A DNA stretch of 64,000 nucleotides, taken from an uncultured delta proteobacterium. GTDB taxonomy: Bacteria > Desulfobacterota > RBG-13-43-22. The DNA lies in contig CAWDKY010000015.1 in NCBI GenBank assembly GCA_963802945.1, positions 416,001 through 480,000 of the forward strand, in the 5' to 3' direction. The translations under genes were made by a program, and so were the position numbers. The notes under the pieces are model-generated. The model was not told where the DNA came from. It saw nothing but the letters and a program-made list of their open reading frames with translations, and did no database searches. Below, in pieces: positions 1-64,000 of the stretch; the first letter of the stretch is position 1; each line of letters begins with the position of its first letter.

Positions 1-23
1 ACCTCATACTATTTATATGCCTT

Positions 24-52
24 AATATGCATCATTTGTGCATATTTGTCAA
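24..52 (-). promoter_or_regulatory. sigma70-like promoter overlapped by a palindromic operator, for a gene starting left of the window
   Basis: Minus strand TTGACA (52-47), 17 nt, CATATT (29-24); inverted repeat AATATGCA-N7-TGCATATT at 24-46. Confidence 0.5.
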
Positions 53-323
53 GCTATTCTCAGAAAGTTATTTCAGCTTTTTCCTGAAATCCTCCAAACC
101 CAGGAAGTCGATAATTACATCCACTATCTTTAGGGCATAAATTTGGGGGGGCGAGATGATTTTTACACGCAAATACGACGTATAGTGCTACTAAATGCAA
201 AACTGTTTGCATTTGGTTTAACCCTTTTCAAGGCGATTTTATGATTCGGTGGGGAAAAACACAGACAAATAAAAATGGAGATTTTTTTAGACAGGAAATA
301 GGGGACAATAAAGTTAGGAATGT

Positions 324-569
324 TCAATCGGGCAATTCGTCCAGAGTCACAAATCTCCCTTGTCTGATTTCTTCCCTGGCTTTTGAAATTCTTTTGAGAA
401 ATTTTTCATCATGCTCCATTTTATAGTCGAACCAATCGTCCTCGTTTTGAAATCCGATCACTACGGCCGCCGGTTTCCCGTGACGTGTAATGAGGACCTC
501 TTCTCCCTCGGCTTCACGAATAATGCTGCAAATATCGTTTTTGGCTTCGCTCATCGTATGTCTTTTCAT
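324..569 (-). CDS. Phd/YefM family antitoxin
   Basis: N-terminal SEAKNDICSIIREAEGEEVLITRHGKPAAVVI matches the Phd/YefM pattern; ATGA overlap with the toxin. Confidence 0.88.
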   Translation of the reverse strand: MKRHTMSEAKNDICSIIREAEGEEVLITRHGKPAAVVIGFQNEDDWFDYKMEHDEKFLKRISKAREEIRQGRFVTLDELPD

Positions 570-865
570 TCTTGCACTCCATGTTTATGCGGCCATTTTG
601 CAGTTTCAGGCTTCAATGCAAAATCCAACACTTCAACCCGGCCTTTTTCATCGTTCACATCATAGAACACCCGCATTTGGTCCACTCGCAGGCGATATTG
701 CGGTTGGCGTAACCCTCTAAGCCTTTTGATTCGACTCTTGCTTACTTTTTTAGGCGCCGTTTGAAGATGGGTTCGCATGGCTGCTTTTAAGGAGGAATGC
801 CACTGGGCATTCAATTTCTTAAACTCCTCCTTGGCACTTTCCGCAATAACGATCTGATATTTCAT
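566..865 (-). CDS. RelE/ParE family toxin
   Basis: 99 aa, YQIVIAESAKEEFKKL...QYRLRVDQMRVFYDV RelE-like motifs. Confidence 0.85.
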   Translation of the reverse strand: MKYQIVIAESAKEEFKKLNAQWHSSLKAAMRTHLQTAPKKVSKSRIKRLRGLRQPQYRLRVDQMRVFYDVNDEKGRVEVLDFALKPETAKWPHKHGVQE

Positions 866-874
866 TCTGGGAAG

Positions 875-903
875 AATATAGCCAGATTTGTTCGGACTGT
901 CAA
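875..903 (-). promoter_or_regulatory. sigma70 promoter of the TA operon, nearly leaderless transcript
   Basis: TTGACA (903-898), 17 nt, TATATT (880-875); toxin ATG at 865 with no Shine-Dalgarno sequence. Confidence 0.6.
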
Positions 904-1028
904 TCTTAACTTAAACAAAGGATACCTACTGAAAGACCGCCTATCGATAATAAAGGGAGTTATAGATACTGGCTAATTTGCAAAGAAATATTTTGGGAAC
1001 ATAGGAGGCATTCTCCTATTATCTTCAA

Positions 1029-1259
1029 TTAGGTGGACTGACTCCGAAGGAGATAAGTTTTTGACACGATGTTTGCGGTTTGGGTGGCCTCATCATAAAC
1101 AATAAAAGCATCTCCTTTTTTCAATTGCCTCTTGACCATCTCCACGTTTTCTTCAAGCGATTTCTTGGTATAACCGGAATCAGTGCCCTCTCGGGTGACA
1201 AATTCCTCGATAAGCCCGTCCAAGGCTTTCCGGCTAAGTTTTTCGTAGGGGATAATCAT
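1029..1259 (-). CDS. YheU/UPF0270 family protein
   Basis: MIIPYEKLSRKALDGLIEEFVTREGTD is a typical YheU start. Confidence 0.85.
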   Translation of the reverse strand: MIIPYEKLSRKALDGLIEEFVTREGTDSGYTKKSLEENVEMVKRQLKKGDAFIVYDEATQTANIVSKTYLLRSQST

Positions 1260-1377
1260 TGATCGTTACTAACTCTCGACCTTCACTTTAATCGGAACGG
1301 CTTTCGGAAAGTTCAGCAGAATAGGGTCAATGCATTCAAAATGATTTTGTCTTGATTGCCAGTACCTTTAATAGGTG

Positions 1378-2355
1378 TTATGGGATCGACAACGGAGTTT
1401 CCTCAGGTGTTAGTTTGACTAACTCAATGCTCGTCTTCCACAAATCCAGCGCCTTTGGCCGATCATACGACTCTTCAGAAGATGGTATCTCCATCATACC
1501 GGAAAAATACTTACCTGAAACTCCTTCGACCTCCGGGTCAAGCACAAGCCTGGCCAGGGCTTTGCCGGACTCGCTAACCCGGTTCATTGAAAAGAAAGCC
1601 CTGGCTATCGGCAGAATCGCGGGCAATATGAAGTTCCACCCAAAGCGTAAGATGGGATTGACATCCCGCACCAGGCCGGTCCCGGGCATCATGCCTGGAT
1701 TGAAGGCATTTACGGTTATGGGGTTTTGCCCAGTGCTTAAGCCCTCTTCCTGCAGACGACGTGACAGCTCATAAGTAAAGTAGATATTGCAAAGCTTTGA
1801 GGTCGTATAGCGTCGTCGTCCGGCCTTGCCGGAGCCCTCGCTGCTTGAGGTCTTTTCTGGCCGGGCAAGAGAAGCGGCTGAGTCATAATGCGGCTCAGGC
1901 ACGCCGGTCTTTTGAAGAGGGTCATGGGTATCGCTGCTTACGACTACGATCCTCGCCGGGGCAACGAGAAGTTTTAGAAGTAAATGGGTAAGCAGAAAAT
2001 GTCCAAGATGATTAACGCCAAAAGTTGTCTCAAACCCATCTTGGGTATAGGTCATACCAGATGCTATCTGAATCCCGGCGTTGCATACTATGGCCCGCAA
2101 CGGCGGCAAATCGCGAACTGTGAAGTCTTTTACGAAGTTACGAACCGATTCTAAGGAAGCCAAGTCGAGGGGTATCGCCTCTATCTTGGCATTGGGTGAC
2201 TGAGCCGTCAGCCTGCCAATCGCCTCTGAACCCTTTTGCCGGTTCCGACAGGCAATGATAATATGCCAACCTTTTTGAGAACCAGCCAGTTCTTTCACGC
2301 ACTCATAGCCAAGCCCCGAGTTGCCTCCGGTGACAATCACTGTTTTGTCAAACAC
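1378..2355 (-). CDS. SDR family NAD(P)-dependent oxidoreductase (protochlorophyllide/retinol reductase-like)
   Basis: TGGNSGLG, CNAG, NHLGHF and YTTSK motifs. Confidence 0.88.
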   Translation of the reverse strand: MFDKTVIVTGGNSGLGYECVKELAGSQKGWHIIIACRNRQKGSEAIGRLTAQSPNAKIEAIPLDLASLESVRNFVKDFTVRDLPPLRAIVCNAGIQIASGMTYTQDGFETTFGVNHLGHFLLTHLLLKLLVAPARIVVVSSDTHDPLQKTGVPEPHYDSAASLARPEKTSSSEGSGKAGRRRYTTSKLCNIYFTYELSRRLQEEGLSTGQNPITVNAFNPGMMPGTGLVRDVNPILRFGWNFILPAILPIARAFFSMNRVSESGKALARLVLDPEVEGVSGKYFSGMMEIPSSEESYDRPKALDLWKTSIELVKLTPEETPLSIP

Positions 2356-2513
2356 GTTGTATCTCCAATTCCCTCACTCGAATCGACTGTATTTGGGGAC
2401 GCTGTTAACTTATTAACTTTTATCAAACCGAACCCTTCATACTATTGCCCCAAAACTACTTTTGTTCCATTGGAACTTAATAACTTAACAGCGTCGCCTT
2501 TTATTTTCGAGCT

Positions 2514-2592
2514 GTCTTTCCGGCGAAAGCCGGAATCCAGAAACCTTCTACAGCCTGAGAAACCCCTGGACCCCGGCTTTCGCCGGGGTGAC
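2514..2592. repeat. REP-like palindromic doublet, copy 1
   Basis: GTCTTTCCGGCGAAAGCCGGAATCCAG ... CTGGACCCCGGCTTTCGCCGGGGTGAC; related units at 23427 and 55450. Confidence 0.75.
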
Positions 2593-2628
2593 GACTGGGA
2601 GGGCTTTGGATTTTTGGATGTAAGCCCA

Positions 2629-2687
2629 AGCCCCTTTGAGTGGCTAATAATATTCAAGCCTCCGGCTCTACCGGAGGTCTAGTGACT
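2629..2687 (+). mobile_element. possible IS200/IS605-type end remnant (hairpin only, no transposase)
   Basis: AGCCCCTTTGAGTGGCT...CCTCCGGCTCTACCGGAGG...TGACT resembles IS200-family subterminal hairpins. Confidence 0.4.
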
Positions 2688-2703
2688 AAACCAGTCCCAT
2701 TTA

Positions 2704-4599
2704 TCATTCAGTCGTTTTTATCTCTTTTCCTTCAGCTTTCGATACGTTTTGGGAAATCATTTGCGACAACCAGGCATTGAACAGGTTTCCGCTCGCAGAG
2801 GCATCTCCACCCCCAACCAGAACCTGGGGCACAATCTGAATCTTACCAGTTGCGATCTCCTGAATGAGTTTGATGATCGCTACATTCTGCTGACCAATGG
2901 CCTCCTTCTGGGCATTGTAGGCAGCGGCAATACCGTCGCCCTCGATCTTACTTTTGTAAGAATTGCCGTCAGCCACCAGTATGGTAGATTCTTTAGTCCC
3001 CTGAGCTTGGAGAATCACGGAGCGCCTAATACCGTCGGCTTCCTTAACTCTGGCTTCAGCCCTGTCATTATTGATGTCTATGGATAATTTGGCATCAATA
3101 ACATCTTTCTGTTTATCCGCCCGGGACGATTTTTCCATGACCGCAATGCGTTTTTCCTGAGCCAGGGCCTCCTGGTCATACTGGGCCTGCTGCTGATTGG
3201 CAATCTCCTTCTTGGTTTGAGTATCCAGCAAATCCTTAGGTATATCGATATAAGCGATGAGTAAGTTTTGGGCCTCTACGTTGTACTCGGAAAATCTTTC
3301 TTTGGCGTGTGCCAGGGCTTCGGTTTGTAAGTCCGTCCGGCTTTGGAAAAAGTCAATCGCTTTCTTCTCGCCGGCCTTATTCCTGAAAGAGGAATCGATC
3401 AGCGGATGAACGATTTGATCAATCAGATTGGCCACTGATCCGAATCTGGCTATGATGTAGGCCGCATTGCCCGGTTGAATTCGGATCACCATTCGGACAT
3501 TGACTTCCAGTTGAAAGCCGTCTTTAGAGGTTACCTTTAAGGGATCAAAACTATACAGGACCGCCGCAGCTTTGGTCTCCGGTGATTTAACTCCCTTGAC
3601 CTCTGTCCCGATTCTTCCTTCGGTTGCCCAATCGATGGTAACGGCGGAAGTAGGCACTTGATAGGCGGTAAAAGCAATCGCATTCAGGTTGTATTTCCCA
3701 GGTGCTATCGGCTCTCTCCAAATGCCGCGAGTGTATTTATCGGTTATCAGTATTTTCTCAACATCTTCATGGATCGGACCACCGAGTTTTCCTTCTTTGG
3801 TAGTTCGCTCGGGCCCTTCGGGTGCCCTCTCCAACTCCAACCCCACGTTGGACCTGATGACGGCCACATATCCCGGAAGGACCTCGGCCACATCTTCAAC
3901 TTTGATATCAAACAAGTTCGGATTGATGTAATATATTCCCGGCTGCAAGGTATCCAACTGCGGCCCCCGGTATCCTTGGCTGTCGATAAAGAGCTGCCCA
4001 TTTTGATAAGCTTTATGGTCTGCTTCAGTACTGTCGTTTTTTAGAGCCTTCGGGGCGATGACATAGCCGGTCGGTAAGGGAATACCGTCTTTGGCCACGG
4101 CGATACCAATGGTATTCTCAGCTATTTTTATTGCCGGAGCCTTGGTAATATTGAACAGTCTGGTATTGATCCGGTAGGTACCTGGACGCAGGATTCCAAC
4201 CTGCGGTCCTTTCTTTCCATGGTTGGCTAAGAACATCTCCGCATCTTGAAATTGATTACACTCGACTTCATCGGCCAACACTCTGCCTTTAGGGAGTGGT
4301 TCGCCGTCAATAGATTCGACGATACCGACAGTAGCATTCTCTACCGTCACTACCGGAACTTTGGTAAATGAAAAGATGATTGGGAGCCTCCAATAGAGCC
4401 CCGGCATCAAGGTCCTGGCCCGAACCCCTATTTCCCCGTGACGGGCGATTATTTGTCCTGCAGGCATTTTTTTGCCGAACATGTTTTTAGTAAGGATGCC
4501 GACTTGATTGGCCCCGATCAAACAAAAACCTTTAAGGATAAGTATCAGAACAATAAAAGCAACCACATATAAGACGAACCATCCAAACATTCCTATCAT
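2704..4599 (-). CDS. SPFH/band 7 (flotillin-like) membrane protein
   Basis: N-terminal TM helix, repeated L-PG-Y-IN motifs, SKDGF in the SPFH domain, C-terminal coiled coil. Confidence 0.88.
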   Translation of the reverse strand: MIGMFGWFVLYVVAFIVLILILKGFCLIGANQVGILTKNMFGKKMPAGQIIARHGEIGVRARTLMPGLYWRLPIIFSFTKVPVVTVENATVGIVESIDGEPLPKGRVLADEVECNQFQDAEMFLANHGKKGPQVGILRPGTYRINTRLFNITKAPAIKIAENTIGIAVAKDGIPLPTGYVIAPKALKNDSTEADHKAYQNGQLFIDSQGYRGPQLDTLQPGIYYINPNLFDIKVEDVAEVLPGYVAVIRSNVGLELERAPEGPERTTKEGKLGGPIHEDVEKILITDKYTRGIWREPIAPGKYNLNAIAFTAYQVPTSAVTIDWATEGRIGTEVKGVKSPETKAAAVLYSFDPLKVTSKDGFQLEVNVRMVIRIQPGNAAYIIARFGSVANLIDQIVHPLIDSSFRNKAGEKKAIDFFQSRTDLQTEALAHAKERFSEYNVEAQNLLIAYIDIPKDLLDTQTKKEIANQQQAQYDQEALAQEKRIAVMEKSSRADKQKDVIDAKLSIDINNDRAEARVKEADGIRRSVILQAQGTKESTILVADGNSYKSKIEGDGIAAAYNAQKEAIGQQNVAIIKLIQEIATGKIQIVPQVLVGGGDASASGNLFNAWLSQMISQNVSKAEGKEIKTTE

Positions 4600-5095
4600 T
4601 GTTTTGTTTCTCCTTTTTATTTATTCTCCATACCCTTTTCGGGCATAGAGTATTTGTCCCCGCGAGATTGAAAGCCTAACAAGTTATTCTAAAGTTTTCC
4701 GTATATCTCCTCAACCCTGGAGATTCCTCCATGTCGATATAAAGGCTTATGACCTAAAGTAAAGGGTGCTTTATCGGGTGGATCTTTTGAGATATGGATA
4801 TAAGCCATGAATCTCCTCAAGATCTTAAAGATAAGGTGTTTGTATAAATAAGACCGAAGGAAATTATATAACTTAACTGGCTAATTTGCAAAGAAGTTAT
4901 TTTGTAAGCGGCAAGGACGCAGTTCGAGTTCGGAGAAGGAGGAGAAAGTCTAAGGCTATCAAACTTTGCTTGACAGGTCGAGCTATTTCTCATATTTTTA
5001 AAGTGAGGAAAAAAGAAGGTCAGGGTTTAAGAGGATTTTTCAGTACGGTCGATTTAAAAGAACGAACAATAGAAGAACAATAGAAGGAGGGGAAT

Positions 5096-5596
5096 ATGGC
5101 GATTAAAAAATTTCCAATTGAAGCCGGCCACATTATGATGTTTGCCAGGGCTATCGGCGATCCCAATCCCATTTATTACGACGAAGATTATGCCAAAACT
5201 ACGGAACCGGGCGGTGTCATAGCCTCGCCAACCTTTATTCAGGCCGCTGCGCAATTCGACCCAGACTATCGTCTGCGCCCCAAGATCGGCCAGCCCTGGT
5301 TTGGGTCGGGCAAAGAGCCGACAGGGATAAAACCGGGATCAGACGATGAATCGGGCGGTGGAGGAAGAGGACTCCATGCGGAACAGCACTACGAATATCA
5401 CCGTCCTATCCGGCCGGGGGATATACTTACGACTACGGTAAAGCCCGGAAAAACATGGGAGAAGGAAGGACGTCGATCGGGAAAGCTGGTCTTTAATGAG
5501 ACGATTATCGAATTCCGCGATCAAAAGAGTGAACTGGTCGTTACGTCACGGGGTGTGGGTGTCCGAACAGAACGGGCGGTTGATCAAGCCAAGTGA
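5096..5596 (+). CDS. MaoC-like dehydratase N-terminal (hotdog) domain protein
   Basis: FARAIGDPNPIY and LHAEQHYEYHRPIRPGD motifs; RBS AGGAGG. Confidence 0.85.
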   Translation: MAIKKFPIEAGHIMMFARAIGDPNPIYYDEDYAKTTEPGGVIASPTFIQAAAQFDPDYRLRPKIGQPWFGSGKEPTGIKPGSDDESGGGGRGLHAEQHYEYHRPIRPGDILTTTVKPGKTWEKEGRRSGKLVFNETIIEFRDQKSELVVTSRGVGVRTERAVDQAK

Positions 5597-5607
5597 GGAG
5601 ATGATTT

Positions 5608-6030
5608 ATGGCTCTACAAGCAAGCAAACTTAAAGTTGGGGATACGTATACCGAACGTATTGTGGAAGACTTGAAACGCACACAAATAGTCCAGTATGCC
5701 GGGGCTTCGGGAGATTATAATCCGATTCATACCGACGAACTTTTTACGGTCAAGGTGGCCGGTTATCCTTCGGTATTTGCCCACGGTATGTTGACCATGG
5801 GCATGACAGGAAAGATGCTCACCAATTATGTGGGGGACGGACGGCTGACCCGATATGGAGCTCGTTTTACCAGCCAGGTTTGGCCGGGCGATGACCTGGA
5901 TGCCAAGGCCACCGTTGAAGCCATTCGGGAGGAAAACAAGCAATATTTTGTCGATCTGAAAATTGAGACGACCAATCAAAACGGTCTGGTCGTCTTAAGC
6001 GGCAGTGCCACGGCCCGGATCGATCCCTGA
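5608..6030 (+). CDS. MaoC family (R)-specific enoyl-CoA hydratase/dehydratase
   Basis: YAGASGDYNPIH and AHGM hydratase-2 motifs. Confidence 0.9.
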   Translation: MALQASKLKVGDTYTERIVEDLKRTQIVQYAGASGDYNPIHTDELFTVKVAGYPSVFAHGMLTMGMTGKMLTNYVGDGRLTRYGARFTSQVWPGDDLDAKATVEAIREENKQYFVDLKIETTNQNGLVVLSGSATARIDP

Positions 6031-6123
6031 CAATCGTACAAAGAACAAAGACAAAGAAGGGGACATCCTCCCCTTCTTTCACTTTTGCTTGTCCGCTGTT
6101 TGTGGGTTTCGGCAAAGCGAGGA

Positions 6124-6441
6124 CTATTTCTTCTGAAAGGCCTGAAGACGTCTTAAAATTAATTTATAAACCTCCTCCTTCTCCCTTTTCCCGATACCGA
6201 TAACTTCAATCACTTCCAGGTAATCCTTCAGGAGACGATAGACAATGCGGATTTTCTTCTTGGACGCATAAAGTTTGAAAAATCCTGTGAGGTCCAAGCC
6301 CATTTTGTTCCCGAGAGGTTTTCCAAGAAACGGGCTTTCCGAAAGGGCATCGATCTTTTTGGCTACTTCCTTTCGAACCGAACCGTCCAGCCGAGCAAAA
6401 TCCTTGGCAGCCTCAGGATGAAATTCAATTTTAAAGGCCAC
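6124..6441 (-). CDS. RelE/ParE family toxin
   Basis: FKIEFHPEAAKDFARLD...GKPLG...RIVY motifs. Confidence 0.85.
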   Translation of the reverse strand: MAFKIEFHPEAAKDFARLDGSVRKEVAKKIDALSESPFLGKPLGNKMGLDLTGFFKLYASKKKIRIVYRLLKDYLEVIEVIGIGKREKEEVYKLILRRLQAFQKK

Positions 6442-6712
6442 GTTTCCCCTTCACCTTTTCCCAAGGGATGTTGTGAGCCCGTTTATGATTTTTTAGTCTC
6501 CGATCGATCATCTCCGCAATCTCGAGATGTTCCAGAAGGCTTTCCGCCTCTTTCAGAAGTTCATACTCGGAGGGTGACATGATCACAGCGGCCAACGAGT
6601 TATTCCTCATAATAAAGAGGGGCTCCTCGTTTTCGGTCAATTCTCTTAATCTCCCGGTAAGTTCCTTTTGCAGCTTAGTGATGGGAACCATTCGCTCGGT
6701 CTCAACTTGCAT
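6431..6712 (-). CDS. Phd/YefM family antitoxin
   Basis: VPITKLQKE...EPLFIMRNNSLAAVIMSPSEYE; lies upstream of and overlaps the toxin. Confidence 0.85.
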   Translation of the reverse strand: MQVETERMVPITKLQKELTGRLRELTENEEPLFIMRNNSLAAVIMSPSEYELLKEAESLLEHLEIAEMIDRRLKNHKRAHNIPWEKVKGKRGL

Positions 6713-6741
6713 GATGGCGCTCCTTTAATAAAATATATAGA

Positions 6742-6769
6742 ATTATACATATAATAATATAAAAGTCAA
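6742..6769 (-). promoter_or_regulatory. sigma70 promoter of the second TA operon
   Basis: TTGACT, 16 nt, TATAAT on the minus strand. Confidence 0.55.
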
Positions 6770-6857
6770 ACGGAAAAATTGAGGGAATAGAAGGAGACGT
6801 TGTCCACTTTATTCATTTTTGGTTGTCATTGGCAGGGGACGCTGGAAATAAAGAAAA

Positions 6858-8351
6858 TTACCGATTGCTATGGCCGTGTTCCGCCTGGAATTCATGGTAT
6901 TGGATGAAACGGGCCATGGCCCTGGCAGCCGTTTCCAGATTAGGATAGGCCGGTATACCGGAGGTAACGAATTTCAAGCGTGTTTGAGCGGCTCTATCTG
7001 CGTTGTTCAAATCATTACCATACATGTCCATGGAAACAACCAGCGGTTTGTTAAAAGAATTGTTCTTAACGAAATCAATTAGGAAATCATTGACCTCTCG
7101 CAGACCAATGTTTTGGTCTCCATGAAGGTGTTCATCATCATCAAAGGCCTCAAGCCCGCCAACGATCCGATCGGCAATGGCCAGATCTATGGCCGGGTCG
7201 GCCATGGCTATTTCCATGACCTGGCGATAGAGCTGAGCATCTCTTTGTACCATCCAGAGGTCGAGGGGATTCCTGGTGCTGTTTCCTTCCAGGCGGATGA
7301 AAGCGTTGAGTTCTTCCCTGGTTTTTTCGGAAAGGGGAGGTATCTCCAAACCCTGGCGCCCGCAAATATCGGCAAAGGCCACCGAGTTACCGCCGCCGCC
7401 GGCCAGGAGGAGGGTTCGTCTTCCTTGGCACGGTTTCAGATACATGAAGGCCAGGACGACGTCGATGATCTCTTCCAGAGAGTTTACTCTGATCGCGCCG
7501 GTCTGTTTAAAAAAAGCATCCCAGATTAGGCCTTCACCGGCCATCGATCCGGTATGCGAGGCCACCGCCCTCGAACCGGACTCGGTCACGCCGGCCTTCC
7601 AGATGATGACCGGCTTGGTACGGTTAATGTCTTTAATAAGCCGGGTAACCCGATTGCCGTCCTTGATACCTTCAAGGTAAATAGAGATGATGTGGGTATC
7701 CGGGTCCTGATGAAGATAGTCGAGAAAATCCGCCACCTGGAGTCCGCAGGCGTTTCCAAAGCTTATTATTTTGCTGAAATAGACCCCAAGCGATTGGGCA
7801 TAGGCGGTAAGAATTTCTCCGTGACCACCGCTCTGGGAAAGGAAAGCAAGATGTCCCGTACCGTAAGGTTTTACTCCCCAACCCGCCAGTTTACTGGCCG
7901 GTACATATAAGCCCATACAGTTGGGTCCCACGACCCGCAGGTTACCGCGCTTTATGATCTGCGTAATCTGCTGTTCAAGTTTTTTGCCTTCTTCCTCTCC
8001 GGTTTCGCTGAATCCGGAGCTGAAGATATGCACGTTCTTTATCCCCACTGCGATACAGTCTTCCAGTATCTGCGGGACACGAGGCGCTGAGACGGCAATA
8101 ATGACCAGGTCTATCGGTTCAGGGACGGACTGCAAATTGGGATAGGCCTTGAAACCCAGGACTTCGGTTGCTTTAGGATTGATCGGAAAGATTTTTCCGG
8201 GAAACCCGATATTACGAAGCCGTAACAAAAAACTGGTTCCTCCCCATCCCTGGGGATTAGGTGAGGCGCCGACCATGGCCACTGATTTCGGATAGAACAT
8301 GTTATCCAGTTCGTGTTTTTCCGGCATAGTTGATGTTTCCTCAATATCCAT
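6858..8351 (-). CDS. acyl-CoA synthetase (NDP-forming) alpha-subunit-like CoA-binding protein
   Basis: PKSVAMVGAS, VVGPNCMG, SQSGG, SHTGS (phosphorylatable His). Confidence 0.88.
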   Translation of the reverse strand: MDIEETSTMPEKHELDNMFYPKSVAMVGASPNPQGWGGTSFLLRLRNIGFPGKIFPINPKATEVLGFKAYPNLQSVPEPIDLVIIAVSAPRVPQILEDCIAVGIKNVHIFSSGFSETGEEEGKKLEQQITQIIKRGNLRVVGPNCMGLYVPASKLAGWGVKPYGTGHLAFLSQSGGHGEILTAYAQSLGVYFSKIISFGNACGLQVADFLDYLHQDPDTHIISIYLEGIKDGNRVTRLIKDINRTKPVIIWKAGVTESGSRAVASHTGSMAGEGLIWDAFFKQTGAIRVNSLEEIIDVVLAFMYLKPCQGRRTLLLAGGGGNSVAFADICGRQGLEIPPLSEKTREELNAFIRLEGNSTRNPLDLWMVQRDAQLYRQVMEIAMADPAIDLAIADRIVGGLEAFDDDEHLHGDQNIGLREVNDFLIDFVKNNSFNKPLVVSMDMYGNDLNNADRAAQTRLKFVTSGIPAYPNLETAARAMARFIQYHEFQAEHGHSNR

Positions 8352-8400
8352 AATTAATTAACGCTCATTTCCCGTCTAGTGCGGAACACCATGAAGGATA

Positions 8401-8485
8401 AAAAAAGGATTCAAGGGGTCAAGGACCGCAGGGCGGAGTGAAAGGCGTGGAAGTAAAACCTCCTTAATCCTGGGATCCTATTTTC
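8401..8485. repeat. dispersed intergenic repeat family (GGATTCAAGGGGTCAAGG type), copy 1
   Basis: Similar to 48549-48672; core TCAAGGACCGCAGGGCGGAGTGAAAGGC occurs reverse-complemented at 57377-57404. Confidence 0.75.
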
Positions 8486-8570
8486 AAACAAAGCGTTCAT
8501 GCCCTGTCTTGTACTGAAAACAACGAAGCATTAAAATAAATACTTAGAATCTAGTGGTTAAGAGTTTTTA

Positions 8571-8605
8571 TTCTGACTTCTGACTCCTGGATTCTGGATT
8601 CCTGA
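8571..8605. repeat. degenerate heptamer tandem repeat
   Basis: TTCTGAC TTCTGAC TCCTGGA TTCTGGA TTCCTGA. Confidence 0.6.
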
Positions 8606-8699
8606 TTTTTATTTTCGAAATAAACCCCCATCCCCTTTTTTATTTCCCTGTCTATTTGACAAGGTCTATTCTTTGACTTTCACTTCAATCAGTACACCT

Positions 8700-10124
8700 T
8701 TAGGAAAGCTCAGAACAACGGCGGACGTTATTGTAGTATTGGAGGGCATTACTCAAGGCCAGGGCGCAACGCTCGAAGGAAAGAAAAACCGGGATGCCCA
8801 TACCCTGCAAGTTGAACATAATATCTTTTACTTCCTTCTCGGCATCGGAATTATAGAGCATGCTTACAACCATCAGGGGTTTTGGACTTTTCCTCTTAAC
8901 GCTATCCAGTAGATCCATGGCCCCCTTAAGTTGTTCAGGGGTGAAATGCCAGCCCGGTTTGGTGGAAACGAAAAAAACCATATTATCGATATGGGGATCC
9001 TGGGCCACGATGCTCATGACCCGCTTCATGTCCCTGCGAACCGGCCCGGCAGAATCGATGGGATTGCGGTAACTGCCTCCCACCGGTCCAAAGAAAGTTT
9101 CCAGTTCATCATAGGACTCCTGGGTAAGCTGGGGCACATTCAACCCCGTTTCTACAAAAATATCGGTAGCAATCACCGAGTGCCCTCCAGGCCCTCCGGC
9201 AATGGCCACCCTGTTCCCATAAACCGGGGGAAGAAAAAGTAAGGCCTTCAAGGTATCGATCAGTTCCTCCAGGCTAACTACCTGTATGGCTCCGCACTGG
9301 CTGACCGCTGCATTCCAGATCACCTGCGAGGAAGCCAGGGACCCGGTATGTGAGGCCGTTGCCCGCCCGCCTTCCTCGGTCCGTCCGCCTTTCCAGATGA
9401 CCACCGGTTTTCGAGCGGCCACCTCCTTCAATACGGAAAAAAAACGGCGGCCGTTCTTCACCCCTTCCAGATACAGGCCGATGGCCTTGATTTCCGGGTC
9501 TTGGCCGAAATACTCCAAGAAATCCGGGGAATCCACCACAATCCCATTGCCGAAGCTCACGGACTTATTGATGTCCAAGCCTTGAGTATGGGCATCCAGG
9601 CTGAAGCCGATGGCAATGCTCCCGCTCTGTGAAATAAAGCCCAGCGGCCCGGGGACACCGATGTATTGTTCCTCACTTTGTTTGATTCCGACCCGGGGAT
9701 TGAAAAGCCCCAGGCAATTGGGACCGACGAGATGAAACCCGGCCTTTTCCGCTTTTTTCACCAGCCTTCGTTCCAAAGTCATTCCTTCTTCGGTATTGGT
9801 TTCAGAAAAACCGGCGCTGAAAAAATGGGCCGCAGCCACGTCCTTGCGAATGCAGTCTTCCAGAACGGCCACGGTTGCATTTCTAGGTACGGCGACAATG
9901 GCCAGGTCCACCGGTTCGGGAATATCAACCAGGCTGGGGTAATTTTCAATGCCCAGGGCCTTGATATCCTCGAAGGATTTGGGATTGACATGGACGGAAT
10001 AAAGTTTTCCCTTAAATGATTTGTGAGCTTTCAGCCAGTTGAAATTATTTCCTTTGCTATCCCCCACCACAGCCACCACCTTTGGGGTGAAGGCCCGGTT
10101 TAATTTATTGAAATCCACTTTCAT
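8700..10124 (-). CDS. acyl-CoA synthetase (NDP-forming) alpha-subunit-like CoA-binding protein
   Basis: PKVVAVVG, LVGPNCLG, SQSG, SHTGS motifs; paralog of 6858-8351. Confidence 0.88.
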   Translation of the reverse strand: MKVDFNKLNRAFTPKVVAVVGDSKGNNFNWLKAHKSFKGKLYSVHVNPKSFEDIKALGIENYPSLVDIPEPVDLAIVAVPRNATVAVLEDCIRKDVAAAHFFSAGFSETNTEEGMTLERRLVKKAEKAGFHLVGPNCLGLFNPRVGIKQSEEQYIGVPGPLGFISQSGSIAIGFSLDAHTQGLDINKSVSFGNGIVVDSPDFLEYFGQDPEIKAIGLYLEGVKNGRRFFSVLKEVAARKPVVIWKGGRTEEGGRATASHTGSLASSQVIWNAAVSQCGAIQVVSLEELIDTLKALLFLPPVYGNRVAIAGGPGGHSVIATDIFVETGLNVPQLTQESYDELETFFGPVGGSYRNPIDSAGPVRRDMKRVMSIVAQDPHIDNMVFFVSTKPGWHFTPEQLKGAMDLLDSVKRKSPKPLMVVSMLYNSDAEKEVKDIMFNLQGMGIPVFLSFERCALALSNALQYYNNVRRCSELS

Positions 10125-10885
10125 GGAAAATCCTTTTTCATATTCTTTTGTTCTTCATTCCATTCAATGGCCACAATCCTTTTCCCATTGACCTGTGCCG
10201 CCTCATCAGAGGCCAGATAAATGGCTGCCGGGGCCATGACCTCCGGTTTTAAGAGCAGTGCCAGCTGATCCTTGGGAATAGTGGATGGGACCATCCCAGT
10301 TTGTGTGGCACCGCCGGGTAGGAGCATATTTAATGTGATCCCCGTTCCTTCCAATTCTTTAGACCATATGGTACTCATGGACTCCAAGGCCGCCTTGGAA
10401 GGACCATAGGGACTGAAGCCTCTTCGTACCATGGTTTGCTGATTAATCGAAATATTAATAATCCGTCCGTATTGCTGTTGCAGCATGATGGGAACAACTG
10501 CCCGGGTCATCAGAAAAATCCCATTGACATTAGTGTCGATAATCATCCGCCAGACCTCAGGGTCGGTCTGCCAAAAAAGGGCGGGAGTGGTCATAAACTC
10601 TTCGCTGACGTACTTCATCCCCCTGGCCGCATTATTGACCAAAATATCGATTCTTCCATAAGAAGCCAGGGCTGCCTGAATGACCTTGTTGACATCCTCT
10701 GTTTTGGTAACATCCGCTTGAATGGCTGTAGCTCCTGTTAGAGATGCTACCTCTTGAATCTCCTTCCATTCCCGCGCAGCAGTCACCATGAGGCGGGCTC
10801 CCTCTTCAGCATAGGCCAAGGCGATCGCCCGGCCGATGCCTCGTCCGCCGCCGGTAATGATGGCCACTTTATCCTTCAGTTTCAT
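10121..10885 (-). CDS. SDR family oxidoreductase
   Basis: Likely start MKLKDKVAIITGGGRGIG after a GGAGG RBS; NNAA and YGPSK motifs. Confidence 0.88.
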   Translation of the reverse strand: MKLKDKVAIITGGGRGIGRAIALAYAEEGARLMVTAAREWKEIQEVASLTGATAIQADVTKTEDVNKVIQAALASYGRIDILVNNAARGMKYVSEEFMTTPALFWQTDPEVWRMIIDTNVNGIFLMTRAVVPIMLQQQYGRIINISINQQTMVRRGFSPYGPSKAALESMSTIWSKELEGTGITLNMLLPGGATQTGMVPSTIPKDQLALLLKPEVMAPAAIYLASDEAAQVNGKRIVAIEWNEEQKNMKKDFP

Positions 10886-11044
10886 CGTATCCTCCAGAGA
10901 ATAGGATTCCAAAGACAAAAATTTTAGGAAAAAAGTATAGAACGGGGAAGAAATAAGAGTCAAGGGAAAAACAGGGAGCTAATAATCATTCTCCATCGAT
11001 GACTGGAACAACTTTTCAGTTTTGTTTTTTGAGCAATCTCGAGA

Positions 11045-11887
11045 CTATTTTCCTTTCAGCACCGCCTCTGCGGCCAACTTATACTGCCTTCTTATCCGGG
11101 CAATTCTATCATCCAGGTCCTCGGTTCCTTCGATGGGGAAAAAGTATATGGTTTTACTTTTCATGGCCATCTCGTCTGTCGTGAGTCCTTCAGACTGGAA
11201 CTTCCTCACTTCCGATTCCAGGGCCTCGAAAAAGGCAAGATATTTTTCAACCATCTCTTTTCCGCCCACCGGACCGTGTCCTGGGACAACGACGTCGATA
11301 TCCATGGAAAGCATTTTCTTGAGGCCTTCCTTCCACTTTCCAAAATAGGTCTGTCCAAAAAATGGGAATTGCCCCTCTACATTGTCACCGGTGAACAAGA
11401 CCTTGTCTTCGGCCAGATAAATCATAATGGTTGCCGGTGAATGCCCGCCTACGATTTCAAGTTCGAAATGGGCATCTCCCATATCCAGGGAAAGTCCGCG
11501 ATCAAAGGTGATGTGCGGCGGAAGCATTTCAAAACGGTCGATGAAGGATTCAAATTTTGAGACCACCTCGGGGAAGGCCTCTGCGATGACTTGTTTGAGG
11601 AGCTTTTTATCTTTCAGGTAGGCCATGCCCCTGGCCGCCTTGGTATGGCAGATCACCTTCGGGGTTAAAAATACATTCCCCATCACATGATCGTAATGGT
11701 GGTCCGTATTGATCACATAAGCCGCTTCCCGGCCGGTCTGTTTTTTGGTCAGGTCAGCCCACTTTTCAGCGTCTTCGGGTAAAAAAGGGCTGTCCACATA
11801 AACCAGTCCCCTGGCAGTGGCTATGCAGCTTACATTGGCCCCCACATAATCGGTTTCGACCAGGATCCTTTTTTTAATGGTCTGCAT
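11045..11887 (-). CDS. MBL-fold metallo-hydrolase (cyclase-like)
   Basis: NTDHHYDH, GGHS, FTGD and PGHG motifs. Confidence 0.85.
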   Translation of the reverse strand: MQTIKKRILVETDYVGANVSCIATARGLVYVDSPFLPEDAEKWADLTKKQTGREAAYVINTDHHYDHVMGNVFLTPKVICHTKAARGMAYLKDKKLLKQVIAEAFPEVVSKFESFIDRFEMLPPHITFDRGLSLDMGDAHFELEIVGGHSPATIMIYLAEDKVLFTGDNVEGQFPFFGQTYFGKWKEGLKKMLSMDIDVVVPGHGPVGGKEMVEKYLAFFEALESEVRKFQSEGLTTDEMAMKSKTIYFFPIEGTEDLDDRIARIRRQYKLAAEAVLKGK

Positions 11888-11989
11888 GGTTCTTCCTTTC
11901 TTTTGCTGTTTTCTGTAAAATAAGCCGAGGGTTTCGAGCTTTCTCGTTGTTGTTCTTTTAATTAATTTGGAAAATTTCTATACTCTGAT

Positions 11990-12961
11990 CTAATCGCTCA
12001 ATAGGCGCCTTGGGTTATCGACCATCATCGTTCTTATCTGGGCATCGGTGACGCCTGCCTCTTTGAGGGTCGGAATAATATCGCGGAAGACATGGACGTA
12101 GGACCAGTTGGCTATTTGTCGACGACCCTCTTCAGGCAATACCCCTCCACGCCCTGATGAGCAGGCGATATAATCATGGGACAACATGATGCGTTTCTCA
12201 TAGCCGACTCCCAAAAGACCGATCAGCATGGCTATCCTTATTTTGTCCGGCAAGAATAATTCAATTCCGAACCGGTCAAAGGCGATATTCACCCCCTGGT
12301 TTAGCACATCCGACTGATATTGTAAGGAAGGATTGCCGCACATATGGCCGATCATGATGCGCTTCGGATCCAGCCCTTCCCTGATCAGCAGGGCAGCCTG
12401 TTCAGGTCCCATGGTCCCATCTTCCGTATGGGTGATAATCGGGAGGCCGGTTTCTTTAGCAGCCCTGGCTGCGGCCATCAGCACTGCTTCTTCAACGGCG
12501 GAAATACAATTCAAGCCCGTGGCTACCTTGATCACCCCGGGCTTTACGCCGGATTGGCCAATGCCCTGGGTTATTTCCTGTATCATACCGTCATACAGCT
12601 CGCTGACCATGTCCCCGACCCCGCTTCGGCTTCGCCCCATAAGGTAGCCCCATTTGCCCCGGGCTTCGGTGTATCTGCCGGTGGAGCAGATAATGTGGAT
12701 CTGCGATTGTTCGGATACCTCCTTCAGGATTTCGACATCCCGGTATAAATCCGGGGTAGCGTCAATAATTGCTCCGAGGCCATAAGGTTTCACCGGAGAC
12801 AGGGCCTTCAGGCATCTCTGGACCATTTTATCCCTATCGTAGGGCCGGGATAACGGGTCACACTCCCAGCCGGGTTGACTGGTGACAATATGTTCGTGGA
12901 CAAGGGTCGAACCTAAATCTTCCGGTGAAATCATACCCAGTACTGTATTGATTTTTTTCAT
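11990..12961 (-). CDS. phosphotriesterase-family amidohydrolase
   Basis: LVHEH, VIKVATG, ITHT, IGH and LSHD metal ligands. Confidence 0.9.
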   Translation of the reverse strand: MKKINTVLGMISPEDLGSTLVHEHIVTSQPGWECDPLSRPYDRDKMVQRCLKALSPVKPYGLGAIIDATPDLYRDVEILKEVSEQSQIHIICSTGRYTEARGKWGYLMGRSRSGVGDMVSELYDGMIQEITQGIGQSGVKPGVIKVATGLNCISAVEEAVLMAAARAAKETGLPIITHTEDGTMGPEQAALLIREGLDPKRIMIGHMCGNPSLQYQSDVLNQGVNIAFDRFGIELFLPDKIRIAMLIGLLGVGYEKRIMLSHDYIACSSGRGGVLPEEGRRQIANWSYVHVFRDIIPTLKEAGVTDAQIRTMMVDNPRRLLSD

Positions 12962-13144
12962 GGCGCCTTCCTCATTGAATGGATTTGATAGAATTTCGCT
13001 TTTGGATGGCCAGATTATAAGACCATCAAGGATTGGAGGTCAAGGGGCAATAGTGTTTGGGACTGCAAAGGTAAAATAGTTGACTCAGGCGAAATATGTT
13101 TTTATACTTAATACTTCTAAACCTATCGAAGAGGAGAAACAATC

Positions 13145-13549
13145 ATGAGTCTGGAATCGGATTTTGAAGCCCTCCCCATCGGGCTTGATATAGGGGAATG
13201 GGAAATGGTCCTGGATGAAAAAACCATCAATAGCTATGCGGATCTGATGCAATGGCAGGCCAGGGAGGTTATCGATAAACTGCATTTTGCCCCGCCGGGG
13301 ACATCCATCAACATGCACCCCAGGATGCAGTTCGCCAAATTTACTAATTTGAAGTCAGCCATCTGGGCCAAAAGCGAGCATGAATTTCTGAAGCCTTTCA
13401 AGATGGGTACCAAGATCAGGATTCGGGGGAAGATCGTTGACAAATTCATCAAACGCGGACGGTTTTACAAAGTCGCTGAGTTTGAGACCCTGGACGAGAA
13501 CGACGAGATCATCATGAGAAGCCGGGAGACGGGTATCAACGTCGAATAA
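13145..13549 (+). CDS. hotdog-fold (MaoC-like) protein
   Basis: APPG...WAKSEHEFLKP...GKIVDKFIKRGR pattern; paired with the next MaoC gene. Confidence 0.65.
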   Translation: MSLESDFEALPIGLDIGEWEMVLDEKTINSYADLMQWQAREVIDKLHFAPPGTSINMHPRMQFAKFTNLKSAIWAKSEHEFLKPFKMGTKIRIRGKIVDKFIKRGRFYKVAEFETLDENDEIIMRSRETGINVE

Positions 13550-13560
13550 GGGGGAAAGAA

Positions 13561-13950
13561 ATGGGAAAAAATATACAAGTGGGCCAAGAGATCCCCGGTT
13601 TGACCAAGACTGCCTTTATGCCGATTGAAGAAGACGCGCGTAATCCCATTCATACTGAGGATTATGCCAAAGAACACGGTATGCAGGGGGCGCTGGTTGC
13701 CGGGTCCACCCTTCTCAGTTACATGCTGGAGATGCTTTACAACACCTTTGGGGAAAAGTGGCTCAGCCACGGGAAGATCAATATCTCCTTTATCGGCGGA
13801 GGAGCCTTAAACGGAGACCAGATAACCACTCATGGGAAGGTTAAGTTGATTGAACCCAAGGAGGGGATGAACCGGGTTACTTTGGATATCTGGATGGAAA
13901 ATCAGAACGGCGTCAAGATCATGGTTGGCCAGGCGAGCTGCCTTAAATAA
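13561..13950 (+). CDS. MaoC family dehydratase
   Basis: NPIHTEDYAKEHGMQGALVAG motif. Confidence 0.8.
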   Translation: MGKNIQVGQEIPGLTKTAFMPIEEDARNPIHTEDYAKEHGMQGALVAGSTLLSYMLEMLYNTFGEKWLSHGKINISFIGGGALNGDQITTHGKVKLIEPKEGMNRVTLDIWMENQNGVKIMVGQASCLK

Positions 13951-13994
13951 CCTTTAATTTTATTACTTCTCTATTCATCAAAGGAGTTTTATCA

Positions 13995-14909
13995 ATGGCT
14001 AAACTGATGCAGGATACTACTTTCACTTTTACCGATCCGGACGGATTTCGGATCTTTGTGCGAAAATGGATGCCACCAGAAACGGTAAAATCCAAGGCCG
14101 TGGTCCAGATCGCCCACGGCGCGGCTGAACACAGCCTGCGGTATGAACGCCTGGGAAAGTTCCTCAACGAGGCTGGTTACCTGGTCTATGCCAACGACCA
14201 CCGCGGTCATTGGAAAACAGCAGGCACTATGGATAAGGCCGGTGTTGCCGGCATCGACGGTTGGAACGGAATCGTTAAAGACGCCAAACAATTGACCGAT
14301 ATCATCAAGAAGGAAAATCCTGGACTACCCGTCTTTTTGTTCGGTCACAGCATGGGCTCTTTGCTGGCTCAGCATTACATTCAGCAATGGGGAGAGGGGC
14401 TGGCGGGAGTTGTGCTCTGCGGCTCCTCAGGGGCACGCCCGGGTTTGGAAAAGAATATAGCATCTTTAGAGAAGCTGCCCAGAGAGGGAATCTCCAAAGC
14501 CATGTTCAGGGATGTCAATAAACGCTTCGAACCGGGCCGGACCGGTTTTGAATGGCTCAGCCGGGATGAAGACGAAGTCCAGAAATACGTGGATGATCCC
14601 TGGTGCGGCTTTCCGTTTACCTTTGGATTTTCATTGGATTTACTCAAGGGAATACGGGAAGGCTGGAGGGCAGAAAACGAAGCGCGCCTTCCCAAAGATC
14701 TACCGATTTTTATCATTTCCGGTGAAGATGATCCGGCGGCGGGAGACAATGCGGCTCTATTAAAGTTGCTGATCGATCGCTACCAGGCGTTGGGCATTAA
14801 AGATCTTACGAGCAAGTTGTACCCCGGGGCGCGTCACGAGATCCTCAATGAAACCATTCGCGATGAGGTGCACAGGGATTTACTAACCTGGTTTGACGCC
14901 CATTTATGA
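13995..14909 (+). CDS. alpha/beta hydrolase (lysophospholipase-like)
   Basis: AHGAAEH, DHRGH, GHSMG nucleophile elbow, GARHE. Confidence 0.9.
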   Translation: MAKLMQDTTFTFTDPDGFRIFVRKWMPPETVKSKAVVQIAHGAAEHSLRYERLGKFLNEAGYLVYANDHRGHWKTAGTMDKAGVAGIDGWNGIVKDAKQLTDIIKKENPGLPVFLFGHSMGSLLAQHYIQQWGEGLAGVVLCGSSGARPGLEKNIASLEKLPREGISKAMFRDVNKRFEPGRTGFEWLSRDEDEVQKYVDDPWCGFPFTFGFSLDLLKGIREGWRAENEARLPKDLPIFIISGEDDPAAGDNAALLKLLIDRYQALGIKDLTSKLYPGARHEILNETIRDEVHRDLLTWFDAHL

Positions 14910-14962
14910 GGAGATGACCTCAGATCGGAATGATTTCCTTAATGCCTGCTTATTTCTAAATC

Positions 14963-15010
14963 GGTATTGCCGGTAATTCAATATAGGAGGCCTGCCCCGG
15001 TTGATAAAAT
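14963..15010 (-). repeat. duplicated 3' end of the CocE/NonD gene (direct repeat with 16387-16434)
   Basis: 46/48 nt identical; translates to FYQPGQASYIELPAIPI* versus FHQPGQASYIELPVIPGKG*. Confidence 0.85.
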
Positions 15011-15351
15011 GTCCTTGGGACAAGATGAAAGGGATAAGGGGAAACCTATACTTTATAGGCCTTTGATAGAACTTGATCTGATCTAAGAGCAAAAGCCATA
15101 TTAACTTTTCCTGTATTCCTCAACCTTCCATTCTTGAAAAAAGACAATGGTTCAAACGGTAATCAATAGAAGGGACTTGCAATTTGTTGACTTTTTAGTT
15201 AGTAACGAGTAAGAAACCTTAAATAAAATAACCAAGTTTTCTTTTTGGCAACCCTAATCAGAGAGGTAGTCAATCTAAGAACATCGAACCTCTTTTCTCA
15301 AAGGAAAGGTGGGCTTTTTTATTGTGAAGGCCTCAACTGGAGATTTACAGA

Positions 15352-16056
15352 ATGAACGATAACAAGAAGAACAAAGAACAACTGATCCAGGAGTTGGAAG
15401 ATCTTCGCCGGAGGATTGCTGAACTCGAAAAAGCAGAAACCGATCGCAAGCAGGCCGATAAAAAGCTCAGCCAGACCCTGGAGAACCTTCGAAAAGCTTT
15501 GGGCGGCATCATTCAGGTCCTTTCGGGTACTAAGGATCCCTATACCGCCGGCCATCAGCGGCGGGTAGCTAATTTGGCCTGGACTATCGCCGGAGAGATG
15601 GGATTGTCCGATGATCGGCGGGAAGGGCTTCGCATAGCAGGGACTATTCATGATTTGGGCAAGGTCTCCGTCCCGACTGAAATTTTAAGCAAACCCACCA
15701 AGTTGACCATGATCGAATACAAAATAATCCAGGCCCATTCCCAGATAGGGTATGATATCCTTAAAGGGATAAATTTCCCCTGGCCCATCGCTGATATGGT
15801 CCTTCAACACCATGAACGGCTGAATGGTTCGGGGTATCCACGAGGACTCAAGGGAGAAGCAATCTCCCTGGAAGCCCGGATCCTTGTGGTGGCCGAAGTG
15901 GTCGAGGCCATGGCCTCCCACAGTCCCTATCGGCCCGCTTTGGGAGTTGATGCCGCTCTGGAGGAGATCGAGAAAAACAAAGGGATCCTCTATGACCCGG
16001 AGGTAGTGGAGGTGTGTCTGAAATTGTTCAAGGAGAAAGGATTCAGGTTTGAGTAA
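15352..16056 (+). CDS. HD-GYP domain protein (c-di-GMP phosphodiesterase-like), possibly degenerate
   Basis: DPYTAGHQRRV, IHDLGK, HHERLNGSGYP; VAEVVEAMASHSPYR deviates from the usual VAD...HRPYR. Confidence 0.85.
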   Translation: MNDNKKNKEQLIQELEDLRRRIAELEKAETDRKQADKKLSQTLENLRKALGGIIQVLSGTKDPYTAGHQRRVANLAWTIAGEMGLSDDRREGLRIAGTIHDLGKVSVPTEILSKPTKLTMIEYKIIQAHSQIGYDILKGINFPWPIADMVLQHHERLNGSGYPRGLKGEAISLEARILVVAEVVEAMASHSPYRPALGVDAALEEIEKNKGILYDPEVVEVCLKLFKEKGFRFE

Positions 16057-16064
16057 TTTTGGGT

Positions 16065-16180
16065 TGAGGTGATCCCCAAAAATTGGACAATGTGATGATA
16101 AGTTCTGAGTTAGCCTAAAGTAAGGACGGGGCTATATGCAAAAAAAGGAGCGATGACAGCTCAAGTTCAGGGCCGGGGCA
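16065..16180 (+). mobile_element. IS3-family terminal inverted repeat remnant
   Basis: TGAGGTGATCCCCAAAAATTGGACA resembles IS3/IS150 ends; a decayed start follows; no transposase. Confidence 0.35.
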
Positions 16181-16373
16181 GTCTAAACAATTCTCCCCTA
16201 TTTCCATCCGTAATTGTTTATTTTTGGAACGCCCTATTTTGAATAGTTGTAGAAACACATATTCAAGGAAGTGCCTTTGGGGTCGAGGATGTCAGCTTAA
16301 AAATGAACCGGGACTCCCTGCCCCTAATACCAATAACTTCTTTAAACCTTTGATCCTGAGAAACCCCGTCTCT

Positions 16374-18107
16374 TTATCCCTTCCCAGGTATTACCGGTAA
16401 TTCAATATAGGAGGCCTGCCCCGGTTGATGAAATATGGTCTGCATGGCCGGGATACCTGCCGCATCTTCTCCGAATGGATTACCGGTATTCATATTGCGA
16501 TCGAACCTGGGGAAATTGCTGCTGGTAATATCGATCCTGATTCGATGTCCTTTAGCAAAGACATTGCTGGTGGAGGCCAGATCGATCATATATTCATTGA
16601 TTTCTCCGGGGACAACCTGTTGAGGTTGAAGAATGGATTTTCGGTATCTGGCCCTTATGGCCCCTTCGGCCACATTGATGGCCAGCCCGTTGGGATACAC
16701 ATCCACCATCTTCACAAAAAAGTCCGTGTCCACTGCCGAGGTGGAGGCAAAGAGATGAATCTTTAGCGGACCGGTAACTTCCATCTCTTCCTTCAGCTCT
16801 GCTGTGCTGAAACACAACACATCGTTTCGTTTTTCAATAACGGATTGATCTTGGGGTCCCGCGGCTTGGTTTAAGTCCGGGTTAATTCTGCCGCCCCGGG
16901 TCGGCACGGGATCAAGAGGATTATACACATAAATATCCGGTGATTCACCTCCCAGTTCCTCCCTGCTTAACACCCCGTCACCTCCGGAGGTGTTGGCATG
17001 ACCACGGCTGTGGAGATAAAAACGCTGCCACTGGGTTTCTGGCAAGGGCCAGTTGTCGGCATTTTTCCATCTATTCCTGCCCATAACAAAGTAACGGATG
17101 GGAACAAGATATTTGCTTTCAATGCCTCTCAGGTATTTATCAAAAAAGGCCAGATGCCTACTGATCATGAACGCCCCTGCACCGGAGCCATAAGCACCGA
17201 AGTTGAGGGCCCCGATAAAATTGTGGAGCCTCGATCCATGGACCCAGGGACCCATGATGATGTGCTGCCCTTGCCGGGACATGGGAGAGCCGCCCTTTTC
17301 TTTCATTTTGAAAAAATTAAGGAAGATGTGGGCCACGCTCATATCGTACCAGCCTGCAGACTGCAAACAGGGAACCTGTATTTTGTCGTAGGCCCAGAGG
17401 AGTTCCTCTTCGGTTTTTTTCCCTTTCAGATTCTCATCACTAAAACGCCGCATGAATCCTTCCTGCAGCCCTTCAAACTTGAAATAGGGGATATCTTTTA
17501 GGGGCAAAAAGTTGCAGACCTCTTCAAAATGGGTCATAGCATAGTGTACCTGGTCCGACATGCCGGAGACATCTTTCCCCTGTTTGGCCATCTTTTCGAT
17601 CATATCCAGGGCCATGGTGGCGAACCAGCTTATGCCTGTTTCCAACTCTTTGACCCCACTCATTCCGGATTCACTCATATATCCCGCCCCGATGACATGC
17701 GGTGCAATGGCCTTCAGATGAGGAGGGGCTTCCAAGGCGGCGTCCCACTGATTACGCCCCAGGTAAGAGGCCCCGACCATCCCGACATGGCCGTCACACC
17801 ATGATTCAGCGGCAATGTTTTCAACAGTGTCGTATCCGTCCTGCCCTTCTGACCTCCCGACAGAGAATTCACCCTCTGAAGCAAACCGGCCCCGTGTGTC
17901 CTGGATAACCACAGCGTATCCGGCAAAGGCGGCATCTATGGGGGACAAAAAATCACTGGTGCCTGACCGTGTTTTATTATAGGGGGTTCGTACGATTATC
18001 GCCGGGTGTTTCTCCTTGTCGTCGGGCCGGAAAACATCCGCCCGTAAAGTCACACCGTCCCGCATCTTCATGGGAATATCTCGGTCAACACGTATGGAAT
18101 TATTCAT
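16374..18107 (-). CDS. CocE/NonD family hydrolase
   Basis: MRDGVTLRAD, RTPY, QDTRGRFASEG, GASYLG, GPWVH, SSNFPRFDRN; RBS AAAGGAGG before ATG 18107. Confidence 0.92.
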   Translation of the reverse strand: MNNSIRVDRDIPMKMRDGVTLRADVFRPDDKEKHPAIIVRTPYNKTRSGTSDFLSPIDAAFAGYAVVIQDTRGRFASEGEFSVGRSEGQDGYDTVENIAAESWCDGHVGMVGASYLGRNQWDAALEAPPHLKAIAPHVIGAGYMSESGMSGVKELETGISWFATMALDMIEKMAKQGKDVSGMSDQVHYAMTHFEEVCNFLPLKDIPYFKFEGLQEGFMRRFSDENLKGKKTEEELLWAYDKIQVPCLQSAGWYDMSVAHIFLNFFKMKEKGGSPMSRQGQHIIMGPWVHGSRLHNFIGALNFGAYGSGAGAFMISRHLAFFDKYLRGIESKYLVPIRYFVMGRNRWKNADNWPLPETQWQRFYLHSRGHANTSGGDGVLSREELGGESPDIYVYNPLDPVPTRGGRINPDLNQAAGPQDQSVIEKRNDVLCFSTAELKEEMEVTGPLKIHLFASTSAVDTDFFVKMVDVYPNGLAINVAEGAIRARYRKSILQPQQVVPGEINEYMIDLASTSNVFAKGHRIRIDITSSNFPRFDRNMNTGNPFGEDAAGIPAMQTIFHQPGQASYIELPVIPGKG

Positions 18108-18177
18108 CTGTTCCTCCTTTGGCTGAGGGGGAAAATCATTTACATATTTTTTCATCCGCCTCACATGTTCATGAACA

Positions 18178-20661
18178 TTAATTCAAATCGGCTAAAGACT
18201 TCACCACCATCAAACCCTGGATCACCTCGTCCGGCAGATTGAAAATTGATTTCAAAACTAATTCCGGACGGATTTCTCCTTCCGGACCAGGCTCCAGGGT
18301 CCAGGTTGCCATTAATGTACCGTTGTTTTCAGGCAGCAGGGTCATTGTCCTGATCACATTTTTCAGGTTAAAGGGCTCCGATTTTTTATTGAATCTTTTC
18401 ACTGGCCAGTAGGTGGAAGATAAAAATTCTTTAACCTTTTCTTCATCCGCTAGCGATTTATCCAGTTCCACCTGATATTGATAAACCTGTTTTTGAGGCA
18501 GGGGGCTATTCAGGGGGACCTCGGCCATTTCCAAGATTCGTGTCCCTGGAAAGAGTTCTTCCGGCAGTCGGTTTTTAATAGATTCGACCTTTGGCCGATT
18601 CAGCAATTGAATATCAATAAATTCCCCCAGACTGCTTATCCCCACCGGCAGGGCCGGCCCGAAGGACAGGCGGGGCATGGGATGAAATCCCTGAGAAAAG
18701 GCCAAAGACAGCTCGGCTCGACGTAAAGCGCGGATGATGGCCTCTTTCCATTCCAAATGACCCAGAAAGCGGGACGGTCCGGTTTTGGTGATGAGGAAGC
18801 GGAACTTTTTTATGGATTCCTGGGGATAAAGCACTGACGGACGGCCTGCAGGAATGGTGAATTCTTTAAAAAGCAGAGGCTTGACCTTCAAGGAAGAGCA
18901 GACTCCGCACTGGTTGCATTCCCCCTGCCGGCAATCAGAGGTGGATTCACCAATCATGCCTTTTTGATATTCATTCCAGAGATAGTTTTTCTCCACGCCG
19001 GTACGAATAAAATCCCAAGGCAGGAAATCCTCCTGATTCCGGGCTTGGAGATAACTTTGAAGATCCACCCCTTCTTCTTCAAAGGCCTGCTGCCAGATTG
19101 GCCAGGAAAAATATTCTCCCCAGCCGTCTAAAAAACTTCCTTTTTGAAAGGCCCGGTAAATAACCCGGCTTAAGCGTTGATCTCCCCGCGACAAAACACC
19201 TTCCAAAAAACTCTGCCGGGTATCGTTCCATTTGACCTGGATGTGCTTACTTTTCAAGGCCGAGCGAATAAAGTTCAAGCGAGAAAGACTTTCTTCCATA
19301 GAAAGCTGCCCGGCCCATTGAAAAGGGGTATGGGGCTTGGGAATAAAAGTGGAAAGGGCCACATGAATATCGATCCGCCCCTTTTTCCCCCGGACGGTCC
19401 TCTCAATCTTTTTGACCAGCAGGACCAACCCTTCCAAGTCTTCCTGCGTTTCGGAAGGCAGACCGATCATAAAGTATAATTTCAGCACCCTCCAGCCCAA
19501 ATTAAAAACCATTTGGGCGGTTTGGAGGATTTCCTCTTCAGTAATGTTTTTATTGATTATGTCCCGCAACCGCTGAGTGCCGGCTTCCGGGGCAATGGTA
19601 AAGCCGGTCTTACGGACCCGTAAAATCTGTTCGATGACCTCGGAGTTTAAGGTATCCACCCGGAGAGAGGGCAAAGAAACGGCTACCTTTTCTCTTTCCC
19701 AGCGTTCCATCAAGGCCGGCAGCAGCCGGTTTAAACAGGTATAATCGCCGCTGCTAAGAGAGAGCAAAGTAGCCTCAGAATATCCGGTCCGGCTTAAGCC
19801 CTCTTCAAGCAATTGATAGACCCGTTCCGGAGACCTCTCACGGACAGGACGATAGATAATACCGGCCTGACAAAATCGGCAGCCTCGGCTGCAGCCCCGG
19901 GTGATCTCCACACTTAGACGGTCATGGATGATTTGTTGAAAGGGTAGTGGGGAAATGGCCGGATATTCTGCCTGATTCAGATCAGGGATGATGCGTTTTT
20001 GAATGACCACGGGTTTCCCGTTCTCTTTTCTTTTTCTTGAGGCCAGTATCGGGACATAAACCCCGGGCAGGTCAGCCAGGGAAACCAGCAAGGCCTTCCT
20101 GTCTCCCTCTGCCTTCTTCCAGTTCAACCAGGCCGTGCAAATTTCCTGAATAACCTCTTCTCCCTCACCGATCACCAGGGCATCAAAAAATCCGGACATG
20201 GGTTCCGGATTGAAGGTGCAGGGGCCGCCGGCAATCACCACGGGATCTCCATCCTTTCGTTCAACAGCCCAGATGGGAATCCCGCCCAAAGAAAGCATAT
20301 TCAAGGCATTGGTATAACCCAATTCATAGGGCAGGCTGAAGCCGACTAAGTCGAATGCTTTAAGGGCCCGGCCCGATTCCAATGAAGGCAGAAGAAGGGA
20401 TTGTTCCTTCAACACCTGAGCCATGTCCGGGGCCGGAGTAAAGACCCTCTCGGCCCAGACTCCGGGCAGTTGATTTAAAATGTGATACAGGATTTTCATC
20501 CCCAGGTAAGACATGCCGACTTCGTACAGATCAGGAAAGGCCAGGGCAAAACGAAGGTCCACTTTTTCGGGTTCTTTAATAATTGAAAAAAGTTCTTCCC
20601 CCAAATAACGACTGGGCCGGCGGACCCGGCCCAGATATTTTTCCAATAATGGGTTCATCAT
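18178..20661 (-). CDS. TIGR03960-type B12-binding radical SAM protein fused to a DUF2344-like C-terminal domain
   Basis: FPDLYEVGMS, GCSRGCRFC, FIPKPHTPFQW; C-terminal RFLGHLE...FSQGFHPMPRLSFGPALPVG. Confidence 0.88.
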   Translation of the reverse strand: MMNPLLEKYLGRVRRPSRYLGEELFSIIKEPEKVDLRFALAFPDLYEVGMSYLGMKILYHILNQLPGVWAERVFTPAPDMAQVLKEQSLLLPSLESGRALKAFDLVGFSLPYELGYTNALNMLSLGGIPIWAVERKDGDPVVIAGGPCTFNPEPMSGFFDALVIGEGEEVIQEICTAWLNWKKAEGDRKALLVSLADLPGVYVPILASRKRKENGKPVVIQKRIIPDLNQAEYPAISPLPFQQIIHDRLSVEITRGCSRGCRFCQAGIIYRPVRERSPERVYQLLEEGLSRTGYSEATLLSLSSGDYTCLNRLLPALMERWEREKVAVSLPSLRVDTLNSEVIEQILRVRKTGFTIAPEAGTQRLRDIINKNITEEEILQTAQMVFNLGWRVLKLYFMIGLPSETQEDLEGLVLLVKKIERTVRGKKGRIDIHVALSTFIPKPHTPFQWAGQLSMEESLSRLNFIRSALKSKHIQVKWNDTRQSFLEGVLSRGDQRLSRVIYRAFQKGSFLDGWGEYFSWPIWQQAFEEEGVDLQSYLQARNQEDFLPWDFIRTGVEKNYLWNEYQKGMIGESTSDCRQGECNQCGVCSSLKVKPLLFKEFTIPAGRPSVLYPQESIKKFRFLITKTGPSRFLGHLEWKEAIIRALRRAELSLAFSQGFHPMPRLSFGPALPVGISSLGEFIDIQLLNRPKVESIKNRLPEELFPGTRILEMAEVPLNSPLPQKQVYQYQVELDKSLADEEKVKEFLSSTYWPVKRFNKKSEPFNLKNVIRTMTLLPENNGTLMATWTLEPGPEGEIRPELVLKSIFNLPDEVIQGLMVVKSLADLN

Positions 20662-20676
20662 TAACCTTAAAAAATA

Positions 20677-20770
20677 ATGGAATCCAGAAGACAGAATTCA
20701 GAAGGGAATTTAATCGCAAAAAAGATATACAGTTTTATTCTGTATTCTGAATTCTAACTTCTGGATTCTA
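20677..20770. repeat. inverted pair of degenerate heptamer repeat blocks
   Basis: GAATCCAGAAGACAGAATTCAGA ... TTCTGTATTCTGAATTCTAACTTCTGGATTC. Confidence 0.55.
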
Positions 20771-20786
20771 AAAATTACCAAAAAAA

Positions 20787-22373
20787 TTATTTCATCAACC
20801 CGTTCAAATCCTGTTCGGTATTTTTCAGGAAAGTTTTAATCTCCTGGATCTTTTCCTTCTGGGGGACGTTCACTCCTCTCATATAAGCCTTGATGGACTG
20901 CAAACGGCCTTCCAGAGAGGCAATCAGAGCCGGGATCTCTACAGCCTCAGGTATCGGCTCGGCAATCCTTGCCTGGGGTGGGATCAGGGAAATAGTTTCC
21001 TTCCACTCCGGGACCTTAACCTGAAAAGGATAGGAATTTTGGATGGCCTGGGCAAAGGCCAGGCTGGTCGATTCCTCGCCATGAATAACAAAGACCTTTA
21101 AGTTCGGATTTTTGAAATGACCAAGCCAAGCCAACAATTCTTTTTGATCGGCATGGGCTGAAAAACCGTTGATGGTGTGCACCTTGGCCTTGACCACCAC
21201 GTCTTCCTGAAAGATGCGGACCTTCCTTGCACCGTCAACGATGGCCCGCCCCAAGGTTCCCTCGGCCTGGAAACCGGTGAAGATTATCTGGGCCCCGGGC
21301 CGCCACAGATTGTGTTTCAGATGATGCTTGATCCTTCCGGCATTACACATGCCGCTGGCAGCGATGATAATAGCCGGGCCTTTTTGTTGATTGATGGCCA
21401 TGGATTCCTCAGCGGTCCTAGTATATTTCAACTCCGGCAGCTCTAGGGGGTTTTCCCCCTGGCTGACGAGTCGGGTCATCTCCTCATCAAAATATTCCGG
21501 GAATTTTTTAAAGATTTCCGTTGCCGCGATGGCCAGAGGGCTGTCTACGAAAATGGGAATGGAAGACATCTGTCCCTTTTTTCGAAATTCATGGAGCATA
21601 TAAAGAATTTCCTGAGTGCGCTCTACGGCAAAGGCCGGGATGATAATCTTCTCCCCATTTTTAATCCCTTCCAGGATGGCTGAAAGAAGTTCGGCTTTAC
21701 TTTCTTCCAAAGACTTGTGCTCCCGGTTGCCGTAGGTGGATTCCACGAATAAAAAATCGGCCTCCTCAATGATATCCGGATCAGGAACGATCAAGGCATC
21801 CTGTCGTCCAATATCCCCGGAAAAAATCACCTTGCCCTTCTGCCCTGGTTCCTGAAAACGGATGTCCAAAAAGGAAGCCCCCAGGATATGTCCGGCAGGA
21901 TGAAAACAGATTTCAATGTCAGGGTTGAGCAGCAGACACTCTTCCGGATCGACAGGCTGAAAAAAATTCAGACTGCGTTCCGCATCTTTGATCGTGTACA
22001 AGGGCTCCACCGGTTCCCGGCCGGAACGGATATTCTTCCGGTTTTGCCATTCAGATTCCATTTCCTGGATATGGGCGCTGTCCCGAAGCATGATTCGGCA
22101 GAGTTCAAAGGTGGCCTGGGTGCAGATGATCCTCCCTGTAAACCCTTCCTTAACTATTTTGGGGATCAGCCCGGAATGATCCATATGGGCATGAGTCAGC
22201 AAGATGTTTTTTATCTCCTGGGGTCGATAGGTTTCAGGGGAAAAGTTTCTTTTTTCAATGTCTTTTCCCCCCTGAAACATGCCGCAATCGACCAGGAACC
22301 GCGTGTCGGCCTGTTCCAGAAGAAAGCAGGAACCGGTAACTGTTCTCGTGGCGCCTAAACAGGTTACTTGCAT
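20787..22373 (-). CDS. MBL-fold beta-CASP ribonuclease-like protein
   Basis: VTGSC, DCGMFQG, THAHMDH, AGHILG, ESTYG, FSAHAD. Confidence 0.92.
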   Translation of the reverse strand: MQVTCLGATRTVTGSCFLLEQADTRFLVDCGMFQGGKDIEKRNFSPETYRPQEIKNILLTHAHMDHSGLIPKIVKEGFTGRIICTQATFELCRIMLRDSAHIQEMESEWQNRKNIRSGREPVEPLYTIKDAERSLNFFQPVDPEECLLLNPDIEICFHPAGHILGASFLDIRFQEPGQKGKVIFSGDIGRQDALIVPDPDIIEEADFLFVESTYGNREHKSLEESKAELLSAILEGIKNGEKIIIPAFAVERTQEILYMLHEFRKKGQMSSIPIFVDSPLAIAATEIFKKFPEYFDEEMTRLVSQGENPLELPELKYTRTAEESMAINQQKGPAIIIAASGMCNAGRIKHHLKHNLWRPGAQIIFTGFQAEGTLGRAIVDGARKVRIFQEDVVVKAKVHTINGFSAHADQKELLAWLGHFKNPNLKVFVIHGEESTSLAFAQAIQNSYPFQVKVPEWKETISLIPPQARIAEPIPEAVEIPALIASLEGRLQSIKAYMRGVNVPQKEKIQEIKTFLKNTEQDLNGLMK

Positions 22374-22596
22374 AATGAATTAACCTTTCTGAATGGTTGA
22401 AAAAAGGGTTCATGGATTCGAGGATTTAAAGGAGTTATTGGTAAAAGAGGGATGAAATACGATTTTCTCTTAAACCTTGAACGCTGAACCTTGAACCCTT
22501 TAATAACATCTATTGACAGTCTGAACTAAATAATATAATCAGATGGGTAAGAAATTCAATGAAAAAGTAAACTTTTTCGAAGCGGGGATTACGAAA

Positions 22597-23274
22597 ATGG
22601 CTAACGATATAAAACCAGAACTTCAGGAACATCAATACCTCATTGATGACCTGACTATCAAAGACTCATGGCGGATGTTCCGAATTTTGGGAGAATTTGT
22701 AGACGGCTTTGAAACCTTGTCTCAAATTTATCCTGCGGTCTCTATTTTCGGCTCGGCTCGGGCCAAACCCGGCGAGACTATCTACGAACAGGCGGTGGAG
22801 ATAGCCGGGCTTTTAGTCAAGGACGGATTCAATGTCATCTCCGGTGGCGGGCCAGGAATCATGGAAGCGGCCAACAAAGGAGCGGCCGAGGCGGGGGGTA
22901 AGTCGATCGGCTTGAACATCCAACTTCCTTATGAGCAAAAGCCCAATCCCTATGCCAATATTCGAATGAATTTCCGCTATTTCTTCGTCCGCAAGGTTAT
23001 GTTTGTTAAATATGCTGTGGCCTATGTCATCCTTCCCGGCGGGTTCGGGACCCTTGATGAATTCTCTGAGGCCATTACCCTTATTCAAACCCACCGTATC
23101 AAACCCTTTCCGGTAATTTTAGTGAACCGGGATTATTGGAAGGGGTTGCTGGACTGGATGCGTAAGGTGGTCTGCTCAGAAGGCAAGATCTCTCCCGATG
23201 ACATGGACATCATCCAGGTCATCGATGAACCGGAAGAAGTTGTCCGGGCTATCAAAAAGATTATTATTATTTAG
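22597..23274 (+). CDS. LOG/TIGR00730 family nucleotide phosphoribohydrolase
   Basis: SIFGSAR, GGGPGIMEAAN, PGGFGTLDE; start could be 22543. Confidence 0.9.
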   Translation: MANDIKPELQEHQYLIDDLTIKDSWRMFRILGEFVDGFETLSQIYPAVSIFGSARAKPGETIYEQAVEIAGLLVKDGFNVISGGGPGIMEAANKGAAEAGGKSIGLNIQLPYEQKPNPYANIRMNFRYFFVRKVMFVKYAVAYVILPGGFGTLDEFSEAITLIQTHRIKPFPVILVNRDYWKGLLDWMRKVVCSEGKISPDDMDIIQVIDEPEEVVRAIKKIIII

Positions 23275-23426
23275 TCCTCATCCGGAAAAGATGAAAGGGG
23301 ATGAGTACGGTCAGACATCAACTTTCAACTATCAGAAAAGACCTTTAACCATAAGGGGTTGACTGAATGCTGATCGCTGACTGGTAATGTAGTGTTCCAA
23401 TAAAAAGTTTACAATATTCATTAAAT

Positions 23427-23514
23427 GCCATTCCTGCGAAAGCAGGAATCCAGGTTAAATAGGCTGGATTCCGGATCGGGCCTGCCCCGTACCTGATACG
23501 GGGTCCGGAATGAC
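23427..23514. repeat. REP-like palindromic doublet, copy 2, with a nested hairpin
   Basis: GCCATTCCTGCGAAAGCAGGAATCCAG...CTGGATTCCGG...CCCCGTACCTGATACGGGG...CCGGAATGAC. Confidence 0.75.
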
Positions 23515-23558
23515 AACCTTGTCAAGCGAATACTATTACACTTCAATTCTAATTTTCT

Positions 23559-25060
23559 CTACATTACAATATCCCGTTTAATAATCTTGCCTGAAGGCGT
23601 TTTAGGAAATTCATGGACAAACTGGATGATGCGGGGATATTTGTAGGGAGCGACCTGGGCCTTAACATATTGCTTCAATTCTTCCGCAGTGGTTTCCATT
23701 CCCGGACGGAGAACTACTGCAGCCGCCACCTCTTCTCCTAAATCGGAAGAAGGGATTCCGATAACCGCCGCTTCCAGGACCGCCGGGTGGGTATATAAAA
23801 CTTCCTCAATCTCCCGGGGATAAATATTATACCCCCCTCGGATGATCAAATCCTTCTTGCGGTCGACGATATAAATATAACCGTCCTCATCCCTACGGGC
23901 CAGGTCACCGGTATGCAAAAAACCACCTCGCAAGGCCTCGGCCGTGGCTTCCGGATTATTCAGATATCCCTTCATCATAGCCGCCCCGGAGACAATCAAC
24001 TCGCCGATCTCTCCAGAAGGGACATCCCGGTCTTGTTCATCCACAATACGTACTTGAAAACCCGGAATCGGCAGACCGATCGAACCGGGACGTGTCGGCC
24101 GGCCAAAGGGATTTTCCACACAGGTTGGAGAGAATTCCGTTAGCCCATAGCTTTCATAGATGGTTGTCTTGAAGCTCTTTTCAAATCGGTGCAGGATTTC
24201 CACCGGAAGGGAAGCCCCTCCGGAAATACAGAAACGCAGGCTGGACCTTTTCGGCGGATGACTTGAAGCCAATTCCGCCAGTCGAATGACCATGGTGGGG
24301 ACGGCATAAAGGAGAGTGCTTTTTTCTTCTTCAATGGCCTTAAGAACCTCTTCGGCATCAAAGACAGACCACATCCTGATGGTCAATCCGAGGAGAATGG
24401 ATATGTTTAAGGCATGAGTCTGGCCGTAGATATGAAAAAGGGGGAGCACACTCAAGGACTATATCTTCCGCTTCAGTTTGACGCACCTGGGCTACGGCCC
24501 TGGCATCCGTCATGAGACTTTGATGGGTCAAGACCGCCCCTTTGGGTTTCCCGGTCGTGCCGCTGGTATAGATCACGGCCAAGGGATCTTGGCCGTCGGT
24601 CGGGTGGGTTTCCATATCGACTTCCTGGTCGAACAAATCGGTTAAGGGAAAAAATCCGGGAGGCAGATCCCGTCCATCGGCGATACGCAGGTCGATTTGA
24701 GGACAGGAGGTCATGGCCGATAAGGCCTCAGGCAAATAGTCGCTGTGGCCGATGAAGGCCCGAGCGCCGGAATCGGTGAATATATATTCCAGTTCCCTTT
24801 GGCGAAAGAGAAAATTGACCGGCACAGCCACGGCCCCCAGTTTGGCCAGGGCATAATAAACCAGGGCCCAATTCAGGGAACTGGGCATCATCAATACGCA
24901 GAAATCACCGGCCTTAAGGCCTAAACGGGCCAAGCCCCCGGGCCAATCGATTCACGTCACGGTTCATTTCTCCGTAAGTGACAATGCTTTTTTCAAATCG
25001 GATGGCCGGATGGTCCGGGATCCGTTTGGCAGTATCGGTCAAAAAGTCTGCTAAATTCAT
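23559..25060 (-). pseudogene. long-chain fatty acid--CoA ligase split by two +1 frameshifts (pseudogene or consensus error)
   Basis: Start MNLADFLTDTAKRIPDHPA at 25060; YTSGTTGKPKG, YGLTE, TGDLA, GKI motifs; extra bases near 24937 (C5 run on plus strand) and near 24456. Confidence 0.85.
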
Positions 25061-25269
25061 TTTTGAGGGGCCTCTTTAACTGTTTCAAGCCAAGGATTTC
25101 CTCTCTGAGGAATCGATTCTCTTTTTTCAATTCTTCTCTAGAGGGTTCTTTTTTCATGGTTCGGACTTTCCCTGGCAGGTTCTCTACCAAGTATAGTGAG
25201 GGTTATTCTGTTCTGTCAAAGCAATTCTGTCCCCCTTCGATGTTCTTGTGATTTTCAAACAGTTGGGTT

Positions 25270-26184
25270 ATGTTAAAGGTCGTGGATATAAATGAAAAAT
25301 ACCCAGCCCCGGTAAGACAGGCTTCAACGGTGGTTCTTGTCCGGGAGTATGATCGGGAACTCCAAGTCTACCTGCTTCGACGCAGCACGGAGAGCGGGTT
25401 TTTCCCGGGAAGTTATGTCTTTCCCGGGGGTGCTCTGAACCCGGATGAGCGGGATGCGACCTTCTGGCAAGAGCATATTGATTTACCGCCTGAAGACCTC
25501 CTGAAAACCTTTGGTGCTGGGTTGGATATCAAAGGAATCATCGCTTACGGGGTAGCGGCTATACGGGAGACTTTTGAAGAAGCTGGGATTTTTCTGGCAC
25601 AAAAAAAGAACCATGGGAACGGTTCTTTTAGAAGAACCAATGAGCGACCTTCCACTGAAGAGCTCGATGAAGGATGGTTTCGCAGGAGGGTATCGGATGA
25701 AGACTGGATGCTTTCCTTTTCAAATCTTTTCCCATGGTCCCATTGGATTACACCGGAGGTCATGCCCAAACGATTTGATACCCGTTTTTTTGTAGCCTTT
25801 ATGCCGGAAGACCAGGAATGTATTCCGGATGATCGGGAAACCGTTCATGGGCTCTGGGTCAGCCCGGGGAAGGGCCTTCAAAGGAATTTGCATGGGGAGA
25901 TACCCCTTAGTCCCCCGACCTTGGTCACCCTTCACGAGCTGTTGAAATTTGGAACAATGGACAGTCTCAGTAAGGCGACTCGATCCCGATCCTGGGGAGA
26001 CCCGATCCAGCCGATTAATATAAAACTGGATGAAGGGGCCGTCATTGTGGAACCCTGGGACCCTTATTATGGGAAACCGATTGAAATCGATCCCGACGGT
26101 TTAGCGGGGAAGGTTATCCCTGCGGGAGAAGCCTTTTCCCGTCTCTGGTTGAATCAGGGAATCTGGCGACCAGTGAGGATCTGA
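25270..26184 (+). CDS. NUDIX hydrolase (NUDT19/acyl-CoA diphosphatase-like)
   Basis: YVFPGG, AAIRETFEEAG, HWITPE...RFDTRFF, LSPPT. Confidence 0.85.
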   Translation: MLKVVDINEKYPAPVRQASTVVLVREYDRELQVYLLRRSTESGFFPGSYVFPGGALNPDERDATFWQEHIDLPPEDLLKTFGAGLDIKGIIAYGVAAIRETFEEAGIFLAQKKNHGNGSFRRTNERPSTEELDEGWFRRRVSDEDWMLSFSNLFPWSHWITPEVMPKRFDTRFFVAFMPEDQECIPDDRETVHGLWVSPGKGLQRNLHGEIPLSPPTLVTLHELLKFGTMDSLSKATRSRSWGDPIQPINIKLDEGAVIVEPWDPYYGKPIEIDPDGLAGKVIPAGEAFSRLWLNQGIWRPVRI

Positions 26185-26316
26185 AAAATGAAACATAGGT
26201 CAATTATACAACTTGAAACTTGTTTCTTCCAGGAGCGATAAAAATGATAAGCTTCAAGGAAGGTTTTGTGTTAATGTGGAAAGTTACATTAATTGCAGCC
26301 TAGGGGAAAATATCAA

Positions 26317-27003
26317 ATGGAAAAAATGAAAACAGGGAAGGTTTTGACCTTAGATGAAAAGGCTACTGAAATAGATAAAGGTTTGAATCAAGCTTATCCC
26401 CAAGCCCGATGTTCCCTCCATTTTAAAAATCCCTTGGAGCTCTTGATCGCCACCATCCTATCAGCCCAGTGCACAGACAAACGGGTCAACGAGGTAACCA
26501 GGACCCTGTTTAAAAAATATAAGACCGCCCAAGATTATGTCCGGGTTCCCCTAATGGATCTGGAGGAAGATATCAGGCCTACGGGGTTCTTTCATAACAA
26601 GGCCAAGAATATTCAACAATGCTGCCGGGAATTGATTAATCAATATCAAGGAAAAGTACCTCAGACTATGGAGGAGCTGGTAGCCTTGCCGGGGATCGGC
26701 CGCAAAACCGCCAATGTAGTCCTGGGCAATGCCTTCGGCATTCCCGGGATTGTCGTCGATACCCATGTGGGCCGGATCTCCCAGCGACTGGGCCTGACTC
26801 AAGAAAAAGACCCGGTCAAGATCGAGTTCGCCTTGATGCCTTTGATCCTCAAGAAGCATTGGATTGTTTTTTCACACCAGATGATTGAACACGGTCGAAT
26901 GCTTTGTACGGCCCTTGCCCCCAAGTGTCCTTCCTGTTTTCTGCGGCCTTTTTGTGATTTCGGAAATCGGGAGGATCACTTTCTGAGAGGGGGAAAGAAA
27001 TGA
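26317..27003 (+). CDS. nth: endonuclease III
   Basis: LLIATILSAQCTDKRVN, LPGIGRKTANV (HhH), VDTHV, C-X6-C-X2-C-X5-C. Confidence 0.95.
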   Translation: MEKMKTGKVLTLDEKATEIDKGLNQAYPQARCSLHFKNPLELLIATILSAQCTDKRVNEVTRTLFKKYKTAQDYVRVPLMDLEEDIRPTGFFHNKAKNIQQCCRELINQYQGKVPQTMEELVALPGIGRKTANVVLGNAFGIPGIVVDTHVGRISQRLGLTQEKDPVKIEFALMPLILKKHWIVFSHQMIEHGRMLCTALAPKCPSCFLRPFCDFGNREDHFLRGGKK

Positions 27004-27104
27004 ATCAACCTGCCGCTGATTCCCTTCCTTTGGTTGAGATAAAAAACCTTTTCAAATCTTACTATCGGGGCGGTCAACAAATCCCCATTAGAGAATACCG
27101 ATAA
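27000..27104 (+). pseudogene. N-terminal remnant of an ABC transporter ATP-binding protein
   Basis: ATGA-coupled to nth; MNQPAADSLPLVEIKNLFKSYYRGGQQIP, then truncated. Confidence 0.6.
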
Positions 27105-27411
27105 AAATCAGGCAAAGAACCACTACGATTAGAATGACCCGTCCTTTTTTCTGAGGTCTGACTAATAGGGCAGACGCCGATCCGTTTCTAGAAATCTTAA
27201 GTTGAGAGAGATCTTCTTTTTCCATTTGTCTTTTTCCCCTCAATCTGATATATTTTTTAATAGATATTAATGGTTCATGCCTTTTAGGGGCACCTTCAAG
27301 ACATGAAAATTGATTTCGCCGAATTATTTTCTTTTTAAATGAGTCGTTTCCCCTAACTGTCCTGCTTCCCCGGACTTCTTTAAAATTGGCTCTCAGTAAT
27401 TTTCAAGTTAA

Positions 27412-27488
27412 GGGCGATTAGCTCAGGTGGATAGAGCGTTGGTCTCCGGAACCAAAGGCCGTGGGTTCAAGTCCCGCATCGCCCGCCA
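27412..27488 (+). tRNA. tRNA-Arg (CCG)
   Basis: Cloverleaf GGGCGATTAGCTCAG...TTGGT-CT-CCG-GA-ACCAA...GGTTCAAGTCC...CGCCCGCCA. Confidence 0.95.
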
Positions 27489-27489
27489 A

Positions 27490-27800
27490 GTAAAAATAAC
27501 CACTTACATCTTTTGAGTTCTCTTTATAAGTCAATTTTACCTCATTTTCTAACGATATTCTAACGGAGTTCAAAGAACTCTCCAAAAGATCCACTTGTTG
27601 CCGATTAAAATTGGCATCATTAAACAAGTGCCCATAAACATCAAGGGTGATCTGGATACTGGAATGTCCCAGTTGAGTGGATAAATATTTGATGTTTTGG
27701 TTGGCCAGGATTCGCATGGAAGCGTTAGTATGTCTTAACGAATAAAAAGATACCTGTCTTAATCCCGCCCGTCTTAAGGCCGGGTTAAAATACCTTTTGG
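27490..27800 (-). pseudogene. tyrosine recombinase/integrase C-terminal remnant
   Basis: FNPALRRAGLRQVSFYSLRHTNAS...QLGHSSIQITLDVYGH; N-terminus absent; converges on the tRNA 3' end. Confidence 0.85.
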
Positions 27801-28137
27801 CTACATTATCGTGAGAGGAAGGCTTCCCGTCTGCTCCCGGAAAGACAAGATCAAGCTCCCCAATAGGACAGCGAAGTTTCCACTTTTTAAGCTCTTGAAT
27901 AAGATGGTTTGATACATCGACTCTCCGAATTGAATCAAAGCTCTAGAGTAGGTCCTGAAATAAGCCATTATTTTGCCTGCAATTTTTAAGTATTTCAAGT
28001 CAATAAAATTACTTGACATTTTGTTCATTATATTAAAAAATAAAATTATATTTAGTGAAAACTGATTTGAAAAACGAATAAGGTATCAGGAAAAATTGCA
28101 TAAACCAACCGAGGCCAGGCCATCCATGGAGGTGTTT

Positions 28138-28776
28138 ATGATTAAATCTATACTAAAGCGATCAAGTCTTTTTATATTTACCGTTTTATGCCTGTCGAGT
28201 CTTATTCTCCCTTTCTCTTTGTCCGCTGCTGGGGAGTCGAATACTCTGGAGGCCTCCATAGCGGCTGATGTGGCCTCAGGCCGGGATATTGCCCAAATTA
28301 TTCAAAGCGCCATTGCTGGCGGAATGAGCCTGGAAGATGCCATCGGGGCAATTATTAAGGCCGGGGGCGATCCGGCCAATGTTACCTATCTGGCCATTAC
28401 CGCCAAGTATCCGGCGGGATCTGTGGTTAAAGGCGCCTGTGAGGGTATTGCTAAAATGAAGTTATCAAGAGAGGATTTATTGAAGGGAATAACTCTTATT
28501 TTTTCAGCCGCAATTCAGGCCGGAGCAAGCCAAACCCAGATTTGTAAGAGCTGCTTAGCAGCAGGAGTGGATTCGACACTAATCGCCAATGCCTATAGCG
28601 AGGCCTCCACAACCCAGGGACCGGCATTCGGATATACCCCTCCGGGCGGCCCAACGGGCCTCGGCTTTGGAGCACCCGGACCCGGTTCGGGTGGCTCCGG
28701 AGGAGGAGGTGGTGGTGGTGGTGGAGGAGCTGCAATAAAAATAAGAACCGCCAGTCGGTATAAGCCTTTACCTTAA
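28138..28776 (+). CDS. hypothetical secreted protein with helical repeats and a Pro/poly-Gly tail
   Basis: GGAGGTG RBS, signal-peptide-like N-terminus, GGGGGGGGG tract. Confidence 0.7.
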   Translation: MIKSILKRSSLFIFTVLCLSSLILPFSLSAAGESNTLEASIAADVASGRDIAQIIQSAIAGGMSLEDAIGAIIKAGGDPANVTYLAITAKYPAGSVVKGACEGIAKMKLSREDLLKGITLIFSAAIQAGASQTQICKSCLAAGVDSTLIANAYSEASTTQGPAFGYTPPGGPTGLGFGAPGPGSGGSGGGGGGGGGGAAIKIRTASRYKPLP

Positions 28777-28947
28777 TAATCCTGATAAGCTAATAAGATG
28801 GGAAAAGAAGTTTTGACCCAGGAGTAGATCGCCCTGGGCGAAAGAAAAGGCCTGCTTATTCTCGGCAATCAAGTCAGACTAAAGCGGACGGATGGTTCCA
28901 AGGTCTTTAAACTTTAACCGGTTTTTCAAACTAAAAGGGATTCTTTT

Positions 28948-29397
28948 GTGCTATTCACTATCTTAACGCCAATGAATTTTTTGCTCTTCGCCTTTAGCCT
29001 AATGCTGTTGTCGGTTCTGAAGCAGATGATCCCTATTAGTCGTTCACGGTCTTTGTCGGTTCTGCTGGTTTTTTTTGTCCTGGAGGGGTCTCTTTGGGCG
29101 GAAGCTCGGCCCGGCCTTATTCCCAAAGTGCAAGGCAGGGTTACGGTCAGATTACTCAGTGAGGAAAAGGCAACTCCCGTAAAGGCAGGTGACCCTGTTT
29201 TAGTCGGCCATTTGGTCCAGACGGAAAAAGAATCTAAGGCACAAATAGTTTTGAAGGACGATTCCCTTATCACTATTCTGCCGGAGAGCGAATTAAGGAT
29301 AAATCAATATAGCTATTCGTCCCGGGAAAAAAGAGCACGGGTGATAATCCAGGTATTTCACGGTAAAAGAAAATTATCAATACGCTTAGACGACTAA
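28948..29397 (+). CDS. FecR-domain protein, probably C-terminally truncated
   Basis: VQGRV...GDPV...VQTEKESKAQIVLKDDSLITILPESELRI; ends before the usual TP...GVRGT segment; start uncertain. Confidence 0.6.
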   Translation: MLFTILTPMNFLLFAFSLMLLSVLKQMIPISRSRSLSVLLVFFVLEGSLWAEARPGLIPKVQGRVTVRLLSEEKATPVKAGDPVLVGHLVQTEKESKAQIVLKDDSLITILPESELRINQYSYSSREKRARVIIQVFHGKRKLSIRLDD

Positions 29398-29520
29398 GAA
29401 TCTATTCGGCTTACCGTTTATTTGTTTTTCTTTACCTCTCTCAACCTTTCTTTGACAATATTGGGAAACAATAACAGCCTCCCCTTGACCCCGGTCCTTG
29501 ATTAGGGCATACTAACAGAC

Positions 29521-30591
29521 ATGCAAATTGGAATTATTGGACTCCCGCAAACAGGAAAGACGACCCTGTTTCAAGCCTTGGCCGGAGGAGAAAAAGCGAT
29601 CTCAGCTTATGCTTCCGGAAAATTAGAAATCCATACCGCAATGGCCGAGATACCCGACCCGAGGGTTGATCAACTTACAAAGATTTTTAAACCCAAAAAG
29701 ACCGTCTATGCCCAGGTAACCTTTGCCGATATCGCCGGACTGGATAAAGGGCTCAGTGAAAAGGGGCTTCCTGGGGCCTTTGTCAACCTCCTTGGTCAGA
29801 TGGACGCCTTCGTCCATGTCTTACGGGCCTTTGATAATCCTTCTGTAGCTCATAGTGAGGGTTCTATCAATCCCATTAGGGATCTTACCCTTCTCGATAC
29901 CGAGTTTTTATTGCAGGATCTCGCTGCCGTTGAGCGACGGTATGACCGGCTCTTGGAAGGCCTGAAAAAGGGGTCTCTGGACCGGGAACAGGGTCTTAAA
30001 GAAAAACAATGGCTCGAATCCATGAAGGCGGCCCTGGAAGAAGAAAAACCCTTGCGGGACCTGGGGCTGAGTGACGAAACCATCAAGCCCTTTCGGGGAT
30101 ATGGTTTTTTATCCCTCAAACCGGTATTAGTGGTGGTCAATACCGGGGATGATAGAAAAACAATGGATATTCCATATCAGCATCAAGCCAGTGCCGTGGT
30201 TTATCTGTCAGCCAGGCTGGAAAAGGAGATCTCGGAACTGCCTCCGGATGATGCCGCCGTGTTTATGCAAGAATATGCCTTAACTGAATTAAGTCGCAGC
30301 CGGGTACTCCAGCTTTCTTATGATCTGCTTGGTCTGCAATCCTTTTTCACGGTTGGTGAAGACGAGGTGCGTGCCTGGACCATCAGGCGTGAAGCCACGG
30401 CTCTGGAAGCCGCAGCCACGGTCCATTCAGACCTGGCCAAGGGATTCATCCGGGCCGAGGTGGTGGGATATGAGGAATTGATCGAACTGGGAGGAATGAA
30501 TCAGGCTAAAAACAAGGGCAAGCTTCGTTTGGAAGGCAAAGACTATAAGGTCCAAGACGGAGAGATCGTTCACATCAGACACAGTTCTTGA
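29521..30591 (+). CDS. ychF: YchF-family (Obg-like) ATPase
   Basis: GLPQTGKTT, DIAGL, FFTVGEDEVRAWT, GFIRAE, RLEGKDY. Confidence 0.88.
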   Translation: MQIGIIGLPQTGKTTLFQALAGGEKAISAYASGKLEIHTAMAEIPDPRVDQLTKIFKPKKTVYAQVTFADIAGLDKGLSEKGLPGAFVNLLGQMDAFVHVLRAFDNPSVAHSEGSINPIRDLTLLDTEFLLQDLAAVERRYDRLLEGLKKGSLDREQGLKEKQWLESMKAALEEEKPLRDLGLSDETIKPFRGYGFLSLKPVLVVVNTGDDRKTMDIPYQHQASAVVYLSARLEKEISELPPDDAAVFMQEYALTELSRSRVLQLSYDLLGLQSFFTVGEDEVRAWTIRREATALEAAATVHSDLAKGFIRAEVVGYEELIELGGMNQAKNKGKLRLEGKDYKVQDGEIVHIRHSS

Positions 30592-30748
30592 TTGAAAGGC
30601 CTTAGAGAAAATTACAGGTTGCTGAAACCGGGTAACCCCCGAAGGGGTGGGAGTGAGACGAAAGGTTTTCTTTATTCTGTTAAGGATAAACCGAAGATAT
30701 TAGAAATTCAAATTTTTTCTCCATGTTCAATGCCTCGTGTTACAGAAT

Positions 30749-31414
30749 TTAAACCGCCCTGCTCCGATTATTTTTTGAAGATTCCATCCGTTGACGAAAG
30801 AATTCAATAATACCCGGCAGCACAGAGATGAAAATAATGGCAAAAATAACAAGGGTAAAGTTCCGTTTGACCACAGGTATATTGCCGAAGTAAAACCCGC
30901 CTAACACGAAGACAGGAATCCAACAGATGCTGCCCGCCACGCTGAAGGTGATGAACTGGCTGTATCTCATTTTTCCTATGCCGGCCACAAAGGGGGCAAA
31001 GGTGCGCACGATAGGGACGAAGCGGGCGAGAATGATGGTTTTTCGCCCGTACTTTTCATAAAAGTTATGGGTCCTGTCGAGGTACGCCTTGTTGATGAAC
31101 CGGGAACCCTTACCGGCGAGAAGTTTTGCCCCGATACCCCGGCCTATCCAGTAGTTTGTCGAGTCGCCCGCTATGGCAGCAAGGGGAAGAGAAGCAGCGA
31201 GCCACCCAATATCGAGAGCGCTAAGGGCGGCGAAACTGCCCGCAGCAAAGAGGAGCGAATCTCCTGGAAGGAATGGGGTAACCACCAGCCCGGTTTCAAT
31301 AAAAATGATGACAAAAAGGATCAGATAAGTCCAGAGGCCGTAATCCCGGATAATGACACTCAAATGTTGATCCAGGTGTAAAAACAGGTCTATAAAATAG
31401 GCTATCCATTCCAT
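30749..31414 (-). CDS. DedA family membrane protein
   Basis: ETGLVVTPFLPGDSLLF, ARFVPIVRTFAPFVAG. Confidence 0.92.
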   Translation of the reverse strand: MEWIAYFIDLFLHLDQHLSVIIRDYGLWTYLILFVIIFIETGLVVTPFLPGDSLLFAAGSFAALSALDIGWLAASLPLAAIAGDSTNYWIGRGIGAKLLAGKGSRFINKAYLDRTHNFYEKYGRKTIILARFVPIVRTFAPFVAGIGKMRYSQFITFSVAGSICWIPVFVLGGFYFGNIPVVKRNFTLVIFAIIFISVLPGIIEFFRQRMESSKNNRSRAV

Positions 31415-31549
31415 GAGGTCTGGGGTGTTCCCTTCCTTATTAATATTAATCAATGTGGTTGAAACATACCATACCCGATCCAAGTATTGCAAGGTAAGTT
31501 CAAGGGGAACTTATTTGATCAAATGGAAAGAAAATGATAACTTAGTGTA

Positions 31550-31783
31550 ATGTCAGATCAAGATTTTCAAATTGAAGTGTCCTGTTACTCGGGCTTCAGG
31601 TATGGGGAGAGACCGATTTCTTTTAAACTCCTGGAAAGGACCTTTAAGGTCATAGAGATCCTGGATCAATGGTATGGGGAAGACCATCTTTATTTTAAAA
31701 TCAAGGCCGATGATCAGAGGGTTTATCTGCTGAAATACGAACAAGCTAAAGATCAATGGTCCCTGACAGGCATGATTCCCTAA
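31550..31783 (+). CDS. small conserved hypothetical protein
   Basis: 77 aa, VSCYSG..GERP..F...ILDQWYG...YFKI.ADD pattern; coding-like composition. Confidence 0.65.
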   Translation: MSDQDFQIEVSCYSGFRYGERPISFKLLERTFKVIEILDQWYGEDHLYFKIKADDQRVYLLKYEQAKDQWSLTGMIP

Positions 31784-32044
31784 AAAGACCTCTTCCTTTT
31801 CTTGGATTTCACCGTGGATTTGTCTTTCAGAAATAGAGGAGTGGCCTTAAAAAATATTTGACAAGGTGCGCCCTTCTGAAGGCAACTGATTGTTGTAACC
31901 AGGAAAGGTTATGAATTGCTGAATGTATTGCTCGAAGATATTTTGTGTGTGTGGGGGGTTAATAAACGACTTAATGTTGCAAAAAAAAGCCAAATTTTTT
32001 AAACGGCCTTTTTCATCAAAAAAAGTTTACCAAGGAGAAGAAAA

Positions 32045-32611
32045 ATGGATTTCAAAAAGTTATTAGAAGTCAGACGGGCCATTCGGGATTATGAGGACAA
32101 AGCCGTATCCGCTGATCTCATCAAGGAGATCATCAAGGACAGTATCAAGGCCCCCAATGGCCGCAACCTCCAGGCCTGGCGTTTTGTCATCATCAACAGC
32201 AGAACATTTATAAACCGAATCACAGAAGCGCAGAAAAAAATCATCCTGGAAGATTTGGACAAGAATCCCAATTCACCTTACAAGATGATCGAGGCCGCGG
32301 TCAAGAGCGGGACCTTCAGCCCATTTTATAACGCCCCGGCCCTGGTTTTGATTGTCGGGCCGAAGGATGTCCGGACCCTGCCGATCGACTGCGGAATACT
32401 GACAGCTTATTTCATGCTTTGTGCGTCAGCGCGGGGATTGGGGACCTGTTTCGCTTTCCAAGGAACATTGATTGAAGACAAAGCCATCCGCAGTGAACTG
32501 GGCATTCCCGAAGATTACAGGATTTTCGGATCCATTATCATCGGCTATCCCAAGGCGATCCCGCCCATGCCGGAGCGAAAGGAACCGGTGATACTTAAAA
32601 TTATATCATAG
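32045..32611 (+). CDS. nitroreductase family protein
   Basis: RRAIRDY, APNGRNLQAWRF, GLGTC, IGYP. Confidence 0.9.
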   Translation: MDFKKLLEVRRAIRDYEDKAVSADLIKEIIKDSIKAPNGRNLQAWRFVIINSRTFINRITEAQKKIILEDLDKNPNSPYKMIEAAVKSGTFSPFYNAPALVLIVGPKDVRTLPIDCGILTAYFMLCASARGLGTCFAFQGTLIEDKAIRSELGIPEDYRIFGSIIIGYPKAIPPMPERKEPVILKIIS

Positions 32612-32657
32612 CCGGGAACCGGGTGAGGGGTTCCAACCCAATCCGGTTAAACAAATC

Positions 32658-33659
32658 TTAATCAGAATTTTTCCCCAAGGGCGGATGGATTCCCCCTTTT
32701 TCATAGACCGCTCTCAGACGTTCAAGGCCTTCTTGGGGCAAAGGCCCTTTGATCTGGGCGGCAATCGCCTCTTCGAGATGGTCAAGCTCGGCCAGACCAA
32801 AAATGACGCAGGAGAGCTTCTTTTGAGCCAGGGCAAAGCGTATGGCCGTTTGGGCCCTTGTCCCATAATCGTTCCCGATTTCGGCAAAAATCTTTTTGGC
32901 TTTAATCGTTTCACTTTCAACCGTGTCCCCCGGGGTGAGCGGCCTTTCGCGGCCTGTTCTAGCCTCGGTGGCAATGACGCCCGCTGAAAAAACCCGTATA
33001 CCCATTGCGGCCACGCCGTATTTCTCACAGGCATCCAGGATGCCGGAAAAATCATAGACCTCCCAGGCTTTGGGTAGGCGGAATCCTGCACTCGGGTTAA
33101 GAAGGTTATAATAAACCTGAGCGGAAGAAAGCCGTCCGCTCTCAATTACCTTGATGATGTTCGGCGTTTCACCCAGGGCCGTGATCCCGAAATATTGAAT
33201 GAGCCCCTGATCCTTCACCCTTTCAAAACCGTCAAGAATACCACCCTTGCGTAAAATATCGGAAGCCGCGATCGTATACCCCTTGGTTAGAGGTCCGATC
33301 CGGTTGTGCAGTTGAAGCAAGGTGACGGAATTGCGTTTAAGGCGCTCAAGGCTGGCCGCCAGGCTCCTTTCAATCTGCCCTGGGATATCGCTCAGGTCTT
33401 TGGTGTCTATGGTGACTTTTGTGGAGATATAGGGGGCATCGTCGATCTCCTTGAGGAGCCAGCCCAGCGCTTCCTCGGACCGGCCCATTCCGTATGAGGG
33501 AGCGGTATCGATCCAGTTGATTCCAGCCTCCATGGCCCGTCGGACAGCCGCCCGTTTTGTTGCTTCATCCGAATTGATCAAGATACCGCCGACCGCCCCG
33601 CCGCCGAAGACCAGCTCTGAGACTTTCAAGTCGGTTGTTCCGAACTTACGATATTCCAT
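32658..33659 (-). CDS. aldo/keto reductase
   Basis: GINWIDTAPSYG, STK, SLERL, LLQLH. Confidence 0.9.
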   Translation of the reverse strand: MEYRKFGTTDLKVSELVFGGGAVGGILINSDEATKRAAVRRAMEAGINWIDTAPSYGMGRSEEALGWLLKEIDDAPYISTKVTIDTKDLSDIPGQIERSLAASLERLKRNSVTLLQLHNRIGPLTKGYTIAASDILRKGGILDGFERVKDQGLIQYFGITALGETPNIIKVIESGRLSSAQVYYNLLNPSAGFRLPKAWEVYDFSGILDACEKYGVAAMGIRVFSAGVIATEARTGRERPLTPGDTVESETIKAKKIFAEIGNDYGTRAQTAIRFALAQKKLSCVIFGLAELDHLEEAIAAQIKGPLPQEGLERLRAVYEKGGIHPPLGKNSD

Positions 33660-33684
33660 CCTTTAACCTATTGTTCCTTTGCCT

Positions 33685-34752
33685 TTAGGCCGCCTTACCC
33701 CGCTTCAGAGCCGTCATCCTCAGGGTTTCCATGGCATTTTTCGGGGGTATATATCTTTGGCTTTCCGGCTTCCTCTCCAGATGAAGCGCCTCGGTTGGAC
33801 ATTGGGTTACACAAAGACCGCACCCGATACACCGATCAAGATTGACCTGAGCTGTGTTCCCATCTTGTATTTCAATAGCCCCCATCTGGCAACGGTCAAG
33901 ACAGGATTCACAACCCGGGCAGAGATCTTGATCCACAACGGCAAAATAATCGGAGATTACTACGTCCGCCGGGTGGGGCATCTTATTCAGGGCACGAAGG
34001 AGGGCGCAACAATCGCCGCAGCAGCAGCATAATCCCCCTGGATTCTGAGAGTTGGTCAGTTGAATCACCAGTCCGGCCTCTTCGGCCACATCCAGGACCT
34101 TCAACGCTTCCTCCACAGATATTTGGCGTCCCAACCCCTGTTCAATATAATGTTGGGCTGAAGCCCCGAATTGCAAACAAACCTCTACCGGTTTACCGCA
34201 ACCCTTATCTACCAGTCCCTGTTGAACCCGGCAGATACATTTGGTCAGGGATATGAGTTTCTTTTTCTTGACGAGTTCCCTGGAATCCTCATAGGTGGCC
34301 ACAGGATTAGAAACTTCCAGAGAGTGGTTGATGGGAATGGCCCGCATCAGGGGATCTACCGACGTCAGACTATCTAAGAAGGCTTCATTAAAATATTGCT
34401 CACACAGCTTGGCCAATTCTTTATCCATGGCATCGAGTTGAAACTCATAGAGGCCCAGGATATAAGGGACGGCCCCGTAGTTAACTGTTTCTCCCCTGTG
34501 CCAGGTGAAAATATTTCTCTTTCGATTCATTTTTTGCAGGATTGGCTCTACGGTTTCAATTGGGCGTCCAAGCCGCTTGGCAATTTCCTCGGCTGTTTCA
34601 ACTTGTAGGTTCAATCCTAAAAACATTTCAGCTTCCTCTTCGGTGAAAATCTTTTTCAGAATTTTGAACTCCACTCCCGATTCGGTAAGCGGAAAGCCGC
34701 ATGAATATTGATCTAGTTTTTCACGTAACTTTTGATAAACCTCGCTGGGCAT
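33685..34752 (-). CDS. 4Fe-4S dicluster domain protein with N-terminal HTH-like region
   Basis: CICR, CCCCGDCC, CPGCESCLDRC, CIGCGLCVTQCP. Confidence 0.85.
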   Translation of the reverse strand: MPSEVYQKLREKLDQYSCGFPLTESGVEFKILKKIFTEEEAEMFLGLNLQVETAEEIAKRLGRPIETVEPILQKMNRKRNIFTWHRGETVNYGAVPYILGLYEFQLDAMDKELAKLCEQYFNEAFLDSLTSVDPLMRAIPINHSLEVSNPVATYEDSRELVKKKKLISLTKCICRVQQGLVDKGCGKPVEVCLQFGASAQHYIEQGLGRQISVEEALKVLDVAEEAGLVIQLTNSQNPGGLCCCCGDCCALLRALNKMPHPADVVISDYFAVVDQDLCPGCESCLDRCQMGAIEIQDGNTAQVNLDRCIGCGLCVTQCPTEALHLERKPESQRYIPPKNAMETLRMTALKRGKAA

Positions 34753-35213
34753 GGCCTCCTCCATTTAATTTGTCTTTATGAATTAAAAATATCCCCTGTT
34801 CATCCTAAAGTCAATGGATAAGGTTTTAGATAATTGTCCGTCGTCCTCAGTTATCAGCCATCAAAATTACCGACAAAAACCTTCTGCCTAGCCAAGCAAT
34901 CCAAGCTAAAAACTTTTGGAAAGGAGATAGGTGTAATATTAGTAATATTAGGGCCAAGTATTTTTTCTTGGTGTTAATCTTTGCTCTAATGACGTCACTT
35001 GTTGTAGATGTATGCACGCCTAGGTATCGAGACGATTCCACCTTTCTACTTGACTCTTTTTTTCTTCCCATTTTATAATCTCCCCTATAAAAAAATCTTT
35101 TCTAGTAGTGAAAAGTTGTGGTGAGGCATGATGGATGGAGTTGCCAGGAAGAATGAAAGGGTTTCTTCTGGATGGGCAATGACGAAAATGGTTAAAGAAA
35201 AGGAGATGCGAAC

Positions 35214-36449
35214 ATGACGAAATTGAAGGAAGTGGTAGTCGTGGATGCGGTGAGGTCGGCTATCGGCAAGTCGGGGCGGAAGGGAATGGAGAAAGGCGGC
35301 CAGCTTTGCCAGGCATCAGCTCAGGATTTCCTGGCCAACACCCTCCGGGGATTGTTGGACAGGGTTCACTCCCGATGTCCCAAGTTCGATGAAAAGGAAA
35401 TCGAAAACGTGATTATTGGGTGTCTGAGCCAGATCGGGGAGCAAGGCGCCAATATTGCACGCGTGGCCTCCCTCCTGGCCGGTATCCCTAACGAGGCGGC
35501 GGGCTGCACGGTGAACCAGTACTGTAATGCCGGACTCAAGGCCATCAATATCGCTGCGCACGAGATCATGGTCGGGGAAGGGGACATCATGGTCTGCGGA
35601 GGTGTGGAGATTATGTCCCACTATAATATGATGTCGGATATTCAAGTAGCTGTTGATGCCAATTATCCGGTTCGTTTATCATCTCGACTTGAGGAAGGCG
35701 GCCTGAGCGTACCTCAGGGGGTTTGTGCCGAGATGATCTCCGCGGACCAGGGTCACACCCGGGAGGACCTGGAGCGCTTCGGCATGTGGAGTATGCAGAA
35801 AGCGATTCAGGCCGAAAGGAAGGGATGGTTTGCCGATCATATTGTCCCCTTCGAGTTCACCTGGGAGGGAGTGACCCGAAAAGTGGAAAAAGATGAAGTT
35901 CTGAGGACAAAGGCGGTGGAGAACCCGGAAGGATACCTCCGGGATCTCATGGCCCTTTCCACTCCATTCAAGGAAAAAGGGCTGGTCAGCGCAGGCAACT
36001 CCTCGCAGATCGTAGATGGAGCGGCGGCGGTCCTGCTCATGAGCGCGGACAAGGCTGAGACACTGGGCATTGAGCCCCTCTGTAAAATTGTGTCCTGCGC
36101 CGTGGCCGGGGGCGAGCCGGTGCCCATGCTCCTGGCGCCAATCCCGGCCGCGAGGAAGGCCCTCAAGCGAGCCGGCAAGACCATCAAGGACATGGACATC
36201 ATTGAGCCCAACGAGGCTTTCGCCTCCCCATTGCTCCAGTTTGCAGATGAGCTCGGCTACGACCGCTTCGACCCCAGAGTGAATCCGACGGGGGGGGCCA
36301 TTGCTTTGGGACATCCTATTGGTGCGTCCGGGGCCGTTTACTTCGGGGAGATGGTCCATCACCTCAAGCGCACTGGCGGGAAGGCCGGCCTCCAGATGAT
36401 CTGCGGTGGTGGAGGTATTGGTATCGCCACCGTGGTGGAAGCGGTTTGA
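35214..36449 (+). CDS. thiolase (acetyl-CoA C-acyltransferase)
   Basis: NQYCNAG, GGVE, NEAFA, GGAIALGHPIGASG, CGGGG. Confidence 0.92.
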   Translation: MTKLKEVVVVDAVRSAIGKSGRKGMEKGGQLCQASAQDFLANTLRGLLDRVHSRCPKFDEKEIENVIIGCLSQIGEQGANIARVASLLAGIPNEAAGCTVNQYCNAGLKAINIAAHEIMVGEGDIMVCGGVEIMSHYNMMSDIQVAVDANYPVRLSSRLEEGGLSVPQGVCAEMISADQGHTREDLERFGMWSMQKAIQAERKGWFADHIVPFEFTWEGVTRKVEKDEVLRTKAVENPEGYLRDLMALSTPFKEKGLVSAGNSSQIVDGAAAVLLMSADKAETLGIEPLCKIVSCAVAGGEPVPMLLAPIPAARKALKRAGKTIKDMDIIEPNEAFASPLLQFADELGYDRFDPRVNPTGGAIALGHPIGASGAVYFGEMVHHLKRTGGKAGLQMICGGGGIGIATVVEAV

Positions 36450-36503
36450 TCTCCGGAAGATTACTTTTTAACTTGAAGAAGGTGATAAGTGAGCCGGGTT
36501 AAG

Positions 36504-38222
36504 TCATTTTTTTAAGTTGCTCAAATAGGATTGTACCTGCTCGCTATCCAAGCAATTAAAAACATCTTCTTTAGACAGCCAGCCCTTGCGGGCCATGCCC
36601 ACTCCATAGGAAATATCTTCCAGTCCGTCCAGGTGATGGGCATCGGGATTGATGGCGATCTTGATACTCAGCTCTTTGGCCTTTTTCATCAACCGCCAGT
36701 CCAGATCCAGGCGATGGGGGTTGGCGTTCAATTCGATGATGACTCCATTATGCGCCGCAGCCTCAAGGACTTGATTCATATCCACCGGATATGGATCACG
36801 GGCCAGAAGAAGGCGGCCTGTCGGGTGCCCTAACATCGTGGTGTAGGGGTTTTCTATAGCTCGAATGACCCGACGGGTCATCTCCGCCTCGGTCATGTTA
36901 AAACGGGAATGGACCGAGGCGATGACAAAATCGAATTGGGCCAATTCCTCGTCGGAATAATCGAGCGATCCGTTCGGCAAGATATCGGATTCGATCCCCC
37001 AAAACAAATGCACCTTTTTTTGTTTCTGATTTATAGCGGCTATCTCTGCCCGCTGCTTTTCCAACTGATCCGTCTTTAATCCCCCGGCATAAGCGGCCGA
37101 CTGGCTGTGGTCGGAAATACCAAGATACTTTAAACCCGCTTGGTCAGCCGCCTGAACCCATTGAGAAAGGGTTGGAGTTCCGTCGCTGAAATGGGTATGG
37201 AAATGAAAGGCCCCCCGGATATCCTTTTCCTCCACCAGGACCGGCAGGGTATAATTTTCTGCGGCCTCGATTTCCCCCCAGCCCTCACGAAGTTCCGGCG
37301 GTATATAATCAAGTCCCAATAGGCGGTAGATATCCATTTCATTTTTACAGGGAAGGATGCTTTCTCCCTTAAACAACCCATATTCATTGATTTTGTAGCC
37401 CAGATCCTTGGCCCTGGGCCGTAAGATCATATGATGCTCTTTGCTGCCAGTGAAGTGATGGAGGGCATAAGGAAATTGTTTTGGCCTTACAACCCTGAGG
37501 TCTGCTTGGACACCGCTATCGAGAAGCACCGAGGATTTGGTTGAACCTTTGCTCAGGATTTGATTGACCATCGGCAGGCTGATAAAAAAATCCATGACAT
37601 CTTCCGGATGGGCGCTTTCGGCCACCAGGTCCATATCCTTTACGGTTTCCATCCTGCGGCGCAGGCTTCCAGCCAGAGAGCCCCGGAGGGTCTTGGGGTG
37701 TTTGTTGATCTTCTCAAGAACTTCTGAGGCCAAGGGATAGATCCCTCCAAAAAGAAAACGCCCTTGAAATCGCTTGAATTGCTCGATCCCCTGCAGAATT
37801 TTTTCCTGGGATTTCGGGCCAAAACCCGGCAGGGTGAACAATCTATTCTCATGGCAGGCATACTCCAGTTCGCCTACGGACTTGATGCCCAGTTTCTCAA
37901 ATAACTCTTTGACCTTCTTGGGACCAAGGCCAGGCACTCGGAGCATCTCCCGGACACCTTCCGGGAAGGTTGCCTTGAGTTCTTGAAGCAAAGGGATGGA
38001 GCCGTCTTGGATCAGTTGGGTAATCTGAAGGGAAAGGGTCTTGCCGATACCTTTGATCTGGGAAAGGGTTCCGGAACGAATCAGTTCCGAGACAGAAGAC
38101 TCTTGGGCCTCAATGATCCGGGCCCCTTCGGCATAGGCCCTGATCTTGAATGGATTTCCCCCGGACAGTTCCAGGAGCAGGGCGATCTCGTTGAGGATTT
38201 GGGCTACGTCCTTATTGTCCAT
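36504..38222 (-). CDS. polX: DNA polymerase X / PHP domain protein
   Basis: NPFKIRAY, AGSLRR, KDMD, FTGSKEH; PHP motifs HFHT, SDHS, HPTGR, NPDAH. Confidence 0.92.
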   Translation of the reverse strand: MDNKDVAQILNEIALLLELSGGNPFKIRAYAEGARIIEAQESSVSELIRSGTLSQIKGIGKTLSLQITQLIQDGSIPLLQELKATFPEGVREMLRVPGLGPKKVKELFEKLGIKSVGELEYACHENRLFTLPGFGPKSQEKILQGIEQFKRFQGRFLFGGIYPLASEVLEKINKHPKTLRGSLAGSLRRRMETVKDMDLVAESAHPEDVMDFFISLPMVNQILSKGSTKSSVLLDSGVQADLRVVRPKQFPYALHHFTGSKEHHMILRPRAKDLGYKINEYGLFKGESILPCKNEMDIYRLLGLDYIPPELREGWGEIEAAENYTLPVLVEEKDIRGAFHFHTHFSDGTPTLSQWVQAADQAGLKYLGISDHSQSAAYAGGLKTDQLEKQRAEIAAINQKQKKVHLFWGIESDILPNGSLDYSDEELAQFDFVIASVHSRFNMTEAEMTRRVIRAIENPYTTMLGHPTGRLLLARDPYPVDMNQVLEAAAHNGVIIELNANPHRLDLDWRLMKKAKELSIKIAINPDAHHLDGLEDISYGVGMARKGWLSKEDVFNCLDSEQVQSYLSNLKK

Positions 38223-38346
38223 GAGGAGAAAAGAAGATGATGAAAGATATTTGACAGTTTTTTTTATATTAAATTACCATTGAAAGGGAAGTCAAGGATA
38301 AAACCAGGGAGCAGAAACAAGGAACAAGGTCCGGGTAATGTCAGGC

Positions 38347-39036
38347 TCATATCTTGATTTTTTTCCAGTCGCCTCTGGAAAAACGCCACCAGAGTAAAGC
38401 TCCTCGTGTATTGATATCCAATACAGCCGCCGACCATGCTCCAACAGGGCCAAGCTGAATAGCGAGGGCCAGAAAATAAGCCAGCGGAAGTCGTAAGAGC
38501 CAAATGCAGCCGGTCATGATCAACAATACCCACCTGGTGTCGCCGGCACCTCGGAGACCGCCGGCCAGGGTATTGCTCGTTCCCATCATGGGCATGGCCA
38601 AGGCCCATATCTTCAGGCTCAAGGCCGACAGGGTAATCACCTGCAGATCGGATATGAAGAGAGAGGCCATCCCGGCGCCGAAGAAAAACATGATAACTCC
38701 GACCATAGTCATGACCATCATAGCGTATTTCCGCGCAAGACGGGCGGCCATTTCACCCACTTCCGGGCGCCCTGCCCCCAGGGATTGGCCGACAGCGGCC
38801 AGGGCTGAAGCGCCAAGACGGCCCACCAGAATAGTATTGATGAGTCCACCGAGGTCGAAAAAAGTCGTCTCCAAGACAACGGGCCAGGCCAAACGAAGCA
38901 CTGTCCTCGGCAGATCCGCTTTGGTCAGCGTTTCAATAAGTATGGTTTTTGCCCCTTTGGGGGCGCCGTTTTCAGGCATATCTGTTCTTTGTCGATTCTC
39001 AGTATCTTTGGAAGATAAACTGGAAATGGTTTGCAA
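38347..39036 (-). pseudogene. MATE family efflux transporter with a large in-frame internal deletion
   Basis: LAWPV...LGASALAAVG joined directly to second-lobe QSLGAG...LRGAGDT; 229 aa versus about 450 typical. Confidence 0.75.
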
Positions 39037-39244
39037 GACCTGGATTGGAAAAGAAGCTGCTTTTTGATGGGTAAAGTATAGGCAAAGAAAAAAAATGGGT
39101 CAAGGGGAAAAGTTTAAATAGGCGTTGTCCCAAGTTTCTTATTTAAAGATTGGGAGTTGATGTCATTGAACCGCATGCGCCTGCTTCCGTCTTCTCACCA
39201 TCATGGAAGCCAAGGAATGTTCAGTGTCGTCACTCTTCTGTATT

Positions 39245-39266
39245 ACTAGTGCCTGACCCCGTTTAC
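39245..39266 (+). repeat. cassette downstream motif B (related to the reverse complement of 63133-63161)
   Basis: ACTAGTGCCTGACCCCGTTTAC versus ACTAATGCCTGA(ACCTTGA)CCCCGTATAC. Confidence 0.55.
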
Positions 39267-39557
39267 CCACTCATCTTTTGTTTTGGGATGGATGATAAAG
39301 CGATGTAGAATAATTGGGTTAGATCAAAAAAAATCGGCCCAATGGGAAAAAATAAGTTGTTTTAGAACCAACGTCCACTCCTACGGAACATCAACCTGTG
39401 AAATTTCAGCAAGAGTAAAGACGTTGAAAACCTGGGGCGGTTCTAACACGTCTATTCCCTGCAAGAAAAAAATTGCTCTTTCTTGCATACGGAGAACCTT
39501 TTTCTCTTGACAGGGCCTTTTAATGGGTGACCCCAAAAACCACTAAACCAAATTTTT

Positions 39558-40233
39558 TTATTTATTTCTATTAAATTTCCAGCCTTTTTTAATGAATATG
39601 AAGGACCAATCTATAAAAATTATATCAGCAAAAGAGCTCAGCAATAAAATAATACTAAGGTATATAACTTTCGTTTTTGGTTGGTCTAGGCACAAGTAGC
39701 TATCATAAGGACCAATAATAGAAGGAAACAAAATCAAAATAATTATCATGGTAGAACAATTTATCTCAAACCATGGCCAAGGGATTGACTTCCTAACAAA
39801 TTTTGGATTTGTTTTTCCAATTAAATACATCGAAAAAATCCAAAAGCAGTCAACAAAAAGGAGGGTTATTATTAGTTTGAAAAAGAGATCAATATTATTA
39901 TTTTTAAAAGTCAGCGCATAAAAGTATAGAATTGACAATTCCATGATAATAAGGCTGAAATCATAACCCCAGCTGAAATTTAGGGCGTTAGGAGGATTTT
40001 CTTCTAAGGTTTTTAAATACAATAACCTACCAATGTAAAAATCTGATAATAAAAGATAATAATACAAAAAGTGGACTCCATATCATTAGAAATTTCGAGT
40101 CCAGAGATACAGGAAAACCAAGATTATAAAATAATTCAAGGCCTTTTTGAAAAGCTCCCCCTGCCAGTATAGAAATAAAAAAGGTCGTTATTATTGCTCT
40201 GCGGCCAAAAATAATCGATTTAGAATCTATCAT
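39558..40233 (-). CDS. hypothetical multi-pass membrane protein split by a +1 frameshift
   Basis: ORFs 40027-40233 and 39558-40067 join (IIRF-YIGRLL) if one base of the homopolymer near 40040 is removed; several hydrophobic segments; AT-rich. Confidence 0.7.
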
Positions 40234-41267
40234 TAAAAAAGCTTTCGTTTGACCGAAATATTAATTCTATAAGAAAATGTTTCTGGCTCTCCATCAAGAT
40301 ATTTTTTCCCTGTATAAAATTGGAATAGTTCCATCGGACCTGTATCATCAGAAACAAAAATCTCTGGAAATGGATCCACTTTTTTTAAATCACCGGCTTC
40401 TGATATTCTCAATAAATCTATACCCCGTTTTAAGCTTATTAAAATTCTATAATCGGATATGATTGTTGACGTTTTTGGATTTTCTAAACCATCTCTAAAG
40501 ATTTTTTTATCCATCGAGTTCAATTGGTCTTTATAGGCTGCCAACTCACTTCGAGGGAGTTTTCTGTTTTCAATTTGTTCCGTAAAGGTTTTGAGTTCCT
40601 TTATAAACTTATTTTTTACCTCAAATGGATCAATAATTGAAAAAAAAAGAGGAACCCCCTTAACCGTATCAAATAATTTTTGAATTTTGTTAAGTTGTCG
40701 TTTTTTCTCTTTGAGAATACAAGTAGTTATAGGATTAAAAAAAAGCTTAAACGCATATATCATTCCAGGTTGGATTGATTCTTTACAATTTATAGTCACA
40801 AAGGTAAATTTGATCTCATCCAGAATTTTAATCTCTTCCCAATCAAAAACTTCATCGTCAAAAACATTAGTTTTATATTCGGAAACAATTCCCTTATGTT
40901 CAATTCTCTGATTTTTTTTGCCAGGGTAATCTTCTTCAATGATTACTTCTGGGGGAATCCATTTTATGGATTTTGAAGGAACTTTATTATAATGGTTATT
41001 TACCTTACTTTGTGGCTCCTTAAAATCTGAGGATAAATCTTTAAGTCTTTTATTATCATCAAGAAAATAAGAAAATTCATCATATCGCCACTTCTCAATG
41101 AAGGAGTTTGGATAGATTAATATTAGCTTTTCAATTGGAGACGGAGAACAATTCTGGACAAAAAATTCCGTACGAATTTCAGAGGAACCTTGGGCAAGTA
41201 TTTTTATATCTTCGTAAGCATAAACGATATCAATTTTCGCGTATGGGGCAAATAAATAAAAACACAT
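40233..41267 (-). CDS. hypothetical protein (AT-rich island)
   Basis: 344 aa open frame, TAATG-coupled to the membrane gene; no motif recognised. Confidence 0.75.
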   Translation of the reverse strand: MCFYLFAPYAKIDIVYAYEDIKILAQGSSEIRTEFFVQNCSPSPIEKLILIYPNSFIEKWRYDEFSYFLDDNKRLKDLSSDFKEPQSKVNNHYNKVPSKSIKWIPPEVIIEEDYPGKKNQRIEHKGIVSEYKTNVFDDEVFDWEEIKILDEIKFTFVTINCKESIQPGMIYAFKLFFNPITTCILKEKKRQLNKIQKLFDTVKGVPLFFSIIDPFEVKNKFIKELKTFTEQIENRKLPRSELAAYKDQLNSMDKKIFRDGLENPKTSTIISDYRILISLKRGIDLLRISEAGDLKKVDPFPEIFVSDDTGPMELFQFYTGKKYLDGEPETFSYRINISVKRKLF

Positions 41268-41284
41268 TTTTATTTTTGAAGGAT

Positions 41285-41458
41285 TTAACGGGACATCGGA
41301 GCATTTATAATATGACCGTTCTTTGTTTTGTCCTTAATTTCACCCACAACCGTGTTTATTTCTTTATCTATTTTCTTAATACATTGTTCGTTTGACAAGC
41401 CTTCTTTCTTACAAACTTCCACTATAAAACCCTCTTTTGGCTTTTTTTCGATTAGCAT
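41285..41458 (-). CDS. small hypothetical protein (57 aa, not in the ORF track)
   Basis: AAGGAGGG RBS; MLIEKKPKEGFIVEVCKKEGLSNEQCIKKIDKEINTVVGEIKDKTKNGHIINAPMSR; ends 17 nt before the next ORF. Confidence 0.6.
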   Translation of the reverse strand: MLIEKKPKEGFIVEVCKKEGLSNEQCIKKIDKEINTVVGEIKDKTKNGHIINAPMSR

Positions 41459-41591
41459 AGTCCCTCCTTGCCATTTTTTTATAGGATCTGTTTGTTATTA
41501 CATCCTATATTATTTATCGGAAATTTTAAAAAATCCTTTAACTTTAAATAATAAAATCCCTCCTAGTTTGAAACTTATAAAATTTAAACGG

Positions 41592-41895
41592 GTCAAGTCT
41601 GCTCTTGACTCTTTCTCTCAGTTATTCAATGACACAAACTTATTATAATAAAAAAAGGCTGAATATTTATTCGTTCGAAAAAAGGATGACCTGTTCACCT
41701 ATCACTTCAACCGGCCATTTGACCGGGCAACTTACTTCAAAAAGCAAGGAAATGTTACCTTCACAAACAACGGGTGAAGAGGTGTTTAAAAAAAAGGCCC
41801 TAGGGAAATTGGGTAATAATTGGTTTATAAAGGCAAAAAAGAGGGAAGTCAAGGAAAAAGTAGAAAAAGTTCGGAGTTGTTGTTCGGAATTCCGC
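41592..41895 (-). repeat. non-coding promoter/palindrome platform, copy 1 (inverted homolog of 61665-62085)
   Basis: 41592-41619 is 27/28 identical to rc(62058-62085); 41729-41753 is identical to rc(61927-61951); TTGACT-17-TATAAA at 41852-41824. Confidence 0.85.
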
Positions 41896-42033
41896 CTTGG
41901 GGTAACCAAAGACTTGGAGGGACAACCTATTTATTTTGTAAAATATTTCTTGATTTTTAACTTCCGATATTTTAGGTTATATTATGAAATATTATGTTTT
42001 ATTAAGAAATGGCGGACTTGGGGAGATAATGCA

Positions 42034-42255
42034 ATGCCTAAGTGGATGACGGTAAGGCAGATAGCTGAATATTTACAAATGAGTGATGATAAAATCTATG
42101 ACATGGCTCAAAAAAGAGAACTCCCCGGTTCAAAGGTGCGCATTCAATGGCGATTTGACCAGGATGAAATTGATTTATGGATGAGAGCCCAACGTCCGGC
42201 GGCCGGCATCACGTTACAGAAAAACAATAAAAAGTTAAAAAGGAATGTTAAATGA
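42034..42255 (+). CDS. excisionase-like (MerR-type/HTH_17) helix-turn-helix protein
   Basis: MPKWMTVRQIAEYLQMSDDKIYDMAQKRELPGSKVRIQWRF; GGGAG RBS; ATGA-coupled to the MTase. Confidence 0.88.
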   Translation: MPKWMTVRQIAEYLQMSDDKIYDMAQKRELPGSKVRIQWRFDQDEIDLWMRAQRPAAGITLQKNNKKLKRNVK

Positions 42256-43643
42256 AAATTTCACAAAATAAGAACAAGTCAGGCCATGATATTGCCGGAG
42301 TCTTATCATCCAACATGTATCACCATTTATTTCCCAAACACCTTGAACTTGTTCCGCAACTAAGCGAGGTGTATGAGCTCCAGTTGGCTTTTTATGAGAG
42401 TCAGATTCTTAAAGATGAAGAACTTATTAGAAATGGAGCATATTTTGCCAGCGTTGATAATAAGTTTACGCGTCATTTTCTAATGTGCAGCGGGGAACCA
42501 GTTCAATTGCCACAGCACTCATCATCAAGGTTACGTTCCTTTTTCCAAACCAACCAGTTTAAGACCGGATATGGAACCCATGGTTTATTCCCTTACCGTG
42601 GAAAGTTCCACCCTCAAATGATTAAAGGGCTAATCAATATAATGGGACTAAAACCGGGAGATACTATTCTCGATCCAATGATGGGTTCTGGAACCGTTCT
42701 AATTGAAGCGCGATTAATGGGAATTAAGTCGGTTGGTATTGATGCCAGCCCATTTTGCCGGTTTATGGTCCAGGCGAAAATAGACGGTCTCACTGTTCCT
42801 CTCCCCCCAATCCGGGCGGCCTTGAAAAAATCTCGGGAAGTTTTCGAACATTTTAAAGCTTTGGCTGGGCAACCGAAACAAGGGAAAAAGATGCGGGTTG
42901 AACCGGTCTATGGAGAGTTGTTTTCCCTTATGGAACCCATGGCCGACTATGTGCCAGGTCCGGCAGGGGACAGTAATCTCCCAGAAGGATGTGAGGCCAA
43001 AGAAGTTTATAATTTTCTTCTTTTGGCTTACTTGGACAGTGCCGGTTATTCAGAAAGGAGTAATCGAAAATCCCCATATGATCAATTCAAGGCCATCCTA
43101 GAACGGTATCTTTTTGTTTCCGAAAAAATCCAGAAGGTTTTGCTTGGGGTTGAAAGCGAACTGGCCGAGGCGAAACCTTTAGCGGGTGATGCCCGATCTT
43201 TAAATTTTCCTGATTCAAGTATAGACGGCATTTTATTTTCCCCCCCTTACAGCTTTGCCATTGATTATTTAGAGAATGATTCTTTCCATTTGAACTTTTT
43301 AGGGGTGGATATCGACAAGTTAAGAGAAGAAATGGTCGGTCTTCGTGGGAGAACTCTCCGCCAGAAATTTGATAATTACAAATTAGATATGGAAAAGATT
43401 CTTTCCGAATGCAGCCGGGTGTTACGTCCCGGTCGAATCTGTACTATTGTCGTTGGAACCAATAATAATCAGCTAAGCAAAATTCTCGGAATATCTCCTG
43501 ATCATGTCCAAGGGATTGACGAATTGTTTATTGAACTTGGTGTCAACCATGGTCTTCATCTTGTCCGAAAAATTAGTCGGCAAATTACCGGGATGGCCAA
43601 TACCATGAGGACTGAATATATCGTCATGTTACAACGCCGGTAG
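42252..43643 (+). CDS. DNA amino-methyltransferase (probably N4-cytosine)
   Basis: HGLFPYRGKFHPQ, motif I DPMMGSGT, motif IV FSPPY, RVLRPG. Confidence 0.85.
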   Translation: MKISQNKNKSGHDIAGVLSSNMYHHLFPKHLELVPQLSEVYELQLAFYESQILKDEELIRNGAYFASVDNKFTRHFLMCSGEPVQLPQHSSSRLRSFFQTNQFKTGYGTHGLFPYRGKFHPQMIKGLINIMGLKPGDTILDPMMGSGTVLIEARLMGIKSVGIDASPFCRFMVQAKIDGLTVPLPPIRAALKKSREVFEHFKALAGQPKQGKKMRVEPVYGELFSLMEPMADYVPGPAGDSNLPEGCEAKEVYNFLLLAYLDSAGYSERSNRKSPYDQFKAILERYLFVSEKIQKVLLGVESELAEAKPLAGDARSLNFPDSSIDGILFSPPYSFAIDYLENDSFHLNFLGVDIDKLREEMVGLRGRTLRQKFDNYKLDMEKILSECSRVLRPGRICTIVVGTNNNQLSKILGISPDHVQGIDELFIELGVNHGLHLVRKISRQITGMANTMRTEYIVMLQRR

Positions 43644-43647
43644 CTAT

Positions 43648-44256
43648 TTACTGCATGGCCCGACCGTCGGTTCCCTTAGGGATGCGGGGGACGGACAGGC
43701 TGACGGCATCATGTTCAATGGCAATAACAGCGAGTAACCCTTCTTCGACTTTCAAAGCCTTCCAAAGAGGAAAATAGGGCTCCAGTTCAGGGAAGTTTCC
43801 AATTCGATCAGTGAGGTATTTGTACATATTCCTCGTTGGGAGGATCAATACTCCACCTATGAGGACTTTTTTAAGAATCCCAAGGGCCATCTTGTTCACT
43901 GCCCGGTGGCTGGAGGATATATTTCCGGTCTCCCATTCAACACAAAAAAGTCGATTTCCAACAGGATAGGTAGCATCCATCGGCCCTGGTTTTTTTAAGG
44001 TGGCAATATCAACATGTGTTTCAAGCCCCCAACCCAAAGATTTCAGATGTAGCATGCAGGCATCCTTTATCGGCTTAACCCCATTTCCTTCCCCTCTGCC
44101 TTTTCCTGGTTGATCATATAGAGTAAATGAGTCGGAATCGAGTGGCCATCGGATGGTCTTAATTGCTTGTAAGATTTGCCCTTCAATCGTCTTCCATTCT
44201 TTGGTAGCCGAGAATTCTCCGGCGTCAATAAGTCGCTCCACTTGTATAATTTTCAT
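43648..44256 (-). CDS. BamHI-family type II restriction endonuclease
   Basis: NGVKPIK, GPMD...VEWETGNISSSHRAVNKM, LTDRIGNFPELEPY match BamHI conserved segments. Confidence 0.88.
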   Translation of the reverse strand: MKIIQVERLIDAGEFSATKEWKTIEGQILQAIKTIRWPLDSDSFTLYDQPGKGRGEGNGVKPIKDACMLHLKSLGWGLETHVDIATLKKPGPMDATYPVGNRLFCVEWETGNISSSHRAVNKMALGILKKVLIGGVLILPTRNMYKYLTDRIGNFPELEPYFPLWKALKVEEGLLAVIAIEHDAVSLSVPRIPKGTDGRAMQ

Positions 44257-44519
44257 CAGTCACGTCTCCTTTCCAAATAATCGTCTTTCAGCAATTTCTT
44301 GGCTTGAATTTCAATGTGTTGAAGAAGATCCGAGGGGTTGATCTTGAGTGATTTAGATAATTGAAAGATCGTTCTAAGGGTTGGATTTTTTTGACCACGT
44401 TCAAGAAGACTTATATATGTCCGATGGTAACCACTCTCATCGGCTAGGCGCTCTTGAGAAAAACCTTTTTCCAAGCGAATTTTTTTAAGGACCTGACCGA
44501 ATATGTTTTCCAGAGTCAA
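44256..44519 (-). CDS. XRE-family R-M controller (C) protein
   Basis: FGQVLKKIRLEKGFSQERLA...HRTYISLLERGQKNPTL; TGATG-coupled to the REase. Confidence 0.88.
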   Translation of the reverse strand: MTLENIFGQVLKKIRLEKGFSQERLADESGYHRTYISLLERGQKNPTLRTIFQLSKSLKINPSDLLQHIEIQAKKLLKDDYLERRRD

Positions 44520-44574
44520 GGGAACCCTCCTCGTAAGTGTAAATTGTTATTCTGTCGAATGTTAAGTTTTTGCA

Positions 44575-44599
44575 GATTATATGTCTACAGACTATAGTA
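44575..44599 (-). promoter_or_regulatory. C-box operator
   Basis: Minus strand TACTATAGTC-TGTA-GACATATAATC resembles the tandem GACT-TAT-AGTC C-box. Confidence 0.7.
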
Positions 44600-44778
44600 T
44601 TCACTTAAAACTAGACTTACTGATCTTTAATTGTTTAGAGTGAGAAAAAGAGGAAACGTTTTACGTAGCCGAACTTTGAGGAATGGGTATTTATTAGGAG
44701 GGAGTCAAAAAAAGAAAGATCGGAGTTGAAAGTTCAGAGAAAAAGATAACAAATGAAATGTGACAATATATGCTTAAG

Positions 44779-46380
44779 TCAAGTCACAAAGAAATCCGCC
44801 TTATTATTATGCGTCCAGTACCAAAGGAAGCCATGTTCCTCTTGTTTGACTTTGATATAGCCGGCATCCCAAAAATGTTTTAAGGTCTTGTGGATCAGTT
44901 GGCTATCGAAGCCGGTCGCTTCTTCCATCTTTCTACACAGCAGATCAAACGTAGTTTCAGGCCCGCCGTTTGGCGAATCCATCACAAAGGCCCCGCAGGC
45001 TTCTAACAGGTCTTCTGAAAGGATCTTATAGACCAGCTGCATCCTGAAATGTCCCGCCACCCTTAAATTATCCTCGGGGGTATTGGTGTTATCATGATAC
45101 CCTTGAACCTGTTTTTCCCATGCCTCCTGAATTTCCTGGTCAAATTCAGCCACGAATTGATTCATAGCTTCAGGGGTTAGGGCTGATGTCCTGACTATGG
45201 CACTGTTGGCATCATAATGGGCCCAGTCATCCGTTAGGATTTCAAGATCGTACTGATCAATCTGTTCTCTGACCGTTGTACCGGGGAAAGGGGCCAAAAA
45301 ATGATATCCGAAGATCATGTCGAGACTCTTTGAAAAGGCCGCCGTATCTTTCAAGGTTTCAGGCGTTTCTCCCGGCAGGCCGACCATGAAAGAGGCGTGA
45401 GGCAAGATCCCTACTTCTTTACAAAGGCTGACGGCCTTTCTGGCCTGATCGAGAGTGATCCCTTTTTTAACGCGCTTCAACATGTCCGGGTTTCCAGATT
45501 CAATGCCGAAACTGACACAATCACATCCGGTCTCCCGCATCAACTGCAGGGTCTCTTTGTCCACGGTGTTGACCCGCGAAAAGGCCGTCCAGCTAAAGGA
45601 AAGCTTCCGCCTGCGAATTTCTTCACAGACCTCATGAACTTTTCCCTTGTCGGAGGTAAACAGGTCGTCGGCCAGGTTGATCCGGGAAAAACCATAAGAC
45701 AGAATCTGTTCGATTTCATCCACGACCAGAGAGGCCTTTCGGGAGCGGGCCTTGCTACCCACCATTTTTCTGCCCTGGCAAAAAATGCAGGAATAGGGAC
45801 AGCCCCGGCCGGTGATCATGGAAACCGGAAATCCGAGGGCTTGATAACGGGACATGGGCAGCAGATGCCGCGCCGGCATGGGAAGTGTGTTCAAATCTTG
45901 GATCAGCTCCCGCTTCCCGGTTTGAATGATCTTTCCGTTTTCCCGGAAGGCGATACCGTAGATGTCCGACCGATTCCCCTGACCTTGAAAATGATCTATT
46001 AATTCTGATATGGTTTTTTCCCCCTCGCCGATAACCAGGATGTCGATTTCAGGGTAGGTTTTCATGGTATTGACGACATCAAAGGATACGTGAGGTCCGC
46101 CCATCATGGTGATCAAGGAAGGATCGATTTTTTTGGCTGTTTGGACTATGCCGGCCGCTAATGGAAAATTCATGGTCACCGAGGTGGCCCCCAATATACG
46201 AGGTTGGAATTCCTTAAGCTCTCGCTGCAACTTTTCCGGGGTATATCGGGACACGATGAAGTCAATGACTTTCACTTCCGCCCCCGCCTGCTCAAAGGCC
46301 GAGGCGACGTAGGACACACCCAGCGGCGGTGAAGGGGCTTCTTCCAGAGGATACGGGGGGGCGACAATGGCGACTCTCAT
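44779..46380 (-). CDS. B12-binding domain radical SAM protein
   Basis: PPLG, GGPH, GEGE, RGCPYSCIFC, FGIESG. Confidence 0.9.
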   Translation of the reverse strand: MRVAIVAPPYPLEEAPSPPLGVSYVASAFEQAGAEVKVIDFIVSRYTPEKLQRELKEFQPRILGATSVTMNFPLAAGIVQTAKKIDPSLITMMGGPHVSFDVVNTMKTYPEIDILVIGEGEKTISELIDHFQGQGNRSDIYGIAFRENGKIIQTGKRELIQDLNTLPMPARHLLPMSRYQALGFPVSMITGRGCPYSCIFCQGRKMVGSKARSRKASLVVDEIEQILSYGFSRINLADDLFTSDKGKVHEVCEEIRRRKLSFSWTAFSRVNTVDKETLQLMRETGCDCVSFGIESGNPDMLKRVKKGITLDQARKAVSLCKEVGILPHASFMVGLPGETPETLKDTAAFSKSLDMIFGYHFLAPFPGTTVREQIDQYDLEILTDDWAHYDANSAIVRTSALTPEAMNQFVAEFDQEIQEAWEKQVQGYHDNTNTPEDNLRVAGHFRMQLVYKILSEDLLEACGAFVMDSPNGGPETTFDLLCRKMEEATGFDSQLIHKTLKHFWDAGYIKVKQEEHGFLWYWTHNNKADFFVT

Positions 46381-46386
46381 CGGAGG

Positions 46387-47109
46387 TTAATCCCCTTTCC
46401 TCGGGAATATCATGGATCGCAGCCATCCCCAAAGGGTATTGCCTTTGAGATTGTTCTTTTCCTTCTCTTTAACCTCGGCCGTAAGGTGGGATATGATCGT
46501 AAACCAATCTTCCCGGGTCTGCATGGGTCTGTCCGTATCGAGCTGTTTCAGGATGACGGCCGGATTACCGGCTGCGATCACATTGGGCGGGATATCCTTC
46601 ACAACCACAGCACCGGCTCCGATAATACTGTTGTCCCCAATGGTAACCCCCTTACAGACAATGGCGCTGTCCCCGATCCAGACATTGTTTCCTATCCTTA
46701 CCGGGGAAGACTGTCCCACAAACATGCTTCGATCATAGAGGTCATGCCAGTCCGCATCGGTGACATAGGCGCGATTGGCCAGCATACAATTGTCCCCGAT
46801 ATTAATTTCCGTGGCCGCACTGATCCGGACCCCGGCGCATATCAAACAATATTTTCCTATAGTGATACTCCCTTCTCCTGTCCTGTTAGACCAAACCGTC
46901 AATCTAACCTTATTGTCTGATGTGGCTATGATATTGGCATAATCACCCAGAGAGATAGGACCGCCATTCACTTCAACACACCAAGGCTTCATGATGGTCG
47001 TGTCCTTGCCTAACTCCTCAAATTGAGGGCGCAGGAAATGATTTACATACCATACTTCAAACCGGTGGCTCAGACGTTTGATGCTATAAGGACGATGATC
47101 TCTTTTCAA
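46387..47109 (-). CDS. hexapeptide-repeat acyltransferase
   Basis: DADWH, IGNNVWIG, GVTIGDNSIIGAGAVV, AGNPA. Confidence 0.9.
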   Translation of the reverse strand: MKRDHRPYSIKRLSHRFEVWYVNHFLRPQFEELGKDTTIMKPWCVEVNGGPISLGDYANIIATSDNKVRLTVWSNRTGEGSITIGKYCLICAGVRISAATEINIGDNCMLANRAYVTDADWHDLYDRSMFVGQSSPVRIGNNVWIGDSAIVCKGVTIGDNSIIGAGAVVVKDIPPNVIAAGNPAVILKQLDTDRPMQTREDWFTIISHLTAEVKEKEKNNLKGNTLWGWLRSMIFPRKGD

Positions 47110-47156
47110 CGGATATCTACCTTGTTTATTTCAGGAGGTCTTTGAAAATCGGGGGC

Positions 47157-48248
47157 CTATATTCTCTGTATTTGTTCGTGGCCAACGGAAGGCAAGTCCG
47201 GGGCAAGGGATTCTTCGGCTTCCCTGGTGTTCCAGAAACTATGACTGAATAGTCGGCTGGCCGGTGTCAACTCATTAAGTGCATCATAGGCCAGAAGCAC
47301 GGCAGCGGCCGTCCAGGATGTCTTTTCCTCGGGCCAGATGACTCCATCGGGAAAGGTCACTCCCATCCAATAGGAACCATCATCGAATTTCTTGTCCCTG
47401 AGCCAGCTGAAAACCGTTTCTGCCCGATTGTAGTCGCCAATAGCCGCTAGGGCTATTACCAGTTCGGATGTCTCGGCCATGGTGACCCAGGGCCGGTCGG
47501 AAACACACCGAACCCCCCACTCTGGCACGGTAAATTTATCCCAGAATTTATCCATCCTTTTTCTGGCCTCCATCCCAGTAACGGCGCCGCAAAGAACGGG
47601 GTAGTACCAATCCATAGAATAGCGGGATTTGATCATATTAAAATAATCGGGTTTATTCCTGATGGCGTCTCCCAATTTTTGGAGGGCCTTATCCCAACTC
47701 GGCAGAGATTTATCCAATAGTGAGGCCATGGAAAGGGCACACTTGAGGCTCATATAGATAGAGCTGGAACCCGTTAACAGCGCCATGGGATCGATAATCC
47801 CCTTGCTGTTTTTCGCCCAGTAAATCTCCCCGGTGGGCGCCTGCAGATTGAGAGCGAAATTAATACCGGCTTTTACTGTCGGCCACATGTGTCTGAGGAA
47901 GGCTTTATCCCCGGTAAGTAAATAATAATGGAAAACACCGACGGCTATATAAGAGGCCATGTTGGACTCTCTGGTGGTATCTTCAGGAAGGCCGTTACGT
48001 GTGGCTGACCACCAACTCCCGTCTTTGAGTTGTGTCTTTAACATCCAGTCATAGGCCAGGGCCGCTTCCTTTAAATACCCGGCAACACTAAGGCCCATGG
48101 CACTTTCCACATGATCCCAGGGATCTGTTTTCCCATTTAAAGACCAGGGAATTTCACCATTCTCTTTTTGAATCCCCGCTATAAAGGCTGCCATTTTCTC
48201 AATATCAACGGGTGGTTCCGAAATACTTCTGGAGACAATGAGTTCCAT
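47157..48248 (-). CDS. prenyltransferase/squalene-cyclase-like (alpha/alpha barrel) protein
   Basis: Q..NGEIPW, DPWDHVESAMGL, Q..DGSW, LLTGSSSIY, SMDWYYP, GVRCV. Confidence 0.75.
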   Translation of the reverse strand: MELIVSRSISEPPVDIEKMAAFIAGIQKENGEIPWSLNGKTDPWDHVESAMGLSVAGYLKEAALAYDWMLKTQLKDGSWWSATRNGLPEDTTRESNMASYIAVGVFHYYLLTGDKAFLRHMWPTVKAGINFALNLQAPTGEIYWAKNSKGIIDPMALLTGSSSIYMSLKCALSMASLLDKSLPSWDKALQKLGDAIRNKPDYFNMIKSRYSMDWYYPVLCGAVTGMEARKRMDKFWDKFTVPEWGVRCVSDRPWVTMAETSELVIALAAIGDYNRAETVFSWLRDKKFDDGSYWMGVTFPDGVIWPEEKTSWTAAAVLLAYDALNELTPASRLFSHSFWNTREAEESLAPDLPSVGHEQIQRI

Positions 48249-48251
48249 TTT

Positions 48252-48366
48252 CCTAATCCGTTTCTGCACTGGAGAACGATGCCCTTCGCCAATAAAGGGC
48301 TTGAATTGCTATCCGGCATTCTGGTAAATCAAGGGTGATTTATGACATCCCATTCAAAAAATTTTT
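48252..48366 (-). pseudogene. possible C-terminal remnant of a class I SAM methyltransferase
   Basis: KFFEWDVINHP*FTRMPDSNSSPLLAKGIVLQCRK resembles the end of MTases that, from recall, precede this prenyltransferase family. Confidence 0.4.
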
Positions 48367-48548
48367 ATTATAAATTATTTTTTATTTTTTATCAATTAAT
48401 TAATAAGAATAGGGTGTAAAATTGAAGGGAAGCCTGATTGAGTAAAAAACCGTCCTGGTTTTTATGCAACCTATGGAGCAAATTTCAGATGAAAAAACCG
48501 ATCCCATTTACTTTTTATTAAACCTTCATGCCCCAGAGGGGCACCACG

Positions 48549-48672
48549 AAAAAAGGATTCAAGGGGTCAAGGACGCAGGGCGGCTGGGAAGGCGTGGAAG
48601 TAGAATCACTTGAACGGCTCGGTTGCACTCGTCGCAGGCCCTGAAATCCTCAAACCCTGGAATCCTATTTTC
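48549..48672. repeat. dispersed intergenic repeat family, copy 2
   Basis: AAAAAAGGATTCAAGGGGTCAAGGACGCAGGGCGG...GGCGTGGAAGTA shared with 8401; CTCGTCGCAGGCCC shared with 57419. Confidence 0.75.
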
Positions 48673-48675
48673 GTG

Positions 48676-50040
48676 TTAAAAGAGTATACCCAGACATTCC
48701 TGAAGGGATCCGATTCCGATCAATTCTATGGCCGGGTTCTTAGGCGTTTGTTCAAGGTTGTTTTTCGGGAGCAGACAACGGGTAAAGCCCAGTTTTTGGG
48801 CCTCTCTGACCCGTAGCAAAGATTGGCTGACGGCCCGTATTTCCCCGGTTAACCCCACCTCACCAAACAGGACCGTTTGGGCTGATATGGCACGATCCAG
48901 GAAGCTGCCGGCCAGGGCGGCGGCAATACCCAGATCGACGGCCGGTTCATCAATCCGAACGCCTCCAGCCACATTCAGAAAAATATCCTGGTTTAAAAGA
49001 TTAAGTCCGGCTTTTTTTTCCAAAACCGCCACCAAAAGGGAAACCCGGTTGGGATCCACTCCCATAGCTGTTCTCCGGGGGACCCCGAAATTGGTCTGAC
49101 TGACCAGGGCCTGGAGTTCCACCAGGATAGGCCGGGACCCTTCCAGACTGGGGACAACCACCGAACCGGGGACATTCAAGGGCCTTTCGGCCAAGAAGAG
49201 CTGGGAAGGATCTTTGACCTCTGCCAATCCCGAATCCTCCATTTCAAAGACCCCGATCTCATTGGTCGAACCGAAACGATTCTTGACAGCCCGCAAGATT
49301 CGAAAAGCATGCCCCCGTTCCCCTTCAAAATACAAGACCGTATCGACCATATGTTCCAAAACTCGGGGGCCGGCAATAATCCCTTCCTTGGTGACATGAC
49401 CGATCAAAAACAAGGAAGTATCCGAGTTTTTGGCCCAGACCATCAATCTACCGGCCACCTCCCGGACCTGGGAGACACTGCCTGGAGCGGAACTCATATC
49501 TCCCGAATAAATGGTTTGAATGGAATCTATGGCTACAAACCGGGGCTGGAATTCCTTCAAGATTTTAAAAACCGCATCCAACGAGGTCTCGGAAACAACC
49601 AGGACCTGACTTTGACCGGCCCCCAACCGCTCTCCGCGCATCTTGATCTGTTGGATGGACTCCTCTCCGGAAATATACAAGGCTTTTTGTCCCTGACCGG
49701 CCAGCCGATCCAGGACTTGAAGGATCAAAGTGGATTTGCCGATACCCGGATCACCGCCGACCAGGACGGCCGAACCGGGAACCACCCCGCCCCCAAGGAC
49801 CCGGTCCAATTCCTCTATCCCGATTAAGTGGCGCTTTTCATCTTGGCTGGAGACCTCTTGGAGAGGTTGTGGGACGGACTTCCTGCCAGGCCCTTCTTCC
49901 CAGGGATGATCTGTTACTGATCTGGAAAATGATTCTTCGAGCAGACTGTTCCACGTGCCGCAATCCGGACAGCGTCCCAACCATTTGGGACTTTGAAATC
50001 CGCATGATTGACAGGTATATACCGATTTATCGGTTTTCAT
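48676..50040 (-). CDS. radA: DNA repair protein RadA
   Basis: C4 zinc finger, GDPGIGKST, KNRFG motif, Lon-like C-terminus. Confidence 0.97.
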   Translation of the reverse strand: MKTDKSVYTCQSCGFQSPKWLGRCPDCGTWNSLLEESFSRSVTDHPWEEGPGRKSVPQPLQEVSSQDEKRHLIGIEELDRVLGGGVVPGSAVLVGGDPGIGKSTLILQVLDRLAGQGQKALYISGEESIQQIKMRGERLGAGQSQVLVVSETSLDAVFKILKEFQPRFVAIDSIQTIYSGDMSSAPGSVSQVREVAGRLMVWAKNSDTSLFLIGHVTKEGIIAGPRVLEHMVDTVLYFEGERGHAFRILRAVKNRFGSTNEIGVFEMEDSGLAEVKDPSQLFLAERPLNVPGSVVVPSLEGSRPILVELQALVSQTNFGVPRRTAMGVDPNRVSLLVAVLEKKAGLNLLNQDIFLNVAGGVRIDEPAVDLGIAAALAGSFLDRAISAQTVLFGEVGLTGEIRAVSQSLLRVREAQKLGFTRCLLPKNNLEQTPKNPAIELIGIGSLQECLGILF

Positions 50041-50210
50041 GATTGCATTATTGTAATGCAAAAAAAAATAACTTCCAATTTTTATTTTTGAAATTCAACT
50101 TATTTTGACAACTCAATAAAAATATTCATAAATCAGCCACAACCCTAATACTAAGATCAATAGTCTGTCAGGGACCTGATTTTAAAAAGAATGCCGTAAA
50201 TAAAATTAGA

Positions 50211-50240
50211 TTGACATATTGTAGTGTTATCTTTTATTAT
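50211..50240 (+). promoter_or_regulatory. sigma70 promoter for tRNA-Gly and the rimP operon
   Basis: TTGACA, 18 nt, TATTAT, 15 nt upstream of the tRNA. Confidence 0.6.
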
Positions 50241-50255
50241 ACGCTTCTTAAATTA

Positions 50256-50331
50256 GCGGGCATAGCTCAGCTGGTAGAGTACAAGCTTCCCAAGCTTGGT
50301 GTCGCGGGTTCGAATCCCGTTGCCCGCTCCA
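50256..50331 (+). tRNA. tRNA-Gly (CCC)
   Basis: GCGGGCATAGCTCAG...AAGC-TT-CCC-AA-GCTT...GGTTCGAATCC...CCCGCTCCA. Confidence 0.95.
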
Positions 50332-50476
50332 ACTTGGCTGGAGCGGTAGTTCCCTTTTTGAGGTGGGTCTTCGCCTTTGAGCGCCAAAGAGGAGACCATG
50401 ACTTCGAATAGCGGATGAGTTGATATTTACCTGATTTTTTTTGCGAAGACAATATCAATGACTATTCTGCGTTACG

Positions 50477-50502
50477 AAGTGGGCCTCGGCCCATTTTTTT
50501 TT
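50477..50502 (+). terminator. hairpin plus U-tract (attenuator-like) just upstream of rimP
   Basis: TGGGCC-TC-GGCCCA-TTTTTTTTT. Confidence 0.65.
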
Positions 50503-50507
50503 GGTTT

Positions 50508-50978
50508 ATGAGCACAAAAGCTGAAGTCAACCTGGAACAAATAGAAAGAATGGTTGAAGCCCTTCTTAAAGCCGAAGGGCTGGAATTGATTGATCTGGAG
50601 TTTCGAAAAGAAGGGCGTGGCTGGGTACTTCGGATTTTTATGGATAAACCAGGTGGAGTGACCCTGGATGATTGTTCGGAAATAAGCCGGGAATTAGGTG
50701 ACCAGATCGAGGTTGATGAGTTAATCCCTCATTCCTATACTCTGGAAGTTTCTTCTCCAGGATTGGATCGACCTCTTAAAAGAGAAAAAGACTTTCTTCG
50801 CAGTATTGGGAAATTGATTCAACTTTCAACCAAGGTCCCTTTTGAGGGGCAGACCTTTTTTAAGGGTATTCTTTTGGATTACCGGACTTCCGATTGCCTG
50901 CGTCTGGCCGAAACCAAAAAAACCTGGGAAATCCCGGTCGCTTCTATTTCCAAGGCCCGATTGGTTTTTGAGGGCTGA
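50508..50978 (+). CDS. rimP: ribosome maturation factor RimP
   Basis: LRIFMDKPGGVTLDDC, YTLEVSSPGLDRPL. Confidence 0.96.
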   Translation: MSTKAEVNLEQIERMVEALLKAEGLELIDLEFRKEGRGWVLRIFMDKPGGVTLDDCSEISRELGDQIEVDELIPHSYTLEVSSPGLDRPLKREKDFLRSIGKLIQLSTKVPFEGQTFFKGILLDYRTSDCLRLAETKKTWEIPVASISKARLVFEG

Positions 50979-51139
50979 AAATATTTCCATAATAGAGGCC
51001 TATGCTCATTTACGGAAAAGGTCACAAAATAGAAAAATTGGGCCAAGGATTCAAGGGAAGGGTTTTGAATTAAAAACCCTTGATCCCTGTTCCGCCCATG
51101 GCGGGAGCGAACCCTAATAAATTCAAGGAGTCAAAGACG

Positions 51140-52510
51140 ATGGCTTTGATACAGAAAAAGGAAAAAGAATTGGCCGGTATTCCTCCTTTGGAACTGAAGA
51201 GAGTTATTGATCAGGTCAGCAGGGATAAAGGCATTAACAAAGAGGTACTGATATCCACCTTGGTGGAAGCTATTGGATCGGCGGCCAAAAAAAAATTAGG
51301 CTTAAAAACAGAGATCGAGGTCAATTACAACGATGAGCTGGGAGAGATCGAAGTTTTTGAATTCAAGGAGGTCGCCGACAAAGTCAAGGACCCCAACACC
51401 CAGATTTCTCTTGAGGAAGGTAAAAAGCTGGATCCCGAATGTGAGGTCGGAGACAGCCTCGGGATTAAGATGGAGACCAGTTCTTTCGGTCGGATTGCCG
51501 CTCAATCGGCCAAACAAGTGATCATCCAACGGATGAAGGATGTGGAACGGGATATCGTCTTTGAAGATTTTAAAGATAGAAAAGGAGAGGTCATCAACGG
51601 CATTATCCAACGGTTCGACAAAGGGGCGGCCATTATCAACCTGGGTCGGACCGAAGCGATCCTGCCGATCAACGAACAGATACCTACCGAAACCTACAAA
51701 CAAGGGGATCGAGTCCGGGCCTATGTGCTGGAAGTGAAAAAAATCAGCAAAGGCCCTCAGATAGTCCTTTCCAGAACCCATCCCCAGTTTCTGGCTGCCC
51801 TTTTTGAAATGGAGGTTCCGGAAATTTCCCAAAAAATCGTCCGTATTATCAATGTGGTCCGGGAACCGGGGAGCCGTTCAAAAATTGCCGTGGTCAGTGA
51901 TGACAAAGATGTCGATCCGGTCGGGGCCTGCGTAGGAATGAAAGGGAATCGCGTTCAATATGTGGTTCAGGAGCTAAAAGGTGAAAAGATCGATATCATT
52001 TCCTGGAATCCGGATCCGGCCAAATTTACCTGTAACGCCCTGGCGCCGGCCGAGATCATTCGGGTTATCATTGATGAAGTCAATCGCTCCATGGAAGTGG
52101 TAGTGCCCGATGAACAATTGTCACTGGCCATTGGAAAAAGGGGCCAGAATGTCCGCTTGGCCTCCCGCTTGACCGGCTGGAAGATTGATGTCAAGAGTGA
52201 ATCGAAATATACCAAATCCATGCGAGACGGGTATCAATCTTTGCTGCAGATAACCGGGGTAGGAGAAGCCACGGCTGACTCTCTGTATAAGGGAGGGTTT
52301 GGATCGGCCAGGGAAGTGGCTGAATCCAATCTCGACGAGTTGGTGCAGGTTTCCGGAATAACCCCTAAAAAAGCTGAAAAATTACTAGAATCCGCTAAGG
52401 ACTATCTGAAAATTACGCAACCTAAAGACCCTCAGGTTGATCCTGAGGCAACCGAAGATAAGGGGTTGGGGACGACCTCTGTAAAAGGAGATGAGGTCCC
52501 AGTTGAATGA
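51140..52510 (+). CDS. nusA: transcription factor NusA
   Basis: [40 protein letters not shown]. Confidence 0.97.
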
Positions 52511-52791
52511 CTCATTTAATCGGGCAAAGGACTTGTCGGGTTTGCCGAAAAAAAAAGGACAAAAAGGAATTGTTGAGGATGGTCATTCTCGATACAAAAA
52601 CCTTAGAGCTTGATCCCAAACAAATCATACCGGGACGAGGGTGGTATCTGTGCCGGAGGGAGACCTGTCTGTCTGGCTTGAAGGCCGCCAAGAACCGGCA
52701 TAAGGCCTTTGGCCGTGACTTGGAGATCGGCCCCAGATTGAATAACTTTTTAATGGTTCCGCCGGCAGGGGGGGTAAATGGCCAAAATTAG
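52507..52791 (+). CDS. YlxR/RnpM (DUF448) family protein
   Basis: RTCRVCRKKKDKKELLR, GRGWYLC; located between nusA and infB. Confidence 0.88.
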   Translation: MTHLIGQRTCRVCRKKKDKKELLRMVILDTKTLELDPKQIIPGRGWYLCRRETCLSGLKAAKNRHKAFGRDLEIGPRLNNFLMVPPAGGVNGQN

Positions 52792-55350
52792 AGTCTATGA
52801 ATTAGCCAAAGAACTACACATGGAGAACAAGGCCCTGATGGACCTTATTCATGAGCTAGGGATCGAAATCAAAAGTCATTCTTCGTCTCTAACTGACGAA
52901 CAGATTTCCCTAATCAAAGGTCATCTGAAAGGGACTAAATCCCTGGTTGTTGAAGAACAGCGGATCAAATCTACGGTCATCCGCCGGCGAAGAAAGATCG
53001 TAGAGGTCGAACCGGTCATTGAACCACCGGCAGAAGAACCGATTCCAGAACCTCAGCCGGAACCGAAACGGCCGAAGGGAAAGGTTGTCCAAGAGGAACC
53101 CCCCATAGGACCGATTACTGAAAGGGTTGTTAAAAAACAGCCAAAACCGGCTAAAGAAAAAGAAAGGAAATCGCCCAACCCATTCTGTACCAAACTCATC
53201 CGGGTAAGCCTCTTAAGCCGGCGAAAGAACCCCAGCCAAAGTGATTCGCCGGGCCGAACACCGGCCAAGTGATCCGGCCGGCGGAACCGGTCGTTAAATT
53301 GGTTCAACCTCATCGGCCTCCCAGTCCCGGTATTAAACCGGAAGAAAAAAGGGACGACAAGCCAGGTAAAGAGGTTTCAAAAGACAAAATATCCCCCAAA
53401 AAGAAGCAAAAAATCGGAAAAATTACAGCCGAGGAAGAAACCGCCAAAGCCAAAATCTTTAAAAAGAAGAGAGAGATTTTTGAACGGGCGGACCTGTATG
53501 ACGAATCGGGAAAAGAGGCCAGGGCCTACAGGCCCGGCAAAGGGGGAAAGTTACCGGTTAAAAAATTTAAGAAAACGGAAATTACCACCCCCAAAGCGAT
53601 CAAACGCCGTTTAAAGATATCTGAGGCCATCAACGTGGGAGAACTGGCCAAGAGAATGGGCATTAAATCAGGAGATCTCATTAAAAAAATGATCACCTTA
53701 GGACTTATGGTTACATTAAACCAATCGATTGATTTTGATACAGCCGCTATAGCGGCAGCTGAATTCGGTTTCGAAGCGGAAAAAGTTTATCTTGAGGAAG
53801 AACAAATATTAAAACTTCATGCCGATCGCCTGGAAGAACTCCAGACCCGGCCTCCGGTGGTCACCATTATGGGACATGTGGACCATGGAAAAACCTCTTT
53901 GTTGGATGTTATTCGAAAAACCAATGTTACCGCCGGGGAGGCTGGAGGAATCACCCAACATATCGGGGCCTATCATGTTCGTTTGGACAAGGGGGAAATC
54001 GTTTTCCTGGATACCCCCGGTCATGAAGCCTTCACGGCCATGAGGGCCCGAGGAGCCCAAATAACGGATATTGTCATCCTGGTAGTGGCCGCAGAAGACG
54101 GAATGATGCAGCAAACCAAAGAGGCCATTGATCATTCCCGGGCGGCCGGCGTTCCCATCATCGTGGCCATTAATAAAATCGACAAACCCGATGCCAATCC
54201 GGACCGGGTCAAGAGACAGTTGGCCGATTACGGATTGTCTCCTGAGGAGTGGGGTGGAGACACGATTTTTGCCGAAGTATCGGCTAAAACCGGTAAGGGT
54301 GTGGACAATCTATTGGAATTAATCCTTTTGCAGGCGGAGGTGCTGGAGTTAAAGGCCAATCCCAACAAATTGGCTATGGGAAGGATCGTGGAAGCCCGGC
54401 TGGATAAAGGCCGGGGACCGGTTGCTACCGTGCTTATTTCAGGAGGCGTTTTAAAAACAGGTGACCCCTTTGTCTGCGGGATCCAATTTGGAAAGGTCCG
54501 GGCCCTTTATAATGATTGGGGGCAGAAGGTGGATCAAGCCTTGCCCTCGATACCGGTTGAAGTCCATGGATTTAGCGGTGTTCCCTTAGCTGGAGATGAA
54601 TTTGTCGTTTGTGAAGATGAAAAAACCGCCAGACAGATCGCCTTTTACCGCCTCCAGAAAAAGAGGGAGGCCGAACTTTCCAAGACCAGCAAGGTTACCC
54701 TGGAAAAGCTTTATGAACAAATTCAGGAAGGACAGGTCAAAGAATTGAATCTCATTCTCAAGGCTGACGTCCAGGGTTCGCTTGAAGCGATCAGCGAGGC
54801 TTTGCAAAAATTGAGCACTCCAGCCATCAAGGTCAATGTAATCCACAGCTCTCCGGGAGCGATCACGGAGACCGATATCATGCTGGCCTCGGCATCCAAG
54901 GCCATTATCATCGGATTCAATGTCCGGCCGAACCCGAAAGGACAGGAGATGGTGGAGCAAGAACAGGTGGATGTCCGGTATTACGATATCATCTACCAAT
55001 TGATTTCGGATGTCAAAGACGCCATGGTCGGTCTGCTGGAACCGATTCACAAAGAAATTGTTCAAGGGCAAGCCGAAATCCGGGAACTTTTTCATGTGCC
55101 CAAAGTGGGGACGATTGCCGGAAGTTTTGTGATCGAAGGGAAGATTGAAAGAAATGCCAAGGCCCGTCTTCTGAGAGACCAGGTGGTGATCTATGATGGC
55201 CGAATCGCTTCCCTCAGACGGGTCAAAGACGACGTAAAAGAGGTCCTGGCCGGTTATGAATGTGGCATCAACCTGGAAAATTTTAATGACCTCAAAGTGG
55301 GTGATGTTGTTGAGGCCTATATACTTGAGGATGTAAAGCCGGAACTATAA
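52778..55350 (+). CDS. infB: translation initiation factor IF-2, apparent frameshift(s) at about 53160-53270
   Basis: [14 protein letters not shown]-terminus in one ORF; [17 protein letters not shown] in the next. Confidence 0.93.
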
Positions 55351-55449
55351 TGTTGAGTGCGGATTTCGGATTAGGTATTGCGAAATATGGGAAAAAAACA
55401 AAAAAAGATAACCAATATCATTTGAGGTTCTTGTAAAAGCCTCTTGGAC

Positions 55450-55476
55450 GTCATTCCGGCGGAAGCCGGAATCCAG
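55450..55476. repeat. REP-like unit, copy 3 (single arm)
   Basis: GTCATTCCGGCGGAAGCCGGAATCCAG. Confidence 0.7.
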
Positions 55477-55578
55477 TTTTTGTTTATTAATTAAACGCCC
55501 TTCGACGAACGAAATATTTGCCAATTTGGCATTGTGCTTCCATTTTTTTCTTAATCCCTTAAATGGGTAAGACGAACC

Positions 55579-55866
55579 ATGGTCATCGGTATCCTGGAAA
55601 TGATCCTTTATCTGCCGGAATCTCATTCCCTGAAGGACAAGCGCCAGGTCGTCAAAAGCGTAAAGGATAAAGTCCATCACCGATTTAATGTGGCCATTGC
55701 CGAAGTGGACGACCTGGATTTATGGCAAAAGGCCCGTTTGGGGGTTTGCAGCCTGGGTAATGATCGACGGCAGGTCAACGGTCGGTTGGATCAGGTGATC
55801 AATTTCATAGAACGGTTGCAGGTGGCGGTTGATATTGATACGCACATCGAACTGCTTGATTATTAA
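55579..55866 (+). CDS. DUF503 family protein
   Basis: HSLKDKRQVVKS...FNVAIAEVDDLDLWQ. Confidence 0.92.
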   Translation: MVIGILEMILYLPESHSLKDKRQVVKSVKDKVHHRFNVAIAEVDDLDLWQKARLGVCSLGNDRRQVNGRLDQVINFIERLQVAVDIDTHIELLDY

Positions 55867-55911
55867 CTGATGAGGGCTGAGTGGGGAATTTTTAGTTAGG
55901 AGATATTAGTT

Positions 55912-55962
55912 TAGAGTCCGGAGTTCGGAGTAAAATCTCACAACTCCGAACTCCGGACTCTA
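55912..55962. repeat. heptamer-based inverted repeat (hairpin)
   Basis: TAGAGTCCGGAGTTCGGAGT ... ACTCCGAACTCCGGACTCTA. Confidence 0.7.
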
Positions 55963-56002
55963 AACTGAAGTTACAAAATCCTCTGACCCCAGGAAAACGA
56001 TA

Positions 56003-56380
56003 ATGCAGTCTAACTCTTCAAAGCCCAAAAGGACGATACAAATCGGGGGATTGATCCAGCAGGAAATTTCAGAGTTGCTGGTCCGGAAAATAAAAGATCC
56101 CCGACTGGAAATGGTGACCATCACCGGCGTTGAGGTTTCGCCCGACCTGAAGCTGGCCCGGGTCTATTTCAGCCGGTTTGGAAATCCGGATGAAGTTCGG
56201 CGAGGGCTGGAAGGCCTTCAGAGTGCCGCAGGTTTTATTAAACGGGAACTGGGACAGCGCATGAAACTGCGGCGGGTTCCCGATTTGGAATTTAAACACG
56301 ATACTTCCTTTGAATATGGAGACCGGATCGAGTCGATATTAAAAGATTTATATCCGGACAAAGAACCTGTTGAATCATGA
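56003..56380 (+). CDS. rbfA: ribosome-binding factor A
   Basis: IKDPRL, VSPDLKLARVY, LRRVPDLEF. Confidence 0.96.
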   Translation: MQSNSSKPKRTIQIGGLIQQEISELLVRKIKDPRLEMVTITGVEVSPDLKLARVYFSRFGNPDEVRRGLEGLQSAAGFIKRELGQRMKLRRVPDLEFKHDTSFEYGDRIESILKDLYPDKEPVES

Positions 56381-57333
56381 GAACTATAAATTCTAAGCCC
56401 GTCCTAACCGCCTTTTCCGAACCATCGATCTGGGAAGGAATTTTAGTGGTGGACAAACCGGCGGGGATGACGTCCAACCGGGTGCTCCAAATCCTCCGGA
56501 AGATCGCCGACTTTCAAAAAATGGGCCATCTGGGAACGCTGGACCCGATCGCCACCGGGGTATTGCCTGTTTGTATCGGCTGGGCGACCAAGATCATCCC
56601 TTTTATTCCCGACCACACCAAGGGATATCGGGCCGTCATGGTCTTAGGAAAAAAGACGGACACCCAGGATGCGACCGGTCAGGTAATAATGACTTATCCA
56701 CTCGCACTGCCTGGTCGAAAAAGAATAGAGGATGTTTTTGAGGAATTCATCGGCCTTCAGGACCAGGTGCCCCCTTCATTTTCGGCCCTGAAATATAAAG
56801 GAAAACCTTTGTATCACTGGGCCAGGCAGGGGATAACGATCGTCAAACCGCCGCGGCTGATTACTATTGATTCCATTAAGATCCTGAACGTGGAAGGAGA
56901 ACGCGTGGCCTTTGAAGTTTTTTGTTCTCCAGGGACTTATATCCGGACGCTTTGCAATGATGTTGGGGACCGGTTGGGGTGCGGCGCCTATTTGGAGGAA
57001 TTGCAGCGGATTCAAAGCGGGCCTTTTATCCTTTCTCAAGCCCTGACTTTGGAAAAGATCCAAAACCTTTCTTTCCCGGAAGAAATCGAGGCCCATAAAA
57101 TCCCGATTGAGAAGATCTTGCAGAATCTTCCTCAAATCTGTGTGGAGTGGCAATGGAAAGAAAAAATTAAACAGGGAGGATTTTTGACCCCGGACCAGGG
57201 TATTTCCCCCTGGCCTCAAGTCGAACCCGGGGTGCCGATCTGTGTAAAAAGCCCTAAGGATGAATTGTGGGCCATTTATCAAAGAGAAAGGGATGCCAAA
57301 CTTATTTTTAAACCTATTAGGGTTATTATTTAA
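56377..57333 (+). CDS. truB: tRNA pseudouridine(55) synthase
   Basis: DKPAGMTS, GHLGTLDPIATGVL, GTYIRTL. Confidence 0.96.
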   Translation: MRTINSKPVLTAFSEPSIWEGILVVDKPAGMTSNRVLQILRKIADFQKMGHLGTLDPIATGVLPVCIGWATKIIPFIPDHTKGYRAVMVLGKKTDTQDATGQVIMTYPLALPGRKRIEDVFEEFIGLQDQVPPSFSALKYKGKPLYHWARQGITIVKPPRLITIDSIKILNVEGERVAFEVFCSPGTYIRTLCNDVGDRLGCGAYLEELQRIQSGPFILSQALTLEKIQNLSFPEEIEAHKIPIEKILQNLPQICVEWQWKEKIKQGGFLTPDQGISPWPQVEPGVPICVKSPKDELWAIYQRERDAKLIFKPIRVII

Positions 57334-57337
57334 ATAC

Positions 57338-57455
57338 GGGTCCAGGATTCGAGGATTCAAGTGTGTTAATTTCTATGCCTTTCACTCCGCCCTGCGGTCC
57401 TTGACCGTCTCGGCTGATCTCGTCGCAGGCCCTTGAATCCTTGAATCCTATTTTA
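57338..57455. repeat. dispersed intergenic repeat family, copy 3 (mosaic orientation)
   Basis: Contains the reverse complement of the 8419-8446 core and direct similarity to 48610-48672. Confidence 0.7.
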
Positions 57456-57517
57456 GTTTGAAGCTGCCCGTCTTAGACAGGCAAGAACATTTATTTAATT
57501 TTTAAAGGAGGTATATC

Positions 57518-57787
57518 GTGGGATTATATGCGGAACAAAAAAAAGAAATTCTGGGCAAATTCGGGGTACACCCCACAGACACCGGTTCCCCAGAGATTCA
57601 AATTGCCTTATTAAGTGAACGGATCAAATATCTGACTGAACACTTTAAAACCCACCAGAAGGATCACCACTCCCGACGGGGGCTGCTCAAACTGGTGGGT
57701 CAACGCAAACGGATGTTGAGTTATTTAAGAAAGAAAGATGCCGAGCGGTATCGAAACCTCATACAAGAATTAGGGATTCGCAAGTAA
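57518..57787 (+). CDS. rpsO: 30S ribosomal protein S15
   Basis: [26 protein letters not shown]. Confidence 0.98.
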
Positions 57788-57821
57788 AGTTTATTGCTTT
57801 CCTTATAAGGAGCATACAGCG

Positions 57822-59924
57822 ATGGTTCATGTAGTGACTACCGAAATAAATGGAAGGACCTTGAGTATTGAAACCGGCCGGGTGGCCAATCAGGCCGGCG
57901 GTGCTGTTCTGGTTCAATACGGGGAAACGATTGTCTTGGTTACAGTGGTATCCTCCAACGATATCCGGGAAGGGATCGATTTTCTGCCCTTGACGGTTGA
58001 TTATCAGGAGATGGCTTATGCCGCCGGAAAGATTCCGGGCAGTTTTTTCCGCAGGGAAATCGGCCGGCCGAGTGAAAAAGAAACCTTGACTTCCCGTTTG
58101 ATTGACCGCCCTTTACGTCCCCTTTTTCCCAAGGGGTATCGTAACGAAACACAGGTCATCGCCACGGTGCTTTCCGTGGATCAGGAAAACGATCCTGATG
58201 TCCTGGCCCTGGTCGGTGCTTCAGCCGCCTTAGAGGTCTCGGATATCCCTTTTGACGGGCCGATTGCCGGGATCAGGGTGGGCCGCCTCAATGGAGAATT
58301 GATTTTAAACCCCACCAATTCTCAGTTGATCGACAGCGATATCAACCTGATCGTGGCCGGCACCCGGGAGGCCGTGGTCATGGTGGAAGGCGTGGCCAAG
58401 GAGGTCCCGGAAGAAGATCTGGTGCAGGCTGTTTTTTACGGCCATCAGGGGATTCAAGCAATCCTCGATCTCCAGAAAAAACTGGGACTGGCTGTGGGCA
58501 CCACCAAAAAGGCATTTCCTGCTCCGGTGGAAGATGCTGCCTTAAAGGCTAAGGTTTTTGAAATGGCCCAGGCGCCTTTAAAAGAGGCTTTGACCCTCAA
58601 CGGGAAAAAAGAGCGTCAGGAACGTATTCATGAAATTCAGGAAGACCTCTTGAAAGAGTTAACCCAGGGCGACCCGGAAAACCCGGATACCCAAAAAGCA
58701 ATCAATAAATTCTTCGAAGAGCTGGAACGGCAGTTGATTCGCGATATGATCCTGAAGCAAAAAACCAGGATCGGTGGAAGGACCTATAATGAAGTCCGGC
58801 CCATCTCCTGTGAGGTGGCGGTTTTACCCAGGACCCATGGATCGGCCCTCTTTACCCGGGGGGAAACCCAGGCCCTGGCTGTAACCACTTTGGGGACTTC
58901 CTCGGATGAACAACGGATCGATTCGTTAAACGGGGAATCCTTCAAGTCTTTTATGCTCCATTATAATTTTCCGCCTTTTTCGGTCGGAGAGGCCCGGATG
59001 CTGCGGGGCCCCGGCCGGCGTGAGATCGGACACGGGGCCTTGGCCGAAAGGGCTTTGAAACCCATGCTGCCGTCCAATGAAGATTTTCCTTATACGATCC
59101 GCATTGTCTCGGAGATATTGGAGTCCAACGGCTCATCCTCCATGGCCACGGTCTGCGGGGCGAGTCTGGCTTTGATGGACGCCGGCGTACCCATTAAATC
59201 TCATGTGGCCGGAGTGGCCATGGGATTGATTCTGGAACAGGGCCAGGTGGCGGTTCTGACCGATATCCTGGGCGATGAAGATCATTGCGGGGACATGGAT
59301 TTCAAGGTCACCGGCACGGAAAAGGGGGTTACGGCCCTGCAAATGGACATCAAGATTCAAGGGGTAACTCAGGAAATCATGGGCCAAGCCCTTAGCCAGG
59401 CCAAGGAGGGGAGGCTGTCCATCCTCGGTTTGATGAACAAGACCATCCAGCAGCCCAGGACCAGCATCTCCGATTATGCCCCCAAGATCACCACCATAGA
59501 AATCAATCCGGAAAAGATCAGGGAAGTGATCGGCCCGGGCGGAAAGGTCATCCGGTCCATCGTTGCCGAGACCGGGGCCAAGATCGAGGTGGAGGATTCC
59601 GGAAAAATCATCATCGCCTCTTCTGATAGCAAGAGTGTGGATCGGGCCATTGCCATGATCAAAGAGATCGTTCAGGAGGTAGAGATCGGGCAGCTTTACA
59701 TGGGCAAGGTGATCAAGATCATGGACTTCGGGGCCTTTGTCGAGGTCTTACCCGGCACCGAAGGTCTGGTCCATATCTCCCAACTGGACAATCATCATGT
59801 CAAGAAGGTGACCGATGTGCTCAAGGAAGGCGATGAAGTCCTGGTCAAGGTCCTGGAAGTGGACCGGCAGGGCAAGATAAGGTTAAGTCGCAAGGCCGCC
59901 TTGGGCCAGACACTTCCCCAAAAA
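57822..59924 (+). CDS. pnp: polyribonucleotide nucleotidyltransferase (in frame with the downstream M16 peptidase in this sequence)
   Basis: Two RNase PH domains, [20 protein letters not shown] and S1 domains. Confidence 0.96.
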
Positions 59925-61190
59925 ATGACATCTATAGTCCAAAAAACCGTATTACCTAATGGGCTCCGGATCGTCACCGAGACCCTGCCATATCTATATT
60001 CGGTCTCGGTAGGCATCTGGGTGGAAAACGGCTCTCGTGATGAAAGCCCTGATGAAAACGGGATCTCCCATTTTATAGAACACATGATTTTCAAGGGCAC
60101 CCGTAATCGGACGGCCCTTATGATTGCCAAGGAGATGGATGCCATTGGAGGAATGTCCAATGCCTTCACCTCTAAGGAACAGACCTGCTTCTATACCCGC
60201 GTCCTGGATAATCATCTGGAGCAGGGGGTCGAAATACTCCTGGATATCTTTCTGAACTCCCTGTTCGATCCCGAAGAATTGGAAAGGGAACGGCTGGTCG
60301 TTCTCCAGGAAATCAGCATGGTCGAAGATACCCCGGATGAACTGATTCATGTGCTTCTGGGAGAAACGGTCTATCAGGGAAACTCTCTGGCCCAGCCGAT
60401 CCTGGGGACCCCGGAAACCGTTCAGGCGATTAATCAGCAAAAGATCCTGAATTACCTGGGGCGGTCCTATGGTCCGGAAAAGATAGTGGTGGCCGCGGCC
60501 GGAAAGGTGGATCATGAGGCCTTTGTAAATCTGATGGCCCCTGAACTGAACAAGATTCAACCCACCACCCCTGTGGTTAACCGACTTGATCCGATCCTGC
60601 GTTCAAAATCAAAGGTGTTTCCTAAAGATTTGGAACAGGTTCATGTGGCCTGGGCCGCCAAGGCCCCGTCGGCCATTGATCCCAGAAGATATGTCATCAC
60701 CCTGCTGAATGTCATTATGGGCGGAAACATGAGTTCCCGCTTGTTTCAGGAGGTCAGGGAAAAAAGAGGACTGGCCTATGCCATCTATTCCTTTCTCTCT
60801 GCCCACCAGGACACGGGTCTGTGGGGCATCTATACCGCCGTGGCCAAGGAGACCATGACCCAAACTCTGGAAGTGATCGGAGAAGAGCTGCGGAAACTCA
60901 AGAAGGGAGAACTCGATTCAACGGAACTTTCTGCAGCCAAGGAATTTGTCAAAGGCGGGATCCTCCTGGGGGCCGAAAGCAGCGATAACCGCATGACCCG
61001 TATTGCCAAAAATGAAATGACGTTCGGCCGGGACCTTACCTTTGAAGAAGTTCTGGATGATCTGAATAAGGTAACCACCGACGAGCTGGTTGCCCTGGCC
61101 GATGAGATTCTCCAGCCTGACCAATTTTCCCTGGTCTCTCTGGGGCCGGTGAACGATGGTGATCTCCCCACTCCGGCCATAGCCCTGTGA
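59925..61190 (+). CDS. M16 family zinc peptidase (pitrilysin-like)
   Basis: [18 protein letters not shown] inverted zincin motif, [16 protein letters not shown]. Confidence 0.93.
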
Positions 61191-61645
61191 TGACCAAGCT
61201 GATCCTTCAAATCCGGCGTCTGAATCCTGAAAGAGATAGGGATATTTCAATTCCCAGATACATGAGCCCCGGCTCCTCCGGACTGGATCTGCCGGCCGCT
61301 ATTGAAAACGAAATAACCCTCTCTCCAGGAGAAATCCGCCTGATCCCAACTGGCCTGGCCATGGCCATACCCATTGGATTTGAAGGCCAGATACGGCCCC
61401 GCAGCGGACTGGCCCTGAAACACGGCATCAGCTTGATCAACACTCCGGGCACCATCGATTCCGATTACCGGGGCGAAATCGGACTGGCGGTCATTAACCT
61501 GGGGCGAAAACCTTATACCATACGCCGCGGAGACCGCCTGGCCCAACTGGTGATCCATAAGGTTTATCAGGCCAATATTCAGGTGGTCGAGGATTTGGAT
61601 CCCACCGACCGGGCCAACGGCGGCTTCGGCCACAGCGGCATCTAA
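61187..61645 (+). CDS. dut: dUTP diphosphatase
   Basis: [28 protein letters not shown]. Confidence 0.97.
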
Positions 61646-61664
61646 TCCCTCCTTAATTTTTTCT

Positions 61665-62085
61665 TCGAACTCCGAACTCAACACTCCGAACTTCTTCCCC
61701 GCCTCATCCCTCGTTCCTCGTGCCTCATCCCTCATGCTTTTTATCGCCGAACGCTAAACGACTATTGTTTTTTATTTTTCCTTGACTCCCCCCCTTTTTC
61801 CCTTTATTTACTTATAATTATTTTTGGGCCCTCAGTTTTGAAGTTCAAGTTTTTTTTCGCCGAACGACGAATGCTGAACGTCGAATGTCCTTTTAAAAGT
61901 TTCTCACCCATATTTGTGAAGCTAATATTTCCTTGCTTTTTGAAGTAAGTTACCCGACCAAAGGGCCGATTGAATGGATAGCTGAACAGATAATCTTTTT
62001 TATTAATAAGTATTCAGCCTGTTTGTTATTTTAACAAGTTTGTCCCATTGAATAAACGAGAGAAAGAGTCAAGAGCTGACTTGAC
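61665..62085 (+). repeat. non-coding promoter/palindrome platform, copy 2, with extra heptamer blocks
   Basis: Inverted homolog of 41592-41895; TTGACT at 61782; terminal GTCAAG-AGCTGA-CTTGAC. Confidence 0.85.
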
Positions 62086-62138
62086 ACATTTTGACCAAAA
62101 AGAATCTACACAGACAAATTCAATAAGGAGGTGCTTAA

Positions 62139-63030
62139 ATGCCCAAAGTAAATGCCAACGGGATTCAAATTGAATATGAAACCTTCGGAAACGCATCAGG
62201 CCGACCGCTGCTTCTGATCATCGGGTTGGGCGGGCAATTGATCCACTGGGACGACGATATTTGCCGAGACTTCGCAAAACGCGGTTACTATGTCATTCGA
62301 TTTGACAACCGGGATGTCGGGCTCTCCACCAAATTCGAGGAAGCCGGCGTGCCGGACCTAATGGAAATATTCGGAAAGCTCATGCAAGGGCGAGAAGATC
62401 AAGCCGCCATACACAGTGGAAGATATGGCTGACGACGCGGTAGGCCTCCTGGACGCCCTTGGAATTCAGAAGGCCCACATCTGCGGTATGTCCATGGGGG
62501 GAATGATCGCCCAGACGATCGCGATCCGGCATCCTTCCCGCGTCCTGAGTTTGACCTCCATTTACTCAAACACCGGCAATCCGGAACTTCCTCAACCGAA
62601 GCCGGAGGTGATGGGACTGCTTATCACCCCTCCTCCCATCGAGCGGGAGGCGAACATCGAGCACATGCTTAATGTCTTTAAAACCATTGCCGGCCCTGGT
62701 TTTCCAGTGGATGAAAAGTGGACCCGCAAGATCCTGGCTGAGGGCTACGACCGCTGCTTTTACCCCCAGGGCGAAGCCCGCCAGCTCGTTGCCATTCTAA
62801 CGCAAGACAACAGGGTCCCCGCCCTTGCTTCAGTAAAGGTGCCGACCCTGGTGGTTCATGGAACCAAAGATCCTCTTGTCCCGGTAGAGGGAGGTAAGGA
62901 CACGGCCAAAGCGATCCCGGGAGCTCAACTGATGCTGATCGAGGGCATGGGGCACGATCTCCCGCACGGCGGGGCTTGGCCCCGGATCATCGAGGCCATC
63001 GTTGCCCACACGCAAAAGGCCGTTGTTTGA
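62139..63030 (+). CDS. alpha/beta hydrolase split by a +1 frameshift (extra G at 62388-62390)
   Basis: FDNRDVGLS, GMSMGG, HGTKDP, GMGHD; removing one G gives MQGEKIKPPYTVEDMA. Confidence 0.85.
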
Positions 63031-63689
63031 TAAGGAAGTTGCTTTTTGACTGACACGTTATGACAGAGGTCTTAGGGTCACCCTTCAAGAGAGCTTTGAA
63101 AGGCCTCTCTCAGGGGGAAAGGCGACCCATTTGTATACGGGGTCAAGGTTCAGGCATTAGTCATTAAGTATTTCCCAGATTCCTTTTTTATCTCTCAATA
63201 TTAGAATCAATTCTTTTATCTTGTCGTTATCCTTCGGTCTGATGGTATCACTTGTTGTGGATGACTGCGCGCCTAGGGTCGAGGCGATCCCACAAAACCA
63301 ATATCCTTTTATCGTTAGCCCGAAACACCAAGGCAAACTTTCTCAGGTGACGGGATCTGATAAATACCCCCGTGCTCCCGCACGGGGTATTAAAAATCAA
63401 ACACTGACTGTTTTGGATTTTTCTATGCGTCTTTGATGCTCATATCAAATTATGTCTGGTGTCATCTTCGGTATGACTGGTCCTTTTTATATTTATCGAA
63501 TTTCCTCTTGAAGAAGTTGTCACAAGGGAAGGGAGCCAAGCCTCCAACAGGTCTTGAAAGCCGATAAATTTGGTTTGTTTTTTCTTGAAAGAAGCATTAT
63601 ATTCCATAAAGAACTCCTGTTGCCCGCTTTGGAGTATCTAATCAACCAGTAACATTCATCAAGGTATTAAAATTCAAAAATAAGGGGGA

Positions 63690-64000
63690 ATGTCTTTGGG
63701 TTTTAAAACACCGAAAATCTCCTATTCGGGAAAAATAAACGAGGTGACCATCGGGAAAGCTTCTACCCTCACTGTTGGGGGAGAGAGTTCTTATCCCTTT
63801 CATTTATTTGAAGGGCAAATGCCGAATCCTCCTAAAATTGCCATGGAAATATGGGACACGCAGCCGGATGACTGGCCAATAACCGCAATGGAGCCTTTTG
63901 CCGATGGTCTGGCTGATCCAGCGGCTTGGGCCAAGAAATGCGTGGAGGAATTTGGAGCGGAAGCCATTGTTATTCAACTTAAAAGTACGGACCCCAATGG
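63690..64000 (+). CDS. acsD: acetyl-CoA decarbonylase/synthase delta subunit (corrinoid Fe-S protein small subunit), 5' part
   Basis: YSGKINEVTIG...VGGESSYPFHLFEGQMPNPPKIAMEIWD...DPAAWAKKCV...LKSTDPN; runs off the window. Confidence 0.88.
   Translation, partial: MSLGFKTPKISYSGKINEVTIGKASTLTVGGESSYPFHLFEGQMPNPPKIAMEIWDTQPDDWPITAMEPFADGLADPAAWAKKCVEEFGAEAIVIQLKSTDPN

Follow-up and report, generated by a model that had tools for sequence, protein, structure and literature searches.

Why should two copies of the same intergenic sequence, placed in opposite orientations, each precede genes that bear no relation to one another? This question is raised by a window of 64,000 nt from an uncultured delta proteobacterium (assembly GCA_963802945.1, contig CAWDKY010000015.1, positions 416,001 to 480,000). 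A sequence-only reading of the window had proposed that inverted homologs at 41592-41895 and 61665-62085 form a platform for exchangeable cargo. Pairwise alignment and a repeat finder bear out this homology, with inverted arms at 41679-41767 / 61913-62001 (89 nt, 85%), 41586-41655 / 62022-62091 (70 nt, 86%), and 41814-41866 / 61768-61820 (53 nt, 77%). The 27/28 nt block and the identical 25-mer described earlier are both seen in the pairwise alignment, which stops a few bases past the palindrome GTCAAG-N6-CTTGAC, the proposed limit of homology. The common TTGACT-17-TATAAA/TATTTA arrangement can be read directly at 41852-41824 (minus strand) and 61782-61810 (plus strand), and motifs B and C lie at both loci where they had been placed. 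The features of the two loci are as follows.

39130..44798, no strand assigned, variable island around copy 1; its flanks show synteny with the closest relative (G005)
39233..39385, minus strand, repeat R-B region; motif B at its end (39245-39266) contains GGGGTCAGG
39388..39535, minus strand, repeat R-C, with a sharp start at TIR_C, GGGGTCACCCATTAAAAGGCC (39534-39514), the motif C of the earlier reading
39558..41458, minus strand, cargo 1, AT-rich ORFs of 57, 344, 68, and 169 aa
41589..41611, minus strand, copy 1 TIR_A, a 23-nt hairpin, GAGTCAAGAGCAGACTTGACCCG, assigned to a TIRYT (RAYT-like Y1) terminal-inverted-repeat family
41612..41666, minus strand, copy 1 linker "ext-i" between core and hairpin (alignment and context print)
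41667..41779, minus strand, copy 1 conserved core of ~113 nt, with a T-run and ...TAAG at its 3' edge (nhmmer C15:457779-457667, alignments)
41815..41900, minus strand, copy 1 promoter-like module P1, after the CCGAAC heptamer block (sequence read and cross-copy alignment)
41852-41847 and 41829-41824, minus strand, copy 1 P1 hexamers, -35 TTGACT and -10 TATAAA, separated by a 17-nt spacer
42034..44519, no strand assigned, type II restriction-modification module (Pfam, as for its four genes)
42034-42255, plus strand, HTH_17 gene of this module
42252-43643, plus strand, N6/N4 methylase of this module
43648-44256, minus strand, BamHI-family endonuclease of this module
44256-44519, minus strand, C-protein HTH of this module
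61664..61810, plus strand, copy 2 heptamer block (61664-61692) and P1 (-35 at 61782-61787; -10 TATTTA at 61805-61810)
61902..62006, plus strand, copy 2 conserved core (nhmmer C15:477902-478006)
62066..62088, plus strand, copy 2 TIR_A hairpin, GAGTCAAGAGCTGACTTGACACA, with a degenerate tail
62139..63030, plus strand, cargo 2, an alpha/beta hydrolase (Pfam) frameshifted into 97 aa (62139-62432) and 204 aa (62416-63030)
63075..63161, plus strand, copy 2 motif C (GGGTCACCC...AAGGCC, 63075-63104) and motif B (63133-63161, containing GGGGTCAAGG)

Two copies of the platform had been described, but the rest of the genome holds more. In this 4.37-Mb genome, which is a bin of 72 contigs that has 6.7% contamination and includes three pairs of near-duplicate contigs, nhmmer finds 21 core copies representing 18 distinct loci, and a search with the platform gives 26 matches. 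Of 13 other genomes in the same genus, 10 also have the platform, as does one of seven others in the same family. Cross-copy alignment reveals the module order as promoter-like P1, ~100-nt core, linker, and 23-nt hairpin, and the modules have fixed, sharp edges that recur across many unrelated contexts. A 46-nt insertion separates the promoter-like module from the core in copy 2 (pairwise alignment). Where a core has a called downstream ORF, the two are co-oriented at 38 of 43 loci, and the downstream genes are accessory and belong to families unrelated to each other. As the sequence-only reading anticipated, unrelated cargo follows the platform at fixed break points in many copies. The family is neither two copies devoid of a fixed break point nor a decayed gene fragment accompanied by ubiquitous motifs B and C.

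We consider it probable that these sequences are a genus-wide mosaic of TIRYT-associated composite intergenic repeats that bracket accessory genes. A full copy consists of a sigma-70-like P1, short CGAAC-type repeats, a core of ~100 nt, and one of several alternative tails. P1, as a predicted promoter, may drive the cargo. A consensus promoter scan did not call P1 in the window copies, and the -10 hexamers of both lack the usual T at position 6.

A core that is strongly conserved across species, oriented toward genes, preceded by a promoter-like module, and edged at its 3' end by a conserved T-run could instead represent a small RNA gene family or a common 5' leader extending from P1 to the T-run. 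Homology would then end at the T-run because the RNA ends there. We regard this as quite unlikely given the structural predictions. RNAalifold predicts hardly any consensus structure, at -4.3 kcal/mol for 15 copies from this genome and -0.39 kcal/mol for 33 copies from several species, and in the latter set none of the four predicted pairs has a compensatory change. The platform has no family match in Rfam, and a terminator scan does not call the core T-run, which has no G+C-rich stem before it. The lack of a covariation-supported structure and of an Rfam match led us to reject the core as a structured RNA, whether riboswitch, leader, or sRNA family. In the preferred mosaic explanation, the core is conserved in its sequence and not in an RNA structure.

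The hairpin at the end of the platform provides the link to an enzyme. It had been guessed that an HUH/RAYT-type protein recognizes GGGTCA/TGACCC hairpins, and a search for Y1/HUH genes with the same flanks found one that fits, a 326-aa Y1 (HUH) gene on contig C32 located between two inverted copies of the TIR_A palindrome. TIR_A has 24 matches in the genome with five or fewer substitutions, eight of them on platforms (fuzzy search without a shuffled control). The hairpin is present at both ends in six of the seven Y1 orthologues examined (G000, G005, G004, G010, G012, and G001) and at one end in G011, and its loop differs in distant orthologues. As DNA, the window copies of TIR_A fold with -4.1 kcal/mol (z -2.9, copy 1) and -4.3 kcal/mol (z -2.0, copy 2).

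Pfam assigns Y1_Tnp and Bac_DnaA_C domains to the C32 protein. Y1_Tnp scores are 30-48 bits among the Y1 proteins (cut-off 23), and HYH and the YIHRNP tyrosine can be read in the protein sequence. With a cut-off of 31.5 bits, Bac_DnaA_C passes in the C32 protein (40.5 bits) and falls just short in the C16 protein (30.6 bits); HTH_3 and HTH_23 match weakly in a third paralogue. The best NCBIfam family for the C32 protein is the REP-associated tyrosine transposase at 71.9 bits, just below the 80-bit cut-off that one of four Y1 proteins passes (range 56-85 bits). TIR_A reads GGGGTCAA, and its last position therefore departs from the S of GGGGWSAS.

We thus find the features by which a TIRtron or TIRYT is recognized, namely a RAYT-type Y1 domain, a C-terminal HTH, a GGGGWSAS-flanked gene, and a dispersed repeat. 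Judged from these sequences, a RAYT-like HUH/Y1 transposase gene (TIRYT or "TIRtron") has TIR_A as its terminal inverted repeat. The tails of both window copies end in this 23-nt hairpin; the TIRtron itself is encoded elsewhere in the genome, and its hairpin-flanked gene specifies a transposase of the RAYT-like HUH/Y1 kind that carries an HTH domain similar to DnaA-C. Enzymes of this kind may have spread the repeats. TIRYT-type single-strand DNA transposases are a little-studied family and, to our knowledge, their activity has never been shown biochemically. The presence of a core and the enzyme clade do not correspond cleanly: in G008 the core is matched 12 times, but the closest match to the C32 Y1 gene reaches 34% identity.

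TIR_A is one of several such families. Other Y1 paralogues have their own inverted repeats of 20-26 nt, and three of the four kinds end GGGTCA...TGACCC. TIR_B, which reads GGGGTCAG and fits GGGGWSAS, has 21 genome matches (fuzzy search, again without a shuffled control). It marks the end of the alternative platform tail and occurs as well in small elements of ~140 nt that have it at both ends (e.g., C16:314117-314255). TIR_C reads GGGGTCAC, also fits GGGGWSAS, and occurs in nine genome copies versus none for a reversed control; none of the Y1 genes found in this genome has TIR_C at its ends.

Motifs B and C had been regarded as shared end motifs of a cassette. Both are indeed present at the two loci, but they are GGGGTCA-type ends, not a private cassette signal. 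Motif C starts its own nine-copy repeat family, and as a composite it occurs four times in the genome. Composite motif B has exactly two occurrences, both at the window loci, and a weaker relative at a third locus. Neither TIR_C nor motif B folds as DNA (z -0.2 and +0.3). Because both motifs carry the same GGGGTCA-type end, with motif C opening a sister family of repeats, each cargo sits between two repeat elements and belongs to neither, following the right end of one and preceding the left end of its neighbor. By contrast, a left end precedes the Y1 transposase gene and a right end follows it.

The accessory and foreign genes at these junctions differ from locus to locus. Cargo 1 had been called an AT-rich three-gene unknown operon. 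It is AT-rich (GC 0.28-0.32 versus 0.47 for the genome) and belongs to no known family, with no Pfam or PADLOC match, but it contains four ORFs instead of three. Its 344-aa protein is absent from all 20 other family genomes searched and matches only itself in a protein collection. At the position of this island, G005 carries an unrelated interior of 1.67 kb between the syntenic flanks. Cargo 2 was correctly recognized as an alpha/beta hydrolase. It has only ~50 nt of its own flank per side, exactly between TIR_A and motif C, where homology to its orthologues elsewhere ends; those orthologues occur in other contexts, without platforms. Beside copy 1, the restriction-modification module is duplicated at C16:206268-209089 (90.2% over 2832 nt). 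The duplicated pair has 3.1 kb in common (the module, P1, and core), followed by different cargo after the core and, in both loci, a TIR_C copy after the cargo.

Such observations would also be expected of true cassette capture, in which a TIRYT acting in trans cuts single-stranded DNA at TIR_A and GGGGTCA ends and inserts or exchanges cassettes at a fixed expression platform, a function resembling that of an integron. Fixed break points with unrelated cargo, the divergent cargo of the two paralogous loci, the fit of the hydrolase, the AT-richness of cargo 1 and its absence from the relatives searched, and enzyme genes with matching ends all speak for this mechanism. However, we judge it rather unlikely. 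The right-to-left polarity of the cargo is not that of a simple Y1 element, cargo 3' ends derive from different TIR families, the duplicated pair breaks after the core and not at the hairpin, and TIR_A is present on only eight of 21 cores. No empty site, joined ends, target duplication, two-ended platform, or circular form was found, and a hairpin followed directly by GGGGTCA has only four genome matches, of which the two read are both inside coding sequence. Among the junction evidence for the mosaic explanation, six of 17 platform loci have a motif of the GGGGTCA type no more than 130 nt past the cargo, by a criterion that was set after seeing the data and accepts GGGTCAC as well as GGGGTCA; the baseline, for which only GGGGTCA was counted, is 54 among 2806 ORFs that have at least 200 aa.

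The integron-like arrangement therefore stands only as a layout of promoter-bearing platform, variable promoterless-looking genes, and short structured end motif, comparable to intI, attI, Pc, and attC. Unlike an integron, this genome has no IntI-type integrase (the best TIGR02249 score is 79.6 bits versus a cut-off of 265) and no cassette arrays, and the end motifs are members of transposase repeat (TIR) families. A genus-wide repeat that precedes unrelated accessory genes and ends in a transposase hairpin makes the cassette pattern real; capture of cargo by site-specific recombination is a candidate mechanism only. It is a fairly doubtful proposition that the native, promoter-bearing repeat is a docking and expression site at which an HUH (TIRYT) enzyme, through single-strand cleavage and joining, inserts or swaps genes of foreign or relocated origin between GGGGTCA-type ends. 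If true, such a platform would correspond to integrons in function while relying on a different recombinase. In the mosaic explanation that we prefer, the junctions would be favored places for gene gain and exchange.

Mosaic intergenic repeats built from a few shuffled modules are familiar from BIMEs of enterobacteria and from NIMEs and promoter-bearing Correia elements of Neisseria, and some of their modules carry outward promoters and mark places of variable gene content. The repeats described here resemble these mosaics in their shuffled modules but differ in sequence, in host phylum, and in their link to Y1 transposase ends. In elements of the IS200/IS605 group (IS608-type), the subterminal hairpins all point the same way and the insertion target is known. 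These elements share with the present system a Y1 HUH enzyme family that recognizes hairpins near element ends, whereas the ends here are inverted repeats. The platform was rejected as a MITE, having a TIR at one end only and no target-site duplication that we found.

The closest known counterparts are TIRtrons or TIRYTs (PMC3733652, 2013), equivalent to subclass 2.1.2 of Quentin et al. (2018, PMC6006769), whose genes are reported in the main text of these papers to be flanked by repeats with the consensus GGGGWSAS. Points in common with those descriptions are a RAYT-type Y1/HUH protein with a C-terminal Bac_DnaA_C-like HTH, a gene between inverted repeats starting GGGG-T-C-A, and moderately abundant dispersed repeat families, some self-complementary. 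What sets the present repeats apart is fusion to longer modules (P1, core, linker), a fixed orientation toward the accessory genes that these modules precede, and several TIR families bracketing the same genes. The main-text TIRYT descriptions (PMC3733652, PMC6006769) make no mention that we found of composite gene-bracketing units. REP/REPIN sequences with their RAYTs, as outlined by Bertels and Rainey (2011, PMC3116915), are likewise dispersed intergenic palindromes with an inverted-flanked cognate Y1 gene. A classical REP/RAYT identity was rejected because the tag here is GGGG, not GTAG or CGTC, and copies number in the tens (24), not hundreds. Further differences are several Y1 paralogues per genome and a majority of copies that are singlets on other modules, not doublets.

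Finally, the family might reflect a passive history in which promoter regions and neighboring repeats were copied through segmental duplication and through homologous recombination among the dispersed repeats, with no enzyme acting at present and no selected function. The 3.1-kb segmental duplication includes a platform. In G005, copy 2 and its cargo (90-93% identity) are simply inherited, and the divergence of motifs B and C there is about that of their surroundings. We consider such a history unlikely. Cores still match at 75-89% between species with only 75-83% protein identity, sharp module edges recur in many unrelated contexts, and hairpin and enzyme occur together across species.

Two smaller details of the copy 2 locus are evident in G005. 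The orthologue of the frameshifted hydrolase has an open frame of 296 aa, and motif C is interrupted by a palindromic repeat of 145 nt.

The window holds two copies of a platform made up of a promoter-like segment (P1), a conserved core and a tail repeat. The features that are needed to follow the analysis are given here in window coordinates.

39245-39266 and 63133-63161: motif B, two occurrences
39513-39534 and 63075-63104: motif C, two occurrences
39558-41458, minus strand: cargo 1
41592-41895, minus strand: platform copy 1
61665-62085, plus strand: platform copy 2

Pairwise alignment of 41500-42000 (+) with 61600-62140 (-) bore out the inverted homology proposed by the sequence-only reading. 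Similarity is unbroken from the palindrome inwards, and the reported 27/28 block and identical 25-mer are both present. Further in, towards the TTGACT hexamer, similarity drops, and copy 2 carries an extra 46 nt relative to copy 1. A repeat finder reported the inverted arms as 89 nt at 85%, 70 nt at 86%, and 53 nt at 77%. The hexamer pairs that had been pointed out as promoters (TTGACT-17-TATAAA and TTGACT-17-TATTTA) are also found in the sequence. Position 6 of the -10 element is not T in either copy, and the P1 hexamers were not among the calls made by a consensus promoter scan of the two copies.

The GC content of cargo 1 is 0.28-0.32, compared with 0.47 for the genome. Its ORFs of 57, 344, 68, and 169 aa matched no family in Pfam or PADLOC, and a known defence system was dropped as a candidate for lack of a PADLOC match. 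The 344-aa protein was not found in the 20 other genomes of the family that were searched, and matched only itself in a large protein collection. Cargo 2 encodes an alpha/beta hydrolase broken by a frameshift at 62416-62432. Its orthologue in the relative G005 is an open frame of 296 aa, and the break may be a true pseudogene or an assembly error.

Searching the genome of origin (G000) with copy 1 returned 31 matches. Iterated nhmmer yielded 26 platform matches, and with a model built on the conserved core the number was 21; three of these 21 are near-identical contig duplicates, leaving 18 distinct loci. The duplicates lie on C20 and C64, two short contigs that are near-duplicates of parts of contig C16, which fits a strain mixture in the G000 bin (contamination 6.7%). 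Beyond G000, 10 of 13 genomes from the genus and one of seven others from the family contain the core, and 20 genomes from other families yielded a single weak core match of 41 nt. An exact 23-nt pattern was found in nine stretches of four public bins, whose titles name Thermodesulfobacteriota, "uncultured delta proteobacterium," and Pseudomonadota. A plasmid or phage source was rejected, as the platform had no match in a plasmid or phage collection.

Aligned copies resolve into P1, short CGAAC-type repeats, the core, and alternative tails. The P1 consensus is CCTTGACTYCCCCC...TTTATTTT, and this segment is also found upstream of other genes without the rest of the platform. The core spans ~100 nt with long, near-invariant blocks, and its 3' edge is a T-run followed by ...TAAG. 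At least three recurrent alternatives follow it. The tail of both window copies (ext-i) terminates in the hairpin GAGTCAAGAGCAGACTTGACCCC, and a second tail (ext-ii) terminates in AATGCAAAGAAAATAGACCTGACCCC. The latter, ~130 nt long, occurs in G000 at C14:129.5 kb, C19:1.5 kb, C15:516.6 kb, and C27:60.8 kb. Some copies share a conserved stem of ~9 bp (GAGGTCGCA...TGTGACCTC) in which both sides are altered between copies, and the tail matched no Rfam family.

The possibility that the core is a structured RNA was rejected on the RNAalifold results. No structure was supported among 15 copies from G000 (-4.3 kcal/mol), and 33 copies from several species gave -0.39 kcal/mol with zero compensatory pairs. 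Rfam scans, which covered the whole window at the gathering threshold, both platforms at E values up to 10, and six other loci, found only chance-level matches to the platform and an alternative tail. Three TGAAGT repeats in the core suggest that it may be bound by a protein, although this is an idea only. A metatranscriptome run contained 5% of the sampled words; it consists of contigs only, mostly below 95% identity to 44001-64000, and is uninformative for transcript starts, ends, or strand.

The core is co-oriented with the downstream ORF at 38 of 43 loci (14 of 16 in G000 and 24 of 27 in relatives), where this ORF is the longest of at least 100 aa starting no more than 900 nt past the core; three more loci have no such ORF. 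The downstream genes are mutually unrelated, and those of the relatives are equally varied.

Genes downstream of the core
GH1 glycosidase
alpha/beta hydrolase
pentapeptide-Mrr nuclease
DcrB-like protein
ferredoxin-domain protein
zinc-ribbon proteins
ORF6N and DUF433 proteins
79-aa ORF, no Pfam match
restriction-modification module

The proposal that the core is the native upstream region of ORF6N genes was dropped because it lies at only one of 11 ORF6N matches in G000; the pairing is seen in two relatives. On the cargo strand, a GGGGTCA-type motif (or GGGTCAC) occurs within 130 nt past the last cargo ORF at six of 17 platform loci, against 54 of 2806 ORFs of at least 200 aa (chance ~1e-6 by Poisson arithmetic), in a comparison where the baseline accepts GGGGTCA alone and the cargo ends were set after the data had been seen. 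The genome-wide spacing of GGGGTCA and TGACCCC was uninformative because these 7-mers are too common.

The identity of the ext-i hairpin (hereafter TIR_A) was revealed by the Y1 transposase genes of G000. Four of the 10 Pfam Y1_Tnp matches are IS200-type. The remaining proteins are longer and score best in NCBIfam against "REP-associated tyrosine transposase." Two also match Bac_DnaA_C, one over the cut-off and the other narrowly under. A fuzzy search for TIR_A, allowing up to five substitutions and run without a shuffled control, found 24 matches in G000, eight on platforms and 16 elsewhere. Two inverted copies bracket a 326-aa Y1 gene on C32, one of them 30 nt upstream of the start and the other spanning the stop codon. 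The hairpin stands at both ends of six of seven orthologues of this gene (91-50% identity; G000, G005, G011, G004, G010, G012, and G001), and at a single end in G011. In distant orthologues the loop has changed, as has part of the stem, in the same way at both ends. As single-stranded DNA, TIR_A folds at -4.1 to -4.7 kcal/mol (z -2.0 to -2.9). The ext-i hairpin is a transposase end, and the HUH/RAYT-type enzyme class that had been guessed from the window was correct.

Other Y1 paralogues have their own inverted repeats of 20-26 nt, three of four kinds ending GGGTCA...TGACCC. One kind, TIR_B, closes the ext-ii tail; it is present in 21 copies and also makes up small elements of ~140 nt with two ends. 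The text of Di Nocera et al. (PMC3733652) describes "TIRtrons" as RAYT-like genes with flanking inverted repeats, whose product is a "TIRYT," gives the repeat consensus GGGGWSAS, and reports that some repeat families are moderately abundant. According to the text of Quentin et al. (PMC6006769), most TIRYT genes fall in subclass 2.1 and carry C-terminal Bac_DnaA_C or HTH domains. The Y1 genes and repeats found here match this class, which has been described but has received little study. We found no TIRYT or TIRtron literature beyond these two papers, whose supplements and figures may list related Y1 genes or repeats.

Two further Y1-related loci were encountered in G000. At C27:136.9-138.2 kb, a remnant Y1 5' end lies beside a TIR_A copy, with another TIR_A 1.3 kb away, and this is probably a decayed TIRtron. 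At C14:31.4-32.6 kb, a platform tail ends in a truncated TIR_B, and an IS110-family transposase gene starts directly behind it. Because the gene begins where TIR_B homology breaks off, we take it to have inserted into the repeat and not to be the source of the repeat, and an IS110 bridge RNA was dropped as a candidate.

Behind the cargo, motif C is the initial 21 nt of R-C, a repeat of ~150 nt with a sharp start, GGGGTCACCCATTAAAAGGCC. This 21-mer (TIR_C) has nine copies in G000, versus none for a reversed control. In its composite form motif C occurs four times in the 4.37-Mb genome. Composite motif B, which contains GGGGTCAGG or GGGGTCAAGG, occurs exactly twice, at the two window loci to which it had been assigned. 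A weaker motif B homologue lies on C17 behind a third platform-led gene, together with GGGGTCACATC, the repeat end of yet another Y1 gene. Neither TIR_C nor motif B folds as single-stranded DNA. The copy 2 locus is fully syntenic in G005 (90-93% identity), and motifs C and B have diverged there about as much as the surrounding sequence.

These repeats coincide with abrupt changes in gene content. Copy 1 lies within a variable island of 5.7 kb (39130-44798) whose flanks are syntenic in G005 (94% and 88%), where 1.67 kb of unrelated DNA, including a GH1 gene, takes the place of the interior. Window segment 44689-41667, which comprises a restriction-modification module, P1, and the core, has a duplicate at C16:206268-209305, with 90.2% identity over 2832 nt and 82.6% in the core. 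Past the core the two differ in sequence and genes, and TIR_C follows the cargo in both. The module itself is of the BamHI family with a C-protein (42034-44519 and C16:206268-209089, 90%), and the endonuclease frame of the C16 copy is fragmented. Hydrolase orthologues of 80-86% identity occur in G003, G013, G007, and G020, each in another context, and only two of 11 hydrolase loci examined, those of G000 and G005, have the platform. In the window the hydrolase lies precisely between the two repeat ends: compared with the orthologues in G007 and G020, homology of its flanks begins right after TIR_A and stops right before motif C. Cargo is placed from right end to left end, and Y1 genes are arranged the opposite way.

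The cassette-like pattern first noticed in the window is real and non-trivial. We regard an enzyme-driven cassette platform as an improbable explanation of it. No empty site, target duplication, or joined ends were found in the loci and genomes examined. The only genome to share the platform and hydrolase downstream of dut is G005, and eight further members of the genus carry different genes in that place; upstream of cdhD, the other species show homology over only ~120-140 nt. The region C15:500-520 kb is rearranged too far relative to G005 for insertions to be defined. A hairpin followed immediately by GGGGTCA gave four matches in 14 genomes, and both of the two that were read lie inside coding sequence. 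No integron integrase was found in G000. The evidence best supports a mosaic of repeat modules associated with TIRYTs and bracketing accessory genes; one of these modules is promoter-like and faces the bracketed genes.

This genus bears on the cellular role of enzymes of the RAYT and TIRYT types and of the repeats that go with them. Its repeats are not bare palindromes. Rather, they are joined to a module that is promoter-like and conserved in sequence. They precede accessory genes, among them restriction-modification systems, an Mrr-like nuclease, a DUF433 gene, and orphan genes, and coincide with sharp junctions of differing gene content, whether paralogous loci or species are compared. Enzyme action at such junctions, if it occurs, would tie a domesticated-looking transposase family to how accessory genes turn over and are expressed. 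Without such action, the locus still offers a clean case, from uncultured Thermodesulfobacteriota, of mosaic intergenic repeats, and a caution that ordinary repeat families may yield an integron-like layout.

Several other repeats were noted along the way. Window 55908-55966 holds a perfect 24-nt inverted repeat of CCGAACT-type heptamers like those flanking platforms. Stretches 48546-48680 and 57356-57462 form a further related pair (direct repeats of 50 nt at 80%, plus inverted arms) and hold short repeats of the CCTTGAATCC type. In G005, the motif C hairpin orthologous to window 63075-63104 is interrupted by a 145-nt palindromic repeat. Repeats of this kind (~145 nt), with the shape of a miniature transposon, number more than 35 in G005 and at least six in G000, including C15:234241, C32:43033, C16:39555, C17:285995, and C25:27720. 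Finally, the ORF6N-domain matches of G000 fall mostly in two clusters (C30:253-268 kb and C53:82-87 kb), and copies of R-B, the repeat that adjoins motif B in the window, are interspersed among them.
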